64,000 bases of DNA from Azolla caroliniana. Lineage: Eukaryota > Plantae > Polypodiophyta. The notes under the pieces are model-generated. The model saw nothing but the letters and a program-made list of their open reading frames with translations. It made no database searches and had not been told where the DNA came from. The translations under genes were made by a program, and so were the position numbers. Each line of letters begins with the position of its first letter. The stretch's first letter is position 1. The stretch covers positions 24,180,001-24,244,000 of the forward strand of contig JBHGNT010000004.1 of NCBI GenBank assembly GCA_043228905.1. Direction: 5' to 3'. Shown piece by piece: positions 1-64,000 of this stretch.

Positions 1-1502
1 CTTTTTATAATCTGAAATGTAGAATATTGATTTCTTATATAACTCACGGTCTTTTCTCCAGTAGCAAATATGTACAAGTATTGTACATTGGTCATTATAC
101 CAATGCATTGATTGAACCTCATTTTCAACTTTAAATGTATAGTTCTCTGCAAAGTCAATAACGGATACTATAACATCTGGTGGTAAGTTATTTATACATT
201 CCTTAAACTGTGAATTTTGCCAATAACTCCTAAAGTTATGTGGAATGAACTCCTCGAGTTGGTTCTTAAACTCTGAGACAAGGGTAGCAACACATGTCTC
301 CTTATATACTTCCTTGATACGCTTACTAACAAGACCCTTATATTTTTTGTCACATACTCTAAATATTTCCATTTCACAATATGACAATTATCTACATCAA
401 GCGCTTGTCTACAAAATGGTGGTTGTGGGCAAACTTTACATGTTCTTAGAAGACATGTACGATTATGCCACTCAGATGATGGTTGTTTTTCACAAACAAA
501 AGACCTCCATATCTCAGAAACCGATGAATAAGTCATGTTTCGTGCATTACATCTATTATCACTCCCATTTGGTCTACATACCTCACAAGTGCAAACACAC
601 CCATCCCCGTGTATACCCTTAGAATCAATATGCATATTGTACAGGCCAAGCCTTAACCTGTCCATTTTAATGTGGTACACACAACAACATGTGTTCCTCT
701 CTTTTAACTTTCTAACAAAAAACGGTTTCAAACCTTGGAACTTGCGAAATCCAAGATTGATGTTAGGATGTTGGTCTTTGAAGTTCATGAACAATTCCCC
801 CTACATCACTCAATAAATAACAAATGTTAATAGAATCCTTTAGTACAAAAAAATATTTAGAAACAAATAGATAAAAACAAAAGAATTGCCTCAGTCATCT
901 CCAAGAAGTGTCTTGGGTGAATCTGGTACCTACCCCGACTTATACGTTGTCTACATACATCTTTTTTATTCGGTGAGACACGAGTGTTTTTTGTCCAAAA
1001 GCAATCCACTTTCTCAACAATCTCTTGAGAGAAGGCATCACATCGTCGTCTACAACCTAACCCCAACCACTCAAATTGATTTGACTGTATATTTGTTCGA
1101 TGCTTCCTCAAGTTTCTTCTTTGAATACCAAGGGCTAAGGCAACTTTAGTATCACTATATTTTTTTTTGGTTGTATCATTTACAACCATGTGAAGGGTTG
1201 CTCTTTTTGCTCTCTACCCCTTTCACTAAGTGTAGCGATGACTTCATAGACTCTACAATCTCCTCTGAAACACATTGGTCCCTAATCTTAATATTTTCCA
1301 TGCACTCATTCAAAAGTTGATGGTGTAACACTCTCGAGATAATATCCCTACGATCTTTCTTGGTAAATCTCTCAATTACTTCTAGTAAATAACGAACTAT
1401 GTGAAGAATCACCCGTCTCTTGGTCCTCTCAGACATAGAATTGCTACATGACAACTCACTCTCCTTGACATCTACCATTGCCACTCTCATGTATTCCAGC
1501 AC
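1..1502 (-). pseudogene. Decayed DNA-transposon transposase, Sola2-like, continuing off the left edge
   Basis: Manual minus-strand translation of ~190-1 gives LPPDVIVSVIDFAENYTFKVENEVQSMHWYNDQCTILVH..FYISD. Upstream ORFs 192-794 (LKPFFV..NTCCCVYH, Cys-rich), 857-1189 and 1176-1502 are joined by frameshifts and a probable intron at 801-889. Family assignment is from motif recall. Confidence 0.6.
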
Positions 1503-1692
1503 CTAATTTCTTGTTATTTCAGTACCTAATTAACCACATCAACCAGTTTTCGAATAAACATGTACGATAATACCACACACATATATTCCTTTAACAAAAC
1601 AATACAATACTAAGAAAGACAACCATACCAATAGGCTAATATAAAAGTCAAGTTTCAGGTGTTATCCACAAGTGCCTAACATCAGTGGCAAA

Positions 1693-2038
1693 AGATTGTC
1701 ATTCTATTAAGATCGAGAAATTGACAATAATAATCATGATGATGATCTTTTCAGCATAAATAAATCTTCAAGTTTCCATTTCAAAGGATAATCAATAAAT
1801 ATTAAACCTTAAAAAACAGTTCTGAAATAACCAATGCTTAAAAAACAGTTCTGAAGGCATACCGAGGGAAGGAGACAACATACCAACATAAGAGTATCAT
1901 TCTATTAAGATCTAGAACTTGACAATAATAATCATGATGATGATGAAGACATTATCTTTTCAGCATAAATAAATCTTCAAGTTTCCATTTCAAAGGATAA
2001 TCAATAAATATAAAACCTTAAAAAACAGTTCTGAAGAC
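1693..2038. repeat. ~195-bp tandem repeat, units 1 and 2 (unit 2 cut by the PLE); a third unit lies at ~5152-5370
   Basis: The block ctattaagatc..cttgacaataataatcatgatgatgat..cagttctgaa recurs at ~1703, ~1901 and ~5164. Confidence 0.85.
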
Positions 2039-3977
2039 TCCTCATCCCCGGCCCCCAGTCCTGCAACCCGCACCCAACACACGCACCACGGGACCGAAAC
2101 TAAATCCTCTACCAGGAAAATACGTAGGGGTAGACTTAGAAAATTACATTGGCTCCCGCTTCTTCAACCGTTAACCTACCTCCACATTTTACTGGGAAGG
2201 CAAACACCCTCCCAGCTCGAGAATAGGATCACTAATCACTCATTGCACAACCTTTCCTCTTTCCACCTTCCTCCACCCCAACTCAAACTTCTAAGCTTAG
2301 GTCTAGACTTTATTCCCCCACCCCAACCTATTAGAAAACAACAATTGATAGACGTCATTGTATCCTTGGATAGAACTTACCGCCTCAAATATTTCTTTAG
2401 AAACTCTACTAACATTATCTCTCCATTTAGAATACCGAACCCCAATTGGAATCCCCCAGCCGTGCCAGAAATCACACAAACCATCACATCTATCACCTCT
2501 GCCCTCCCCTCCCCACCCACCATCCAACCTCGCCCTCATAGGAACTTTAGAACTGCACTACATAATCTCAAAAACAATCAAGACATAGTTATTAAACCCG
2601 TGGATAAAAATCTAGGCACGTGCATTCTCTCTAAGGAGTGGTACCTTAACGGATGCCTTAGACAACTCAACGACAAAAACACTTACACCCCCGTCAAAGA
2701 CGTCCCCCCTAGAAACTCTCCACAGTCGACTTGAACACCTATGTCTGAAAGCTTCCCCCCACCTCTCCAAGGAGGAAATTAGATTCCTCCTTTAGAAACC
2801 CAGACATGGTTTCAGGATATGTCATTTGTACATCATCCCCAAAACCCACAAGCCCACTGTTGTAGGACGCCCTATCTGCGCCTACAACAATTATGTTTTC
2901 GAAAGAGCCTCTAAATGGCTACACCATCTACTACATTCTGTCTTATTGTCTAAAAAACAACACCTCAAAGACTCCTTAACACTTTTTAAGGACCTACCAT
3001 ACCACACCTTCCCCAAAACTTGCACGTTGTTTTCTTTTGACATAGTGTCACTATATCCCAGTATACCTACGACGGAAGGTCTATTGGTTTTTTAAAAATC
3101 TATTTCACATCATTTCCCACCACACAAAACCAAAATCATTATGAGTGTCGCCGAACTTATACTTAGAAACAATTTTCTCTCCTTTAATAATGCTTTTTGG
3201 TTACAAATTAAAGGCACCGCAATGGGTAGTAATTTTGCCGTTGTTTATGCTTGCTTGTTTCTTTCGTAGCTAGAGGACGACAACCTAGCTTTCCAAACAC
3301 CGCAACTACTTTACTACAAACGCTACATCGATGATGCCATAGGAGTTTGGGAAGGCTCCCCCAATACACTTCACACCTTCTTACACCAATACGGCGTGCC
3401 TCTACAACAACACATCCGTATTGAATCAACAACCTCCCCTAAAGAGATCACCATCCTAGACGTCGTCTTCTTCAAAGGCCCATACTTTAAAGAATTTGGC
3501 ATTCTTGACACCGCATGCCACCAAAAACCTCTCAATGCCTACATGTACCTCCCGTGGAAATCCTCGCACCCCATAGCACACAAAAAGGGCTTCATCACGG
3601 GAGAACTAAAACGGTATGCTATCCGGGAGAGCTCGGAAAATGGCTACATGGAACTACGCAAAAAGTTCTACGACTGCCTAAGAGCTAGGGGCTACCCGTC
3701 AAAGTTCCTACTCAAGTGTTTTTCGATTGTCCCCTACTCCATACAAAACCAACTACTCTCTAACCAACCCAACAACAAAAAACCTCCACCCATTGTTTTT
3801 AAGCTTCGTTACTCCCCATGTATCAAAAAACTCCAAATCGGAGCACTCGTGAGAAACAAACTTAAACCCCTTCTAGGACAACCACAATACAGTTCCCTTA
3901 CACCCCCTCTCATGTGTTGGTTAAATGGTAAGAAACTAAGAAACCACCTAGTACACTCATCCTTTCCCCCCACCTAA
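2039..3977 (+). pseudogene. PLE-type reverse transcriptase, frameshifted and with stops; no C-terminal GIY-YIG domain
   Basis: Motifs HNLS..LLSLGLDFIP, IVIKPVDKNLG, YIIPKTHK..GRPI, SFDIVSLYPSIP, QIKGTAMG, RYIDD (YIDD 3324-3335), HQKP..YLPWKSSHP, RARGYP. Confidence 0.9.
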
Positions 3978-4139
3978 TGTTTTATGTACTCTCACCTCTC
4001 TTAACCCCCACCTAAAGTCTTGTGTACACTCTTTTACCTTCCCTTTGTACACACTTTTGTATGTCCCACATACAAAGGACTCTCCTTCCTCTCCCTATAA
4101 AAAGAGCAACCTAGTAGGCTTAGTTTTCATCATTTGTCC

Positions 4140-4184
4140 ATCGGGCATTGAAGAGCCTCCATCGAGGCGAAATGCATTGCCGAT
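4140..4184 (+). ncRNA. Degenerate minimal type I hammerhead ribozyme-like motif
   Basis: atcgggca-TTGAAGA-gcctc(catc)gaggc-GAAA-tgca-tt-gccgat. The CUGANGA core carries a C>T change, stem II is perfect, the stem III region is palindromic (ATGCAT), and the position 3' of a PLE ORF is typical. Confidence 0.65.
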
Positions 4185-4229
4185 TGTTGCCTTATGATAA
4201 TAAAACTTTCTTTCCTTCTATGTGTTGCT

Positions 4230-5000
4230 CTTATCTAATTTTTTGTCTTAAGTTCTTAAGTACTTATTTAATCAATTTTTATTAAGTACTTGTTTAATCA
4301 CTTTTTTGTCAATTTTTTTTGTCTTAAGTTTTTAAGTATTTATTTAATCATTTTTTATTAAGTACTTGTTTAATAATCATTTTTATTACGTACTTGTTTA
4401 ACCCCTTTTTTTTTAAAGTACTTGTTCAATCATTTGTTTAAACATTTGTTTAACTTTTTGTCTAACTTGTCTAACTTGTCTAACTTATTACGTACTTGTC
4501 TAACTTTTTGTTTAAACATTTGTTTAAGTATTCTCCTCTCTTAATCATAATCATTCTCTTCTTAGCCATGACCCCTTTTCTTTAACCATAATCCCTCCCT
4601 TCTCTTTTAATCATAACCTTGCTTTAAGTGTTTGCCCAAGTGTTTTCTTATCTAAATATTTGTTTAAACATTCGTTTAAGTACTTTGTTTTAGCAACCCC
4701 TTCCCCCTTAATCATAATCCCTTCTTAACCATAATCATTTTTTAATCTCAATCTCTCTCTTTTTTTCTTTTTTTTCTTTTTTTTTTATAATAATCTTTCT
4801 TTTAAGTGTTTGTTTAAGTGTGTGTTTAAACAACTCCCTTTCATCTAAGCGTGTGGTCCCGTTTTCATAATACTCTATATTGGTGTTTTAATAATACTCT
4901 ATTGGTGTCTAATAACTTAAGTTATCCCAATGGTCTTTAATATGTTCTAAAAACTTTGATTAGGTTTAAATACTTTTGATATATTCAACAAGCTACACTC
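4230..5000. repeat. AT-rich low-complexity region with recurring ttaagt(a/g)(c/t)ttgtttaa and aacttgtct units
   Basis: Direct reading of the sequence. Confidence 0.7.
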
Positions 5001-5340
5001 CCCTAACCCCCACCCATGCCCTCACTTTTCTATTCCCCTAAAAATATATCACTACTTATGTTTAGACATACAAATAAGATCTAAACTTGAGTCCACCCCA
5101 AACAACCCCCGGTGAAGTGTCGCACACTTTAAGCAATCTTAAAAAAGAGGGAAGATTATCATGCTATTAAGATCTAGAACTTGACAATAATAATCATGAT
5201 GATGATGATAACATTATCTTTTCAGCATAAATAAATCTTCAAGTTTCCATTTCAAAGGATAATCAATAAATATTAAACCTTAAAAAATAGTTCTGAAATA
5301 ACCAATGCTTAAAAAACAGTTCTAGAAAAAACAGTTTTGA

Positions 5341-5410
5341 AGACATACCGAGGGAAGGAGACGACATACCGAGGGAAGAAGAAGACATACCGAAGGAAGG
5401 AGAAGACATA
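5341..5410. repeat. ~21-bp tandem repeat (gacataccgagggaaggagac-like), about 3 copies
   Basis: Direct reading; a related unit occurs at 1857-1884. Confidence 0.7.
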
Positions 5411-5430
5411 GCGATGAAAGGCGAAGATGG

Positions 5431-6645
5431 CTCAGATGTGTGACACAAAGAACGCTTGATCATTTCCACGTAGGTTTGATTCGTAGATAAGGAATGGCAA
5501 GACCCCAAATCTTGGGGACATTCGCGTGCTGTGAATACCTAAGATGAGGAGAACGACAAATAGAGATGGGCTCAATTTTCACCGATTTTCACCCGTACAT
5601 TTGGGCAAGTCCCGTGTAGCTCCTCCATGGCGCGCGTCACCGCTCGTATTTTCCACCCGTGCTTGGTGTTGATCTACCACTTACCCTTCTTTTAGAAGTC
5701 CATGGACTGTTGAAATTCCGTGCTCGGCCACAACCGAGGAACAGGATCGATTCACAGAAAACGGGAAATACAAGAATGCACGAAAACAATAGAGAGAAGG
5801 GTACACTGGATGTTTTACGTGGAAAACCCTAAATGGGAAAAACCACGGGAGTGCAAGACTCCAACTATCACTATAAACAGAGATGTACAATGGTGAAGCT
5901 ACAAGGCAACAACCTTGCGCTCACTGTCCTCGCCACAGGCGGCGGTATTACACAGAGGCGTCGACCTCTTCCTTCCTCTTTCTCTCTCACTCTCTCTCGG
6001 CTGCTCTCACTTCGCTTCCTCTCAGTGGAAAAACAGAAAATGAGCAACAACTTCACTGTTTGCCCTAAGTCATATTTATACACATATGACTTTCGGGCTA
6101 TTTACAAATATAGCCTCAAGGGCTCTTGGCAAACATATTCACAAATATGTCTCCGCATCCGGATCTCTCTCCGGGTACATTCATCATCCGGCTCCGTAAC
6201 CGGGGTCTTCATCATCCGGCTCCGTAACCGGGGTCTTCATCATCTGGCTCCGTAACCGGGGTCTTCATCATCCGGCTCCGTAACCGGGGTCTTCATCATC
6301 CGGCTCCGTAACCGGAACCGGGCTTGCCGTCATTCATCCCCGGACATCCCATCCGGAGGGACCGAAATCTCAGATGTGTGACACAAAGAACGCTTGATCA
6401 TTTCCACGTAGGTTTGATTCGTAGATAAGGAATGGCAAGACCCCAAATCTTGGGGACATTCGCGTGCTGTGAATACCTAAGATGAGGAGAACGACAAATA
6501 GAGATGGGCTCAATTTTCACCGATTTTCACCCGTACATTTGGGCAAGTCCCGTGTAGCTCCTCCATGGCGCGCGTCACCGCTCGTATTTTCCACCCGTGC
6601 TTGGTGTTGATCTACCACTTACCCTTCTTTTAGAAGTCCATGGAC
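5431..6645. repeat. 277-bp direct duplication (5431-5707 = 6369-6645) flanking a Copia LTR
   Basis: The same sequence ctcagatgtgtgacac..gaagtccatggac occurs at an offset of 938. Confidence 0.95.
5708..6372 (-). mobile_element. Lone LTR of the Copia family found at 39898-45365
   Basis: The reverse complement matches LTR 39898-40586, including the 28-bp repeats. The terminal TGT is missing at the right-hand junction. Confidence 0.9.
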
Positions 6646-7607
6646 ATCATGTTGATCTCTGAACCATGGTCTACCAACGCCACCACCGGCTCATGGATGT
6701 CTCCGATCCGAACGAGGGTCTCCGTAGTGGCTCTAGCCCAATGCAACCTCGAATAGTGGCTTTCTGCCAACTCGTCCTCCAGGGCCATATCTTCCAGGTG
6801 CGTCGTTAGCACCTCCACCGAATTCTCCGGCTCCGGCTCCGGCTCCGTCGAAAGCCAATTCCTCTTCACCAAGTCCACAATGGAGTCATGGAACTCCTTC
6901 TTGGAAATCCCGAGCACTTCCCTTAACAACAGCTCCACCTTGCTATCGAGGATTCTTTCCTCCAGGAGCTTTCGCAGATTCGTCGTCCTTTCTATCTTGG
7001 TGCTCAGCCGGTAACCGGCCTTCTTTGTCTTGTCCAGTATGCCGATGGTGTCGGGTTCATTCTACATCGACCCGAACCGGGTCTCGTACTGTTGCGAGGG
7101 TCCGGCCCCTCCGGCTTTTCCCACATGCTTGTCCTCTACCAGAACCTCGTAGTTCCGGCACGCGGCTCCCCCGAAGCCGGTCTTTTCCTCAACCGAATCG
7201 CTCCACCCGGTGACATCCCGGATCCGTCTTTTCGCCCAGTCCGCTTCCTCCTTCCTCAACCGCAAACTGGCGAGGCCTTCTAGCACCAACGGCCAGAAAT
7301 TAGAGTCCTTCGTCTACTAGCCTTCGTCACTCCCAACCCAGATTCCTGCTGACGCCGAGTAGTGGATGGTCTCTGCATGGCGCACTGCCGCTTCTTCCAT
7401 CAGCCGCTTCATTCCTCCGCGTCCAATCTTTAACTCCAGGGCTCTCCGGGTCTTGCTAGCATGCACCCACCCGTTCCACAGGTACACGACGTTAACCCTG
7501 AGCGCTTCCGCGAAGTCCCCGCAGTCCTTCCGGATGTGACCGACCGCGTCACACCACAAGCACCGATGCCTAGCCGGAGGCCTTCGGTTGCGAGGCCACT
7601 CGCCACT
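6518..7607 (-). pseudogene. gag: Gypsy gag-protease fragment, probable continuation of element D
   Basis: RCLWCDAVGHIRKDC zinc knuckle and VALVDHGSEIN protease motif. The last ~130 bp are duplicated at 5580-5707. Confidence 0.85.
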
Positions 7608-8239
7608 GTCCGACAGTACTTCGTCCCCTCTAGCGCGCGATCCCCTCTCTCCCCCGTCTCCCTCTCTTTTATAGCTCAAGGAGGGAGGCCGTTTCACCCG
7701 TTTACATCACATTAATTCTCTGTCCTTTCGGACAGAGATACTCCTCGATTTCCCTTATAGAATATTGCTACCTAGGATTTAACCTTTGTGCCTACCTATC
7801 TACTATACGACAAGGGGCGTGCCCACGTGTAAGGGCCGGTTCACACACATTATACACAGTTTGCGCCTGGGGACAGTTTTCTTCACGACATCCGCTCCCA
7901 CCTAACCGTGCATCCATCGGTATGCCACAAAATGGGGTTCCTACGGGAGAAAACCGATCCTTGCTTTTATTCTTCGTTTACCGGTTCATCCTCCGCCTCG
8001 GGCTGCTCGTCGTTGCTGTCCATGCCCCCTAGCTCCGACTCACCGTCGTGTCGTTTCTTGAATGCTTTGATCCTCTTCCCTGCTACCGGTATCGCCATTC
8101 TCGTACCGTTGTCGTGAAGAAAACCGTCCATAGGCGGAATCGGCGCACCTAGGCGTGGGAACCGGTTCTTCACGCGCGCAAGCTCCAAGTTGTACGAAGA
8201 AGCGAGTTAGGAGGATAATCGGCAGGAACGGGCGGAGCC

Positions 8240-11029
8240 GTGGAGGCAGTCTCCTTCGACGACACCTTGGGAATGCTGGGGAAGGTAGTCGAAGAAGACC
8301 TTAACGAAGACCGGACGATACCGGTGTGTTCCGAAGAAATGTACGAAGTCATCGCGGACTTCGGTCGAGGGCTCGAGTCGGAACGGACGGCCCGAGTGAG
8401 CACCAAGTACAAGACGGTGGACCGGAAGGTGAGGCCAGTTGCGGCGCCCTTACCGGAGGGCAGTGAATCCTGGATTAAAGGGGTTGCATCGGACCCCAGC
8501 TTACGAGATCGGGCCTGCATAGGACACACCTTCACCAACGAGACGCTCCGCGAGCTGAAGATCGGTGGGGGCGGGTTCCTACTGCCGGCGGAGGAAGACC
8601 GGTTCCGGAGAATGCTCGGAAGGCACGGGAAAGCCTTCGCATTCTCGCCGGAGGAAATCGGGTGCGTGGACCCGACGATCGTAGAGCCGATGGTGATATT
8701 CACGGTACCTCATGTACCGTGGAATCTCAAGCCAATTTCGGTTCCGAGAGCTCACATCCCGAAGTTGATGGAGCTGTTGAAGCAGAAAGTTGATATGGGC
8801 ATTCTCGAGCCGTCGAGCGCCCCGTATTCAAACCGCTGGTTTACCGTACCAAAGAAAAACGGATCATTGCGCTTCATTCAGGACCTGCAGCCGGTCAATA
8901 GAGTGACCATTCGGAACGCAGGGATCGGACCGACCATAGACGAGTTCGCGGAGGCCTTCGCCGGAAGGTCGATTTACTCGGTCGGTGATCTATACTCAGG
9001 GTACGACCAGTTCCAGCTAGCCGTGGAAAGCAGAGACATTACGACGATGCAAACTCCCCTCGGCCTAGTGCGGATGTGTACGCTGCCGCAAGGAGGGACC
9101 AACTCGGTGGCCCACATGGTGAATGCGATGAACAAGGTGCTGAGGGACTGCATCCCGGACATCACCATGCCGTTTCTAGACGACATCCCGATCAAGGGAT
9201 GCCCGGTAGAAGAGAAGAACGAGACGGTCGGGCCGGACGGATGCCGGCGATTCGTGATGGCGCACATCGACGACTGCGAGAAGGTGCTGCAAAGGCTAGA
9301 GGATGCGAGGCTCACCTTCTCGGGGGAGAAATCAGCCTTCGGGCAGTCGGAAATCATGGTGGTCGGACACTTATGTGGGCCATATGGCCGGAAACCGTCT
9401 CCGGCAAAGGTAGAAGCCATCTCCGCGATGAAGCCCGACTGCAGCTCGGTCACGGAAGTACGAAGATTCCTGGGGGCATGCGCATTCTACCACATATGGA
9501 TCCCGCATTACGCCCACGTTGCGGAGCCGCTATACGGATTATTGAGGAAAGGGCGAAGATTCGAATGGCTAGACAAGCACACGGAGTCGGTCCGGAAGCT
9601 GAAGGAGGCTCTTTCGGCAGCACCGGCGCTCCGAAAGGCCGTCTACAGGAAGGGCACCCCAGTGTACATAACGGTTGACACGAGTCCAACCGGAATCGGG
9701 TGGGTCGTCAACCAAGAAGACGAGGACGGCAATCGGTTTCCGATCCGATTCGGCGCGAAGGTCCTCAGCGAACGGCAGCGAGGATACACCCAGGTTAAAC
9801 GCAAACTCTGGGGTATCGTTTCGGCGGTGAAGGCCGACAAGGACTATCTGATCGGGACGGAGGTAATCATAGAGACGGATTGCATGCCGATTCTCGGCAT
9901 GGTTTCCGGATGCGCGACGCCGGACTTGGCAATGCTCAGGTGGATAGCGTATATCAAGTCCCTAGACCCGGTAATACGACACATTTCCGGGAAAGACAAC
10001 GCCATGGCCGACATGCTTTCAAGGGCGAGATTTGATGACGAGGGCGGCATGGTTTCGGAGGACGAAGAGGTCGGCGTGGACTTCTTCGAGACTGCGTATG
10101 TAACAACCGACGGAACAAGCACTCCGGCGCTTAGCGACTTCGACGCGAGCAAGTACGACGGGGAGTGGCTGCAGATCGGTGGGTTTTTGAAGACAATGAC
10201 GCCCGATGCGTCATGGACGAAGGACGAGGCCAACCGGATCCGGAAGAAAGCGTACCGGTTCTTTCTCCGGGATGGCTATCTATGGAAGCACCCGAAGAAG
10301 AGGGACGGCGCTCCGCTCCGGGTGGTGGCGATGAAGGAAGAACAGGAGGAGTTGCTGACGGCCTACCACGACAGCCCTTGGGCTGGACACCGTGGAACAT
10401 GGGCTACGTTTGAGAAACTGAAGGGGAAGTATTGGTGGCCGGGGCAGTACCAGGACGTGCATCGGTTCGTGACAACTTGCGAGAGCTGTCAGATGCACTC
10501 CATAGTCCGACATCGGGACGAGCTTCACCCCACGTACCCTCCGACCATCCACTTCAAATGGATGGTAGATCTGGTGACGATGCCAATGGGGGTAGGACAG
10601 ATGCGGTACCTGGTCCTAGCGCGGGAGGATCTGACGAACCAGGTGGAAGGCCGGGCCCTTCCGAACAAAACGACCGCGGCCGTATGCCGGTTCCTAATCG
10701 AGGACGTGATATGCCGGTACGGGTGCGTCGGGAAGATCGTGGCTGACCGAGGGGAGTTGGACGCCGAAGAAGCCGCGGAGCTGTTCGACCGGCTGGGAGT
10801 CAAGCTCTCGCTCACCACTGCGTACAATCCGGAGGCGAATGGAAAGGTGGAGCGCGGACACGGACCGATCGTCAAGGCGTTGGTTCGGGCATGCAGAGGC
10901 CGAGTCGGTAACTGGCCGCGGCTGCTACCTTATGCTTTGTGGGCGGACCGGACCACGCACAGTTCGGTAACCGGGTACATGCCGACGGAGCTCATGTTCG
11001 GCCAGAAGCCGATCATGCCGATGGAACGG
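8240..11029 (+). pseudogene. pol: Element A pol (RT-RNase H-integrase), split by B; resumes at 18204-18677
   Basis: DLYSGYDQ, LPQG, FLDD, DTS, integrase HHCC and D,D,E motifs. Confidence 0.92.
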
Positions 11030-11753
11030 TGTCGTGAAGAAAACCGCCCACAAGAGGAATCGGAGGAACAAGGCGTGGGAAACGGCTCTACACACACACG
11101 CGCGCCAAGAAGTACCTAAGGACGAAGTAGGTACATACGAGGATCCTAGGTGGGTAGATTCGGTTGGTATGCAGTTAATGCCAAACGGCCTCTTGACGGG
11201 CTATAAAAGGAAGAGGAAGAATAGAAGTGGTTTTTTTTTTTCGCCCGCGGAGAGGACGAAGTGCTGCCGAACCGATTTCGGAGCTTCTCTCTCACTCCGG
11301 CTCTCTCTGTCTTCTGCTCCATCGCGTACCTGTGCAGGTTTCGAGGAGGCTCGCGCTGTTCCGTGGAACGCCCCGAGTGCGTCCTGCAGCACCTCCGACC
11401 TGTTTTCCCTTTCTGTGCGTCGCGACATACGGGGGGGTCGGCAGCTGTTCGCCGCCCTGTTCGTTTTCGTTAGTATCTATTTTGTGCCCCGCCGTGGGTT
11501 GTAATACTTTAGTCTGTTATTTTCTTGCATTCGTAAGTACATATCTCTCGCTATTGCGTCCATCTGCGTCGGCGTTTATTTGTGATCTCTGTTTGTTGGG
11601 CCGTGTCCCTGTGCAATCGTCGGCTCTGCGCAATCGGATCTTCGGTTCTGTGTAATCGGGTCTCTCTTACTCCTCTCTCTCTTGCTCTTCGGTTCGAGAC
11701 CCCCGTGGTCCCTCCTCCTTTCTACACGCAAGGGCGTAGCAACCCCGACATCT

Positions 11754-11770
11754 TGGTGAACCCGACGTGA
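11754..11770 (+). promoter_or_regulatory. Primer binding site, tRNA-Trp
   Basis: TGGTGAACCCGACGTGA is complementary to the plant tRNA-Trp 3' end (TCACGTCGGGTTCACCA). Equivalent sites at 25295, 26525, 30167, 36411 and 52578. Confidence 0.88.
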
Positions 11771-11793
11771 AAGAGGCGGCAGAAGAGTAGGAA

Positions 11794-13920
11794 ATGAAGG
11801 GGGCGGATCTTGCAGAGGCCATGGCTTCGGCCGTGGATCGGATAGTAAGCGCGCGCGAGGGCACCGGCGCCCTCGATAGAGCTATTGAGGCGGTCGTCGG
11901 AACGATCGGTCGATTCACCGGAAAAGATGCCACGAAGTACCTGGCGTCCTACGGTGCGGAAATGTTAATGCGGGACATTCCGGAAGACAGGCGTCTGGCC
12001 GGTTTTCCCCGAGTGGCGATGCCGAGCATCCACGCGGAGGTGCTCGAGGTGCGGGCGGAGAGCCGTACCTGGGAGGAGTTCGAAGGTCGGCTCCTGGAAA
12101 AATACGGACTGGACGACGCGCTCCGGCTTTCGAAGCGAAGCTTCATGGAGTGGGTGGAGTCTCCCGGGAAGGGAAGGAATGCGTCGGCACTCCTCCGGGA
12201 GTTCGAGGAGAACTTCGCGCGCCTTTCGGCGCTTGACAGGATGGTCCTGGATACAAGCCGGGTCCTGCTGTTCGTCAAATCGGTTGACGAGAGGGATCGG
12301 AGTCACGTGGGCGCCCTGCTAGAAACCGAAGATGGGCTGACAACCGACTGGGCGGCGGTCAAGAGAGCCTGCGGCCGTTTCGACAAACGGCGAGAATGGG
12401 AGGATGACAGAGCAACCGGGTCGGGCTCAGTCGCGGCGAGGAAACTCGAGCCGGCGCAGCCGGTGCGAAGGGAAGAGACTCGGGAGTGGTTGGAATCCGG
12501 TTCGGCTCCGACCGGCGTGATCGGAGGCTCGACTGGGGGAGCTGCGTTGGAGGAACTGACGAGGGCGATAAAAGACCTCCAAATCGCACAAGCCCACAGA
12601 GAAGGCGGAGGACCTGCTCGTGACCGACGGCCGGCGGCAGGGAACAGGTGCATGTGGTGCGACGGGGTCGGCCACATCCGAAAAGACTGCGGCGATTTCG
12701 CAGAGGCGCTGAGGAACCGGGTGGTGTACCTATGGGAAGGCCGGGTTCACGCCAACGACACGAGAAGGGCCCTAAACCGAAACGACGGGCGAGGCGGAAT
12801 GAAGAGGTTGATGGAAGAGGCGGCGGCCCGACATGCGGAAACCGTCCACTACTCGGCGTCGGCCGGCATTCGAGTCGGGGGCGGCGAGGCCCGAAAGGAA
12901 AGCAAAGCCGGATTCTGGCCGACGATGCTAGAAGGCCTTGCCGGTGCAGGGCTTAAAAGGGAGGAATCGGACCGTGCGGAGAAACGGGTGCGGGAGATGA
13001 CCGGGTGGAGCGACCCGGTCGAGGAAAAGACGGGCTTCGTGGAAGCCGCTTGCAGGAACTACGAGGCCCTGGTAGAAGAGAAGCGGGTGGGGAAACCCGG
13101 GACGACCGGGCCCTCACAACGATACGAGACCCGGTCCGGGCCACGACGGGACGAAGCCGGCGGGGCCGGTACGCAAGGTAAACCCCAGAAGGGCGGATAC
13201 CGTCTGGGGACGGAGATAGAAAGAACCACGGACTTACGGAAGGTCCTGGAGGAACGGATCCTCGACAGCAAGGTGGAGCTGTCGCTACGGGAGGTGCTAG
13301 GAATCGCCAAGAAGGAGTTCCACGACTCCATCGTGGACTTGGTGAAACGGAAGAGGCTGTCAACGGAGGCAGAACCGGAAAGTCCGGTGGAAGTGCGGAC
13401 GACGCACCTGGACGACATGGCGCTGGAAGACGAGTGGGCGGAGAGCCACTATTCGCGGCCACACTGGGCCCGAGCGACCACGGAAACCCCGGTAAAGATC
13501 GGCGATGTCCAGGAACCGGTAGTAGCTTTGGTGGACCACGGATCGGAAATCAACCTGATGTCCATGGACTTCTATAAGAAGGGCAAATGGCCGATCAACA
13601 CCAAGCACGGGTGGAAGATAAGGGCGGCGACGCGCGCCACCGAGGAACTTCACGGGGCCTGCCCGAATGTACGGGTCAAGATCGGCGATGTCGAGATAGA
13701 CCAGCACTTCTTCGTGCAGGAGTCGTCATCGCACCCCGTCATACTGGGAGAGCCGTACATCACGGCGGCTCGAATGGAGACCAAGGTGCTGGACAACGGT
13801 TCGGCCTATGCGCGGGTCAAGAGCCAGGACGGGCGCCATTCGGTCCAGTTTTTGACGGTTAGGCCGAACCACGAGCGTAACCGCGACTCCCTCGGTTCCG
13901 ATAACCGAGAGGATTTTTAG
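11794..13920 (+). CDS. gag: Gag-protease polyprotein (708 aa)
   Basis: CMWCDGVGHIRKDC knuckle; protease motifs ALVDHGSEIN and VILGEP. Confidence 0.93.
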   Translation: MKGADLAEAMASAVDRIVSAREGTGALDRAIEAVVGTIGRFTGKDATKYLASYGAEMLMRDIPEDRRLAGFPRVAMPSIHAEVLEVRAESRTWEEFEGRLLEKYGLDDALRLSKRSFMEWVESPGKGRNASALLREFEENFARLSALDRMVLDTSRVLLFVKSVDERDRSHVGALLETEDGLTTDWAAVKRACGRFDKRREWEDDRATGSGSVAARKLEPAQPVRREETREWLESGSAPTGVIGGSTGGAALEELTRAIKDLQIAQAHREGGGPARDRRPAAGNRCMWCDGVGHIRKDCGDFAEALRNRVVYLWEGRVHANDTRRALNRNDGRGGMKRLMEEAAARHAETVHYSASAGIRVGGGEARKESKAGFWPTMLEGLAGAGLKREESDRAEKRVREMTGWSDPVEEKTGFVEAACRNYEALVEEKRVGKPGTTGPSQRYETRSGPRRDEAGGAGTQGKPQKGGYRLGTEIERTTDLRKVLEERILDSKVELSLREVLGIAKKEFHDSIVDLVKRKRLSTEAEPESPVEVRTTHLDDMALEDEWAESHYSRPHWARATTETPVKIGDVQEPVVALVDHGSEINLMSMDFYKKGKWPINTKHGWKIRAATRATEELHGACPNVRVKIGDVEIDQHFFVQESSSHPVILGEPYITAARMETKVLDNGSAYARVKSQDGRHSVQFLTVRPNHERNRDSLGSDNREDF

Positions 13921-13976
13921 AGAGGGCTGCCAAGGCGTGGGGCCGCGACAGTCCGGACACCCCGGGAAAACCCCAC
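13911..13976 (+). promoter_or_regulatory. -1 ribosomal frameshift signal: G GAT TTT plus H-type pseudoknot
   Basis: The heptamer lies directly before the gag stop and the -1 frame is the pol frame. Stems GGGCTG/CAGTCC and GTGGGG/CCCCAC covary across copies. Confidence 0.85.
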
Positions 13977-16900
13977 ACCTGTACGATAAAACCGAAGAAA
14001 CCTTGTACCATAGGTAGGGAATTTTTGTTCTCCGACAGCGGAGCGTGCACGATAGTCGGCATCGGCGGCCGAGAGAAGACAAAGGCGGAGGGGAGACTTC
14101 GAGCGTGCGGAGTTCTCGGCCCTGACGAGGAAATCAACGGAGCCGTGGAGGCGGTCTCATTCGACGACACCTTGGGAATGCTGGGAAAGGTAGTCGAAGA
14201 AGGCCTTAACGAAGACCGGACGATACCGGTGTGTTCCGAGGAGATGTACGAAGTCATCGCGGACTTCGGTCGAGGGCTCGAGTCAGTTCGGACGGCCCAC
14301 GTAAGCACCAAGTACAAGACTGTGGACCGGAAGGTAAGGCCGGTCGCGGCACCCTTACCGGAGGACAGCGCGTCGAGAATCAAAGGGGTTGCATCGGACC
14401 CTAGTCTACGAGATCCGGCCTGCATAGGGCACACCTTCACCGACGAGACGCTCCAAGAGCTCAAAATCGGTGGGGCCGGGTTCCTACTGCCGGCGGAGGA
14501 AGACCGGTTTCGGAGAATGCTCGGAAGGCACGGGAGAGCCTTCGCATTCTCGCCGGAGGAAATCGGGTGCGTTGACCCGACGATCGTGGAGCCGATGGTG
14601 ATATTCACGGTACCGCATGTACCATGGAATCTCAAGCCGATCCCGGTTCCGAGAGCTCACATCCCGAAGTTGATGGAGCTGCTGAGGCAGAAAGTTGATA
14701 TGGGAATTCTCGAGCCGTCGAGCGCCCCATATTCGAATCGATGGTTTACCGTACCGAAGAAAAACGGTTCGTTGCGTTTCATCCAGGACCTGCAGCCGGT
14801 CAATCGAGTGACCATTCGGAACGCTGGGATCGGACCGACCATAGACGAGTTCGCGGAGGCCTTCGCCGGAAGGTCAATTTACTCGGTCGGGGATCTATAC
14901 TCAGGGTACGACCAGTTCCAGCTAGCCGTGGAGAGCAGAGACATTACGACGATGCGAACTCCCCTCGGCCTAGTTCGGATGTGTACACTGCCGCAAGGAG
15001 GGACCAACTCGGTGGCCCACATAGTGAATGCGATGAACAAGGTTCTGAGGGACTGTATCCCGGACATCACCATGCCGTTTCTGGACGACATCCCGATCAA
15101 GGGATGCCCGGTGGAAGAAAAGGACGAGACGATCGGGCCGGACGGATGCCGGCGATTCGTGGCGACGCACATCGACGACTGCGAGAAGGTGCTGCAAAGG
15201 CTAGAGGAAGCGAGACTCACCTTCTCCGGGGAGAAGTCGGCCTTCGGGCAGTCAGAAATCGTGGTGGTCGGACACCTGTGCGGACCCTATGGCCGGAAAC
15301 CGTCTCCGGCAAAGGTAGAAGCCATCTCCGCGATGAAGCCCGACTGCAGCTCGGTCACGGAAGTACGGAGATTCCTGGGGGCATGCGCGTTCTACCACAT
15401 ATGGATCCCGCATTACGCACACGTCGCGGAGCCACTGTACGGGTTGCTGAAAAAGGGGCGAAGGTTCGAATGGCTAGACGAGCACGCGGAATCGGTCCGG
15501 GAGCTGAAAAAGGCCCTTGCAGTGGCACCGGCACTCCGGAAGGCGGTATACGGGAAGGGTACCCCGGTATTCATAACGGTGGATACCAGTCCGACCGGGA
15601 TCGGATGGGTCGTGAACCAGGAAGACGAGGACGGCAATCGGTTTCCGATCCGATTCGGCGCGAAAGTCCTCAGTGAACGGCAGCGAGGATACGCCCAGGT
15701 TAAACGCGAACTCTGGGGTATTGTTTCGGCGGTTAAGGCCGACAAAGACTACCTGATAGGGACAGAAGTGATCATCGAGACGGATTGCCTGCCGATTCTC
15801 GGTATGGTTTCCGGATGCGCGACTCCGGACCTGGCGATGCTCAGGTGGATAGCGTACATCAAGTCCCTGGATCCGGAGATACGACACATTTCCGGGAAAG
15901 ACAACGCCATGGCCGACATGCTTTCGAGGGCGAGGTTTGACGACGAGGGCGGCATGGTTTCGGAAGACGAAGAAGTCGGCGTGGATTTCTTCGAGGCGGC
16001 ATACATAACGACCGACGGGATGAGCACTCCGGCGCTTAATGAGTTCGACGCGAGCAAGTACGACGGGGAGTGGCTGCAGATCGGCGGGTTTTTGAAGACA
16101 ATGACGCCCGATGCTTCATGGACGAAGGACGAGGCCAACCGGATCCGGAAGAAAGCATATCGATTCTTTCTCCGAGATGGGCATTTGTGGAAGCACCCGA
16201 AGAAGAGGAACGGCGTCCCGCTCCGGGTGGTGGCGATGAAGGAAGAACAGGAGGAGCTACTGGCGGCCTACCACGACAGCCCTTGGGCTGGACACCGTGG
16301 AACGTGGGCGACATTTGAGAAGCTGAAGGGGAAGTACTGGTGGCCGGGGTTGTACCAGGACGTGCACCGGTTCGTGACAACTTGCGAGAGCTGCCAGATG
16401 CACTCCATTATCCGACATCGAGACGAGCTTCACCCTACGTACCCTCCGGCCATCCATTTCAAATGGATGGTAGATCTGGTGACGATGCCGATGGGGGTAG
16501 GACAGATGCGGTATCTGGTCCTAGCGCGGGAAGACCTGACGAACCAGGTGGAAGGCCGAGCCCTTCAGAACAAGACGACCGCGGCCGTGTGTCGGTTCCT
16601 GATCGAGGACGTGATATGCCGGTACGGGTGCGTCGGGAAGATCGTGGCTGACCGAGGGGAGTTGGACGCCGAGGAAGCCGCGGAGCTGTTCGATCGGCTG
16701 GGAGTCAAGCTCTCGCTCACCACTGCGTACAACCCGGAGGCGAATTGAAAGGTGGAGCGCGGACACGGGCCGATCGTTAAGGCGCTGGTTCGGGCATGCG
16801 GAGGCCAAGTCGGTAACTGGCCACGACTTCTACCTTATGCTTTGTGGGCAGACCGGACCACGCACAGTTCGGTAACCGGGTACATGCCGACGGAGCTCAT

Positions 16901-17408
16901 GTTCGGCCAGAAGCCGATCATGCCGATTGAACGGACGATCTCCTCGTGGGCAACGGTCGACTGGAGGGACGAGATGAGCCGGGAGGAGTTGTTGACCGCA
17001 CGTATACGACAGCTCGAGCGGAGACCGGAGGACGTGGCACTGGCTACGAAGAAGCTCCGGGTGGCGAGGAGAAAGAACAAAGCCCGGTTCGACCGGACGC
17101 ACCGGCTACGACCGAAGAAAATCGACGAAGGTGACTGGGTGCTCGTCTACGACAGCAGCCTCGACAACCAGCACCGAGCAACGCGGAAGTTCGCACGGAG
17201 ATGGTTCGGGCCGTACACGGTACAGAGCGCCAACGACAACGGGACGTATCATCTGGCGGAGCTCGACGGTACGAGAATAGCGATACCCGTGGCCGGGAAG
17301 AGGATCAAAGCTTTCAAGAAGCGGCACGACGACGAACCCGACCCGATTCTCCTGGACAGCAGCGACGACCGATCCGAGGCCGAGGAAGGGCCGGCAGGCG
17401 AAGAGTAG
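13911..17408 (+). pseudogene. pol: Element B pol (RT-RH-IN) with one premature stop (GGA>TGA at 16746-16748)
   Basis: ORFs 14025-16748 and 16752-17408 share a frame; sibling copies read EANGKVERGH. Confidence 0.93.
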
Positions 17409-20400
17409 AGGCGGGCCGGTTTTCTCCGTGCCAACTTAATTTGGCGCATGCCGGTGGATGCGCGGTTAGGTGGGGGCGGATGTCGTGAAGAAAACCGCCC
17501 ACAAGAGGAATCGGAGGAACAAGGCGTGGGAAACGGCTCTACACACACACGCGCGCCAAGAAGTACCTAAGGACGAAGTAGGTACATACGAGGATCCTAG
17601 GTGGGTAGATTCGGTTGGTATGCAGTTAATGCCAAACGGCCTCTTGACGGGCTATAAAAGGAAGAGGAAGAATAGAAGTGGTTTTTTTTTTTCGCCCGCG
17701 GAGAGGACGAAGTGCTGCCGAACCGATTTCGGAGCTTCTCTCTCACTCCGGCTCTCTCTGTCTTCTGCTCCATCGCGTACCTGTGCAGGTTTCGAGGAGG
17801 CTCGCGCTGTTCCGTGGAACGCCCCGAGTGCGTCCTGCAGCACCTCCGACCTGTTTTCCCTTTCTGTGCGTCGCGACATACGGGGGGGTCGGCAGCTGTT
17901 CGCCGCCCTGTTCGTTTTCGTTAGTATCTATTTTGTGCCCCGCCGTGGGTTGTAATACTTTAGTCTGTTATTTTCTTGCATTCGTAAGTACATATCTCTC
18001 GCTGTTGCGTCCATCTGCGTCGGCGTTTATTTGTGATCTCTGTTTGTTGGGCCGTCCCTGTGCAATCGTCGGCTCTGCGCAATCGGATCTTCGGTTCTGT
18101 GTAATCGGGTCTCTCTTACTCCTCTCTCTCTTGCTCTTCGGTTCGAGACCCCCGTGGTCCCTCCTCCTTTCTACACGCAAGGGCGTAGCAACCCCGACAA
18201 CGGACGATCTCCTCGTGGGCAACGGTCGACTGGAGGGACGAGATGAGCCGGGAGGAGTTGTTGGCCGCGCGCATACGACAGCTCGAGCGGAGACCGGAGG
18301 ACGTGGAACTGGCTGCGGAGAAGCTCCGAGTGGCGAGGAAAAAGAACAAAGCCAGGTTCGACCGAACGCACCGGCTCCGACCGGAGAAAATCGAAGAAGG
18401 TGACTGGGTGCTCGTCTACGATAGCAGCCTCGACAACCAGCACCGAGCTACACGGAAGTTCGCACGAAGGTGGTTCGGGCCTTACGTGGTACAGAGCGCC
18501 AATGACAACGGGACATATCACCTGGCGGAACTCGACGGCACGAGAATGGCGATACCGGTTGCAGGGAAGCGGATCAAAGCGTTCAAGAAGCGACACGACG
18601 ACGAGCCAGACCCGGCTCTCCTGGTCGGCAGTGACGAACGATCCGAAAACGAGGAAGAACCGACGAGCGAGGAATGAAGACGGGCCGGTTTTCTCCGTCC
18701 CAACTCTCTTGGCGCATACCGGAGGATGCGCGGTTAGGTGGGGGCGGATGTCGTGAAGAAAACCGTCCATAGGCGGAATCGGCGCACCTAGGCGTGGGAA
18801 CCGGTTCTTCACGCGCGCAAGCTCCAAGTTGTACGAAGAAGCGAGTTAGGAGGATAATCGGCAGGAACGGGCCCTAACACAGGTGGAGACAAAGACCGCG
18901 CGAACAGTCTTTTCGGTCGCGCGCGCGAGCTGAGGGACGGCACGAGTCGGCGGCGTAACTACGCGGATGCGTGAAGAACGGCGCGGATCCCTGTTCGAAA
19001 GGGACAGGGAATAAAGCTGACAGGACGGCCTGCTCGTCGGGCTATATAAGAGCAGGAAAGAGCTGTTGCAGGGATCTCGCGCGGAGAGGACGAAGTGTTG
19101 TCGGACCGTTTCTGGACGCTTCTCTCTCTGTTTCCTTCCTTCTTGAGCTCCATAGCTTTTCTGTGCAGGGTTCCGAGGAGGCTCGCGCTGTTTCGAGGAA
19201 CGCCCGAGTGCTTCCGGCAGCCCCTTTGTGCGTCGAAGTGAACAGGCATCGGCATCTGTTCGCCGGCCTGTTCGGTTCTAACCAACCTGTGCCCCGTCGA
19301 GGGTTGTAGTCGTGTTAGCCATTTTTCTTAATATACATATTTAGTCATTCGCATCTGTCTGTGTCGGTGTCTGTTCGCGTTCACCGTGCTGAAGGGCCGC
19401 GTCCCTGTGTATCCCCGGCCCGCGTAGCCGGTTCTCTCCCTTTCTCCTCCCTCGCTTGCTCTTTGGTTCGAGACCCCCGCGGTCCCGCCTCGTTTCCACA
19501 CGCACTTGCGTAAAATCTCGACACCGTCGAGCTCCGCGAGATGGTACGTCCCATTGTCGTTGGCGCCTGTTACTACGTAAGGCCCGAACCACCTCCTCGC
19601 AAACTTCCGCGTGGCCCTGTGCTGATTGTCGAGGCTACTGTCGTAGACTAGCACCCAGTCGCCTTCCTCGATCTTCCTTGGCCTGAGCCGGTGTGTTCGG
19701 TCGAACCGGGCTTTGTTCCTTATCCTCGCTACCCAAAGTGTCTCCGCGGCTCGCTCTACGTCCTCCGGCCTCCGCTCGAGCTGTCGAATCCGCGCCGCCA
19801 ACAGTTCCTCCTGGCTCATCTCATCCCTCCAGTCCACCGTGGCCCACGAGGAGATCGTTCGCTCTGTTGGCATGATCGGCTTCTGTCCGAACATAAGCTC
19901 GGCCGACATGAACCCGGTCACCGAACTGTGCGTAGTCCGGTCCGCCCACAAGGCATAAGGTAGCAGCCGTGGCCAGTTCCCGACCTGGCCTTCGCACGCC
20001 CGTACTAGCGATTTGACAATCGGCCCGTGTCCGCGCTCTACCTTCCCGTTTGCCTCCGGATTGTACGCTGTGGTGAGCGAAAGGTTGACTCCTTGCCGGT
20101 CGAACAGCTCTTCGGCCTCTTCTGCATCCAACTCACCACGATCAGCCACGATCTTCCCTACGCACCCGTATCGGCATACCACGTCCTCAATCAAAAACCG
20201 GCATACGGCTGCAGTCGTCTTGTTTTGCAGGGCTCGGCCTTCAACCTGGTTTGTTAGATCCTCTCGATCCAGCACTAGATACCGCATCTGTCCTACCCCC
20301 ATTGGCATCGTCACCAAATCCACCATCCATTTGAAGTGGATGGTCAGAGGGTAGGTGGGGTGACGCTCGTCCCGGTGTCGGATCATGGAGTGCACCTGGC

Positions 20401-20511
20401 AGCTTTCGCAAGTCATCACGAACCGATGCACGTCCCGATATAGTCCCGGCCACCAGTACTTCCCTTTTAGCTTTTCGAACATGGCCCACGTTCCACAGTG
20501 TCCAGCCCAAG

Positions 20512-20798
20512 TGTCGAATACATGTGTATAATGGACGTATTCACACTATCCCGTTTTGGCCATTTATGTAATTAGCATAAAGGGTAGTTGCCCTAAGTCG
20601 GTCACTATATATAGTGACCTTGTAACTTTTTTGTAAGGTTGGATGTTGTATTAGTGCTTTGAGAAATAAGAAAGTTTTTTGTGCCTCTCTCTCTCTCTCA
20701 CTCTCTCTCTGTTAAACGACATAGAAACAGTCATACGCAGGTATTCAGAAGACTCGAATGCTTCTTGATCTTCCGCATTGACGACCTCGTCTCCAACA
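20512..20798. mobile_element. 287-bp solo LTR, probably Copia, with 5-bp TSD CCAAG
   Basis: TG..CA termini; ccaag at 20507-20511 and 20799-20803; TATA and (CT)n inside; interrupts HDSPW|AGH of C. Confidence 0.85.
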
Positions 20799-23145
20799 CC
20801 AAGGACTATCGTGGTACGCCGCCAACAAATCCTCATGTTCCTCCTTCTTCGCCACCACTCGGAGCGGGATGTCGTTCCTCTTCTTCGAGTGCTTCCATAT
20901 GTATCCGTCCCGGAGAAAGAATCGGTAGGTTTTCTTCCAAATCCGGTTGGCCTCGTCCGATGTCCATGCCGCGTCTGGTGTCATTGTTTTCAGGAACCCG
21001 CCGATCTGCAGCCACTCCCCGTCGTACTTGCTCTCGTCGAAATCATTAAGCGTTGGAGTGCATTCCCTGCCGGTTGTTACGTGAGCCGCCTTGAAGAAGT
21101 CCACGCCGACTTCTCGTCCTCCGAAACCATGTCGCCCTCGTTTTCGAACCTCGCCCTTGAAAGCATGTCAGCCATGGCATTGTCTTTCCCGGAAATGTGT
21201 CGTATTTCCAGATTTAGGGACTTCATATACGCTATCCACCTGAGCATTGCCAGGTCCAGCGTCGCGCATCCGGAAACCATGCCAAGAATTGGCAGGCAGT
21301 CCGTCTCGATAATTACCTCTGCCCCGATCAAGTACTCTTTATCGGCCTTTACCGCCGAAACGATACCCCAGAGGTCACGTTTAACCTGGGCATATCCTCG
21401 CTGTCGCTCGCTGAGAACCTTCGCGCCGAACCGGATCGGGAAACGCATGCCGTCCTCGTCCTCTTGGTTGACGACCCATCCGATCCCGGACGGACTCGTG
21501 TCTACCGTTACGTAAATTGGAGTGCTCTTTCCGTAGACAACCTTTCGGAGCGCCGGAGCTGCCGCAAGTGCTTCCTTCATCTTTCGGACAGACTCCGTAT
21601 GCTCGTCTCTCCACTCGAATTTTCGCCCCTTTTTCAGCAACCCGTATAACGGCTCCGCGACGTGGGCGTAATGCGGGATCCATATGTGGTAGAACGCGCA
21701 TGCTCCCAAGAACCTCTGAACCTCCGTGACCGAGCTACAGTCGTGCTTCATCGCGGAGATGGCTTTTACCTTAGCCGGAGACGATTTCCGGCCGTACGAC
21801 CCGCATAGGTGTCCGACGACCATGATCTCTGATTGCCTGAAGGCCGATTTTCCCTCGAAGAAGGTGAGCCTCGCGCCCTCCAACCTCTATAGCACCTTCT
21901 CGCAGTCATCGATGTGCGTCGCCACGAATTTCTGGCACCCGTCCGGTCCGATCATCTCGTCCCTTTCCTCCATCGGGCATCCCTTGATCGGGACGTCGTC
22001 TAGAAACGGCATGGTGATGTTCGGGATACAATCCCTCAGCACCTTGTTCATTGCGTTCACCATGTGAGCCACCGAGTTCGTCCCTCCTTGCGGTAGGGTA
22101 CACATCCGTACTAGGCCGAGAGGAGTTCGCATTATCGTGATGTCTCTGCTCTCTATGGCTAGCTGGAACTGATCGTACCCCGAGTAGAGATCACCGACCG
22201 AGTAAATCGACCTTCCAATGAAGGCCTCCGCGAACTCGTCTATTGTTGGTCTGATTCTTGCGTTTCGAATGGTCACCTTGTTGACCGGCTGCAGGTCTTG
22301 AATAAAGCGCAGCGTGCCGTCCTTCTTCGGCATGGTAAACCACCGATTCGAGTATGGGGCACTCGACGGTTCGAGGATTCCCATCTCGACCTTCTGCTTT
22401 AACAGCTCCATCAGCTTCGGGATGTGAGCTCTTGGCACTGGAATCGGCTTGAGGTTCCACGGTACATGCGGTACCGTGAAGATCACCATCGGTTCCACGA
22501 CTGTTGGGTCTACGCACCCGATCTCCTCCGGTGAGAATGGGAAAGCCTTCCCGTGCTTTCCGAGCATTCCCCGAAAACGGTCCTCTTCCGCCAGTAGTAG
22601 GAAGCCGCCCCCACCGATTTTGAGCTCGCACAGCGTTATGTCGGTGAACGTGTGTCCTATGCGGGCCGGATTTCGTAAACTCGGGTCCGATGCAACCCCC
22701 TTTATTCGCAACTCGCTGCCCTCCGGCAAGGGAGCCGCGATTGGCCTCACCTTCCGGTCCACAATCTTGTACCTCGTATCCACCCGGGCCGTCCGATCCG
22801 GCTCGAGCCCTCTTCTGAAGTCCGCGATGACTTCGTACATCCTTTCCGAACATACCGGAATCGTCCGGTCCTCTTTAAGGACTCCTCCGACTACCTCTCG
22901 CAGCTCCCCCAAGGTATCGTCGAAAGAGACCGCCTCCACGACTCCGTTGATTTCCTCTCCAAGGCCGAGGACGCCACAATCCCAAAGTCGCTCCTCCGCC
23001 CTTTTCTTCTTCCGACCAACAACGTCGACTATCGTACACCCTCCGTTGTCGGAGAACCAAAATTTCCTACTTATAGTACAGGTCTCCTTCGCTATCATAC
23101 ACTTGTGGGGTTTTCCCGGAGTGTCTGGACTATCACGGCCCCTCT

Positions 23146-25272
23146 TCAAAAATCCTCCCGGCTTTCGCCCCCGAGGGTCTCATGGTTCCTCTCATGGTTC
23201 GGTCTCACCGTCAGGAACTGGACCGAGTGACGCCCATCCTGGCTCTTGACCCTCGCATAGGCCGAGCCGTTGTCCAGCACCTTGGTCTCCATCCGTGCGG
23301 CCGTGATGTACGGTTCTCCGAGTATAACCGGATGTGAGGACGTCTCCTGCACGAAGAAGTGTTGGTCAATCTCGACATCGCCGATCTTTACTTGTACATT
23401 CGGGCAGGCTCCATGCAGTTCTTCAGTGGCACGCATCACCGCACGTATTTTCCACCCGTGCTTGGTGTTGATCGGCCATTTCCCCTTCTTATAGAAGTCC
23501 ATGGACATCAAATTGATTTCGGAACCGTGGTCCACCAACGCCACCACCGGTTCATGAACATCTCCGATCTTCAGGGGGGTCTCCGTGGTCGCTCTGGCCC
23601 AGTGCGGCCTCGAATAGTGGCTCTCCGCCAACTCGTCTTCCAACGCCATGTCCTCTATGTGCGTCGTTCGCACCTCCATCGACTTCTTCGGTTCTGTCTC
23701 CGTCGACAGCCTCTTCCTCTTCACCAAGTCTACGATGGAGTCGTGGAACTCCTTCTTGGCGATCCCGAGCACTTCCTGGAGCGAAAGTTCCACCTTGTTG
23801 TCGAGGATTCGTTCTTCCAGGACCTTTCGTAGGTCCGTGGATCTTTCGATTTCTGTGCCCAGCCGGTACCCGCCCCTCTTGGGATTATCCTGGGCACTGG
23901 TTACATCGGCCTCATTCCGCCTTTGCCCGAATCGAGTTTCATATCGTTGCGAGGGCCCAGCCCCTCCGGTTTTCCCTACCCGCTTGTCCTCCACCAGAGC
24001 CTCGTATTTTTGACAAGCGGCTTCGACGAAGCCTGTCTTTTCTTCCACCGGGTCACTCCACCCAGTTACCTCCCGGACCCGTTTTTCCGCGCGGTCCGCC
24101 TCTTCTTTCCTTAGTCGTGTGCCGGCGAGGCCTTCTAGCATCGTTGGCCAGAACCCGGTTTTGTTCTTCTTCGGGGCCTCGCCACCTCCGACCCGAATAC
24201 CAGCTGACGCCGAGTAGTGGACGGTCTCCGCGTGACGAGTCGCCGCCTCCTCCATCAACCTTTTCATACCTCCTCGCCCGACGTTCAGGTCCAGGGCCCT
24301 TCGGGTCTCGTTGGCGTGCACCTGACCGTCCCATAGGTACACCACGTTGCTTCTCATCGCCTCAGCGAAGTCCCCGCAATCCTTCCGGATGTGGCCAACC
24401 ATGTCACACCACATGCACCTGTTTCCAGCCAGAGGTCGTCGGTCACGGCCCTGTTCACTACCGTCCCTCCGTGCCTGGGCGATCTGGAGATCCTTTACCA
24501 TCCGTGTCAGTTCCTTCAGAGTTGCTCCCCCGGACGAGCCCTTGACCATGCTGGTTGAAGCCGATCCGGTCTCGAGCCAATCTCGGGTCTCTTCCCTTCG
24601 CGTTGGTGGTGTTGGCTTGAGCTTCCTCGCTGTGACAGAGCCTGCCCCTGTCGATCCTTTGTCAACCCATTCCCGCCGTTTGTCGAAACAGCCATAGACC
24701 CTTTTCACCACGGCCCAGTCGGTCGTCAGCCCGTCATCAGTCTCCAATAGGAGGCCTACCTGCTCCCGATCCCGCTCATCAACTGACTTAACAAACAATA
24801 GGACACGACTTGTGTCCAAAACGGTCCAGTCAAGCACCGAGAGGCGTGCGAAACATTCCTCAAACTCCCGGAGGAGCACCGACGCGTTCCTTCCTTTGTC
24901 GGGGGTCTCCACCCACTCCATGAAGTCCCGCTTCGAAAGTCGAAGCGCATCTTCAAGCCCGTATTTTTCGAGGAGCCGACCTTCGAACTCCTCCCAGGTC
25001 CGGCTCTCGGCCCGTACCTCGAGCACCTCCGTATGGATACCCGGCATCGCCACTCGAGGGAATCCGGCTAGACGCCTCTCTTCCGGAATGTCCCTCATTA
25101 CCATCTCAGCCCGGTAGGACGCCAAGTAGCTCGTGGCATCCTTCCCACTAAATCGGCCGATCGTACCGACAACCGCCTCGATAGTCCTATCAAGGGCGCT
25201 GGTGCCTTCACGCGCACTCACTATACGGTCTACAGCCGAAGCCATGGCTTCTGCAAGGTCCGACCCCCTCAT
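23146..25272 (-). CDS. gag: Element C gag-protease (708 aa, open)
   Basis: Colinear with 11794-13920. Confidence 0.9.
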   Translation of the reverse strand: MRGSDLAEAMASAVDRIVSAREGTSALDRTIEAVVGTIGRFSGKDATSYLASYRAEMVMRDIPEERRLAGFPRVAMPGIHTEVLEVRAESRTWEEFEGRLLEKYGLEDALRLSKRDFMEWVETPDKGRNASVLLREFEECFARLSVLDWTVLDTSRVLLFVKSVDERDREQVGLLLETDDGLTTDWAVVKRVYGCFDKRREWVDKGSTGAGSVTARKLKPTPPTRREETRDWLETGSASTSMVKGSSGGATLKELTRMVKDLQIAQARRDGSEQGRDRRPLAGNRCMWCDMVGHIRKDCGDFAEAMRSNVVYLWDGQVHANETRRALDLNVGRGGMKRLMEEAATRHAETVHYSASAGIRVGGGEAPKKNKTGFWPTMLEGLAGTRLRKEEADRAEKRVREVTGWSDPVEEKTGFVEAACQKYEALVEDKRVGKTGGAGPSQRYETRFGQRRNEADVTSAQDNPKRGGYRLGTEIERSTDLRKVLEERILDNKVELSLQEVLGIAKKEFHDSIVDLVKRKRLSTETEPKKSMEVRTTHIEDMALEDELAESHYSRPHWARATTETPLKIGDVHEPVVALVDHGSEINLMSMDFYKKGKWPINTKHGWKIRAVMRATEELHGACPNVQVKIGDVEIDQHFFVQETSSHPVILGEPYITAARMETKVLDNGSAYARVKSQDGRHSVQFLTVRPNHERNHETLGGESREDF

Positions 25273-25999
25273 CTTCTACTCCTCTGCCGCCTGTTCACGT
25301 CGGGTTCACCAAATATGTCGCGTTGTTACGCGCGTGCGTGGAGAACAAGGCGGGACCACTGGGGTCTTGGACCGAGGAATAGGTGAGGAAAGGGGGAGAG
25401 AGAGAGAGAGTGCACACACGTATAGACAAAGAAGCGCACGGGGATGCGGCCCAACAACACAGGAGACACGAGTTGAGAACACTAGCGCATGTATATAAAT
25501 GTGTGTATGTATTTGTATGTATGCAGATGACTCGAACGGTTACAGCCGATCAGGTCGGCGAGATGGATGTTGGCGCCTGATCACCCACACACATAGGAGA
25601 GCAAGATGGAGATTCTGCCGGAAGCACACGAGTGTTCCACGGAGCAGGATCAGCCTCCTGAGAACCTGCACAAAAGAAAGCTATGGAGAACAACAAAGAA
25701 GAAGAGCTCGGTCCCAGTCCGACAGCACTTCATCCCCTCTAGCGCGCGATCCCCTCTCTCCCCCGTCTCCCTCTCTTTTATAGCTCAAGGAGGGAGGCCG
25801 TTTCACCCGTTTACATCACATTAATTCTCTGTCCTTTCGGACAGAGATACTCCTCGATTTCCCTTATAGAATATTGCTACCTAGGATTTAACCTTTGTGC
25901 CTACCTATCTACTATACGACAAGGGGCGTGCCCACGTGTAAGGGCCGGTTCACACACATTATACACAGTTTGCGCCTGGGGACAGTTTTCTTCACGACA

Positions 26000-27189
26000 C
26001 CGCACGTCCACAACTTTGACGAATAAAAGGACACAGCTCATGTCCAGTATGGTCCTATCCAATGCCGAAAGACGCGTGAAGCATTCTTCAAACTCTCGGA
26101 GGAGCGCCAACGCATTCCTCCCCTTTCCAGGGGTCTCCACCCAATCCATGAAGTCTCGTTTCGATAACCGTAGCACGTCATCAAGCCCGTACCATTTGAG
26201 GAGACGCGCTTCGAATTCTCCCCAAGTCCGGCATCCAGCCTACACCTCGAGCACCTCTACGTGGATGCCCGGTGTCGCCACAGGAGGGAACCCAGCTAGA
26301 CGCCTTTCCTTCGGGATGTCCCTCATCACCAGTTCGGCTCGGTAGGCCACCAAATAACTCGTGGTGTCCTTCCCATAGAACCGGCCTATTATGCCGACAA
26401 TTGCTTCAATGGCCCTGTCGAGGGCGCTCGTGCCCTCGCGAGCCCTTACTATCCGATCGATTGTTGCCACCATGGCTTCGGCGAGCTCTAATCCCCTCAT
26501 CTTCGACTCCTCTGCCGCCTTGTTTCACGCCAGGTTCACCATGCCATGTTATTCTGCACGCGCAAGAGAATCCAAGGCGGGATCGTGGGGGCCCTGAACC
26601 GGGGAATAACCGGACGAAGGGAGGAGCAACACGAAACCATGACCGAGCCGCGCGCACAAATACACAGAGAACTCACAACGAAGATCGAACAACGAATAAG
26701 GCAAATATATACTTATGATCAAGATTACAGTCGGCTAGCCGGTGAACGTCAACGCGTAGACACCAACCCACACAATGCACACGGACAACGCGAGATGGAG
26801 CCTCTAATAGAAGCACTTGGGCTTTCCACGACGTAGAGGCAACCTCCCAAAACCTGTAGAGAACAATGAAAGACAGAGGAGAAGAGCTCGGTCCCAATCC
26901 AACAGCACTTTGTCCTTGATAACACGACACCCACTCAATCCCTTTGCCTCTCCTTTTATAGCCCAATGAGAGAGAGGCGTTATAGTCTGTTACGTCACTT
27001 TTATTCTCTGTCCTTTCGGATAGAGATACTCCTCGATTCCCTACCTAATGAATACGCGTTACCTAGGAGATTCACATCACCGATCAGTACCTAACCATGT
27101 ACAATACATCAAAACATGTGCACGTGTGTAAGGGCCAGTTCACGCACACTATTCACCGATTCCTCCTAGGGACGGTTTTCTCCACGACA
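26000..27189 (-). mobile_element. Gypsy element D 5' part: LTR 26542-27189, PBS, degraded gag N-terminus
   Basis: MRGLELAEAM start at 26500; PBS 26525-26541; interrupted by C. Confidence 0.85.
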
Positions 27190-29536
27190 GCGGACCGTCG
27201 TACTAGCACGGGAGAATCCACCCTCCTTCGATCTTCAATCTATGTTATTGGTCGAAGAGAATCATGTTCAAACAAGGAGCAATGCCTCGAAAGGCCACAT
27301 GCTCTACACGCATTCAAATGGAGCAAGAGGACGTGGCCAAGCAAGAGGCCAATTCGTCCAAGGACGAGGCGGCAGACGGGGTCCGACTTACAACAACTCC
27401 CAATTTCGGCAACAAGACGGAAGCCATAGAGGAACCTTCGGAAGAAGGGGGAGCTTCCATTCCAGTTCCAGTCGACAAAACTTGATCAAATGCGGATATT
27501 GTGGAAAAATCAACCATCATGAAGAAGAGTGCCGGAAGAAGAAGCATGAGTCAGCTTCCACAAGCCGACAACTCACAAATTATGCCACTAACTCCGATTA
27601 TGAAGACCTTGGTAGAATGTTCGTGATGAGACATAGAGAAAATTCTATGTCGGCCTCTACTTCGACTAATGCCTCCAATCCGGAAAATGTATGGTTCGTC
27701 AACTTTGGTGCTTCGAACCATATGACGTCCCGTCAAGAATGGTTATGATACTTATGAGAGCCGGATTGACGCGGTTATGTCAAGACTCATCCTATTCGAC
27801 ATATTGGCAATGACCCATTCGGGGAAGACGGTGAACAAACTTGCATAAAAAATGTATTACATGACCCGCCATAATGAAGAATTTGGTCTCGATCAGCCAA
27901 ATAGTGGAGCAAGGGTTGCAAGTTCGATTGAACCAAGGTGGTTGCTTCATCGAGAAGGAAGGCCGATTCATCGCTCGGGGTCGATGGAAAGGTAGAATGT
28001 TTATCCTCGAGTCAAACGAGGTGAAATCGGCCATGTACGCAAAGGGCCTCAAACCCGACACCGACATAGAGCTATGGCATAAAAGAATCGGCCATATCAA
28101 TCTCAAAAAACTCAAGGCGATGCAATCGAAAGGAGTCGTCATCAGGCTCCCGACCTTCAAAGACAAAGAGATTGAAGGAGTATGTGAAGCATGCCAATTC
28201 GGCAAGCAACATCGAGACTCGTTCCCGAAAGAGAGGAACGTGAGCAAAGGCCTATTGGACGTGGTCCGCTCAGATGTGTGGGGACCGGCACAAACGGCTA
28301 TGTTCGGAGGATGTCGGTATTATGTTACCTTCATCGATGACTTCTCTGGATACACATGGATCTTTCCCATGAGGATGAAGAGCGAAGTGTTTACACACTT
28401 CCAAAAATTCAAAAGCGAAGTCGAAAAGACAACTCGGCGTCATGTATGATGTCTTTAGTTAGACGGAGGAAAGGAATACTTCTCCAATGCGTTCACGGCA
28501 TACCTTCGACAAGAAGGAATTCGGCGAGAATTCACTTACTGACACACACTGCAACAGAACGGTGTAGCCGAACGTAAAAATCGGCACATCCTCGAAGTAG
28601 CAAGGGCCATGCTAAATGAGAACCATATGCCCAAGTCATATTGCGTAGAACCTGCAAATACCGCCATCTACCTCATGAACTGGTACACAACATCCGGAGT
28701 GCATGAGGTCACCCCGCACGAGAAATACTACAGGAAGAAGCCAGATCTATCCCATGTAAGGATATTCGGCTCCATTGCATACGTACACATTCCCGATGAG
28801 AAGCAGCAGAAGCTTGACCCAAAATCAGAGAAGTGCATCCTCGTAGGGTACTCACTGGAGCAAAAGGGGTACAACTGCTTCAACCCCTCTACTTGGAAGA
28901 CTCGTGTAAGTCGGGATGTCGTTTTTGACAAATCGACATCATGGTACAAACCCTCCCGAACCAGCTACGAACAACCTCAACAACACAGAAGATGATGATC
29001 AACTAAGGTGAATACTCGAAGAGAGTCCGATCTCAACCAGATTGAGCGAACCACAAGAGCCTCCGAGCAACCAAAGCACATCTCGGCCAAGTCCAAAGAT
29101 GGACAAAGGGAAGGCCAAAATGCCGGAATATGAAGACGATCACTTTGACGGCAACGAATCGACTCATTCACTCGATAGTGAGTTCAATTGGTTTGATGTG
29201 CCTCTTATGAGGTCACCCACAGTTGAGAAAGCATTCACATCGGCAAATGAGAAACTCCGTCACTCCAACCGAGAGAAGAATCTGGTTAGCCGATTCGGCT
29301 ACAACGACTATATGGCATACCACTATGCCTTTATCATGAAGGTGGTAGCAATTCGAGAACCGGAGAGCTTTGCCGAAGCCGCTAAATATCCACAATGGGT
29401 CGAACCGATGAACGAGGAGATGCAAGCTCTCAACAAGAATTAGACATGGGATCTCGTCCCTCACTCACCGCACAAGAAGGTAGTCGGCTACAGATGGATA
29501 TACAAAGTGAAGTATAATGTTGACGGTTCGACTCAT
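27190..29536 (+). pseudogene. Old Ty1/Copia relic E: gag knuckle, protease, integrase and RT start
   Basis: CGYCGKINHHEEEC, WFVNFGASNHMT, LWHKRIGH, YVTFIDDFSG, KLDPKSEKC, WDLVP..WIYKVK; many stops. Confidence 0.9.
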
Positions 29537-32500
29537 TGTCATGGAGAAAACCGTCCCATCCCTAGGAGGAATCGGTGGATGGTGTACATGAACCGACCCT
29601 TACACATGAGCACATGTTTTGATATATTTACATACATGGTTAAGTACAGGTGGGCGATGTAATTATCCTAGGTAGCACGAATTCTTTAAGTAGGGAATCG
29701 AAGAGGATCTTTGTCCAAAAGGGCAGAGAATAACAATGATTTAATAGTCTGTAAACAACTCTCTCTCCTTGTGCTATAAAAGGAGGGGGGGAAGAGTTGA
29801 GTGGGGATCACACGTTTTGAGAGGACGAAGTGTCGGACTGGGAACCGAGCTCTCTCCTCCACCATCGTTGTTGTTTCTACAAGGATTTTGGGTTAGGTTG
29901 GTTGCCTCTACTTCATGTAAGCCCGCGTGCTTCCGGTAGAGGCTCCACCACGTATTTCAGCGCGTATGTTCGTCTGTGTTCAGTCTGTCACCGGCTAGCC
30001 GGTTGTAACATTGCAAGCTCTGTAATCTATACTATTATAGGAATTGATTCTTTTGTTTCTGTCTCTCTGTGTTCCTACGAATCTCTCTCCCTCACGCTCC
30101 TCGGTTTAGGGCCCCCGCAATCCCGCCTTATTTCATACGCGTGAGCGTAACAACACAACATTTATTTGGTGAACCCGACGTAAAACAAGGCAGTAGAGGA
30201 ATCGAAAATGAGGGGATTAGAGCTCGCCGAAGCCATGGCGGCAACAGTCGATCGGATAGTAAGTGCTCGCGAGGGCACGGGCGCCCTCGACAGGGTCATT
30301 GAAACAATTGTCAGCACAATAGGCCGGTTCGATGGGAAGGACGCCACGAGTTATTTGGTGGCCTACCGGTGTCGCGAAGTTTCGCGTTCGCGTGTAGGAA
30401 GAGGCGGGACCACGGGGGTCTTGGACCAAGGAGAGAGAGACAGAGAGAGAGAGAGAGAGTTGTAAGTACACAAAAAGAGATTAAGAGCAAGAAAACAGGA
30501 ATCCGATTACTATAGTCAATAGCTTACAACTCGAACAGTTACAACCGGCCACCCGATAATGGACCTGACACGGGGTCCTACTCACACACACCGACGACAG
30601 CCACACGACTCGAGGAAACAAAGGGGAAAAGGGACGAGAGAGACTCTGTTGGAAGCACACGGGCTGTCCACGAAGCAGAGGCAGCGAACTCCCGACACCC
30701 GTAGAGAACGACATTTGGAGGAGAGAGAGCTCGGCACTCGGTTCTGCAGCAGCACTTCGTCCTCGCCAACGCGCGATCCCTTCTCCTCCTTCTCTCCTCT
30801 CCTTAAATAGTTCCAAAAAGGGGGTGCCTTTTTCCCTAGTCAGAACCGCTTTATTCACTGTCCCTTTCGACAGAGATACGCACAATCCCTTAATAAATGC
30901 ACACTACCTAGTATTTACATCAGCCGACCTAATTATGAATCATGTACAAAATATCAGTTCAGCGTCCACCCGTGTAAGAGCCGGTTCATGCCCCTTTTTC
31001 CCCAATTCCGCCCATGGCCGGTTTTCTTCACGACACCGGGCCGAAATGGAGATGAGGGACATCCTGGAGGAGAGGCATAGGGCTGGGTTTCCCTAGGTAG
31101 CGACACTAGGCATCCACGCAGAGGTGCTCGAGGTGTAGGCTGGATGCCAAACCTGGGGGGAATTCGAAGCCCGGCTCCGCGAGCGGTACGGACTTGATGA
31201 CACGCTTCAGTTATCGAAACGGGACTTTATAGATTGGGTAGAAACCCCGGGAAAGGGGAGGAATGCGTCGACGCTCCTCGGGAGTTCGAGGAATGCTTTG
31301 CACGTCTTTCGGCACTGGACAGGACCGTATTGGACACGAGCCGTGTCCTTTTATTTGTCAAAGTTGTGGATGTGCAGGATCAGGAACAAGTGGGTCTCCT
31401 ACTGGAGACGAACGATGGGCTGACGGCCAATTGGGTCGTGGTAAAAGGGGTCTACGGCCGTTTTGACAAACGGCGTGAGTGGGTCAAGAAGGGCTCGTCG
31501 AGGGCAGGAGAGGTTGCGGCAAGAAACCTCGAGGGACCCCCGCTGGCATGCAAGGAGGAAACCAGGGATTGTCTTGAGACACGCTCGTCGGGCGTGGTCA
31601 AGGGCCCGTTCGGCGGAGCGGCTCTAGAAGAACTAACGCAAATGGAACGAGACCTCCAGATTGCGCAAGCGAGGAGGGATGGCAACGAGCGGCCTCGTGA
31701 CTGAAGGCCTCCGGGTGGGCATCGGTGCTTGTGGTGTGACACGGTCGGTCACGTCCGAAAGGACTACGTGGACTTCACAGAAGCAATAAGGGCTAATGTG
31801 GTGTACCTATGGAACGGGATGGTGCACACTAGCGAGACCCGGAGAGCCCTAGAGCTGAATATCAGACAGGGAGGAATGAAGAGACTGATGGAAGAAACGT
31901 CAGCGCGCCACGCAAAGACCATCCACTACTCGGTGTCGGCAGGAATCCGGGTCGGGAGTGACGAAGGCCGGAAGACGAAAGACTCCGGGTTCTGGCCGGT
32001 GGTGCTAGAAGGCCTCACCGGCGTGAGGTTGAGAAGGGAGGAAGCGAACTGTGCGGAAAGACGGGTCCCGGAGGTCACCGGGTGGAGCGATCCAGTCGAA
32101 GAAAAGACCGGCTTTGTGCAAGCCGCATGCCAGAACTACGAAGTTCTGGTAGAAGACAAGTGTGCGGGAAAAGCCGGAGGGGCCGGACCCTCGCAACGGT
32201 ACAAGACCCAATCTGGGCCGAAGCAGAATGACGTCGGTGTTGCCGGCACACCGGATAAAGCAAAGAAAGCCGGTTACTTGTTGAGCACCAAGATAGAAAG
32301 AATGACGGACCTACGGAAGGTCCTTGAGGAACAAATCCTCGACAGCAAGGTGGAGTTGTCACTGAGGGAAGTGCTTGGGATCGCCAAGAAAGAATTCAAT
32401 GACTCCATCGTGGACTTGGTGAAGCGAAAAAGGCTTTCGACGGAGCCAGAGCCGAAGAGACCGGTGGAGGTGCGAACGACGTACCTAGAAGACATGGCCC

Positions 32501-33482
32501 TAGAAGACAAGTTGGCGGAAAGCCACTATTCAAAGTTGCACTAGGCAAGAGCCACTACGAAGACCCCGGTTAGGATCGGGGACGTCCAGGAGCTGGTGGT
32601 GGCATTAGTAGACCATGGTTCGGAGATCAACTTGATGTTTATGGACTTCTACAAGAAAGGCAAGTGGCCAATCAACACCAAGCACGGGTGAAAAATACGA
32701 GCGGCGACCCGCGCCACGGAGGAGCTACATGGGGCCTGCCTGAATGTGCGGGTGAAAATCGGTGATGTCGAGATCGACCAGCACTTCTTCGTGTAGGAGA
32801 CATCCTCACATCCGGTGATACTCGGAGAACCGTACATTACGGCAGTGCGTATGGAGACGAAAGTGTTGGATAACAGTTTGGCGTACGCACGCATGAAGAG
32901 CCAAGATGGACAACACTCCATCCAATTCCTGACTGTGCGACCGAACCATGAGCGCAACCGCGAGACCCTCGGCGACGAAAGCCGACGGGATTTTTAGAGA
33001 GGGCTATCAAGGCGTGGGGCCACGATAGTCCGGACGCCCCAGAGGATCCCCACCCCAGAGCGACAATGAGGATACGCCCAAGTCAAGCGCGAACTGTGGG
33101 GTATCGTTTCGGCGGTCAAGGCCGACAAAGACTACCTGATCAGGACAGAGATAATAATCGAGACGAACTACCTACTGATTCTCGATATGGTTTCCGGATG
33201 CGCGACTCCAGACCTGGCAATGCTTAGGTGCATCGCATACATCAAGTCTCTAAATCCGGAGATACGACACATCTCCGGTAAAGACAACACCATGGCGATA
33301 TGCTTTCAAGAGCACGGTTCGACGACGAAGACGGCATGGTTTCGGAGATGAAGAAGTTGGTGAGGACTTCTTCGAGTTCGCTCGCATAGCAGCGAGGGCT
33401 GGGAGCACTCCGGTGCTTAATGAGTTCAACGAGAGCAAGTACGACGGGGAGTCACTCCAGATCAGTGGGTTACTAAAGAGTC
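29537..33482 (+). mobile_element. Gypsy element F, degraded: LTR 29537-30160, PBS, gag 30208-32997, RT deleted, RNase H remnant
   Basis: PBS 30167-30183; gag motifs with stops; GGATTTT at 32988; jump into RNase H at ~33057. Confidence 0.87.
30370..31035 (-). mobile_element. Gypsy solo LTR G, TSD CCGG
   Basis: tgtcg..cgaca termini; ccgg at 30366-30369 and 31036-31039; splits YR|AEM of the F gag. Confidence 0.92.
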
Positions 33483-33489
33483 ATGAACG

Positions 33490-34322
33490 TGTTACACTTC
33501 CAGACAATTGTTGTACGTTTTAGGGTTAGGGTTAGTGATAATTATGATAGCATGATTATAATGATGATTGATAATGACGAAGATAGACATGGTGTAATAA
33601 TGAAGATGATGGATAGTATGATGGTGAGAGAGATCATAAAGATGTTGACAAGCATTGAGGGGTGGGGGGTGGTGCCTAGAATGGCTCCACCCCCCTCCCA
33701 AGGGGGTTCAACGTTAAGGGAGAGAGAGAGAGAGGTTGAAAGATGTCAAAGAGAGGGAGAGAGAGAAATGGTTATTGTTGTATTCATTCATAATTTCCCC
33801 ATAAGGGGTTAAATAGGTACAAAGGGGTAGATCCACAAGGGTGCAAGCCCCCTTGGCATTCATACCTAGTCACTCACTCACACCTCTTTGTATCTACCAC
33901 ACTCACACTTACATTCACACTCATAATCGTATAAAATCACACATACATATCAACACATTACATCTTTCACCCTCACTTATCAATCACCCGTACATCTTGT
34001 ACGGTAACACAATATGGCATGCCCGTGGGAGACTGCCTTGCACGTCGATCCCACATGCCTTGATCATAATCTTTCTTCGACCGGAACTTCCATCACTCCT
34101 CTCAACTATCGACTCCGTCGATCGGAGCGCTTGACTTGAACATCTTTGTCAGTCATCGAATCTTCATCGACACGAACATTCTCGTTCTGTCGTTCACGAA
34201 CTTCGGTAACATCAACGATCGACTCCCTCAATCGGAGCGCTTGACTCGAACATCTCCGTCGGTCAACAAATCTTCATCGACACGAACATTCTCGTTCTAT
34301 CAGTTCACGAACTTCGGTAACA
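33490..34322. mobile_element. Probable LTR of an unrelated family (TGTTAC..GTAACA)
   Basis: 6-bp terminal inverted repeat and (AG)n, but no TSD or PBS found. Confidence 0.4.
34121..34322. repeat. 111-bp tandem repeat, about 2 units
   Basis: atcggagcgcttgac occurs at 34121 and 34232. Confidence 0.85.
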
Positions 34323-35936
34323 TTATGTGTGTTCTTCTTTGTATCTTGTGAGTCGCGTGTGGATCGTGTCCATTTCTTTTCGGTTCATGAGTTTTTGAAA
34401 TTCCGTACGTGGTCTTTGATTTTTAAAATTTTAATTATGTACCCTTATGTTTATGAAATATGCTCGTTATACCCTCATGTATCTAGAATTCCAACAATGC
34501 CCTTAGGTTTGTTTTTCAAAATTTCTTGGATGTCCTCAGTTTCCAAATTCCTAGGACCTCAAGAGTTTCAACGAAAGGGAAACAAGAAGAAAGATCAAGT
34601 GCCTGCAGTCGGATGGCGGAAAAGAGTACTTTTCCGGTTAATTCAACGGGTATCTACAACAAATAGGAATTCGACGCGAATTCAATTGCAGATATACGCC
34701 GGAGCAAAACGGAGTAGCCGAAAGGAAAAATCGGTCGGTTGTGGAAGCGGCGCAGGAAATACTTGAAGAAAAGAGCTTGCCCAAGTTTTATTGGGCCGAG
34801 GCAGTACGAACCGCGGTCTACATCCAGAACCGGATCGAAGAAAAAGTGTCAGCGCATGAGCTATACTTTGGAATGAAGCTGAATCTACGACACTTGAGAG
34901 TTTTTGGTAGCATTGCATATGTGCCTGTGCCGAAGGAGAAACGGAGGAAGTTGGACGCGAAAGCCGAGAAGTGTATCTTGGTCGGCTATTCGAACAAGCA
35001 GAAGGGTTATAAGTGTTATAACCCTCGCACCAAACAAGCACGTGTGAGCCGCAATGTTGTGTTTGACGAGTCCACGTCTTGGTACTTGCCTCCGACTCTA
35101 AACCTCACCTCCAATCCGAGTTCTGACGATGAGGTCAGCGAGGCCAAGATGCCTCCGGATGAGCCTGAAATCGGCACCCGTGAAGAGAGTCTAATTTCAT
35201 TTCAGTTAAGCGGACCGAATGGACGACTGAGTCAGTTCGACTAGTCCAATGAAGAGCCGGCAAGTAGTGGAGACTCGGTCGTGCAATCCCCACTCAGGAA
35301 GCCGAGGAGATGGCTTACGCGCAAGGAAAAAGGGAAGAAGAAGGTGTCGAACTACGGTGTCGTGAAGATTTTCGGCAATAGTGTGAAAATCCCATAAAAC
35401 GTACGAAATCGAGTATGAATCACGTAATACAATAATTGTGAAGATAACATTTTTAATATCTAAGTACAAAATGATGGAGGTTTCGAATGCACTTTATTAC
35501 ACGAGAAATGGATAACTAAATGTCAAGATATGAGGGTATAAAGTTTGTGAAAAGAAAAGAGAAAATTGTGAGATATCCCACATAGGCACGACAAATACGG
35601 CTCTCATCATATATAAGGTGAAGCAAAAGATATTATCTTTGTGTCTATGTGTGGAGCATAGAGAGTTCAAGTTAACTTGAACTAAGAGTGGAGATGGCTA
35701 GCTACTTGTAAAGGGTTTTGGCCAACCAAAACCGGACCGGCGATGGAGCCGGTGATCCGACGGCATCCGACCGCAATCCGGCGGCGGCATGTGGCACTAG
35801 TATCCGGCGAGGCATCGGTAACCGTCGGCATCCGGCGGCGGCATCCAGCAGCGGCACCGGTATCCGGTGACCGACGGCATCCGTCGACTAGATAAAATAA
35901 ATATATGAATATATATACATATTTACATATACAAGG

Positions 35937-36008
35937 AGGGCAAGTATGGATTCGAACCTTGCACCTCCAAGTTAGGAGTCAATTGGCTTACCATTAAGCC
36001 ATGCTATT
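35937..36008 (-). other. tRNA-derived (Arg-CCT-like) Pol III module within the LTR; second copy at ~39282-39353
   Basis: Minus strand TGGCTTAATGGTAAGC (A box, D-stem GCTT/AAGC), CTCCTAA loop, GGTTCGAATCC (B box). Acceptor and anticodon stems are broken. Confidence 0.7.
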
Positions 36009-36423
36009 TAGTTGAAATTATACTTCTATCATTGTACTTTTACATGTAAATTCTCATACATGAGAGCTAAAATCAGTGACATGGTTAGCATGCACCACAT
36101 GTAATACTTAAGCGCCAAATGGCAAACATGCAATTTATGCATGTCTTGTACCCTCACATGCATCATATGCATGAGAGCATCTATAAAAGAGGGAAGGGGG
36201 AGGAGAAAAAACACGGTTTTTTTTATGAAAATTAAGAGGAAGAAATTCGTTTTCAAATCAATCGTGTAATCTCAACTTCTCTCTTTCCCAATCTATCTTA
36301 AGTACTTTCTCGCCAAAGCTTGTATCGACTCTAAATCCTTCTGGTCCAGAACCCCGGCGGTTCCGCCTCACGATCCACGCGTAGTGACAGATCTTCACGA
36401 CATAATTAAGTGCTGAACCCGAC

Positions 36424-38646
36424 ATGAAAGAGGCGGTAGGAAGGATCAAGTCGAGATTAATACTTGGAGATGGCGTCCTCAAGCAACCAAGCAGGAGAGC
36501 TCGAAAGGATGATGCTAATCGTCGAGCAAATGATGAATCTCGGGACAACGACGCGAGCGTGGAGAAGGTTGTCGATCGTGTCGTAGAGCTCGAGGGCCAA
36601 TTCGATGGAAGGAACGTTACGAAGTTCCTTGATGCATATAAAAGGGAGATGAATCAAAGGGACGTGTCCAAGGCACGTCAAATCGCAAGCTTCAAGAGAG
36701 TTGTCGCAAACAACATCCAAAGATGCGTCATCGAGCTTCAAGAAGGAAAGACAACATGGTCCGAGTTCGAGAAAATGATACTAGCGGAGTTCGTGACTGA
36801 AGATTCAACGAGGATGACTCGACATGCCCTGATGAAGTGGATAGAGAAGAAGAATAAGAAGATGAGCGTCTCGAGGGTGTACGACGAATTCGACCAGATG
36901 TTTAGTCGTCTCCCCAATACGGACCAAGTGTTGCTTGAAGAGGACAAGACTTTGTACTTCTTGAAGGCCGTGGACATAAAGGATAGACAGGAGTTGGGGA
37001 CTCTTCTCGAAGATGATACCCAAGCAAATGGGCTCGTAGCGGACTGGATCGCGGTGAAGCGGGCATGCAATAGGCTCGACAAGCGTCGCCAATGGGTTGA
37101 TGACACCAACTTGACGGGACCGACTACCACGGAGAAAGTAAGACCGCCGAAAAGTAACGTGGAAGAAAAGAAGATTGATGACGACATCATTGAAGAGCTA
37201 GCGAAGAAGTTCGAGAAGGTCACTCTAGCCAACATGAATCGTCAGGGCCCTAAAGGAAAAGAACCCTTTAGATGCGTGTGGTGCGATAGCATGGACCACA
37301 TGAGAAGGGATTGTGCGAGCCTTCGAGAGGCGATTCGACAAAATATCGTATACATAGAGGACAACATGATCTGCTCAAGCGAGACTAGAAGACCCCTACG
37401 GGTGAATTTCGGAAGAGGAGGAATGAAGAAATCTATGGAGGATGCCGATGCGACTCATGTGGATGCGATGCACTATGCTGCGTCGGCCGGAATAAGAGTC
37501 GGGAAAGACAAGACTGAAGCTGCTAGAGCGGGAGCAAAGTTTTGGACTTCCGTTCTCGAATATGAGAAGAAGGGAAAAGTCACATCGAACGAGGTAGAGC
37601 TTGCGGACTGAAACGTGCAAAGCATAACCGGGTGGTCGGATCCGGTGGACGACAACACCATACTCGCAGAGGTGATGTGCGACAACCACGAGGTGTTCGT
37701 CGAAGAAAAGAGAAAGAGAATAGAAGAGCAAGGCCCATCAAAAAGATATGAAACAAGGAACGCGAAAAAGAAGGACGATACGGAGACGAGTCGACCTTTA
37801 CAAACGGAGGAACGAGAATCAAGCCGAAAAGGGGAGCCAAGCATACGAGTTGAAGAAACGGTTCGGCCCGTGAAGGTTGGTGTCGAAGACCCCACTCGGA
37901 GGACAAGGACTATACCTTCCTATAAGCTAAGGTCGGACATAGAGCAGACGACGGACCTAAAGAAGATTCTCGAAGAACGAGTTCTTGATAGCCACGTAAC
38001 TTTGTCCTTGAGGGAATTGCTTGGCATTACGAAGAAGGAGTTCCACGACACGATCGTGGACCTTGTAAAGAGAAAGAGACAACAATCGGACAAAGAAGAA
38101 GAGAAGCCGCAAAAAGCAAAAACGAATGCCATAACGATGGCAAGAGACGAAATCGATGAAGATATGGTGGACAGCCACTACACTCGACCTCATTGGGCAC
38201 GAGCGACAACGGAGACGCCGGTGAAGATCGGGGAGAAGAAAGAGACCGTCGTAGCCTTGATCGACCACGGCTCGGAGATCAACCTCATGTCAACCGACAT
38301 CTACAAAAAGGGAAGATGGTCAATCAATACAAACCATGGATGGAAGATTCGCGCGGCAACAAAGTCTACGGAGGACTTGTACAGAGCTTGTCCCAATGTC
38401 AAAGTCACGATCGGGGATGTGGAGATGGATCAACACTTCTTCGTACAAGAATCGGCGTCGCATCCTGTCATCCTAGGGCAACCTTATATCACATCATCTC
38501 GGATGGAGACCAAAGTGTTCGATAATGGAGCAGCCTTCGCACGAATAAAGAGTCTTGACAACCAAAGATCGGTCCAATTCCTAACGGTGCGAGCCAATCA
38601 TGAAAGGAATCAAGATAGTCTCGGAGGCGAATCCTCGGATTTTTAG
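36424..38646 (+). pseudogene. gag: Element H gag-protease with one in-frame stop (37609-37611); pol stub 38637-39095
   Basis: CVWCDSMDHMRRDC, ALIDHGSEIN, GGATTTT at 38637. Confidence 0.9.
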
Positions 38647-39959
38647 AGCGGACTATTGAAGCATGGGGCACAAATAGTCCGAGCAATCACAAGACCCCAC
38701 AAGAAAGAAGAGTGCGTGGATTGCAAGGAGAAGCAACATGTGTCACACCTAGTGGCGCATGTAAACTAGTACTACCCGACAAGAAGCACAAGCGCCGGAT
38801 ACAAGAATTCGAGAAGATGCTGAAAGAAGAGAATATAATAGAAGAAGGAGAGTTCGTGACTCATATTATGGAAGAAGCCTCATTTAACGACACCATCGGC
38901 GAAATTGAGGACGTCGTGGACTTGAGCTATCTTCACAACCAACGCGTGATTTCGGTTAACTCCATCAACATGTACGTTATCATCGATGAATACCGTCGTG
39001 GCATCTCGATGAAGGAAGCTGACATCAACACGAAATATAAAACGGTGGATAAGAAGATAAAGCCAGTTGCGGTTCCGCTACCGGAAGATAGCTACTCGTA
39101 AAGGGTTTTGGCTAGCTACTCGTAAAGGGTTTTGGCCAACCAAAACTGGACCGGCGATGGAGCCGGTGATCCGACGGCATCCGACCGCAATCCGGCGGCG
39201 GCACCGGCATCCGGCGAACCGGCGTCCGGCGACCAGATAAAATAAATATATGAATATATATACATATTTACATATACAAGGAGGGCAAGTATAGATTCGA
39301 ACCTTGCACCTCCAGGTTAGGAGTCAATTGGCTTACCATTAAGCCATGCTATTTAGGTGAAATTATATTTCTATCATTGAACTTTTACATGTAAATTCTC
39401 ATACATGAGAGCTAAAATCAGTGACATGGTTAGCATGCACCACATGTAATACTTAAGCGCCAAATGGCAAACATGCAATTTATGCATGTCTTGTACCCTC
39501 ACATGCATCATATGCATGAGAGCATCTATAAAAGAGGGAAGGGGGAGGAGAAAAAACACGGTTTTTTTTATGAAAATTAAGAGGAAGAAATTCGTTTTCA
39601 AATCAATCGTGTAATCTCAACTTCTCTCTTTCCCAATCTATCTTAAGTACTTTCTCGCCAAAGCTTGTATCGACTCTAAATCCTTCTGGTCCAGAACCCC
39701 GGCGGTTCCGCCTCACGATCCGCGCGTAGTGACGGATCTTCACGACAACAGCACGGATAAGAACGAGTCGGATCGAAGCGAGTCCGACTCCGAGGGAAGT
39801 GATGACGGGTCTTCGAAAGCGAAGTCCGCGTCGACCAAGAAAGCCTCAACATCGGCTAATGAGCAATTACACCGATCTACCCACCAGAAGAACCATGTGT
39901 TGGGATTTCGGTCCCTCCGTATGGGATGTCCGGAGATGAATAACGGCAAGCCCGGTTGC

Positions 39960-40118
39960 GGTTACGGAGCCGGATGATGAAGACCCCGGCTACGGAGCCG
40001 GATGATGAAGACCCCGGCTACGGAGCCGGATGATGAAGATCCCGGCTACGGAGCCGGATGATGAAGACCCCGGCTACGGAGCCGGATGATGAAGACCCCG
40101 GTTACGGAGCCGGATGAT
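39960..40118 (+). repeat. 28-bp tandem array in the Copia U3 (tacggagccggatgatgaagaccccggc)
   Basis: 5 full units plus a partial one here; 4 plus a partial one in the 3' LTR. Confidence 0.92.
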
Positions 40119-40617
40119 GTATGTACCCGGAGCGAGATCCGGATGCGGGGACATATTTGTGAATATGTTTGCCAAGGGCCCTTGAGGCTATATTTGTAAA
40201 TAGCCCGAAAGTCATATGCGTATAAATATGACTTAGGGCAAACAGCTGCTGTCGTTGCTCATTTTTCATGCGAAGTGAGAGCAGCCGAGAGAGAAAGAAA
40301 GAGAGAGAGGGAGAGAGACGAAGAGGTCGTTGCCTCTGTGTATTACCGCCGCCTGTGGCGAAGACAGTGAGCTCAAGGTTGTTGCCTTGTAGCTTCACCA
40401 TTGTACATCTCTGTGTATAGTGATAGTTGGAGTTTGAGGACTCCCGTGGTTTTTTTCCCATTTAGGGTTTTCCACGTAAAACACCCTGTGTACTCTCCTC
40501 TCCATTGTTCTCGTGCACTTTGTATTCCCTGTTTTTCTGTGTGTTGATCCTATTCCTCGGTTGTGGCCGAGCACGTAATTTCAACAAAGTGGTATCAGAG
40601 CGACGGTAACACAGAAA

Positions 40618-43600
40618 ATGGAAGGCGGCGGTAGTGGGCCTCCGGGCATGATGGTGTTGAACTCACAGAACTACGCCGACTGGAAGATAAAGATGGAGGA
40701 CCTTCTCATCGTCCGAGACCTGTACGAACCGATCGACAATGCCGAGATACCCAAGGGGGTAATAGAGTCGGAGTGGAAGCTCCTGAACCGGAAAGCCGTA
40801 GCGACGATCCGGCAATATGTCGATGTAAGTGTCCTGCAACATGTGGCGAACGATACGAACGCCTATGAGATGTGGAAGAAGCTGTCGGGCCTCTATGAGA
40901 GGAAGAATGCGTTGAACCGGACCTCCCTGATGAGGAAGATAGTGAACCTCAAGTACCGGGACGGCGAGAATATGGTGGAACACGTGAGCACGTTCATGGG
41001 ATTCGTGAACCAGCTTGCGGCGATCAAGTTCCCGTTGGAGGATGCAATGCAAACCATCATCCTGATGTGTACATTGCCGGACAGCTGGGAGAACTTGGTG
41101 GTGACTCTCAGCACCTCCTGCACCGAAGATAACTTGTCTCTACAAACGGTAAAGACAAGTATTTTGAACGAAGAAGCGCGTCGGAGAGATAAAGAACCGG
41201 CCTCCGATTCGAAGGCGCTGCTTACCGAATCGGAACGGGGAAGACACTGGAACCGGAGTCCGCAAAGACGGGAGAAGTCGGGGACCCGGTCGCAGTCAAG
41301 AGGAAGACCCACCTGCTTCCACTGTGGGAAGCCGGGGCACTTCCGGAAGAATTGTCGGCATTACCGAAAGGACAACGGAGCCGACGACACCGATTCGAAG
41401 AAGTCACCGGAGAGAAACGGTGCATACCGGGGAGCCACGGACCGGAGAGGTCCGGATCGGCGAGGGCAGGACCGGAAAGGAACGACGGCACTCGCGGCAA
41501 GTGAAGAAGAGATAATGCTCATTACCGAAGAGAGGGAGCTGAACCTTGCCGGTGTAGAGATGACTTGGGTGGTCGATTCCGGAGCGTCGTTCCACCTGAC
41601 CCCGGAGAAGAAATACTTCTCATCCTACACAGCCGGTGAGCACGGCTGTGTCCGGATGGGAAATGAAGGTACATGCCGGATTGCCGGCATAGGAGACGTG
41701 TGGCTGATGACATCAACCGGATGCAAGATGCTGCTGAAGGATGTGCGACACGTTCCGGAGGTCCGATTGAACCTGATCTCGGCCGGGAGGCTAGATGATG
41801 AAGGCTACACGGGTAGCATCCGGAACGGCGTAATGAAGTTCAGCAAGGGGAGCCTGATAGTGGCTCGGGCCCGGAAGGTCAACACTCTGTACCTGATGAA
41901 TGCCCGGTTATGTCCGGAAGAGCTGAATGTGGCAGCCGACACTGCCGGTGAGCTGTGGCACAAAAGACTGTGCCACATGAGTGAGAAGGGGATGAAGAGG
42001 CTTGCAGAAGACAACCTTATTCCAGTGAAGCATGTGCACCTGGAGAAGTGCACCGACTGCCTGGCCGGTAAGCAAAACCGGACCTCCTTTCACTCAAGGC
42101 CACCGACGAGACGTAGCGCACCCTTGGAGCTGGTGCACACTGATGTGTGTCAGGTAGAAACGAAATCACATGGCGGAGCCCAGTACTTCGTGACATTCAT
42201 TGATGATCACAGCCGGAAGCTGTGGACGGCACCGTTGAAGACAAAGGACCAAGTGTTATCCGTCTTCAGAGAACTCCACGCGAGAGTGGAAAGAGAATCC
42301 GGCAAGAAGCTGAAAGCGATACGAGCGGATAACGGAGGGGAATACCGGGGGCAGTTCCAGGAGTACTGTCGCTCGAAGGGAATCCGGCTCGAGTTTACTG
42401 TGCCGAAGACGCCGGAACTGAACGGGCTGGCCGAGAGGATGAACCGGACCATAATGGAGAGGGTCCGGAGTATGCTGGCGCATGCGAAACTACCCAAGGG
42501 ATTTTGGGCTGAGGCAATGTCGACGGCGACGTATGTGATAAATAGATCACCCTCAGTACCTTTGGACGGAGACACGCCGCAGAAAGTGTGGACCGGTAAG
42601 GAAGTGTCCTACCGGCATCTGAAGGTGTTCGGGTGTCTCACATACGTGCATGTGGCAAAGGACCGGAGAGGAAAGTTAGATCCAAAGACCCGGCCATGCA
42701 TATTCCTCGGTTACGGCGACGACGAGTTCGGCTACCGAGTATGGGACCCGGTCGACAAGAAGATATTCAGGAGTCGAGATATCATCTTCATGGAGGACAA
42801 GACGCTCGCCGACTGGGAGTCGGAGAAGAAGATGAAGAGCTCCAAGTCGACCGGTGAGGATAAACTCTACGAGGAGCAGTCCCGACCGGCAAGGGACCGG
42901 TTAACACTCGAAGACCCGGCCGAAGACGGTGAAGAAACAGAACCGGCCGAGGAAGATGAAAATGATACCGGAACCGGCCCCGATCCCGAAATGGATTCGG
43001 ATGAAGAAGAAGAATCGGAAGAACCGGTTACCGAAGCTCCCGAACGGAGATATCCTCTAAGAGAGAGAAGGGCCCCCCGGAGATTTCCGGAACCAGAGCA
43101 CGTGCTGCTAACCGACGAGGGGGAGCCGGAGAGCTTTGAAGAAGCAAAGCACGACACCCAGAGCCGCAGGTGGTTAAGTGCCATGCAGGAGGAGATGGAT
43201 TCCCTGCATGAGAACCACACATATGAACTTGTGGAGTTGCCAAAAGGAAAGCGGGCACTTCGAAACAAGTGGGTGTTCAAGCTGAAACCGGGAGATGCCG
43301 GAAACCCCCCGAGATACAAAGCCAGGATCGTGGTGAAGGGGTTCCAGCAGAAGAAGGGCGTCGACTTCGACGAGATATTTGCCCCGGTAGTGAAGATGAC
43401 CTCCATCCGGACGGTGCTGAGCATAGCGGCAAGCATGGACCTTGAGGTAGAACAGATGGACGTGAAGACGGCATTCCTTCACGGTGACCTCGAAGAAGAG
43501 ATCTACATGCAGCAACCGGAAGGATTCGAGAAGGAAGGGAAGGAGCACCTGGTATGCCGGTTGAAGAAGAGCCTTTACGGACTGAAGCAGGCTCCCCGGC

Positions 43601-44694
43601 AATGGTACCGCAAGTTCGACTCCTTCATGACCGACGAAGGGTACCACAAAACGCAGTCTGATCACTGCGTGTTTGTGAAGAAGTTCGAAGGAGGAGACTC
43701 TCTAATACTCCTCCTGTACGTGGACGACATGTTGATCGTCGGACGGGACCAGGTCAAGATACGGATGCTGAAGAAGGCTCTTCACCGAACCTTCTCAATG
43801 AAGGACCTGGGTCCGGCGAGGCAAATACTAGGGATGCACATCATCCGGGACCGGAAGAAGAAGCAGTTGTGGTTGTCACAGGAGAAGTACGTGACGAAGG
43901 TGCTTCACCGGTTCAACATGTCGGAAGCAAGACCGGTCGGATCGACCCTCCCGGCAAACTGCAAGCTGTCCAGCAAGCAAAGTCCCAAGACAAAGGCTGA
44001 AAAGGAGGATATGATGAAAGTGCCGTATGCCTCAGCCGTCGGGAGCTTGATGTACGCCATGGTGTGTACGAGACCGGACATCGGATATGCAGTCGGAGTG
44101 GTGAGCCGGTACATGAGCAATCCCGGCAAAGAGCATTGGAACGCGGCCAAGTGGATACTCCGATACCTGAAGGGCACGGCAAACGTGTGCCTCCGATTCG
44201 GCTCCGGTAAGCCCGAACTCGATGGCTTCACCGATTCGGATATGTCGGCTGATGCAGATACCAGCCGGTCCACATCAGGGTATGTGATGACGTATGCAGG
44301 GGGAGCTGTTTCGTGGCAGTCGAGGCTGCAGAAGACGGTTGCGTTGTCAACCACGGAGGCGGAGTACATGGCGGCTGTTGAAGCCGGCAAGGAAATAATA
44401 TGGATGAAGGACTTCATTAGAGAGCTCGGGATCCGGCAGGAGGAGTACCGACTCTACTGCGATAGTCAGAGTGCCATCCACCTTGCGAAGAACGCGGCCT
44501 ATCACTCCCGGACGAAGCACATCCAGCGAAGATATCACTGGATCCGGGAAAGGATAGAAGACCAGGAGTTCGTGTTGACAAAGATCCACACGGACGAGAA
44601 CGGCTCAGATATGCTGACCAAAGTGCTCACACCCGACAAACTGGAAGCATGCCGGAAGAGGATCGGATTGGAGAGACATCCCATGCCGAAGTGA
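40618..44694 (+). CDS. Copia Gag-PR-IN-RT-RH polyprotein (1358 aa, uninterrupted)
   Basis: [29 protein letters not shown], integrase D,D,E, YVDD, and RNase H D..E..D motifs. Confidence 0.97.
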   Translation: MEGGGSGPPGMMVLNSQNYADWKIKMEDLLIVRDLYEPIDNAEIPKGVIESEWKLLNRKAVATIRQYVDVSVLQHVANDTNAYEMWKKLSGLYERKNALNRTSLMRKIVNLKYRDGENMVEHVSTFMGFVNQLAAIKFPLEDAMQTIILMCTLPDSWENLVVTLSTSCTEDNLSLQTVKTSILNEEARRRDKEPASDSKALLTESERGRHWNRSPQRREKSGTRSQSRGRPTCFHCGKPGHFRKNCRHYRKDNGADDTDSKKSPERNGAYRGATDRRGPDRRGQDRKGTTALAASEEEIMLITEERELNLAGVEMTWVVDSGASFHLTPEKKYFSSYTAGEHGCVRMGNEGTCRIAGIGDVWLMTSTGCKMLLKDVRHVPEVRLNLISAGRLDDEGYTGSIRNGVMKFSKGSLIVARARKVNTLYLMNARLCPEELNVAADTAGELWHKRLCHMSEKGMKRLAEDNLIPVKHVHLEKCTDCLAGKQNRTSFHSRPPTRRSAPLELVHTDVCQVETKSHGGAQYFVTFIDDHSRKLWTAPLKTKDQVLSVFRELHARVERESGKKLKAIRADNGGEYRGQFQEYCRSKGIRLEFTVPKTPELNGLAERMNRTIMERVRSMLAHAKLPKGFWAEAMSTATYVINRSPSVPLDGDTPQKVWTGKEVSYRHLKVFGCLTYVHVAKDRRGKLDPKTRPCIFLGYGDDEFGYRVWDPVDKKIFRSRDIIFMEDKTLADWESEKKMKSSKSTGEDKLYEEQSRPARDRLTLEDPAEDGEETEPAEEDENDTGTGPDPEMDSDEEEESEEPVTEAPERRYPLRERRAPRRFPEPEHVLLTDEGEPESFEEAKHDTQSRRWLSAMQEEMDSLHENHTYELVELPKGKRALRNKWVFKLKPGDAGNPPRYKARIVVKGFQQKKGVDFDEIFAPVVKMTSIRTVLSIAASMDLEVEQMDVKTAFLHGDLEEEIYMQQPEGFEKEGKEHLVCRLKKSLYGLKQAPRQWYRKFDSFMTDEGYHKTQSDHCVFVKKFEGGDSLILLLYVDDMLIVGRDQVKIRMLKKALHRTFSMKDLGPARQILGMHIIRDRKKKQLWLSQEKYVTKVLHRFNMSEARPVGSTLPANCKLSSKQSPKTKAEKEDMMKVPYASAVGSLMYAMVCTRPDIGYAVGVVSRYMSNPGKEHWNAAKWILRYLKGTANVCLRFGSGKPELDGFTDSDMSADADTSRSTSGYVMTYAGGAVSWQSRLQKTVALSTTEAEYMAAVEAGKEIIWMKDFIRELGIRQEEYRLYCDSQSAIHLAKNAAYHSRTKHIQRRYHWIRERIEDQEFVLTKIHTDENGSDMLTKVLTPDKLEACRKRIGLERHPMPK

Positions 44695-46212
44695 AGGGGG
44701 AGTTTGTTGGGATTTCGGTCCCTCCGTATGGGATGTCCGGAGATGAATAACGGCAAGCCCGGTTGCGGTTACGGAGCCGGATGATGAAGACCCCGGCTAC
44801 GGAGCCGGATGATGAAGACCCCGGCTACGGAGCCGGATGATGAAGATCCCGGCTACGGAGCCGGATGATGAAGACCCCGGTTACGGAGCCGGATGATGTA
44901 TGTACCCGGAGCGAGATCCGGATGCGGGGACATATTTGTGAATATGTTTGCCAAGGGCCCTTGAGGCTATATTTGTAAATAGCCCGAAAGTCATATGCGT
45001 ATAAATATGACTTAGGGCAAACAGCTGCTGTCGTTGCTCATTTTTCATGCGAAGTGAGAGCAGCCGAGAGAGAAAGAAAGAGAGAGAGGGAGAGAGACGA
45101 AGAGGTCGTTGCCTCTGTGTATTACCGCCGCCTGTGGCGAAGACAGTGAGCTCAAGGTTGTTGCCTTGTAGCTTCACCATTGTACATCTCTGTGTATAGT
45201 GATAGTTGGAGTTTGAGGACTCCCGTGGTTTTTTTCCCATTTAGGGTTTTCCACGTAAAACACCCTGTGTACTCTCCTCTCCATTGTTCTCGTGCACTTT
45301 GTATTCCCTGTTTTTCTGTGTGTTGATCCTATTCCTCGGTTGTGGCCGAGCACGTAATTTCAACACCATGTTGTGCGGTTCGGTTAAAACAAGTACATGG
45401 CGCATCACTATGCGTACATCACGCGTGTAGCGGAAGTGCATGAGTCAGAGCCCTACGCGGAAGCGGCAAAAGATGCGAATTAGCATGCCACGATGGAGGA
45501 AGAGATGCGCGCATTGGCTGAAAATGAAAATTGGGACCTAGTTGACGCACCGAAAGGTGTGAAGCCGATCGGATGTAGGTGGGTGTACAAGGTCAAGTAC
45601 AACACTGACGGCTCGGTCAACCGATACAAGGCCCGGTTAGTAACAAAAGGTTACGCGCAGCAACATGGCATCGACTACGATGAGACGTTTGCACCAGTCG
45701 TGAAGATGACGATCGTCCATGTTTTGCTCATGGTAGCTACGGCAAAGGGGTGGCACTGACATCAGATGGATGTAAAGAATGTGTTCCTACAAGGTGAGCT
45801 TGAGGAACAAGTGTACATGGTACAGCCCCCGGATTTCACTCTGGAACGAACACTTTGGCGGTGTGCCAGTTGAAGAAGTCCCTTTACGGACTAAAGCAAG
45901 CCCCGCGTGCCTGGAACGCGAAGATCATGCGGCAACTGCGTCGGATGGGCTTTGTGACATTGAAATCGGACTCCTCACTGTTCATCCGGAAAGGTCGACT
46001 CGGGCCGGTTAGCATTTTACTTTATGTTGATGATTTGGTCATCACCGGCGCCGACCTAGGTGAGAATGACCACGTGAAGCTCCAGCATGCGGCATCATTT
46101 GACATGAAGGATCTAGGGAACCTTCATTACTTCCTCGGAATCGAAGTGATCCGCACCCCCGAAGGCATACTGATCAGCCAACGGCATTACATTGTTGCGT
46201 TGTTACGCACGT

Positions 46213-49200
46213 TATCGAGGTATTCCTCGTGGATGCGTGGAATGAGGCGGGACCTCGGGGGTCTTGTACCGAAGAGCAATAGGGAAAGGAGAAGGGAAGG
46301 GACCCACTACGTGTGAGCGTAGATCCACAGGGACGCAGCCCTTCGACACGAAGACGCGAGCGGGGAAACCAACACAGAGAGGCACAAAGGTATGTAAGTA
46401 TATATTAACAGAGACAAACAACAAGAAGCACGAAGTCGGTTACAACCGAACAGGCCGGCGAACAGATGCCGATGCCTGTTCGCAAATGCTCAAAAGGAAA
46501 GGAGTAGGTTGGAGGTGCTGCCGGAAGCACTCGGGCATTCCTCAGAGCAGCGCGAGCCTCCCGAAACCTGCACAGAAAGAAGCTGCAGAGAGTATGGAAG
46601 AGAGAGAAGCCTTCGACCGACAACCCGACAGCACTTCGTCCCCTCTGATTCCGCGATCCCCTCCTCCTCCTCGTCTCCCCCCTTTTATAGGCAAGAAAGG
46701 AGCCGTTTCCCATTAACTTCCTTCCTACCGAATCTACCTACCTAGGATCTTCTATGTACCTAACTCTCTCTTATGTACAACATAAGGCGCACGTGCATGA
46801 AGAGCCGGTTCCTACGCTCCAGTGCACCGATTCCGCTTGTGGACGGTTTTCTTCACGACATCCGCCCCCACCTAACCGCGCATCCACCGGCATGCGCCAA
46901 ATTGAGTTGGGACGGAGAAAACCGGTCCAGCCTTCAATCCCCGCCCGTCGGTTCTTCCTCGGTTCCGGATTGTTCATCGTCCCGGTCCAGGTTAACCGGA
47001 ACCGGCTCATCGTCGTGACGCTTCTTGAACGCTTTGATCCGCTTCCCAGCTACCGGTATCGCCATTCTCGTGCCGTCGAGTTCCGCCAGATGGTACGTCC
47101 CGTTGTCGTTGGCGCTTTGTACCACGTAAGGCCCGAACCACCTTCTTGCGAACTTCCGTGTCGCTCGGTGCTGGTTGTCGAGGTTGTTGTCGTAGACTAG
47201 CACCCAGTCGCCTTCCTCGATCTTCTTCGGTCGGAGCCGGTGCGTTCGGTCGAACCGGGCTTTGTTCCTCATCCTTGCTTCCCGAAGCTTTCCCGCAGCC
47301 TGCTCCACGTCCTCCGACCTTCGCTCGAGCTGACGTATGCGCGCCGCCAATAGTTCCTCCCGGCTCATCTCGTCTCTCCAGTCCACGGTTGCCCATGAGA
47401 GGATCGTACGTTCCATCAGCATGATCGGCTTCTGCCCAAACATGAGCTCTGCCGGCATGAATCCGGTTACCGAACTGTGCATAGTTCGGTCAGCCCACAA
47501 CGCGTAAGGCAGCAGCCGCGGCCAGTTCCTGACTTGACCTCCGCATGCCCGAACTAACGCCTTGACGATCGGTCCGTGTCCGCGCTCCACCTTTCCATTC
47601 GCCTCCGGATTGTACGCAGTGGTAAGCGAGAGCTTGACTCCTAGCCAGTCGAACAGCTCCTCGGCCTCTTCGGCGTCCAACTCCCCGCGATCAGCCATGA
47701 TCTTCCCGACGCACCCGTACCGGCATATCACGTCCTTGATCAGGAATCGACATACGGCTGCGGTCGTTTTGTTCTGAAGGGCCCGGCATTCCACCTGGTT
47801 CGTCAGATCTTCCCGAGCCAGGACCAGATACCGCATCTGTCCTACTCCCATCGGCATCGTCACCAGGTCTACCATCCATTTGAAGTGGATGGTCGGAGGG
47901 TACGTAGGGTGAAGCCCGTCCCGATGTCGGACTATGGAGTGCATCTGACAGCTCTCGCAAGTTGTCACGAACCGATGCACGTCCCGGTACAGTCCCGGCT
48001 ACCAGTACTTCCCCTTTATCTTCTCGAACGTGGCCCACGTTCCTCGGTGTCCAGCCCAAGGGTTGTCGTGGTAGGCCGTCAGCAGCTCCTCCTGTTCTTC
48101 CTTCATCGCCACCACCCGGAGCGGGACGCCGTTCCTCTTCTTCGGGTGCTTCCATAAGTGTCTGTCCCGGAGAAAGAATCGGTATGCTTTCTTCCGGATC
48201 CAGTTGCCCTCGTCTCTCGTCCATGACGCATCCGGCGTCATTGTCCTCAAGAAACCACCGATCTGCAGCCACTCGCCGTCATACTTGCTCTCGTCGAAGC
48301 CGTTAAGTGCCGGAGTGCTTGTCCCATCGGTCGTCACATACGCCGCCTCGAAGAAGTCCACGCCGACTTCTTCGTCCTCCGAAACCATGCCGCCCTCGTC
48401 ATCAAACCTCGCCCTCGAAAGCATGTCGGCCATGGCATTGTCCTTTCCAGAAATGTGCCGTATTTCCGGGTCCAGGGACTTGATGTACGCTATCCACCTA
48501 AGCATCGCCAGGTCCGGTGTCGCGCATCCAGAAATCATGCCGAGAATTGGCAGGCAATCCGTCTCGATAATCACTTCTGTCCCGATCAGGTAGTCTTTGT
48601 CGGCCTTTACTGCCGAAATGATACCCTAGAGTTCGCGTTTAACCTGGGCGTACCCTCGTTGTCGCTCGCTGAGGACCTTTGCGCCGAATCGGATCGGGAA
48701 CCGAATGCCGTCCTCGTTTTCTTGGTTGGCGACCCATCCGATCCCGGTCGGACTCGTATCCACCGTTATGTATACCGGGGTACCCTTCTCGTAGACACCC
48801 TTCCAGAGCGCCGGTGCTGCCGCAAGAGCTTCCTTCAACTTCCGGACCGACTCCGTGTGCTCGTCCCGCCACTCGAATTTTCGCCCCTTCTTCAGCAACC
48901 CGTATAGCGGTTCCGCAACGTGGGCGTAATGCGGGATCCATATGTGGTAGAATGCGCATGCCCCCAGGAACCTCCGAACTTCCGTAACCGAGCTACAGTT
49001 GGTCTTCATCGCGGAGATGGCTTCTACCTTTGCCGGAGACGGCTTCCGGCCATATGGTCCACATAGGTGTCCAACCACTAGGATTTCTGATTGCCCGAAG
49101 GCCGATTTCTCCCCGGAGAAGGTGAGCCTCCCACCCTCTAGCCTTTGTAGCACCCTCTCGCAGTTGTCGATGTGTGTTGCCACGAATCGCCGGCATCCGT

Positions 49201-52200
49201 CCGGCCCGAGTGTCTCGTCCTTCTCTTCCACCGGGCACCCCTTTATCGGGATATCGTCTTGAAACGGCATGGTGATGTCTGGGATGCAATCCCTCAGTAC
49301 TTTGTTCATTGCATTCACCATGTGGGCCACTAAGTTGGTCCCTCCTTGTGGCAGGGTACACATTCGCACTAGGCCGAGGGGAGTTCACATCGTCGTAATG
49401 TCTCTGCTCTCCACGGCTAGCTAGAACTGGTCGTACCCCGAGTACAGATCTCCGACCGAGTAAATCGACCTTCCGGCGAAGGCCTCCGCGAACTCGTTTA
49501 CGGTCGGTCCGATTCCTACGTTCCGAATGGTCACTCTGTTGACCGGCTGCAGGTCTTGAATGAAGCGTAATGTTCCGTTTTTTTTTGGTACGGTAAACCA
49601 TCGGTTCGAGTATGGGACACTTGACGGTTCGAGAATGCCCATATCGACTTTCTGCCTCAATAGCTCCATCAACTTCGGGATGTGAGCTCTCGGTACTGGA
49701 ATCGGCTTGAGATTCCACGGTACATGCGGTACCGTGAATATCACCATCGGCTCCACGATTGTCGGGTCTACGCACCCGATCTCTTCCGGTGAGAATGCGA
49801 AGGCTTTCCCGTGCCTTCCGAGCATCCTCCGAAACCGGTCTTCCTCCGCCGACAGTAGGAACCCGCCCCCACCGATTTTGAGCTCCCGGAGCGTCCCGTC
49901 GGTGAAGGTGTGTCCTATGCAGACCGGATCTCGCAAACTGGGGTCCGACGCAACCCCTCTGATCCGGGACTCGCTGCCCTCCGGTAAGGGTGCCGCAACT
50001 GGCCTTACCTTCCGGTCCACAGTCTTGTACTTCGTGCTAACTCGGGCCGTCCAATCCGACCAGAGCCCCTGACTGAAGTTCGCGATGATTTCGTATATCT
50101 CTTCAGAACATATCGGTATCGTCCGGTCTTCGTTAAGGTCTTCTCCGGCTACCTTCCTCAGCATCCCCAAGGTGTCGTCGAAGGAGACCGCCTCCACGGC
50201 TCCGCTGGTTTCCTCGTCCGGGCCGAGAACTCCGCACACTTGAAGTCGCTCCTCCGCCCTTCCCTTTTCTCGGCCAACGATGCCGACTATCATACACCCT
50301 CCGTTGTTGGAGAGGCAAAAAATTTTACTTATCGTACAGGGTTTCTTCGGTTTCGGTTCTATCGTACAGCTGCGGGGTCTTTCCCGAGTGTCTGGACTGT
50401 CTCGGCCCCACACCTTGGCAGCCCTCTCTAAAAATCCTCTCGGTTCTCGCCACCGAGGGATTCGCGGTTTCGCTCGTGGTTCGGCCGCACCGTCAGAAAT
50501 TGGACCAAATGGCGCCCGTCCTGGCTTTTCACCCTCGCATAGGCCGAACCGTTGTCCAGCACCTTGGTCTCCATTTGCGCCGCCGTGATATACGGTTCCC
50601 CTAATATGACCGGGTGCGAGGACGTCTCCTGTACGAAGAAGTGCTGGTCAATCTCGACGTCGCCGATCTTGACTCACACGTTTGGGTAGGCCCCGTGCAG
50701 TTCCTCGGTGGCGCGCGTCGCCGCCCGTATCTTCCACCCGTGCTTGGTGTTGATCGGCCACTTTCCCTTCTTATAGAAGTCCATGGACATCAGGTTTATT
50801 TCCGAACCGTGGTCCACCAATGCCACCACCGGTTCCTGAACATCTCCGATCTTTATCGGGGTCTCTGTGGTCGCTCGGGCCCAGTGCGGCCTTGAATAGT
50901 GGCTCTCCGCCCACTCATCTTCCAGCGCCATGTCGTCGATGTGCGTCGTCCGCACCTCCACAGTTCTTTCCAGTTCCGTCTCCGTCGACAGCCTCTTCTA
51001 TTTCACCAGGTCCACAATGGAGTCGTGGAACTCCTTCTTGGCGATCCCTAGCACCTCCCGCAATGACAGCTCCACTTTGCTGTCGAGGATCCGTTCTTCT
51101 AGGACCTTTCGTAGGTCCATGGTCCTTTCTATTTCCGTCCCCAGTCGGTATCCGCCCTTCCTGGGGTTATCTTGCGTGCTGGACCCACCGGCATCGTTCC
51201 GTCGTTGCCCGAATCGGGTCTCGTATCGTTGTGAAGGCCCGGCCGCTCCGGCTTTCCCCACTTGTTTGTCTTCTACCAGAGCCTCGTAGTTCCGGCAGGC
51301 GGCTTCTACGAAGCCCGTCTTCTCCTCGACCGGGTCGCTCCACCCGGTTATTTCCCGGACCCGTCTCTCAGCGCGGTCCGCTTCATCTTTCCTCAGTCGC
51401 GCGCCGGTGAGGCCTTCCAGCATTGCCGACCAGAATCCGTCTTTGCTCCCCTTTCGGGCCTCGCTACCCCCGACCCGAATGCCGGCCGACGCCGAGTAGT
51501 GGATGGCCTCCACGTGTCGGGCCGCTGCCTTTTCCATCAGTCTCTTCATACCTCCTCGCCCGTCGTTCCGGTTTAGGGCCCTTCTGGTATCGCTGGCATG
51601 CACCCGGCCTTCCCACAGGTACTCCACCCGGTTCCTCAACGCCTCTGCGAAATCGCCGCAGTCCTTCCGAATGTGGCCGATCTTGTCGCACCACATGCAC
51701 CTGTTCCCTGCTGCCGGCCATCGGTCACGAGCCGGTTCGCCGCCTTCCCTTCGAGCCTGGGCGATCTGGAGATCCTTTATCGCCCACGTCAACTCCTCCA
51801 GCGCTGCTCCTCCGGACGAGCCATTGACCATGCCGGTCGAAGCCGAACCGGTTTCGAGCCACTCCCGGGTCTCTTCCCTTCGCCCTTGTGGTGCCGGTTC
51901 AAACCTCCTTGCTGTGACCGAGCCCGCACCAGCCGCCCCGTTATCAGCCCATTCTCGCCGTTTGTCGAAACGGCCACAAACTCTCTTAACCGCAGCCCAG
52001 TCGGTCGTCAGCCCGTCTTCGGTTTCCAGCAAGGAGCCGACTTGATCCCGGTCCCGCTCGTCCACCGACTTGATGAACAGTAGGACCCGGCTCGTATCCA
52101 GAACGGTTCGGTCAAGCGCCGAAAGGCGCGCAAAGCGTTCCTCAAACTCCCGGAGGAGTGCCGACGCGTTTCTTCCCTTGCCGGGGGACTCCACCCATTC

Positions 52201-53245
52201 CATGAAGTCCCGTTTCGAAAGCCGGAGCGCGTCGTCCAGCCCGTATTTCTCTAGGAGTCGGCCTTCGAACTCCTCCCAGGTACGGCTCTCCGCCCGTACG
52301 TCGAGCACCTCCGCGTGGATGCTCGGCATCGCCACTTGAGGGAACCCGGCAAGACGCCTCTCTTCCGGAATGTCCCGCATCAGCATTTCTGCCCCGTAGG
52401 ACGCCAAATACTTCGTGGCATCCTTTCCGCTGAACCGGCCGATCGTACCGACGACCACCTCAATGGCTCTGTCAAGGGCGTCGGTGCCCTCGCGTGCGCT
52501 CAATATCTGATCCACGGCCGAAGCCATGGCCTCCGCAAGATCCGACCCCTTCATCTTCTGCTCTTCTGCCGCCTCGTTCACGTCGGGTTCACCAAGATGT
52601 CGAGGTATTCCTCGCGGATACATGGAATGAGGCAGGACCTCGGGGGTCTTGTACCGAAGAGCAATAGGGAAAGGAGAAGGGAAGGGACCCACTACGTGCG
52701 AGCTTAGATCCACAGGGACACGGCCCTTCGACACGAAGACGCGAGCGGGGAAACCAACACAGAGAGGCACAAAGGTATGTAAGTATATATTAACAGAGAC
52801 AAACAACAAGAAGCACGAAGTCGGTTACAACCGAACAGGCCGGCGAACAGATGTCGATGCCTGTTCGCAAACGCTCAAAAGGAAAGGAGTAGGTTGGAGG
52901 TGCTGCCGGAAGCACTCGGGCATTCCTCAGAGCAGCGCGAGCCTCCCGAAACTTGCACAGAAAGAAGCTACGAAGAGTATGGAAGAGAGAGAAGCCTTCG
53001 ACCGACAACCCGACAGCACTTCGTCCCCTCTGATTCCGCGATCCCCTCCTCCTCCTCGTCTCCCCCCTTTTATAGGCAAGAAAGGAGTCGTTTCCCATTA
53101 AATTCCTTCCTACCGAATCTACCTACCTAGGATCTTCTATGTACCTAACTCTCTCTTATGTACAACATAAGGCGCACGTGCATGAAGAGCCGGTTCCTAC
53201 GCTCCGGTGCACCGATTCCGCTTGTGGACGGTTTTCTTCACGACA
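46213..53245 (-). mobile_element. Gypsy element K, full length: LTRs 46213-46860 and 52598-53245 (648 bp each), TSD ACGT
   Basis: acgt at 46209-46212 and 53246-53249; PBS 52578-52594; gag 52553-50428 and pol 50437-46934 carry several stops; roughly 15-20 LTR differences by eye. Confidence 0.95.
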
Positions 53246-56200
53246 ACGTGCATATAGAACAAGGCGGGACCACGGGGGACTTGGACCGAGGAATAACCGA
53301 TAAGTAGTAGGAGCAAGAAAGACAACGGCCGTGCCTCCACACACACGTGCACAGATACACTGAAACCACAACCAAATGAAACAACGGGAACGAGACGAAT
53401 GCGTATATGTATATATATATTCTGATGAAAAAGGGGTTACAACCGGCAAGCCGATGAGCGACGAATCTCCTACGCCTACGCACATGCACACAAAGGAGCA
53501 AGATGGAGACTCTGCCGGAAGCACTCGGGCATTCCACGGAGTAGAGTCAGCCTCTCGAAAACCTGCACCGAGCAAATACAAACAAAGACGGAGGAGAAGA
53601 GCTCGGTCCCAGTCCGACAGCACTTCGTCCTCGACTAAAGCAATCCCTTTTACGATTCCTCTTCCTCTCTTTTATAGCCCAAGGAGGGAGGTCGTTACAA
53701 CTTGTTACATCATCTTTATTCTCTATCCTTTCGGACAAAGATATGCCTCGACTTCCTACCTATCAAATCCATGCGACCTAGGATATTCACATCAGCCGAC
53801 TTGTACCTAAATATGTATATTACAACAAAACTTGTGCTTGCATGTAAGGGCCAGTTCGTGCACATCATTCTCCGATTCCGCCTAGGGACGGTTTTCTCCA
53901 CGACATCCACCCCCACCTAACCACGCATCCACCGGTATGCGCCAAAATGGACTCTTGCCGGAGAAGACCGGCATGCGCTTACCAGTTGTTCTCTGGATCG
54001 CCATTCGCTCCGAACCAATCGTCCTCGCTACCCAAGTCGTCTAGGTCCGGTTCATCCTCGTGCCGCTTTTTGAGCGCTTTGATCCTTCTTCGCCACAACC
54101 CGGAGCGGGATGTCATTTCTCTTCTTCGGGTGCTTCCATATCCACCCATCCCATAGGAAGAATCGGTACGCTTTCTTCCGAATCTGGTTGGTCTCTTCCT
54201 TCGTCCATGCCACGTCTGGTGTTATTGTCTTTAGGAACCCACTGATCTGGAGCCACTCCCCGTCGTACTTGCTCTCGTCGAACTCGTTGAGCGCCGGAGT
54301 GCTCCCCTTCCTTATTGTTACGTAAGCCGTCTTGAAGAAGTCCACGCCGACTTCTTCGTCCTCCGAAACCATGCCGTCCTCATCATTGAATCTCTCCCTC
54401 GAAAACATGTCGGCCATGGCGTTGTCTTTTCTGGAAATGTGTCGTATTTCCGGATTCAAGGACTTGATGTACGCTATCCACCTGAGCATGGCCAGGTTTG
54501 GGGTCGCGCATCCGAAAACCATATCGAGAATCGGCAGGTAGTTCGTCTCAATTATCACCTCCGTCCCGATCAGATAGTCTTTGTCGGCCTTGACCGCCAA
54601 AACGATACCCCAGAGTTCCCGTTTAACCTGGGCATACCCTCGTTGTTGTTCACTGAGGACTTTCACGCCGAACCGGATGGGGAATCTCGTGCCATTCTCA
54701 TCCTCCTGGTTGATCACCCATCCGATTTTGGTTGGACTCGTGTCTACGGTCACGTAAATCGGAATGTCTTTACCGTAAACCGCTTTCCGGAGTGCCGGCG
54801 CCGCAGCAAGTGCTTCTTTCATTTTCCGGACCGACTCCGTATGCTCCTCTCTCCACTCAAATTTACGCCCTTTCTTCAGCAATCCATAGAGCGGCTCCAC
54901 GATGTGGGCGTAATGCGGGATCCAAATATGGTAGAATGCGCACGCTACCAAGAATCTCCGGACTTCCGTGACCGAATTGCAGTCGCGCTTCATCGCGGAG
55001 ATGGCCTCTACCTTGGCCGGCGACGGTTTCCGACCGAATGGCCCGCATAGGTGTCCGACGACCATGATCTCTGATTGCCCGAAGGCCAATTTTTCCCCGG
55101 AGAAGGTGATTCTCGCGCCTTCTAGTCTTTGCAGCACCTTCTCGCAATCATCGACGTGGTCCGCCACGAATTTCTGGCAGCCGTCCGGTCCGATTGTCTC
55201 GTCCTTATCCTCCACCGGGCATCCTTTAATCGAGATGTCTTCTAAGAATGGCATGGTGATGTCCGGGATACAATCCCTTAGCACTTTGTTCATTGCGTTC
55301 ACCATGTGGGCTACCGAGTTCGTCCCTCCTTGCAGAAGGGTACACATCTGTACTAGGCCGAGAGGGGTCCGCAACGTCGTAATGTCCTTGCTCTCCATGG
55401 CTAGCTGGAACTTACTGTATCCCGAGTACAGATCACCGACCGAGTAAATTGACATTCCGGCGAAAGCCTCCGCGAACACGTCTATGGTCGGTCCTATTCC
55501 CGCATTCTGAATGATCACCTTGTTGACCAGTTGTAGGTCCTGAATGAAGCGCAGCGTGCCGTTCTTCTTGGGCACGGTAAACCACCAATTAGAATACGGG
55601 ACACTTGACGGTTCAAGCATGCCCATACCCACTTTTTGTTATAGCACCTCCATCAGCTTCAGGATGTGAGCTCTGGGTACTGGAATCAGTTTGAGATTCC
55701 ACGGTACATGCGGTACCGTGAAGATCACAATCGGTTCCACAATCGTCGGGTCTACGCACCCGATCTCCTCCGGCGAGAGTGTGAAGGCTTTTCCGTGCCT
55801 CCCGAGCATTCTCCGAAACCGGTCCTCCTTCGTCAGTAGTAGAAAGCCACCCCCACTGACCTTGAGCTCTCGTAGCGTTATGTCGGCGGAACGGTGTCCT
55901 ATGCCGGCCGGATCTCGTAAACTCGGGTCCGACGCGACCCCTTTCATCCGTAACTCGCTACCCTCCGGCAAGGGTGCCGCGACTGGCCTTGCCTTCTTGC
56001 CCACTCGGGCTGTCTGATCCGACTCGAGTCCTCTACCGAAGTCGATGATGACTTCGTACATCTTTTCCGAACATACCGGAATCGTCCGGTCTTCACTAAG
56101 GCCCTCTCCGAACACCTCCCGTAGCTTCCCCAAGGTGTCGTCGAAAGAGACTGCCTCCACAGCTCCATTGATATCCTCTCTGGGGCGAGGACTCTGCATG

Positions 56201-56754
56201 CCCTGAGTCACTCTTCTGCCTACTTCTTCTCCCGGCCAACGACGCCAGTTATTGTACAACCTCCGCTGTCGGAGAACCAAAACCTCCTACCTATGGTACA
56301 AGTTTTCTTCCCTATGGTACATCTGTGGGGTTTTCTCAGGGTGTCTGGACTACCACGGCCCCATGCCTTGATAGCCCTTTCTAAAAATCCCCTCGGCTTT
56401 CGCCGCTAAGGATCTCTTGGTTCCGTTCATGGTTTGGTCATACCGTCAAAAACTGGACAGAGTGACGCCCGTCCTGGCTCTTGACTCGCCCGTACGCCGA
56501 ACCGTTGTCTAGCACCTTCGTCTCCATTCGTGCCGCTGTGATGTACAGTTCCCCAAGTATCACCGGATGCGAGGATGTTTCCTACACAAAGAACTGTTGA
56601 TCGATCTCGACATCACCAATTTTCACTCGTACATTCAGGCAAGCTCCGTGTAGCTCCTCCGTGGCGCGCGTCGCCGCTCGTATTTTCCACCCGTGCTTGG
56701 TGTTGATCGGCCACTTGCCCTTCTTGTAAAAGTCCATGGACATCAGGTTGATTT

Positions 56755-59469
56755 GACGAAGGTGGCACGCGTTTCCCTATCCGGTTCGGTGCGAAGGTAC
56801 TGAGCGAGCGACAACGAGGATACGCCCAAGTCAAGCGTGAACTATGGGGTATCATTTCGGCGGTTAAGGTCGACAAAGATTATCTAATTGGGACAGAAGT
56901 GATTATAGAAACAGACTGCTTGCCGATTCTCGGTATGGTCTCCGGATGCGCAACACCCGACCTGGCCATGCTTAGGTGGATTGCGTACATTAAGTCCCTG
57001 AACCCAGAGATACGACACATCTCGGGTAAAGACAACACTAGAGCAAGGTTCGAGGACGAGGATGGCATGGTATCGGAGAACGAAGAAATCAGCGCGGACT
57101 TCTTCGAATCGGCAAGGATGAGGATAAAAGGGAGAAGCGCTCCGCCCCTGAACGAGTTCGATGAAGACGACTACGACAGGGAGTGGCTTCTAATCGGAAG
57201 GTTTCTAAAAACAATGACGGCGGACCCCGTGATGACTAGGAAGGAGGCGGGACAACTCCGAAAAAGGGCATACCGGTACTTCTTACGGAACGGGAAAATT
57301 TGGAGGATCCCAAAAAGGCGAAACGACGCGTCACTCCGGGTAATAGCGCGGGCGGATGATCAAAAGAAGCTAATATCAGAGTTCCATGAAAGCCCTTGGT
57401 CTGGACACTGGGGTACATGGGCCACATTCGAGAAGATAAAGGAGAAATATTGGTGGCCGGGTATGTATAAGAGTGTGCACGACTTCGTGTCCACGTGTGA
57501 AAGCTGCCAGATGCACTCGGTCATTCGACACCAGCTGGACACTGGGGTACATGGGCCACATTCGAGAAGATAAAGGAGAAATATTGGTGGCCGGGTATGT
57601 ATAAGAGTGTGCACGACTTCGTGTCCACGTGTGAAAGCTGCCAGATGCACTCGGTCATTCGACACCGCGACGAGCTGCACCCAACCTACCCCCCAGCCGT
57701 GCACTTCAAATGGATGGTAGACTTAGTAACCATGCCGATGGGAGAGGGTTAAAAGTGATACCTGGTGCTAGCCAGAGAAGATCTAACAAACCAGGTAGAG
57801 GGCCGAGCACTAACGAACAAGACCACCGCGGCAGTATGTAAGTTTCTGATAGAAGATGTCATGTGCCGATACGGGTGCGTCGGAAAAATCGTGGCTGACT
57901 GAGGAGAGCTAGACGTGGAAGAGGCCGAAGAACTGTTCAATCGGCTAGGCATAAAACTATCCCTCACAACGGCTTACAACCCGGGGGCAAATGGAAAGAT
58001 AGAGCGGGGCCATGGTCTGATCATAAAGGTCATTGTACGCACGTGCGAAGGGCGAGTCGGCGATTGGCCGAGGTTGCTCCCTTACGCACTATGGGCGGAC
58101 CGGACTACCCACAGTTCGGTGACAGGGTACATGCCGGTGGAACTAATGTTCGAATAGAAACCCATCATGCCAGTAGAGTGGACGATCGCCTCGTGGACGA
58201 CGATCGATTGGGCCAACAAAATGACCCGAGAAGATTTGCTTGCGGCCCGGATCCGGCAACTCAAGCGAAGGCCAGAAGACGTGGAGCGGGCCACGGCAAG
58301 GGTGAAAGAAGCGAGAATCCGGAGCAAGGCCCAGTTCGATCGGACACACCGGCTCCGGCCAAGGAAGATCGAGGAAGGCGATTGGGTGTTAGCCTACAAC
58401 AGCAGCCTCGACAACCAGCATAGGTCTACGCGTAAGTTCGCAAAGCGATGGTTTGGGCCATATGTGGTAATTGGCGTCAACAATAACGCGACTTATCACC
58501 TCGCAGAGCTCGACGGGACCCGAATGACGACTCTAGTGGCTGGGAAGCGGATAAAGGCCTTCAAAAGGCAAAGCAAGGCAAAACCGGACCTAGGAGCCGA
58601 AAGGACCAGTTCAGAGGGGAAGGGGAAGTACCAGATGGCCCAGAATCCCTCACTAAAATCGTTGCCCGACACATAACGGAGTATGTGCGGTTTAGTGGGG
58701 GTGGATGTCGTGAAGATTCCGGCCCATCGGTAGAAAGAATGTGAAATGCGCGGGAGGACTAGTGTGCACGAGTGCACACCCCTAGTGAATTAGATAGTGT
58801 AAGGACTAGGCATAGGAAAAAGGAGGTGTACTAGGTAGTTAAAGCATTAATAGGGATTCAGACATCGCGTAAGTAGGGAGAGTTACGAGGAGAGCGAATC
58901 AGGGGGAGGAGAATTTAGGGAGTTAAAGCGACAAGGCCATGAATGCTTTGTAACGGTCTCTCCTTGTGCTATAAAAGGGACGACCCTCGACTGTTTTTTG
59001 GGGATGTCAATTTTAGAGAGAGAGGAGAAAAGGAAACAGAGAGAAAAGAAGACGAGTCCTATGACGTGCCACCGGAAGGCGCTTCCCCCGCTCGCGTCAA
59101 ACACCCGAGTGCTCCCGACCAGGGGATCGACCTTCTGTGTGCCCACTCATCTCTATATCTAACTACTGTAGAGCCTACGCTCGAACACCGGCACTTATCC
59201 GGTTGTAATCACCCATAGCGCCACGTGCATATATTGATAAATAGAAGCTTATCTACCGAACGCAAGCGATTCTTAGCATATCTATCTGTGCCTGTGTCTA
59301 CGCACGTTCCTCTTACACTATCTCTCTTGTTTTGCTAATCTTTCTGTTTAAACCGCGGTCTCAGGGCTCACGTAAACCACAGACTCTACCTCCTCACTTC
59401 TCAATTCCTTGGTTCAAGACCCCCATGGTCCTGCCCAACTTCTACGCATCTGCGAGGATTTCCTCAACA
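56755..59469 (+). mobile_element. Gypsy element L 3' part: RNase H-integrase relic and 3' LTR 58706-59469
   Basis: FPIRFGAKVL..integrase..KRWFGPY; PPT gtgggggtgga; TG..CA termini. Confidence 0.88.
57401..57666. repeat. 132-bp tandem duplication in the L integrase (57401-57532 / 57535-57666)
   Basis: Matching copies separated by 'ag'. Confidence 0.92.
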
Positions 59470-60365
59470 ACGGGCTTGTTCACCGTCGTCTCTCCGTGCC
59501 TATGCAATCTGGAGGTCCCTCACCATCTGAGTCAGCTCCTCCAAAGCCGCTCCTCTGGACGGGCCTTTGACCATGCTGGTCGAAGTCGAGCCGGCCTCGA
59601 GCCAATCTTGGGTCTTCTCCCTTCGCGTTGGTGGGGGTACCTCGAGCTTCCTTGCCGCAACAGAGCCCGCCCTCGACGAGCCTTTATCGACCCACTCACG
59701 CCGTTTGTCAAAACAGCCGCAGACTCTCTTCACCACGGCCCAGTCGGCCGTTAGCCCGTCATCGGTCTCCAGCAGGAGGCCCACTTGCTCCCGGTCCCTC
59801 ACGTCCACTGATTTAACAAATAATAGGACACGACTTGTGTCTAGTATGGTTCGGTCCAGCGCCGAAAGACGCATGAAGAGTTCTTCAAACTCCGGAGGAG
59901 CACCGACGCGTTTCTCCCCTTTTCGGGGGTCTCCACCCATTCCATGAAGTCCCGCTTCGATAGCCGAATCGCGTCATCAAGCCCGTATTTCTCAAGAAGC
60001 CGACCTTCAAACTCTTCCCAGGTCCGCCTTTCAACCCGTACCTCGAGCACCTCCGCGTGGATGCCCGGCATCGCCACCCGAGGGAATACGGCCAGTCGCC
60101 TGTCTTCCGGAATGTCCCTCATCACCATTTCGGCTCGATAGGCCTCCAAGTAGCTCGTGGCGTCCTTCCCACCGAACCGGCCTATTGTGCCGACGATTAC
60201 TTCAATAGCCCTATCGAGGGCGCTTGTGTACGTTTCAGTACTTCTGTCAGTCTGTATGGACTTTTATAAAAGTGCTCATTGAGCACATGCTATGTACAAA
60301 TTGAGTATTATTTTGAATTGAATTCCTATGTGTTCTCTCTCTCTCTCTCTGTCTCTCTCGCGTAC

Positions 60366-63300
60366 TGTTGGGATTACGGTCCCTTCGGATGGGATGGTCG
60401 GATGTCGGAGATGAATGCCGACGAGCCCGGTTTCGGTTTCGGAACCGGATGATGAAGACCCCGGCTTCGGAGCCGGATGACGAATGTACCCGGAGAGCGA
60501 TCCGGATGCAGGGACATATCCGTGAATATGTTTGCTATGGGCCCCTGAGGCTATAGTTGTAAATAGCCCCAAAGTCATATATGTATAAATATGACTTAGG
60601 GCAAACTGTTTTATTGCTGCTGATCATTTTTCTGTTTTTTCCACTCAAGAGGAGTGAAGAGGGAGCAGCCGTGTGAGAGAGAGAGAGAGAGAGAGATAGA
60701 GCGTGAGAGAGGAAGAGGACGACGCCTCTGTGTATTTCCGCCGCCTGTGGCGAGGACAGCGAGCTCAAGGTCGTCGCCTTGCAGCTCGCCATTGTATACT
60801 TCTCTTTGTATAGTGTTGGTTTGGAGTCTTGTACTCTCGTGGTTTTTCCCATCTAGGGTTTTCCACGTTAATCCCTGTGTATTCGTGTGTTTCTCTCTGT
60901 GGTTCCTATTTTTTGCTGCATTGATTCGCGATTACTCGGTTGTGGCCGAGTGGTGAAGGTGAATCGAAGCGTCGATTCCCAACAAACTGGTATCAGAGCG
61001 AGCTGCTGCAGAAAATGGAAGGCGGCGGCAGCGGGCAGCCGGGGATGATGGTGCTGAATGCGCAGAATTACGTCGACTGGAAGATCAAGATGGAGGATCT
61101 TTTGATTGTTCGGGACCTGTACGAACCGATTGACAGGTCGGAAATACCGAAGGGGGTACTTGAGTCGGAATGGAGGCTTCTGAACCGGAAAGCCGTTGCA
61201 ACCATTCGGCAATACGTCGACGTGAGCGTTCTACAACATGTGGCGAACGACACCAACGCATATGAGATGTGGCGGAAGCTGTCGGGCCTCTATGAGAGGA
61301 AGAATGCGTTGAACCGGACCTCCCTGATGAGGAAGATAGTGAATCTCAAGTACCGGGACGGCGAGAGTATGGTGGAACACGTAAGCACGTTCATGGGATT
61401 CGTGAATCAGCTTGCGGCGATCAAGTTCCCGTTGGAGGATGCAATGCAAGCCATCATCCTGATGTGTACATTGCCGGAAAGCTGGGAGAACTTGGTGGTG
61501 ACTCTCAGCACCTCCTGCACCGAAGATAACTTGTCCTTACAAACGGTAAAGACAAGTATTTTGAACGAAGAAGCGCGTCGGAGAGATAAAGAACCGGCCT
61601 CCGACTCGAAGGCGCTGCTTACCGAATCGGATCGGGGAAGACAATGGAACCGGAGTCCGCAAAGACGGGAGAAGTCGGGGACCCGGTCGCAGTCAAGAGG
61701 AAGGCCCACATGCTTCCACTGTGGGAAGCCGGGGCACTTCCGAAAGAATTGTCGGCATTACCGAAAAGACAACGGAGCCGACGACACCGATTCGAAGAAG
61801 TCACCGGAGAGAAACGGTGCATACCGGGGAGCCACGGACCGGAGAGGTTCGGATCGGCGAGGGCAGGACCGGAAAGGAACAACGGCACTCGCGGCAAGTG
61901 AGGAAGAAATCATGCTCATCACCGAAGAAGGTGAACTAAACATTGCCGGCGATGAGACGACCTGGGTGGTCGATTCCGGAGCATCGTTCCATCTGACCCC
62001 GGAGAGAAGATACTTCTCATCCTACACAGCCGGTGAGCATGGCTGTGTTCGGATGGGAAATGAAGGTACGTGCCGGATTGCCGGCATAGGAGACGTGTGG
62101 TTGACAACCCCGACCGGATGCAAAATGCTGCTGAAGGATGTCCGACACGTTCCGGAGGTTCGATTGAACCTGATTTCGGCCGGGAGGCTAGACGATGAAG
62201 GCTACACAGGTAGCATCCGGAACGGCGTAATGAAGTTCAGCAAGGGGAGCCTGATAGTGGCTCGGGCCCGGAAAGACAACACATTGTACCTGATGAATGC
62301 CCGGTTATGTCCGGAAGAGCTGAATGTGGCAGCCGACACTGCCGGTGAGCTGTGGCACAAAAGACTGTGTCACATGAGTGAGAAGGGGATGAAGAGGCTT
62401 GCAGAAGACAACCTTATTCCAGTGAAGCATGTGCACCTGGAGAAGTGCACCGATTGCCTGGCCGGTAAGCAGAACCGAACCTCCTTCCACTCAAGGCCAC
62501 CGACGAGACGTAGCGCACCATTGGAGTTGGTGCACACTGATGTGTGTCAGGTAGAAACGAAGTCACATGGCGGAGCCCAGTACTTCGTAACATTCATTGA
62601 TGATCACAGCCGGAAGCTGTGGACGGCACCGCTGAAGACAAAGGACCAAGTGTTGTGCGTCTTCAAAGAACTCCACGCAAGAGTGGAAAGGGAATCCGGC
62701 AAGAAGCTGAAAGCGATACGAGCGGATAACGGAGGGGAATACCGGGGGCAGTTCCAGGAGTACTGTCGCTCGAAGGGAATCCGGCTCGAGTTTACTGTGC
62801 CGAAGACGCCGGAACTAAACGGGCTGGCCGAGAGGGTGAACCGGACCATAATGGAGAGGGTCCGGAGTATGCTGGCGCATGCGAAATTACCCAAGGGGTT
62901 TTGGGCTGAGGCAATGTCGACGGCGACATACGTGATAAACAGATCACCCTCAGTACCTTTGGACGGAGACACGCCGCAGAAAGTGTGGACCGGTAAGGAA
63001 GTGTCCTACCGGCATCTGAAGGTGTTCGGGTGTCTCGCATACGTGCATGTGGCAAAGGACCGGAGAGGAAAGCTAGATCCAAAGACCCGGCCATGCATAT
63101 TCCTCGGTTACGGCGACGACGAGTTCGGCTACCGAGTATGGGACCCGGTCGACAAGAAGATATTCAGGAGTCGAGACATCATCTTCATGGAGGACAAGAC
63201 ACTCGCCGACTGGGAGTCGGAGAAGAAGATGAAGAGCTCCAAGTCGACCGGTGAGGATCAACTCTACGAAGAGCAGTCCCGACCGGCAAGGGACCGGTTA

Positions 63301-64000
63301 GCACTCGAGGATCCGGCCGAAGACGGTGAAGAAACAGAACCGGCCGAAGAAGATGAAAATGATACCGGAACCGGCCCCGATCCCGAAATGGATTCGGATG
63401 AAGAAGAATCGGAAGAACCGGTTACCGAAGCTCCGGAACGGAGATATCCTCTAAGAGAGAGAAGGGCCCCCCGGAGATTTCCGGAACTAGAGCACGTGCT
63501 GCTAACCGACGAGGGGGAGCCGGAGAGCTTTGAAGAAGCAAAACATGACACCCAGAGCCGCAGGTGGTTGAGTGCCATGCAGGACGAGATGGATTCCCTG
63601 CATGAGAACCACACATATGAACTTGTGGAGTTGCCGAAAGGAAAGCGGGCACTTCGAAACAAGTGGGTGTTCAAGCTGAAACCGGGAGATGCCGGAAACC
63701 CCCCGAGATACAAAGCCAGGATCGTGGTGAAGGGGTTTCAGCAGAAGAAGGGCGTCGACTTCGACGAGATATTTGCCCCGGTAGTGAAGATGACCTCCAT
63801 CCGGACGGTGCTGAGCATAGCGGCAAGCATGGACCTCGAGGTAGAACAGATGGACGTGAAGACGGCATTCCTTCATGGTGACCTCGATGAAGAGATCTAC
63901 ATGCAGCAACCGGAAGGATTCGAGAAGAAAGGGAAGGAGCACCTGGTATGCCGGTTGAAGAAGAGCCTTTACGGACTGAAGCAGGCTCCCCGGCAATGGT
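60366..64000 (+). mobile_element. Second Tnt1-like Copia (N): 5' LTR 60366-60984, PBS 60988-60999; runs off the window
   Basis: TGTTGGGA..TCCCAACA termini; TGGTATCAGAGC. Confidence 0.95.
61015..64000 (+). CDS. Copia polyprotein, apparently open to the window end (absent from the ORF track, presumably because it has no stop)
   Basis: ATGGAAGGC at 61015; colinear with 40618 onward up to [13 protein letters not shown]. Confidence 0.9.

What the first reader, a model, noticed from the sequence alone, without database searches (positions are those of the whole stretch)
8106..59473. Gypsy lineage appears to integrate only into CpG-centred 4-bp targets (NCGN)
Seen in sequence. Two-sided TSDs are CCGT (8106/19524), ACGG (11026/18200), CCGG (30366/31036), ACGT (46209/53246) and ACGG/ACAG (35354/39748). 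One-sided flanks are CCGC (26000), GCGG (27190), ACGG (59470), TCAT (29533) and ACAT (46189). Eight of ten have CG at positions 2-3, and the other two have CA, the methyl-CpG deamination product; the ACGG/ACAG pair shows that decay directly. The rule holds across very different LTR types and the divergent element H. The 5-bp TSDs here (CCAAG, CCATG) do not follow it. Established: plant LTR elements mostly make 5-bp TSDs with weak sequence preference. Inference: a CpG- or mCpG-reading integrase with no obvious chromodomain would steer insertions into CpG-rich young elements and produce self-nesting islands like this one.
Basis: partly seen in the sequence, partly recalled or inferred. Interest (0 to 1): 0.85.

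Follow-up and report, generated by a model that had tools for sequence, protein, structure and literature searches.

The report
Known Phygy-type retrotransposon targeting CG sites
These nested jumping genes do insert almost only at CG-centred four-base sites, but that habit was published in 2019 for the moss Phygy retrotransposons, the group they very likely belong to, so the finding is real yet already known.

Summary
All 15 flanks are at the stated coordinates. Five elements carry 4-bp duplications (four exact, one ACGG/ACAG), and 8 of 10 sites have a central CG (P about 5e-8). Independent junctions of related LTRs in metagenome contigs give 66 of 72 CG, 5 TG/CA and 1 CT, against 3.5% CpG in the flanks.

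It is in print: Neumann et al. 2019 (PMC6317226) give Phygy, 186 elements, as '4 bp (100%) (NCGN)' with an 81% tRNA-Trp primer site. These elements match: Trp primer site, no chromodomain, no extra RNase H, no extra ORF. They are slightly shorter (7.0-7.2 kb), and the defining phylogeny against REXdb could not be run.

Small additions: the motif is narrower (ACGT 29 of 66, first base never T), other flexible steps are excluded, and the integrase has an acidic residue or a gap where retroviral integrases carry a small target-contacting residue.

Only 10 of 72 outside targets lie in same-lineage DNA, most flanks are CpG-poor, TCAT is not shown to be a decayed CG, and methyl reading is untested. 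Likely mechanism: direct read-out of CG by the integrase.

The parts
8106..8109 (+). Left TSD CCGT, in the integrase of element A
8110..19523 (+). Lineage element whose 5' LTR is cut to 124 bp (identical to the start of its 3' LTR 18749-19523) and joined to pol; element B is nested in its integrase
19524..19527 (+). Right TSD CCGT
11026..11029 (+). Left TSD ACGG of element B; the homologous uninterrupted site in B also reads ACGG
11030..18199 (+). Element B, 7170 bp, LTRs 11030-11750 and 17481-18199 (1 mismatch in 719 aligned bases)
11754..11770 (+). Primer-binding site matching the 3' end of tRNA-Trp (13 of 14 bases after TGG match a printed mammalian antisense Trp probe)
11791..13920 (+). 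gag-protease ORF of B (DUF4100 just under its cut-off, weak aspartyl protease hit)
13905..17408 (+). pol of B in an overlapping frame: RT, RNase H, integrase ending in an SH3-like domain and an acidic tail; no chromodomain, no second RNase H; one in-frame stop inside the integrase core
18200..18203 (+). Right TSD ACGG
7608..25999 (-). Element A (5' LTR ends at 25999, Trp primer site at 25311; 3' LTR cut to 7608-7890); host of the 8110 element and of a 5-bp-TSD solo LTR
26000..26003 (+). One-sided flank CCGC, in the gag of another lineage copy
26004..27189 (-). 5' LTR, degenerate Trp primer site (26541) and gag start of a truncated copy; outer flank GCGG at 27190-27193
29533..29536 (+). One-sided flank TCAT in a copia RT; not supported as a decayed NCGN site
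29537..33481 (+). 5' LTR, Trp primer site (30167), gag and pol fragments of an older copy
30370..31035 (-). Solo LTR, 666 bp, TSD CCGG at 30366 and 31036, in the gag of the 29537 copy
35358..39747 (+). Divergent element H (gag 45% identical to B, 1045-bp 5' LTR, degenerate Trp-like primer site, internal deletion), TSD ACGG/ACAG in a copia
46189..46192 (+). One-sided flank ACAT in a copia RT; one transition from the commonest target ACGT, empty site not seen
46193..53905 (-). 3' LTR of an older copy, split by element E 17-20 bases from its end
46213..53245 (-). Element E, 7033 bp, LTRs differ at 18 of 648 bases (16 transitions), Trp primer site at 52594, TSD ACGT at 46209 and 53246
58706..59469 (+). 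3' LTR with a decayed end; outer flank ACGG at 59470-59473 where a lineage gag resumes
20512..20798 (.). Control: solo LTR of another family with 5-bp TSD CCAAG
39898..45365 (+). Control: young copia with 5-bp TSD CCATG and an unbroken 1371-codon frame

Best explanation
These are short non-chromoviral Ty3/gypsy retrotransposons, very likely of the Phygy lineage, that leave a 4-bp duplication centred on CG, likely because their integrase reads the CG pair directly while bending the target there. Shown: 4-bp duplication, near-absolute central CG, ACGT favoured, no T at the first base, Trp primer site, no chromodomain, later decay of the CG to TG or CA. Inferred: the integrase cuts with a 4-base stagger and unstacks the central pyrimidine-purine step, as foamy virus integrase does. 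Bending alone would also admit CA, TG and TA, so base-specific contacts must be added; candidates are the conserved C-terminal loop (consensus-like motif D-S-x-L-x-x-Q-H...RKF) and the altered start of helix alpha2 (D-R-G-E/D). Methylation is probably not needed. Nests like this one would arise because the elements are themselves rich in acceptable sites and because insertions into repeat islands are tolerated.
For: Published Phygy profile: 186 elements, 4 bp (100%) NCGN, tRNA-Trp 81%, no extra domain or ORF. Window elements match on TSD, primer site and domains. Named protein relatives are from the liverwort Riccia and the fern Adiantum. 66 of 72 outer junctions are CG, and 13 of 16 clear junctions at the other LTR end. 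CG is only 14.5% of the flexible steps in the flanks, yet 66 of the 71 such targets (P=2e-49); ACGT is 29 of 66 against 6% expected (P=3e-18). The one CT site (L107) reads CCGT in the homologous host. The same LTR position was hit twice in opposite orientations (element E and L121). Non-CG sites are commoner in one LTR subtype (4 of 13 vs 2 of 59, P=0.008), which fits decay with age, though age was not measured. Serrao 2015: 4-bp integrases unstack a central YR step, avoid T at the joining site, and carry a small neutral residue at Ala188/Ser119. Here Glu aligns with Ala188 of foamy virus integrase, or a one-residue gap falls there against Ty3; 89 of the 92 homologues with the D-R-G motif have E or D next (120 examined). 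Drosophila ZAM-group elements prefer CGCG in a genome that lacks CpG methylation (recalled).
Against: No Phygy reference sequence was available, so the defining tree was not run; my tree holds no reference lineages. B and E (7170 and 7033 bp) are below the Phygy range of 7656-9968 bp. No Physcomitrium protein was among the listed hits. Ala188 contacts bases outside the duplication, so the alpha2 change need not explain the central CG. No structure or assay shows any contact. Flanks are CpG-depleted (median o/e 0.70), so many targets may have been methylated, which leaves methyl reading open. Only 2 of 8 two-sided solo LTRs in metagenome contigs had identical flanks.
Confidence: 0.62

Rival explanations
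1. The integrase prefers or needs methylated CG, so the target rule doubles as a way to land in silenced DNA without a chromodomain.
For: Target CGs decay to TG/CA (5 of 72; ACGG/ACAG; CCGC/CTGC), so they were methylated at some time. Flanks are CpG-depleted (o/e 0.70-0.75). Many identifiable flanks are other retrotransposons. Phygy nests often into Tcn1 in Physcomitrium. [quoted passage not shown]
Against: Decay is equally expected from methylation that spreads after insertion. Some targets lie beside host gene-like frames (PIP5K in L011; a UDP-glycosyltransferase frame about 75 bases from the junction in L061). No methyl-binding family was found in pol at E<=1. CG-centred targets occur in Drosophila.
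Confidence: 0.2
2. A host DNA-binding protein that recognises ACGT-core boxes, or a chromatin feature, tethers the integration complex, and the CG rule is secondary.
For: ACGT is the commonest target and is the core of plant bZIP/bHLH boxes (recalled). 13 of the 29 ACGT sites have C in front (counted by eye).
Against: 37 of 66 CG sites are not ACGT. The rule is exact to the base and symmetric, as expected from the two active sites of an intasome. Preferences beyond the duplication are weak. A bound factor would cover the bonds to be cut (inference).
Confidence: 0.1
3. The elements belong to an unnamed sister lineage of Phygy (or to Selgy or TatI) that shares the NCGN rule.
For: They are shorter than all 186 Phygy elements. 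Relatives spread to Riccia and Adiantum, whereas Phygy was defined from one moss.
Against: Selgy uses tRNA-Ala and averages 5 kb; TatI has the extra RNase H, which is absent here. Neumann calls element size of little value for classification. Phygy domains are already reported from a liverwort.
Confidence: 0.08
4. The pattern is chance or a boundary artefact in CpG-rich repeat DNA.
For: The island has 7.8% CpG per position, and the LTR ends themselves contain CG.
Against: 66 of 72 independent junctions in flanks of 3.5% CpG; neighbouring offsets show 0-6 CG of 72; no 5- or 6-bp re-call fits.
Confidence: 0.01

Closest known systems
Phygy lineage, non-chromoviral Ty3/gypsy of Physcomitrium patens (Neumann et al. 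2019, PMC6317226)
   Same: 4-bp NCGN duplication, tRNA-Trp primer site, no chromodomain, no extra RNase H, no extra ORF, coding region fills the interior (vs 7, 30, 48, 69). Reported to nest into other elements (PMC6911290).
   Different: Elements here are 7.0-7.2 kb against 7.7-10.0 kb; the host is probably another seedless plant (not determined); the motif resolves to [ACG]CG[TGC] with ACGT dominant, which the paper does not give in the parts read.
Selgy (Selaginella) and TatI (club-moss) lineages, same paper
   Same: 4-bp duplication; TatI also uses tRNA-Trp.
   Different: No NCGN preference reported; Selgy uses tRNA-Ala; TatI carries an extra RNase H, absent here.
Drosophila ZAM-subgroup errantiviruses (PMC5408687)
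   Same: Sequence-specific, palindromic 4-bp targets, CGCG for one subgroup.
   Different: Insect elements; different motif; genome without CpG methylation (recalled).
Prototype foamy virus intasome (PMC4422553; PDB 3l2q, 3oym) and Ty3 pol (PDB 7q5b)
   Same: Closest solved integrases by sequence. Foamy virus has a 4-bp stagger, an unstacked central YR step and T avoided at the joining site.
   Different: Foamy virus accepts any flexible step weakly; here CG is near absolute, and the small alpha2 residue is replaced by Glu/Asp or deleted.

Membership tests
Phygy | RT, RNase H and integrase group with REXdb Phygy sequences (the primary criterion) | not testable with these tools
   The reference FASTA and element table of PMC6317226 are too large to read; the tree has no reference lineages.
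Phygy | 4-bp TSD of form NCGN | tested here: met
   5 of 5 two-sided sites in the window; 66 of 72 outer junctions; published profile.
Phygy | tRNA-Trp primer-binding site | tested here: met
   Clear in four copies, degenerate in two; 13 of 14 bases match printed mammalian Trp probes. The host's own tRNA gene was not found.
Phygy | No chromodomain | tested here: met
   No Chromo hit at E<=1 in 2 window integrase ends and 5 full homologues.
Phygy | No extra RNase H and no extra ORF; polyprotein fills the interior | tested here: met
   In B gag opens 40 bases after the 5' LTR and pol stops 72 bases before the 3' LTR; a single RNase H region.
Phygy | Length 7656-9968 bp (descriptive; the authors call size of little value for classification) | tested here: not met
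   B 7170 bp, E 7033 bp.
Phygy | Host is a moss | tested here: inconclusive
   Named pol relatives are Riccia and Adiantum; a host gene beside a related LTR has a fern as best full-length named hit, 57%. This points to a seedless plant only.
Selgy | tRNA-Ala primer site, 4.4-6.7 kb | tested here: not met
   Trp site and 7.0-7.2 kb.
TatI | Extra (archaeal-type) RNase H domain | tested here: not met
   None found in pol; none in the gag-protease frame.
Chromoviruses (Tcn1) | Chromodomain, 5-bp TSD, self-priming | tested here: not met

The most novel reading that the evidence does not exclude
This integrase is a natural methyl-CpG reader: it cuts only around a methylated CG, so it reaches silenced DNA by reading the DNA mark itself instead of a histone mark, and the conserved acidic alpha2 change and C-terminal loop of the lineage build that pocket.
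Probability: 0.15. Interest if true: 0.8.

Novelty: already known. Interest (0 to 1): 0.2.

Why it matters
The target rule itself is not news. Its value is as a tractable case: Phygy is the only plant LTR lineage reported with a sequence-specific target, and my searches found no paper on how it does this. This work adds a sharper motif from 72 junctions in a relative, shows that DNA flexibility alone cannot explain it, and names candidate integrase positions. If methylation turned out to be read directly, it would be a new route to heterochromatin targeting.

Tried and rejected
No genome is held for the window, so no genome-wide logo was possible. A scan of viral contigs for pol relatives found nothing. 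Laying public contigs on LTR B showed a high-copy family but gave no flanks; run shares and depths were not used as evidence. Two pattern scans for the host tRNA-Trp gene found nothing. The protein atlas gave only generic gypsy clusters. Gag homologues carried no informative names. The idea that the gag pieces ending near 7600 and at 59470 are one split element was dropped: they overlap in gag coordinates without a shared duplication. A tRNA-like stretch seen by eye in the LTR of H was not supported by ARAGORN or Rfam. No homologue of the copia host spanning 46189 was found among the 121 loci. The Kitamura 1992 paper is not held. Three look-ups in earlier findings returned nothing. The RLG2/RLG3 paper gave no TSD data in the passages seen. 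No structure prediction was run.
Full report
Observation. Self-comparison and protein mapping show a nest of about ten related gypsy copies and several copia copies. Five elements have both ends: 8110-19523 (CCGT), B 11030-18199 (ACGG), a solo LTR 30370-31035 (CCGG), E 46213-53245 (ACGT) and H 35358-39747 (ACGG/ACAG). None can be re-called as a 5- or 6-bp duplication. With 7.8% CpG per position in the island, 8 or more of 10 by chance has P=5e-8. The two 5-bp controls, CCAAG and CCATG, are real and belong to other families.

Independent test. No genome is held. I scanned metagenome contigs once with a 20-base LTR-start pattern. I set aside 11 chance matches (0 of 11 continue like an LTR), 38 internal junctions preceded by the polypurine tract, and 3 duplicates. 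Of the 72 remaining outer junctions, 66 have CG at positions 2-3, 4 TG, 1 CA and 1 CT. Flank CpG is 3.5%, and neighbouring offsets show 0-6 CG of 72. Without 8 junctions whose LTR continuation BLAST could not confirm, the count is 58 of 64. These LTRs are 70-91% identical to window LTRs (48 of the 50 long enough to compare match a window LTR, L105 matched only internal sequence, L113 nothing), so they are independent insertions in a related genome. At the other LTR end 27 rows were called; I dropped 11 (primer side, no flank or unclear end), and 13 of the 16 left are CG, 2 are decayed and 1 is neither. Against a clean picture: of 8 solo LTRs with both flanks, only 2 match exactly, 1 differs by CpG decay, 2 differ at base 4 and 3 are unrelated. 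Chimeric assembly or recombination between copies is the likely cause. The pattern also favours young copies with intact ends.

The motif. CG makes up 14.5% of pyrimidine-purine steps in the flanks but 66 of 71 such targets, so flexibility alone does not explain the choice. ACGT is 29 of 66 against 6% expected, and the first base is A 45, C 17, G 10, T 0. The single CT site reads CCGT in the homologous host, and one LTR position was hit twice in opposite orientations, by element E and in L121. The other, ACAT at 46189, could not be checked.

What the elements are. B encodes gag-protease and, in an overlapping frame, RT, RNase H and integrase with an SH3-like end and one in-frame stop in the integrase core. 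There is no chromodomain or second RNase H in the window copies or in 5 full homologues. The primer site matches tRNA-Trp. Named relatives are from Riccia and Adiantum; the closest (74-82%) are unnamed metagenome proteins. A tree of 42 RT-RNase H rows (40 selected from the 120 listed homologues, plus two window copies) puts the window copies in a supported group of unnamed rows, with Riccia rows outside it; it has no reference lineages and no true root. The host is probably a seedless plant.

What is known. Neumann et al. [quoted passage not shown] They list Phygy as 186 elements, 4 bp (100%) (NCGN), 7656-9968 bp, tRNA-Trp 81%, no extra domain. PMC6911290 (passages) reports mostly 4-bp TSDs for Phygy, GC-rich centres in 4-bp TSDs, and Phygy nested in Tcn1. 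PMC12885004 (passages) finds Phygy domains enriched at predicted liverwort centromeres. The elements here meet four of the tested Phygy features, miss the size range by about 500-600 bases, and could not be tested on the defining phylogeny. I put membership at about 0.9. Searches for 'Phygy' (18 papers listed) and 'NCGN' with 'retrotransposon' (3 papers) showed no study of the mechanism in titles and abstract starts; subscription journals are largely missing from the library.

Mechanism. Serrao et al. 2015 (PMC4422553; abstract and passages) describe a sharp bend that unstacks the central YR step in 4-bp integration, near-universal avoidance of T at the joining site, and a small neutral residue at Ala188/Ser119 that contacts bases outside the duplication. 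That accounts for the 4-bp length, a YR centre and the missing T, but not for CG alone. The lineage's integrase has D-R-G-E/D at that helix start (89 of 92 homologues with the motif, of 120 examined), aligned as Glu for Ala188 against foamy virus or as a one-residue gap against Ty3, and a well-conserved C-terminal loop. I infer direct read-out of the CG by the integrase, most likely without need of methylation (0.62 for the whole explanation). Drosophila ZAM-group elements prefer CGCG (PMC5408687, passages) in a genome that, as I recall, lacks CpG methylation. Methyl reading stays open (0.2): flanks are CpG-depleted (median o/e 0.70) and target CGs decay, but both follow equally from methylation after insertion. 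Of 107 flank frames scanned, 3 hit host-type families (PIP5K, UDP-glycosyltransferase, a weak carbamoyltransferase), 7 hit retrotransposon families and 1 a weak DUF.

Self-nesting. In the window 6 of 10 junctions lie in same-lineage DNA and 4 in copia remnants. Outside, 10 of 72 flanks are same-lineage, 7 resemble the window's copia copies and 55 neither. 30 of 72 flanks have under 2.5% CpG and 10 have 6% or more, and CpG density is no higher next to the site than 0.8-1 kb away. Lineage DNA offers 53 acceptable sites per kb against 14.5 in those flanks and 8.7 in the window's left flank. So the CG rule would raise self-insertion a few-fold, but the elements land readily in AT-rich DNA. Assembly bias makes the outside figure a probable underestimate.

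Verdict. A real, very strong pattern, correctly spotted, but already described as the signature of Phygy. Interest 0.2. The open and more interesting question, whether the CG must be methylated, is not answered by anything here.

Noticed in passing
window 1973-3977 (+): Broken reverse-transcriptase-like frames (YIDD motif near 3325) that resemble a Penelope-like element by recall; no Pfam hit at E<=0.01.
   Followed up: no
window 5431-5707 and 6369-6645: A 277-bp perfect direct duplication flanks a reversed copia LTR (5708-6372) instead of a short TSD.
   Followed up: no
window 39898-45365 and 60367-64000: Two copies of a young copia family (92% identical), the first with an unbroken 1371-codon frame; LTRs carry a 28-bp tandem array.
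   Followed up: partly
window 57401-57666: Perfect 134-bp tandem duplication inside an integrase zinc-finger region.
   Followed up: no
window 20512-20798: Solo LTR of another family that also begins TGTCG but has a 5-bp TSD; it would contaminate a TGTCG-based genome scan.
   Followed up: yes
window 56755-56764: Two lineage copies of opposite orientation are fused here, and several copies have lost RT-RNase H by internal deletion (for example near 33058).
   Followed up: no
window 35358-36402: The LTR of element H is long (1045 bp), has inverted termini at both ends and a GC-rich repeat block; a tRNA-like stretch seen by eye was not supported.
   Followed up: partly
L064 1523-1831 (+): A lineage solo LTR sits beside a chromodomain-bearing integrase end, as reported for Phygy in Tcn1; its TSD pair CCGC/CTGC shows CpG decay.
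   Followed up: partly
L061 919-1425 (-): UDP-glycosyltransferase frame about 75 bases from an insertion site; best full-length named hit a fern protein at 57%.
   Followed up: partly
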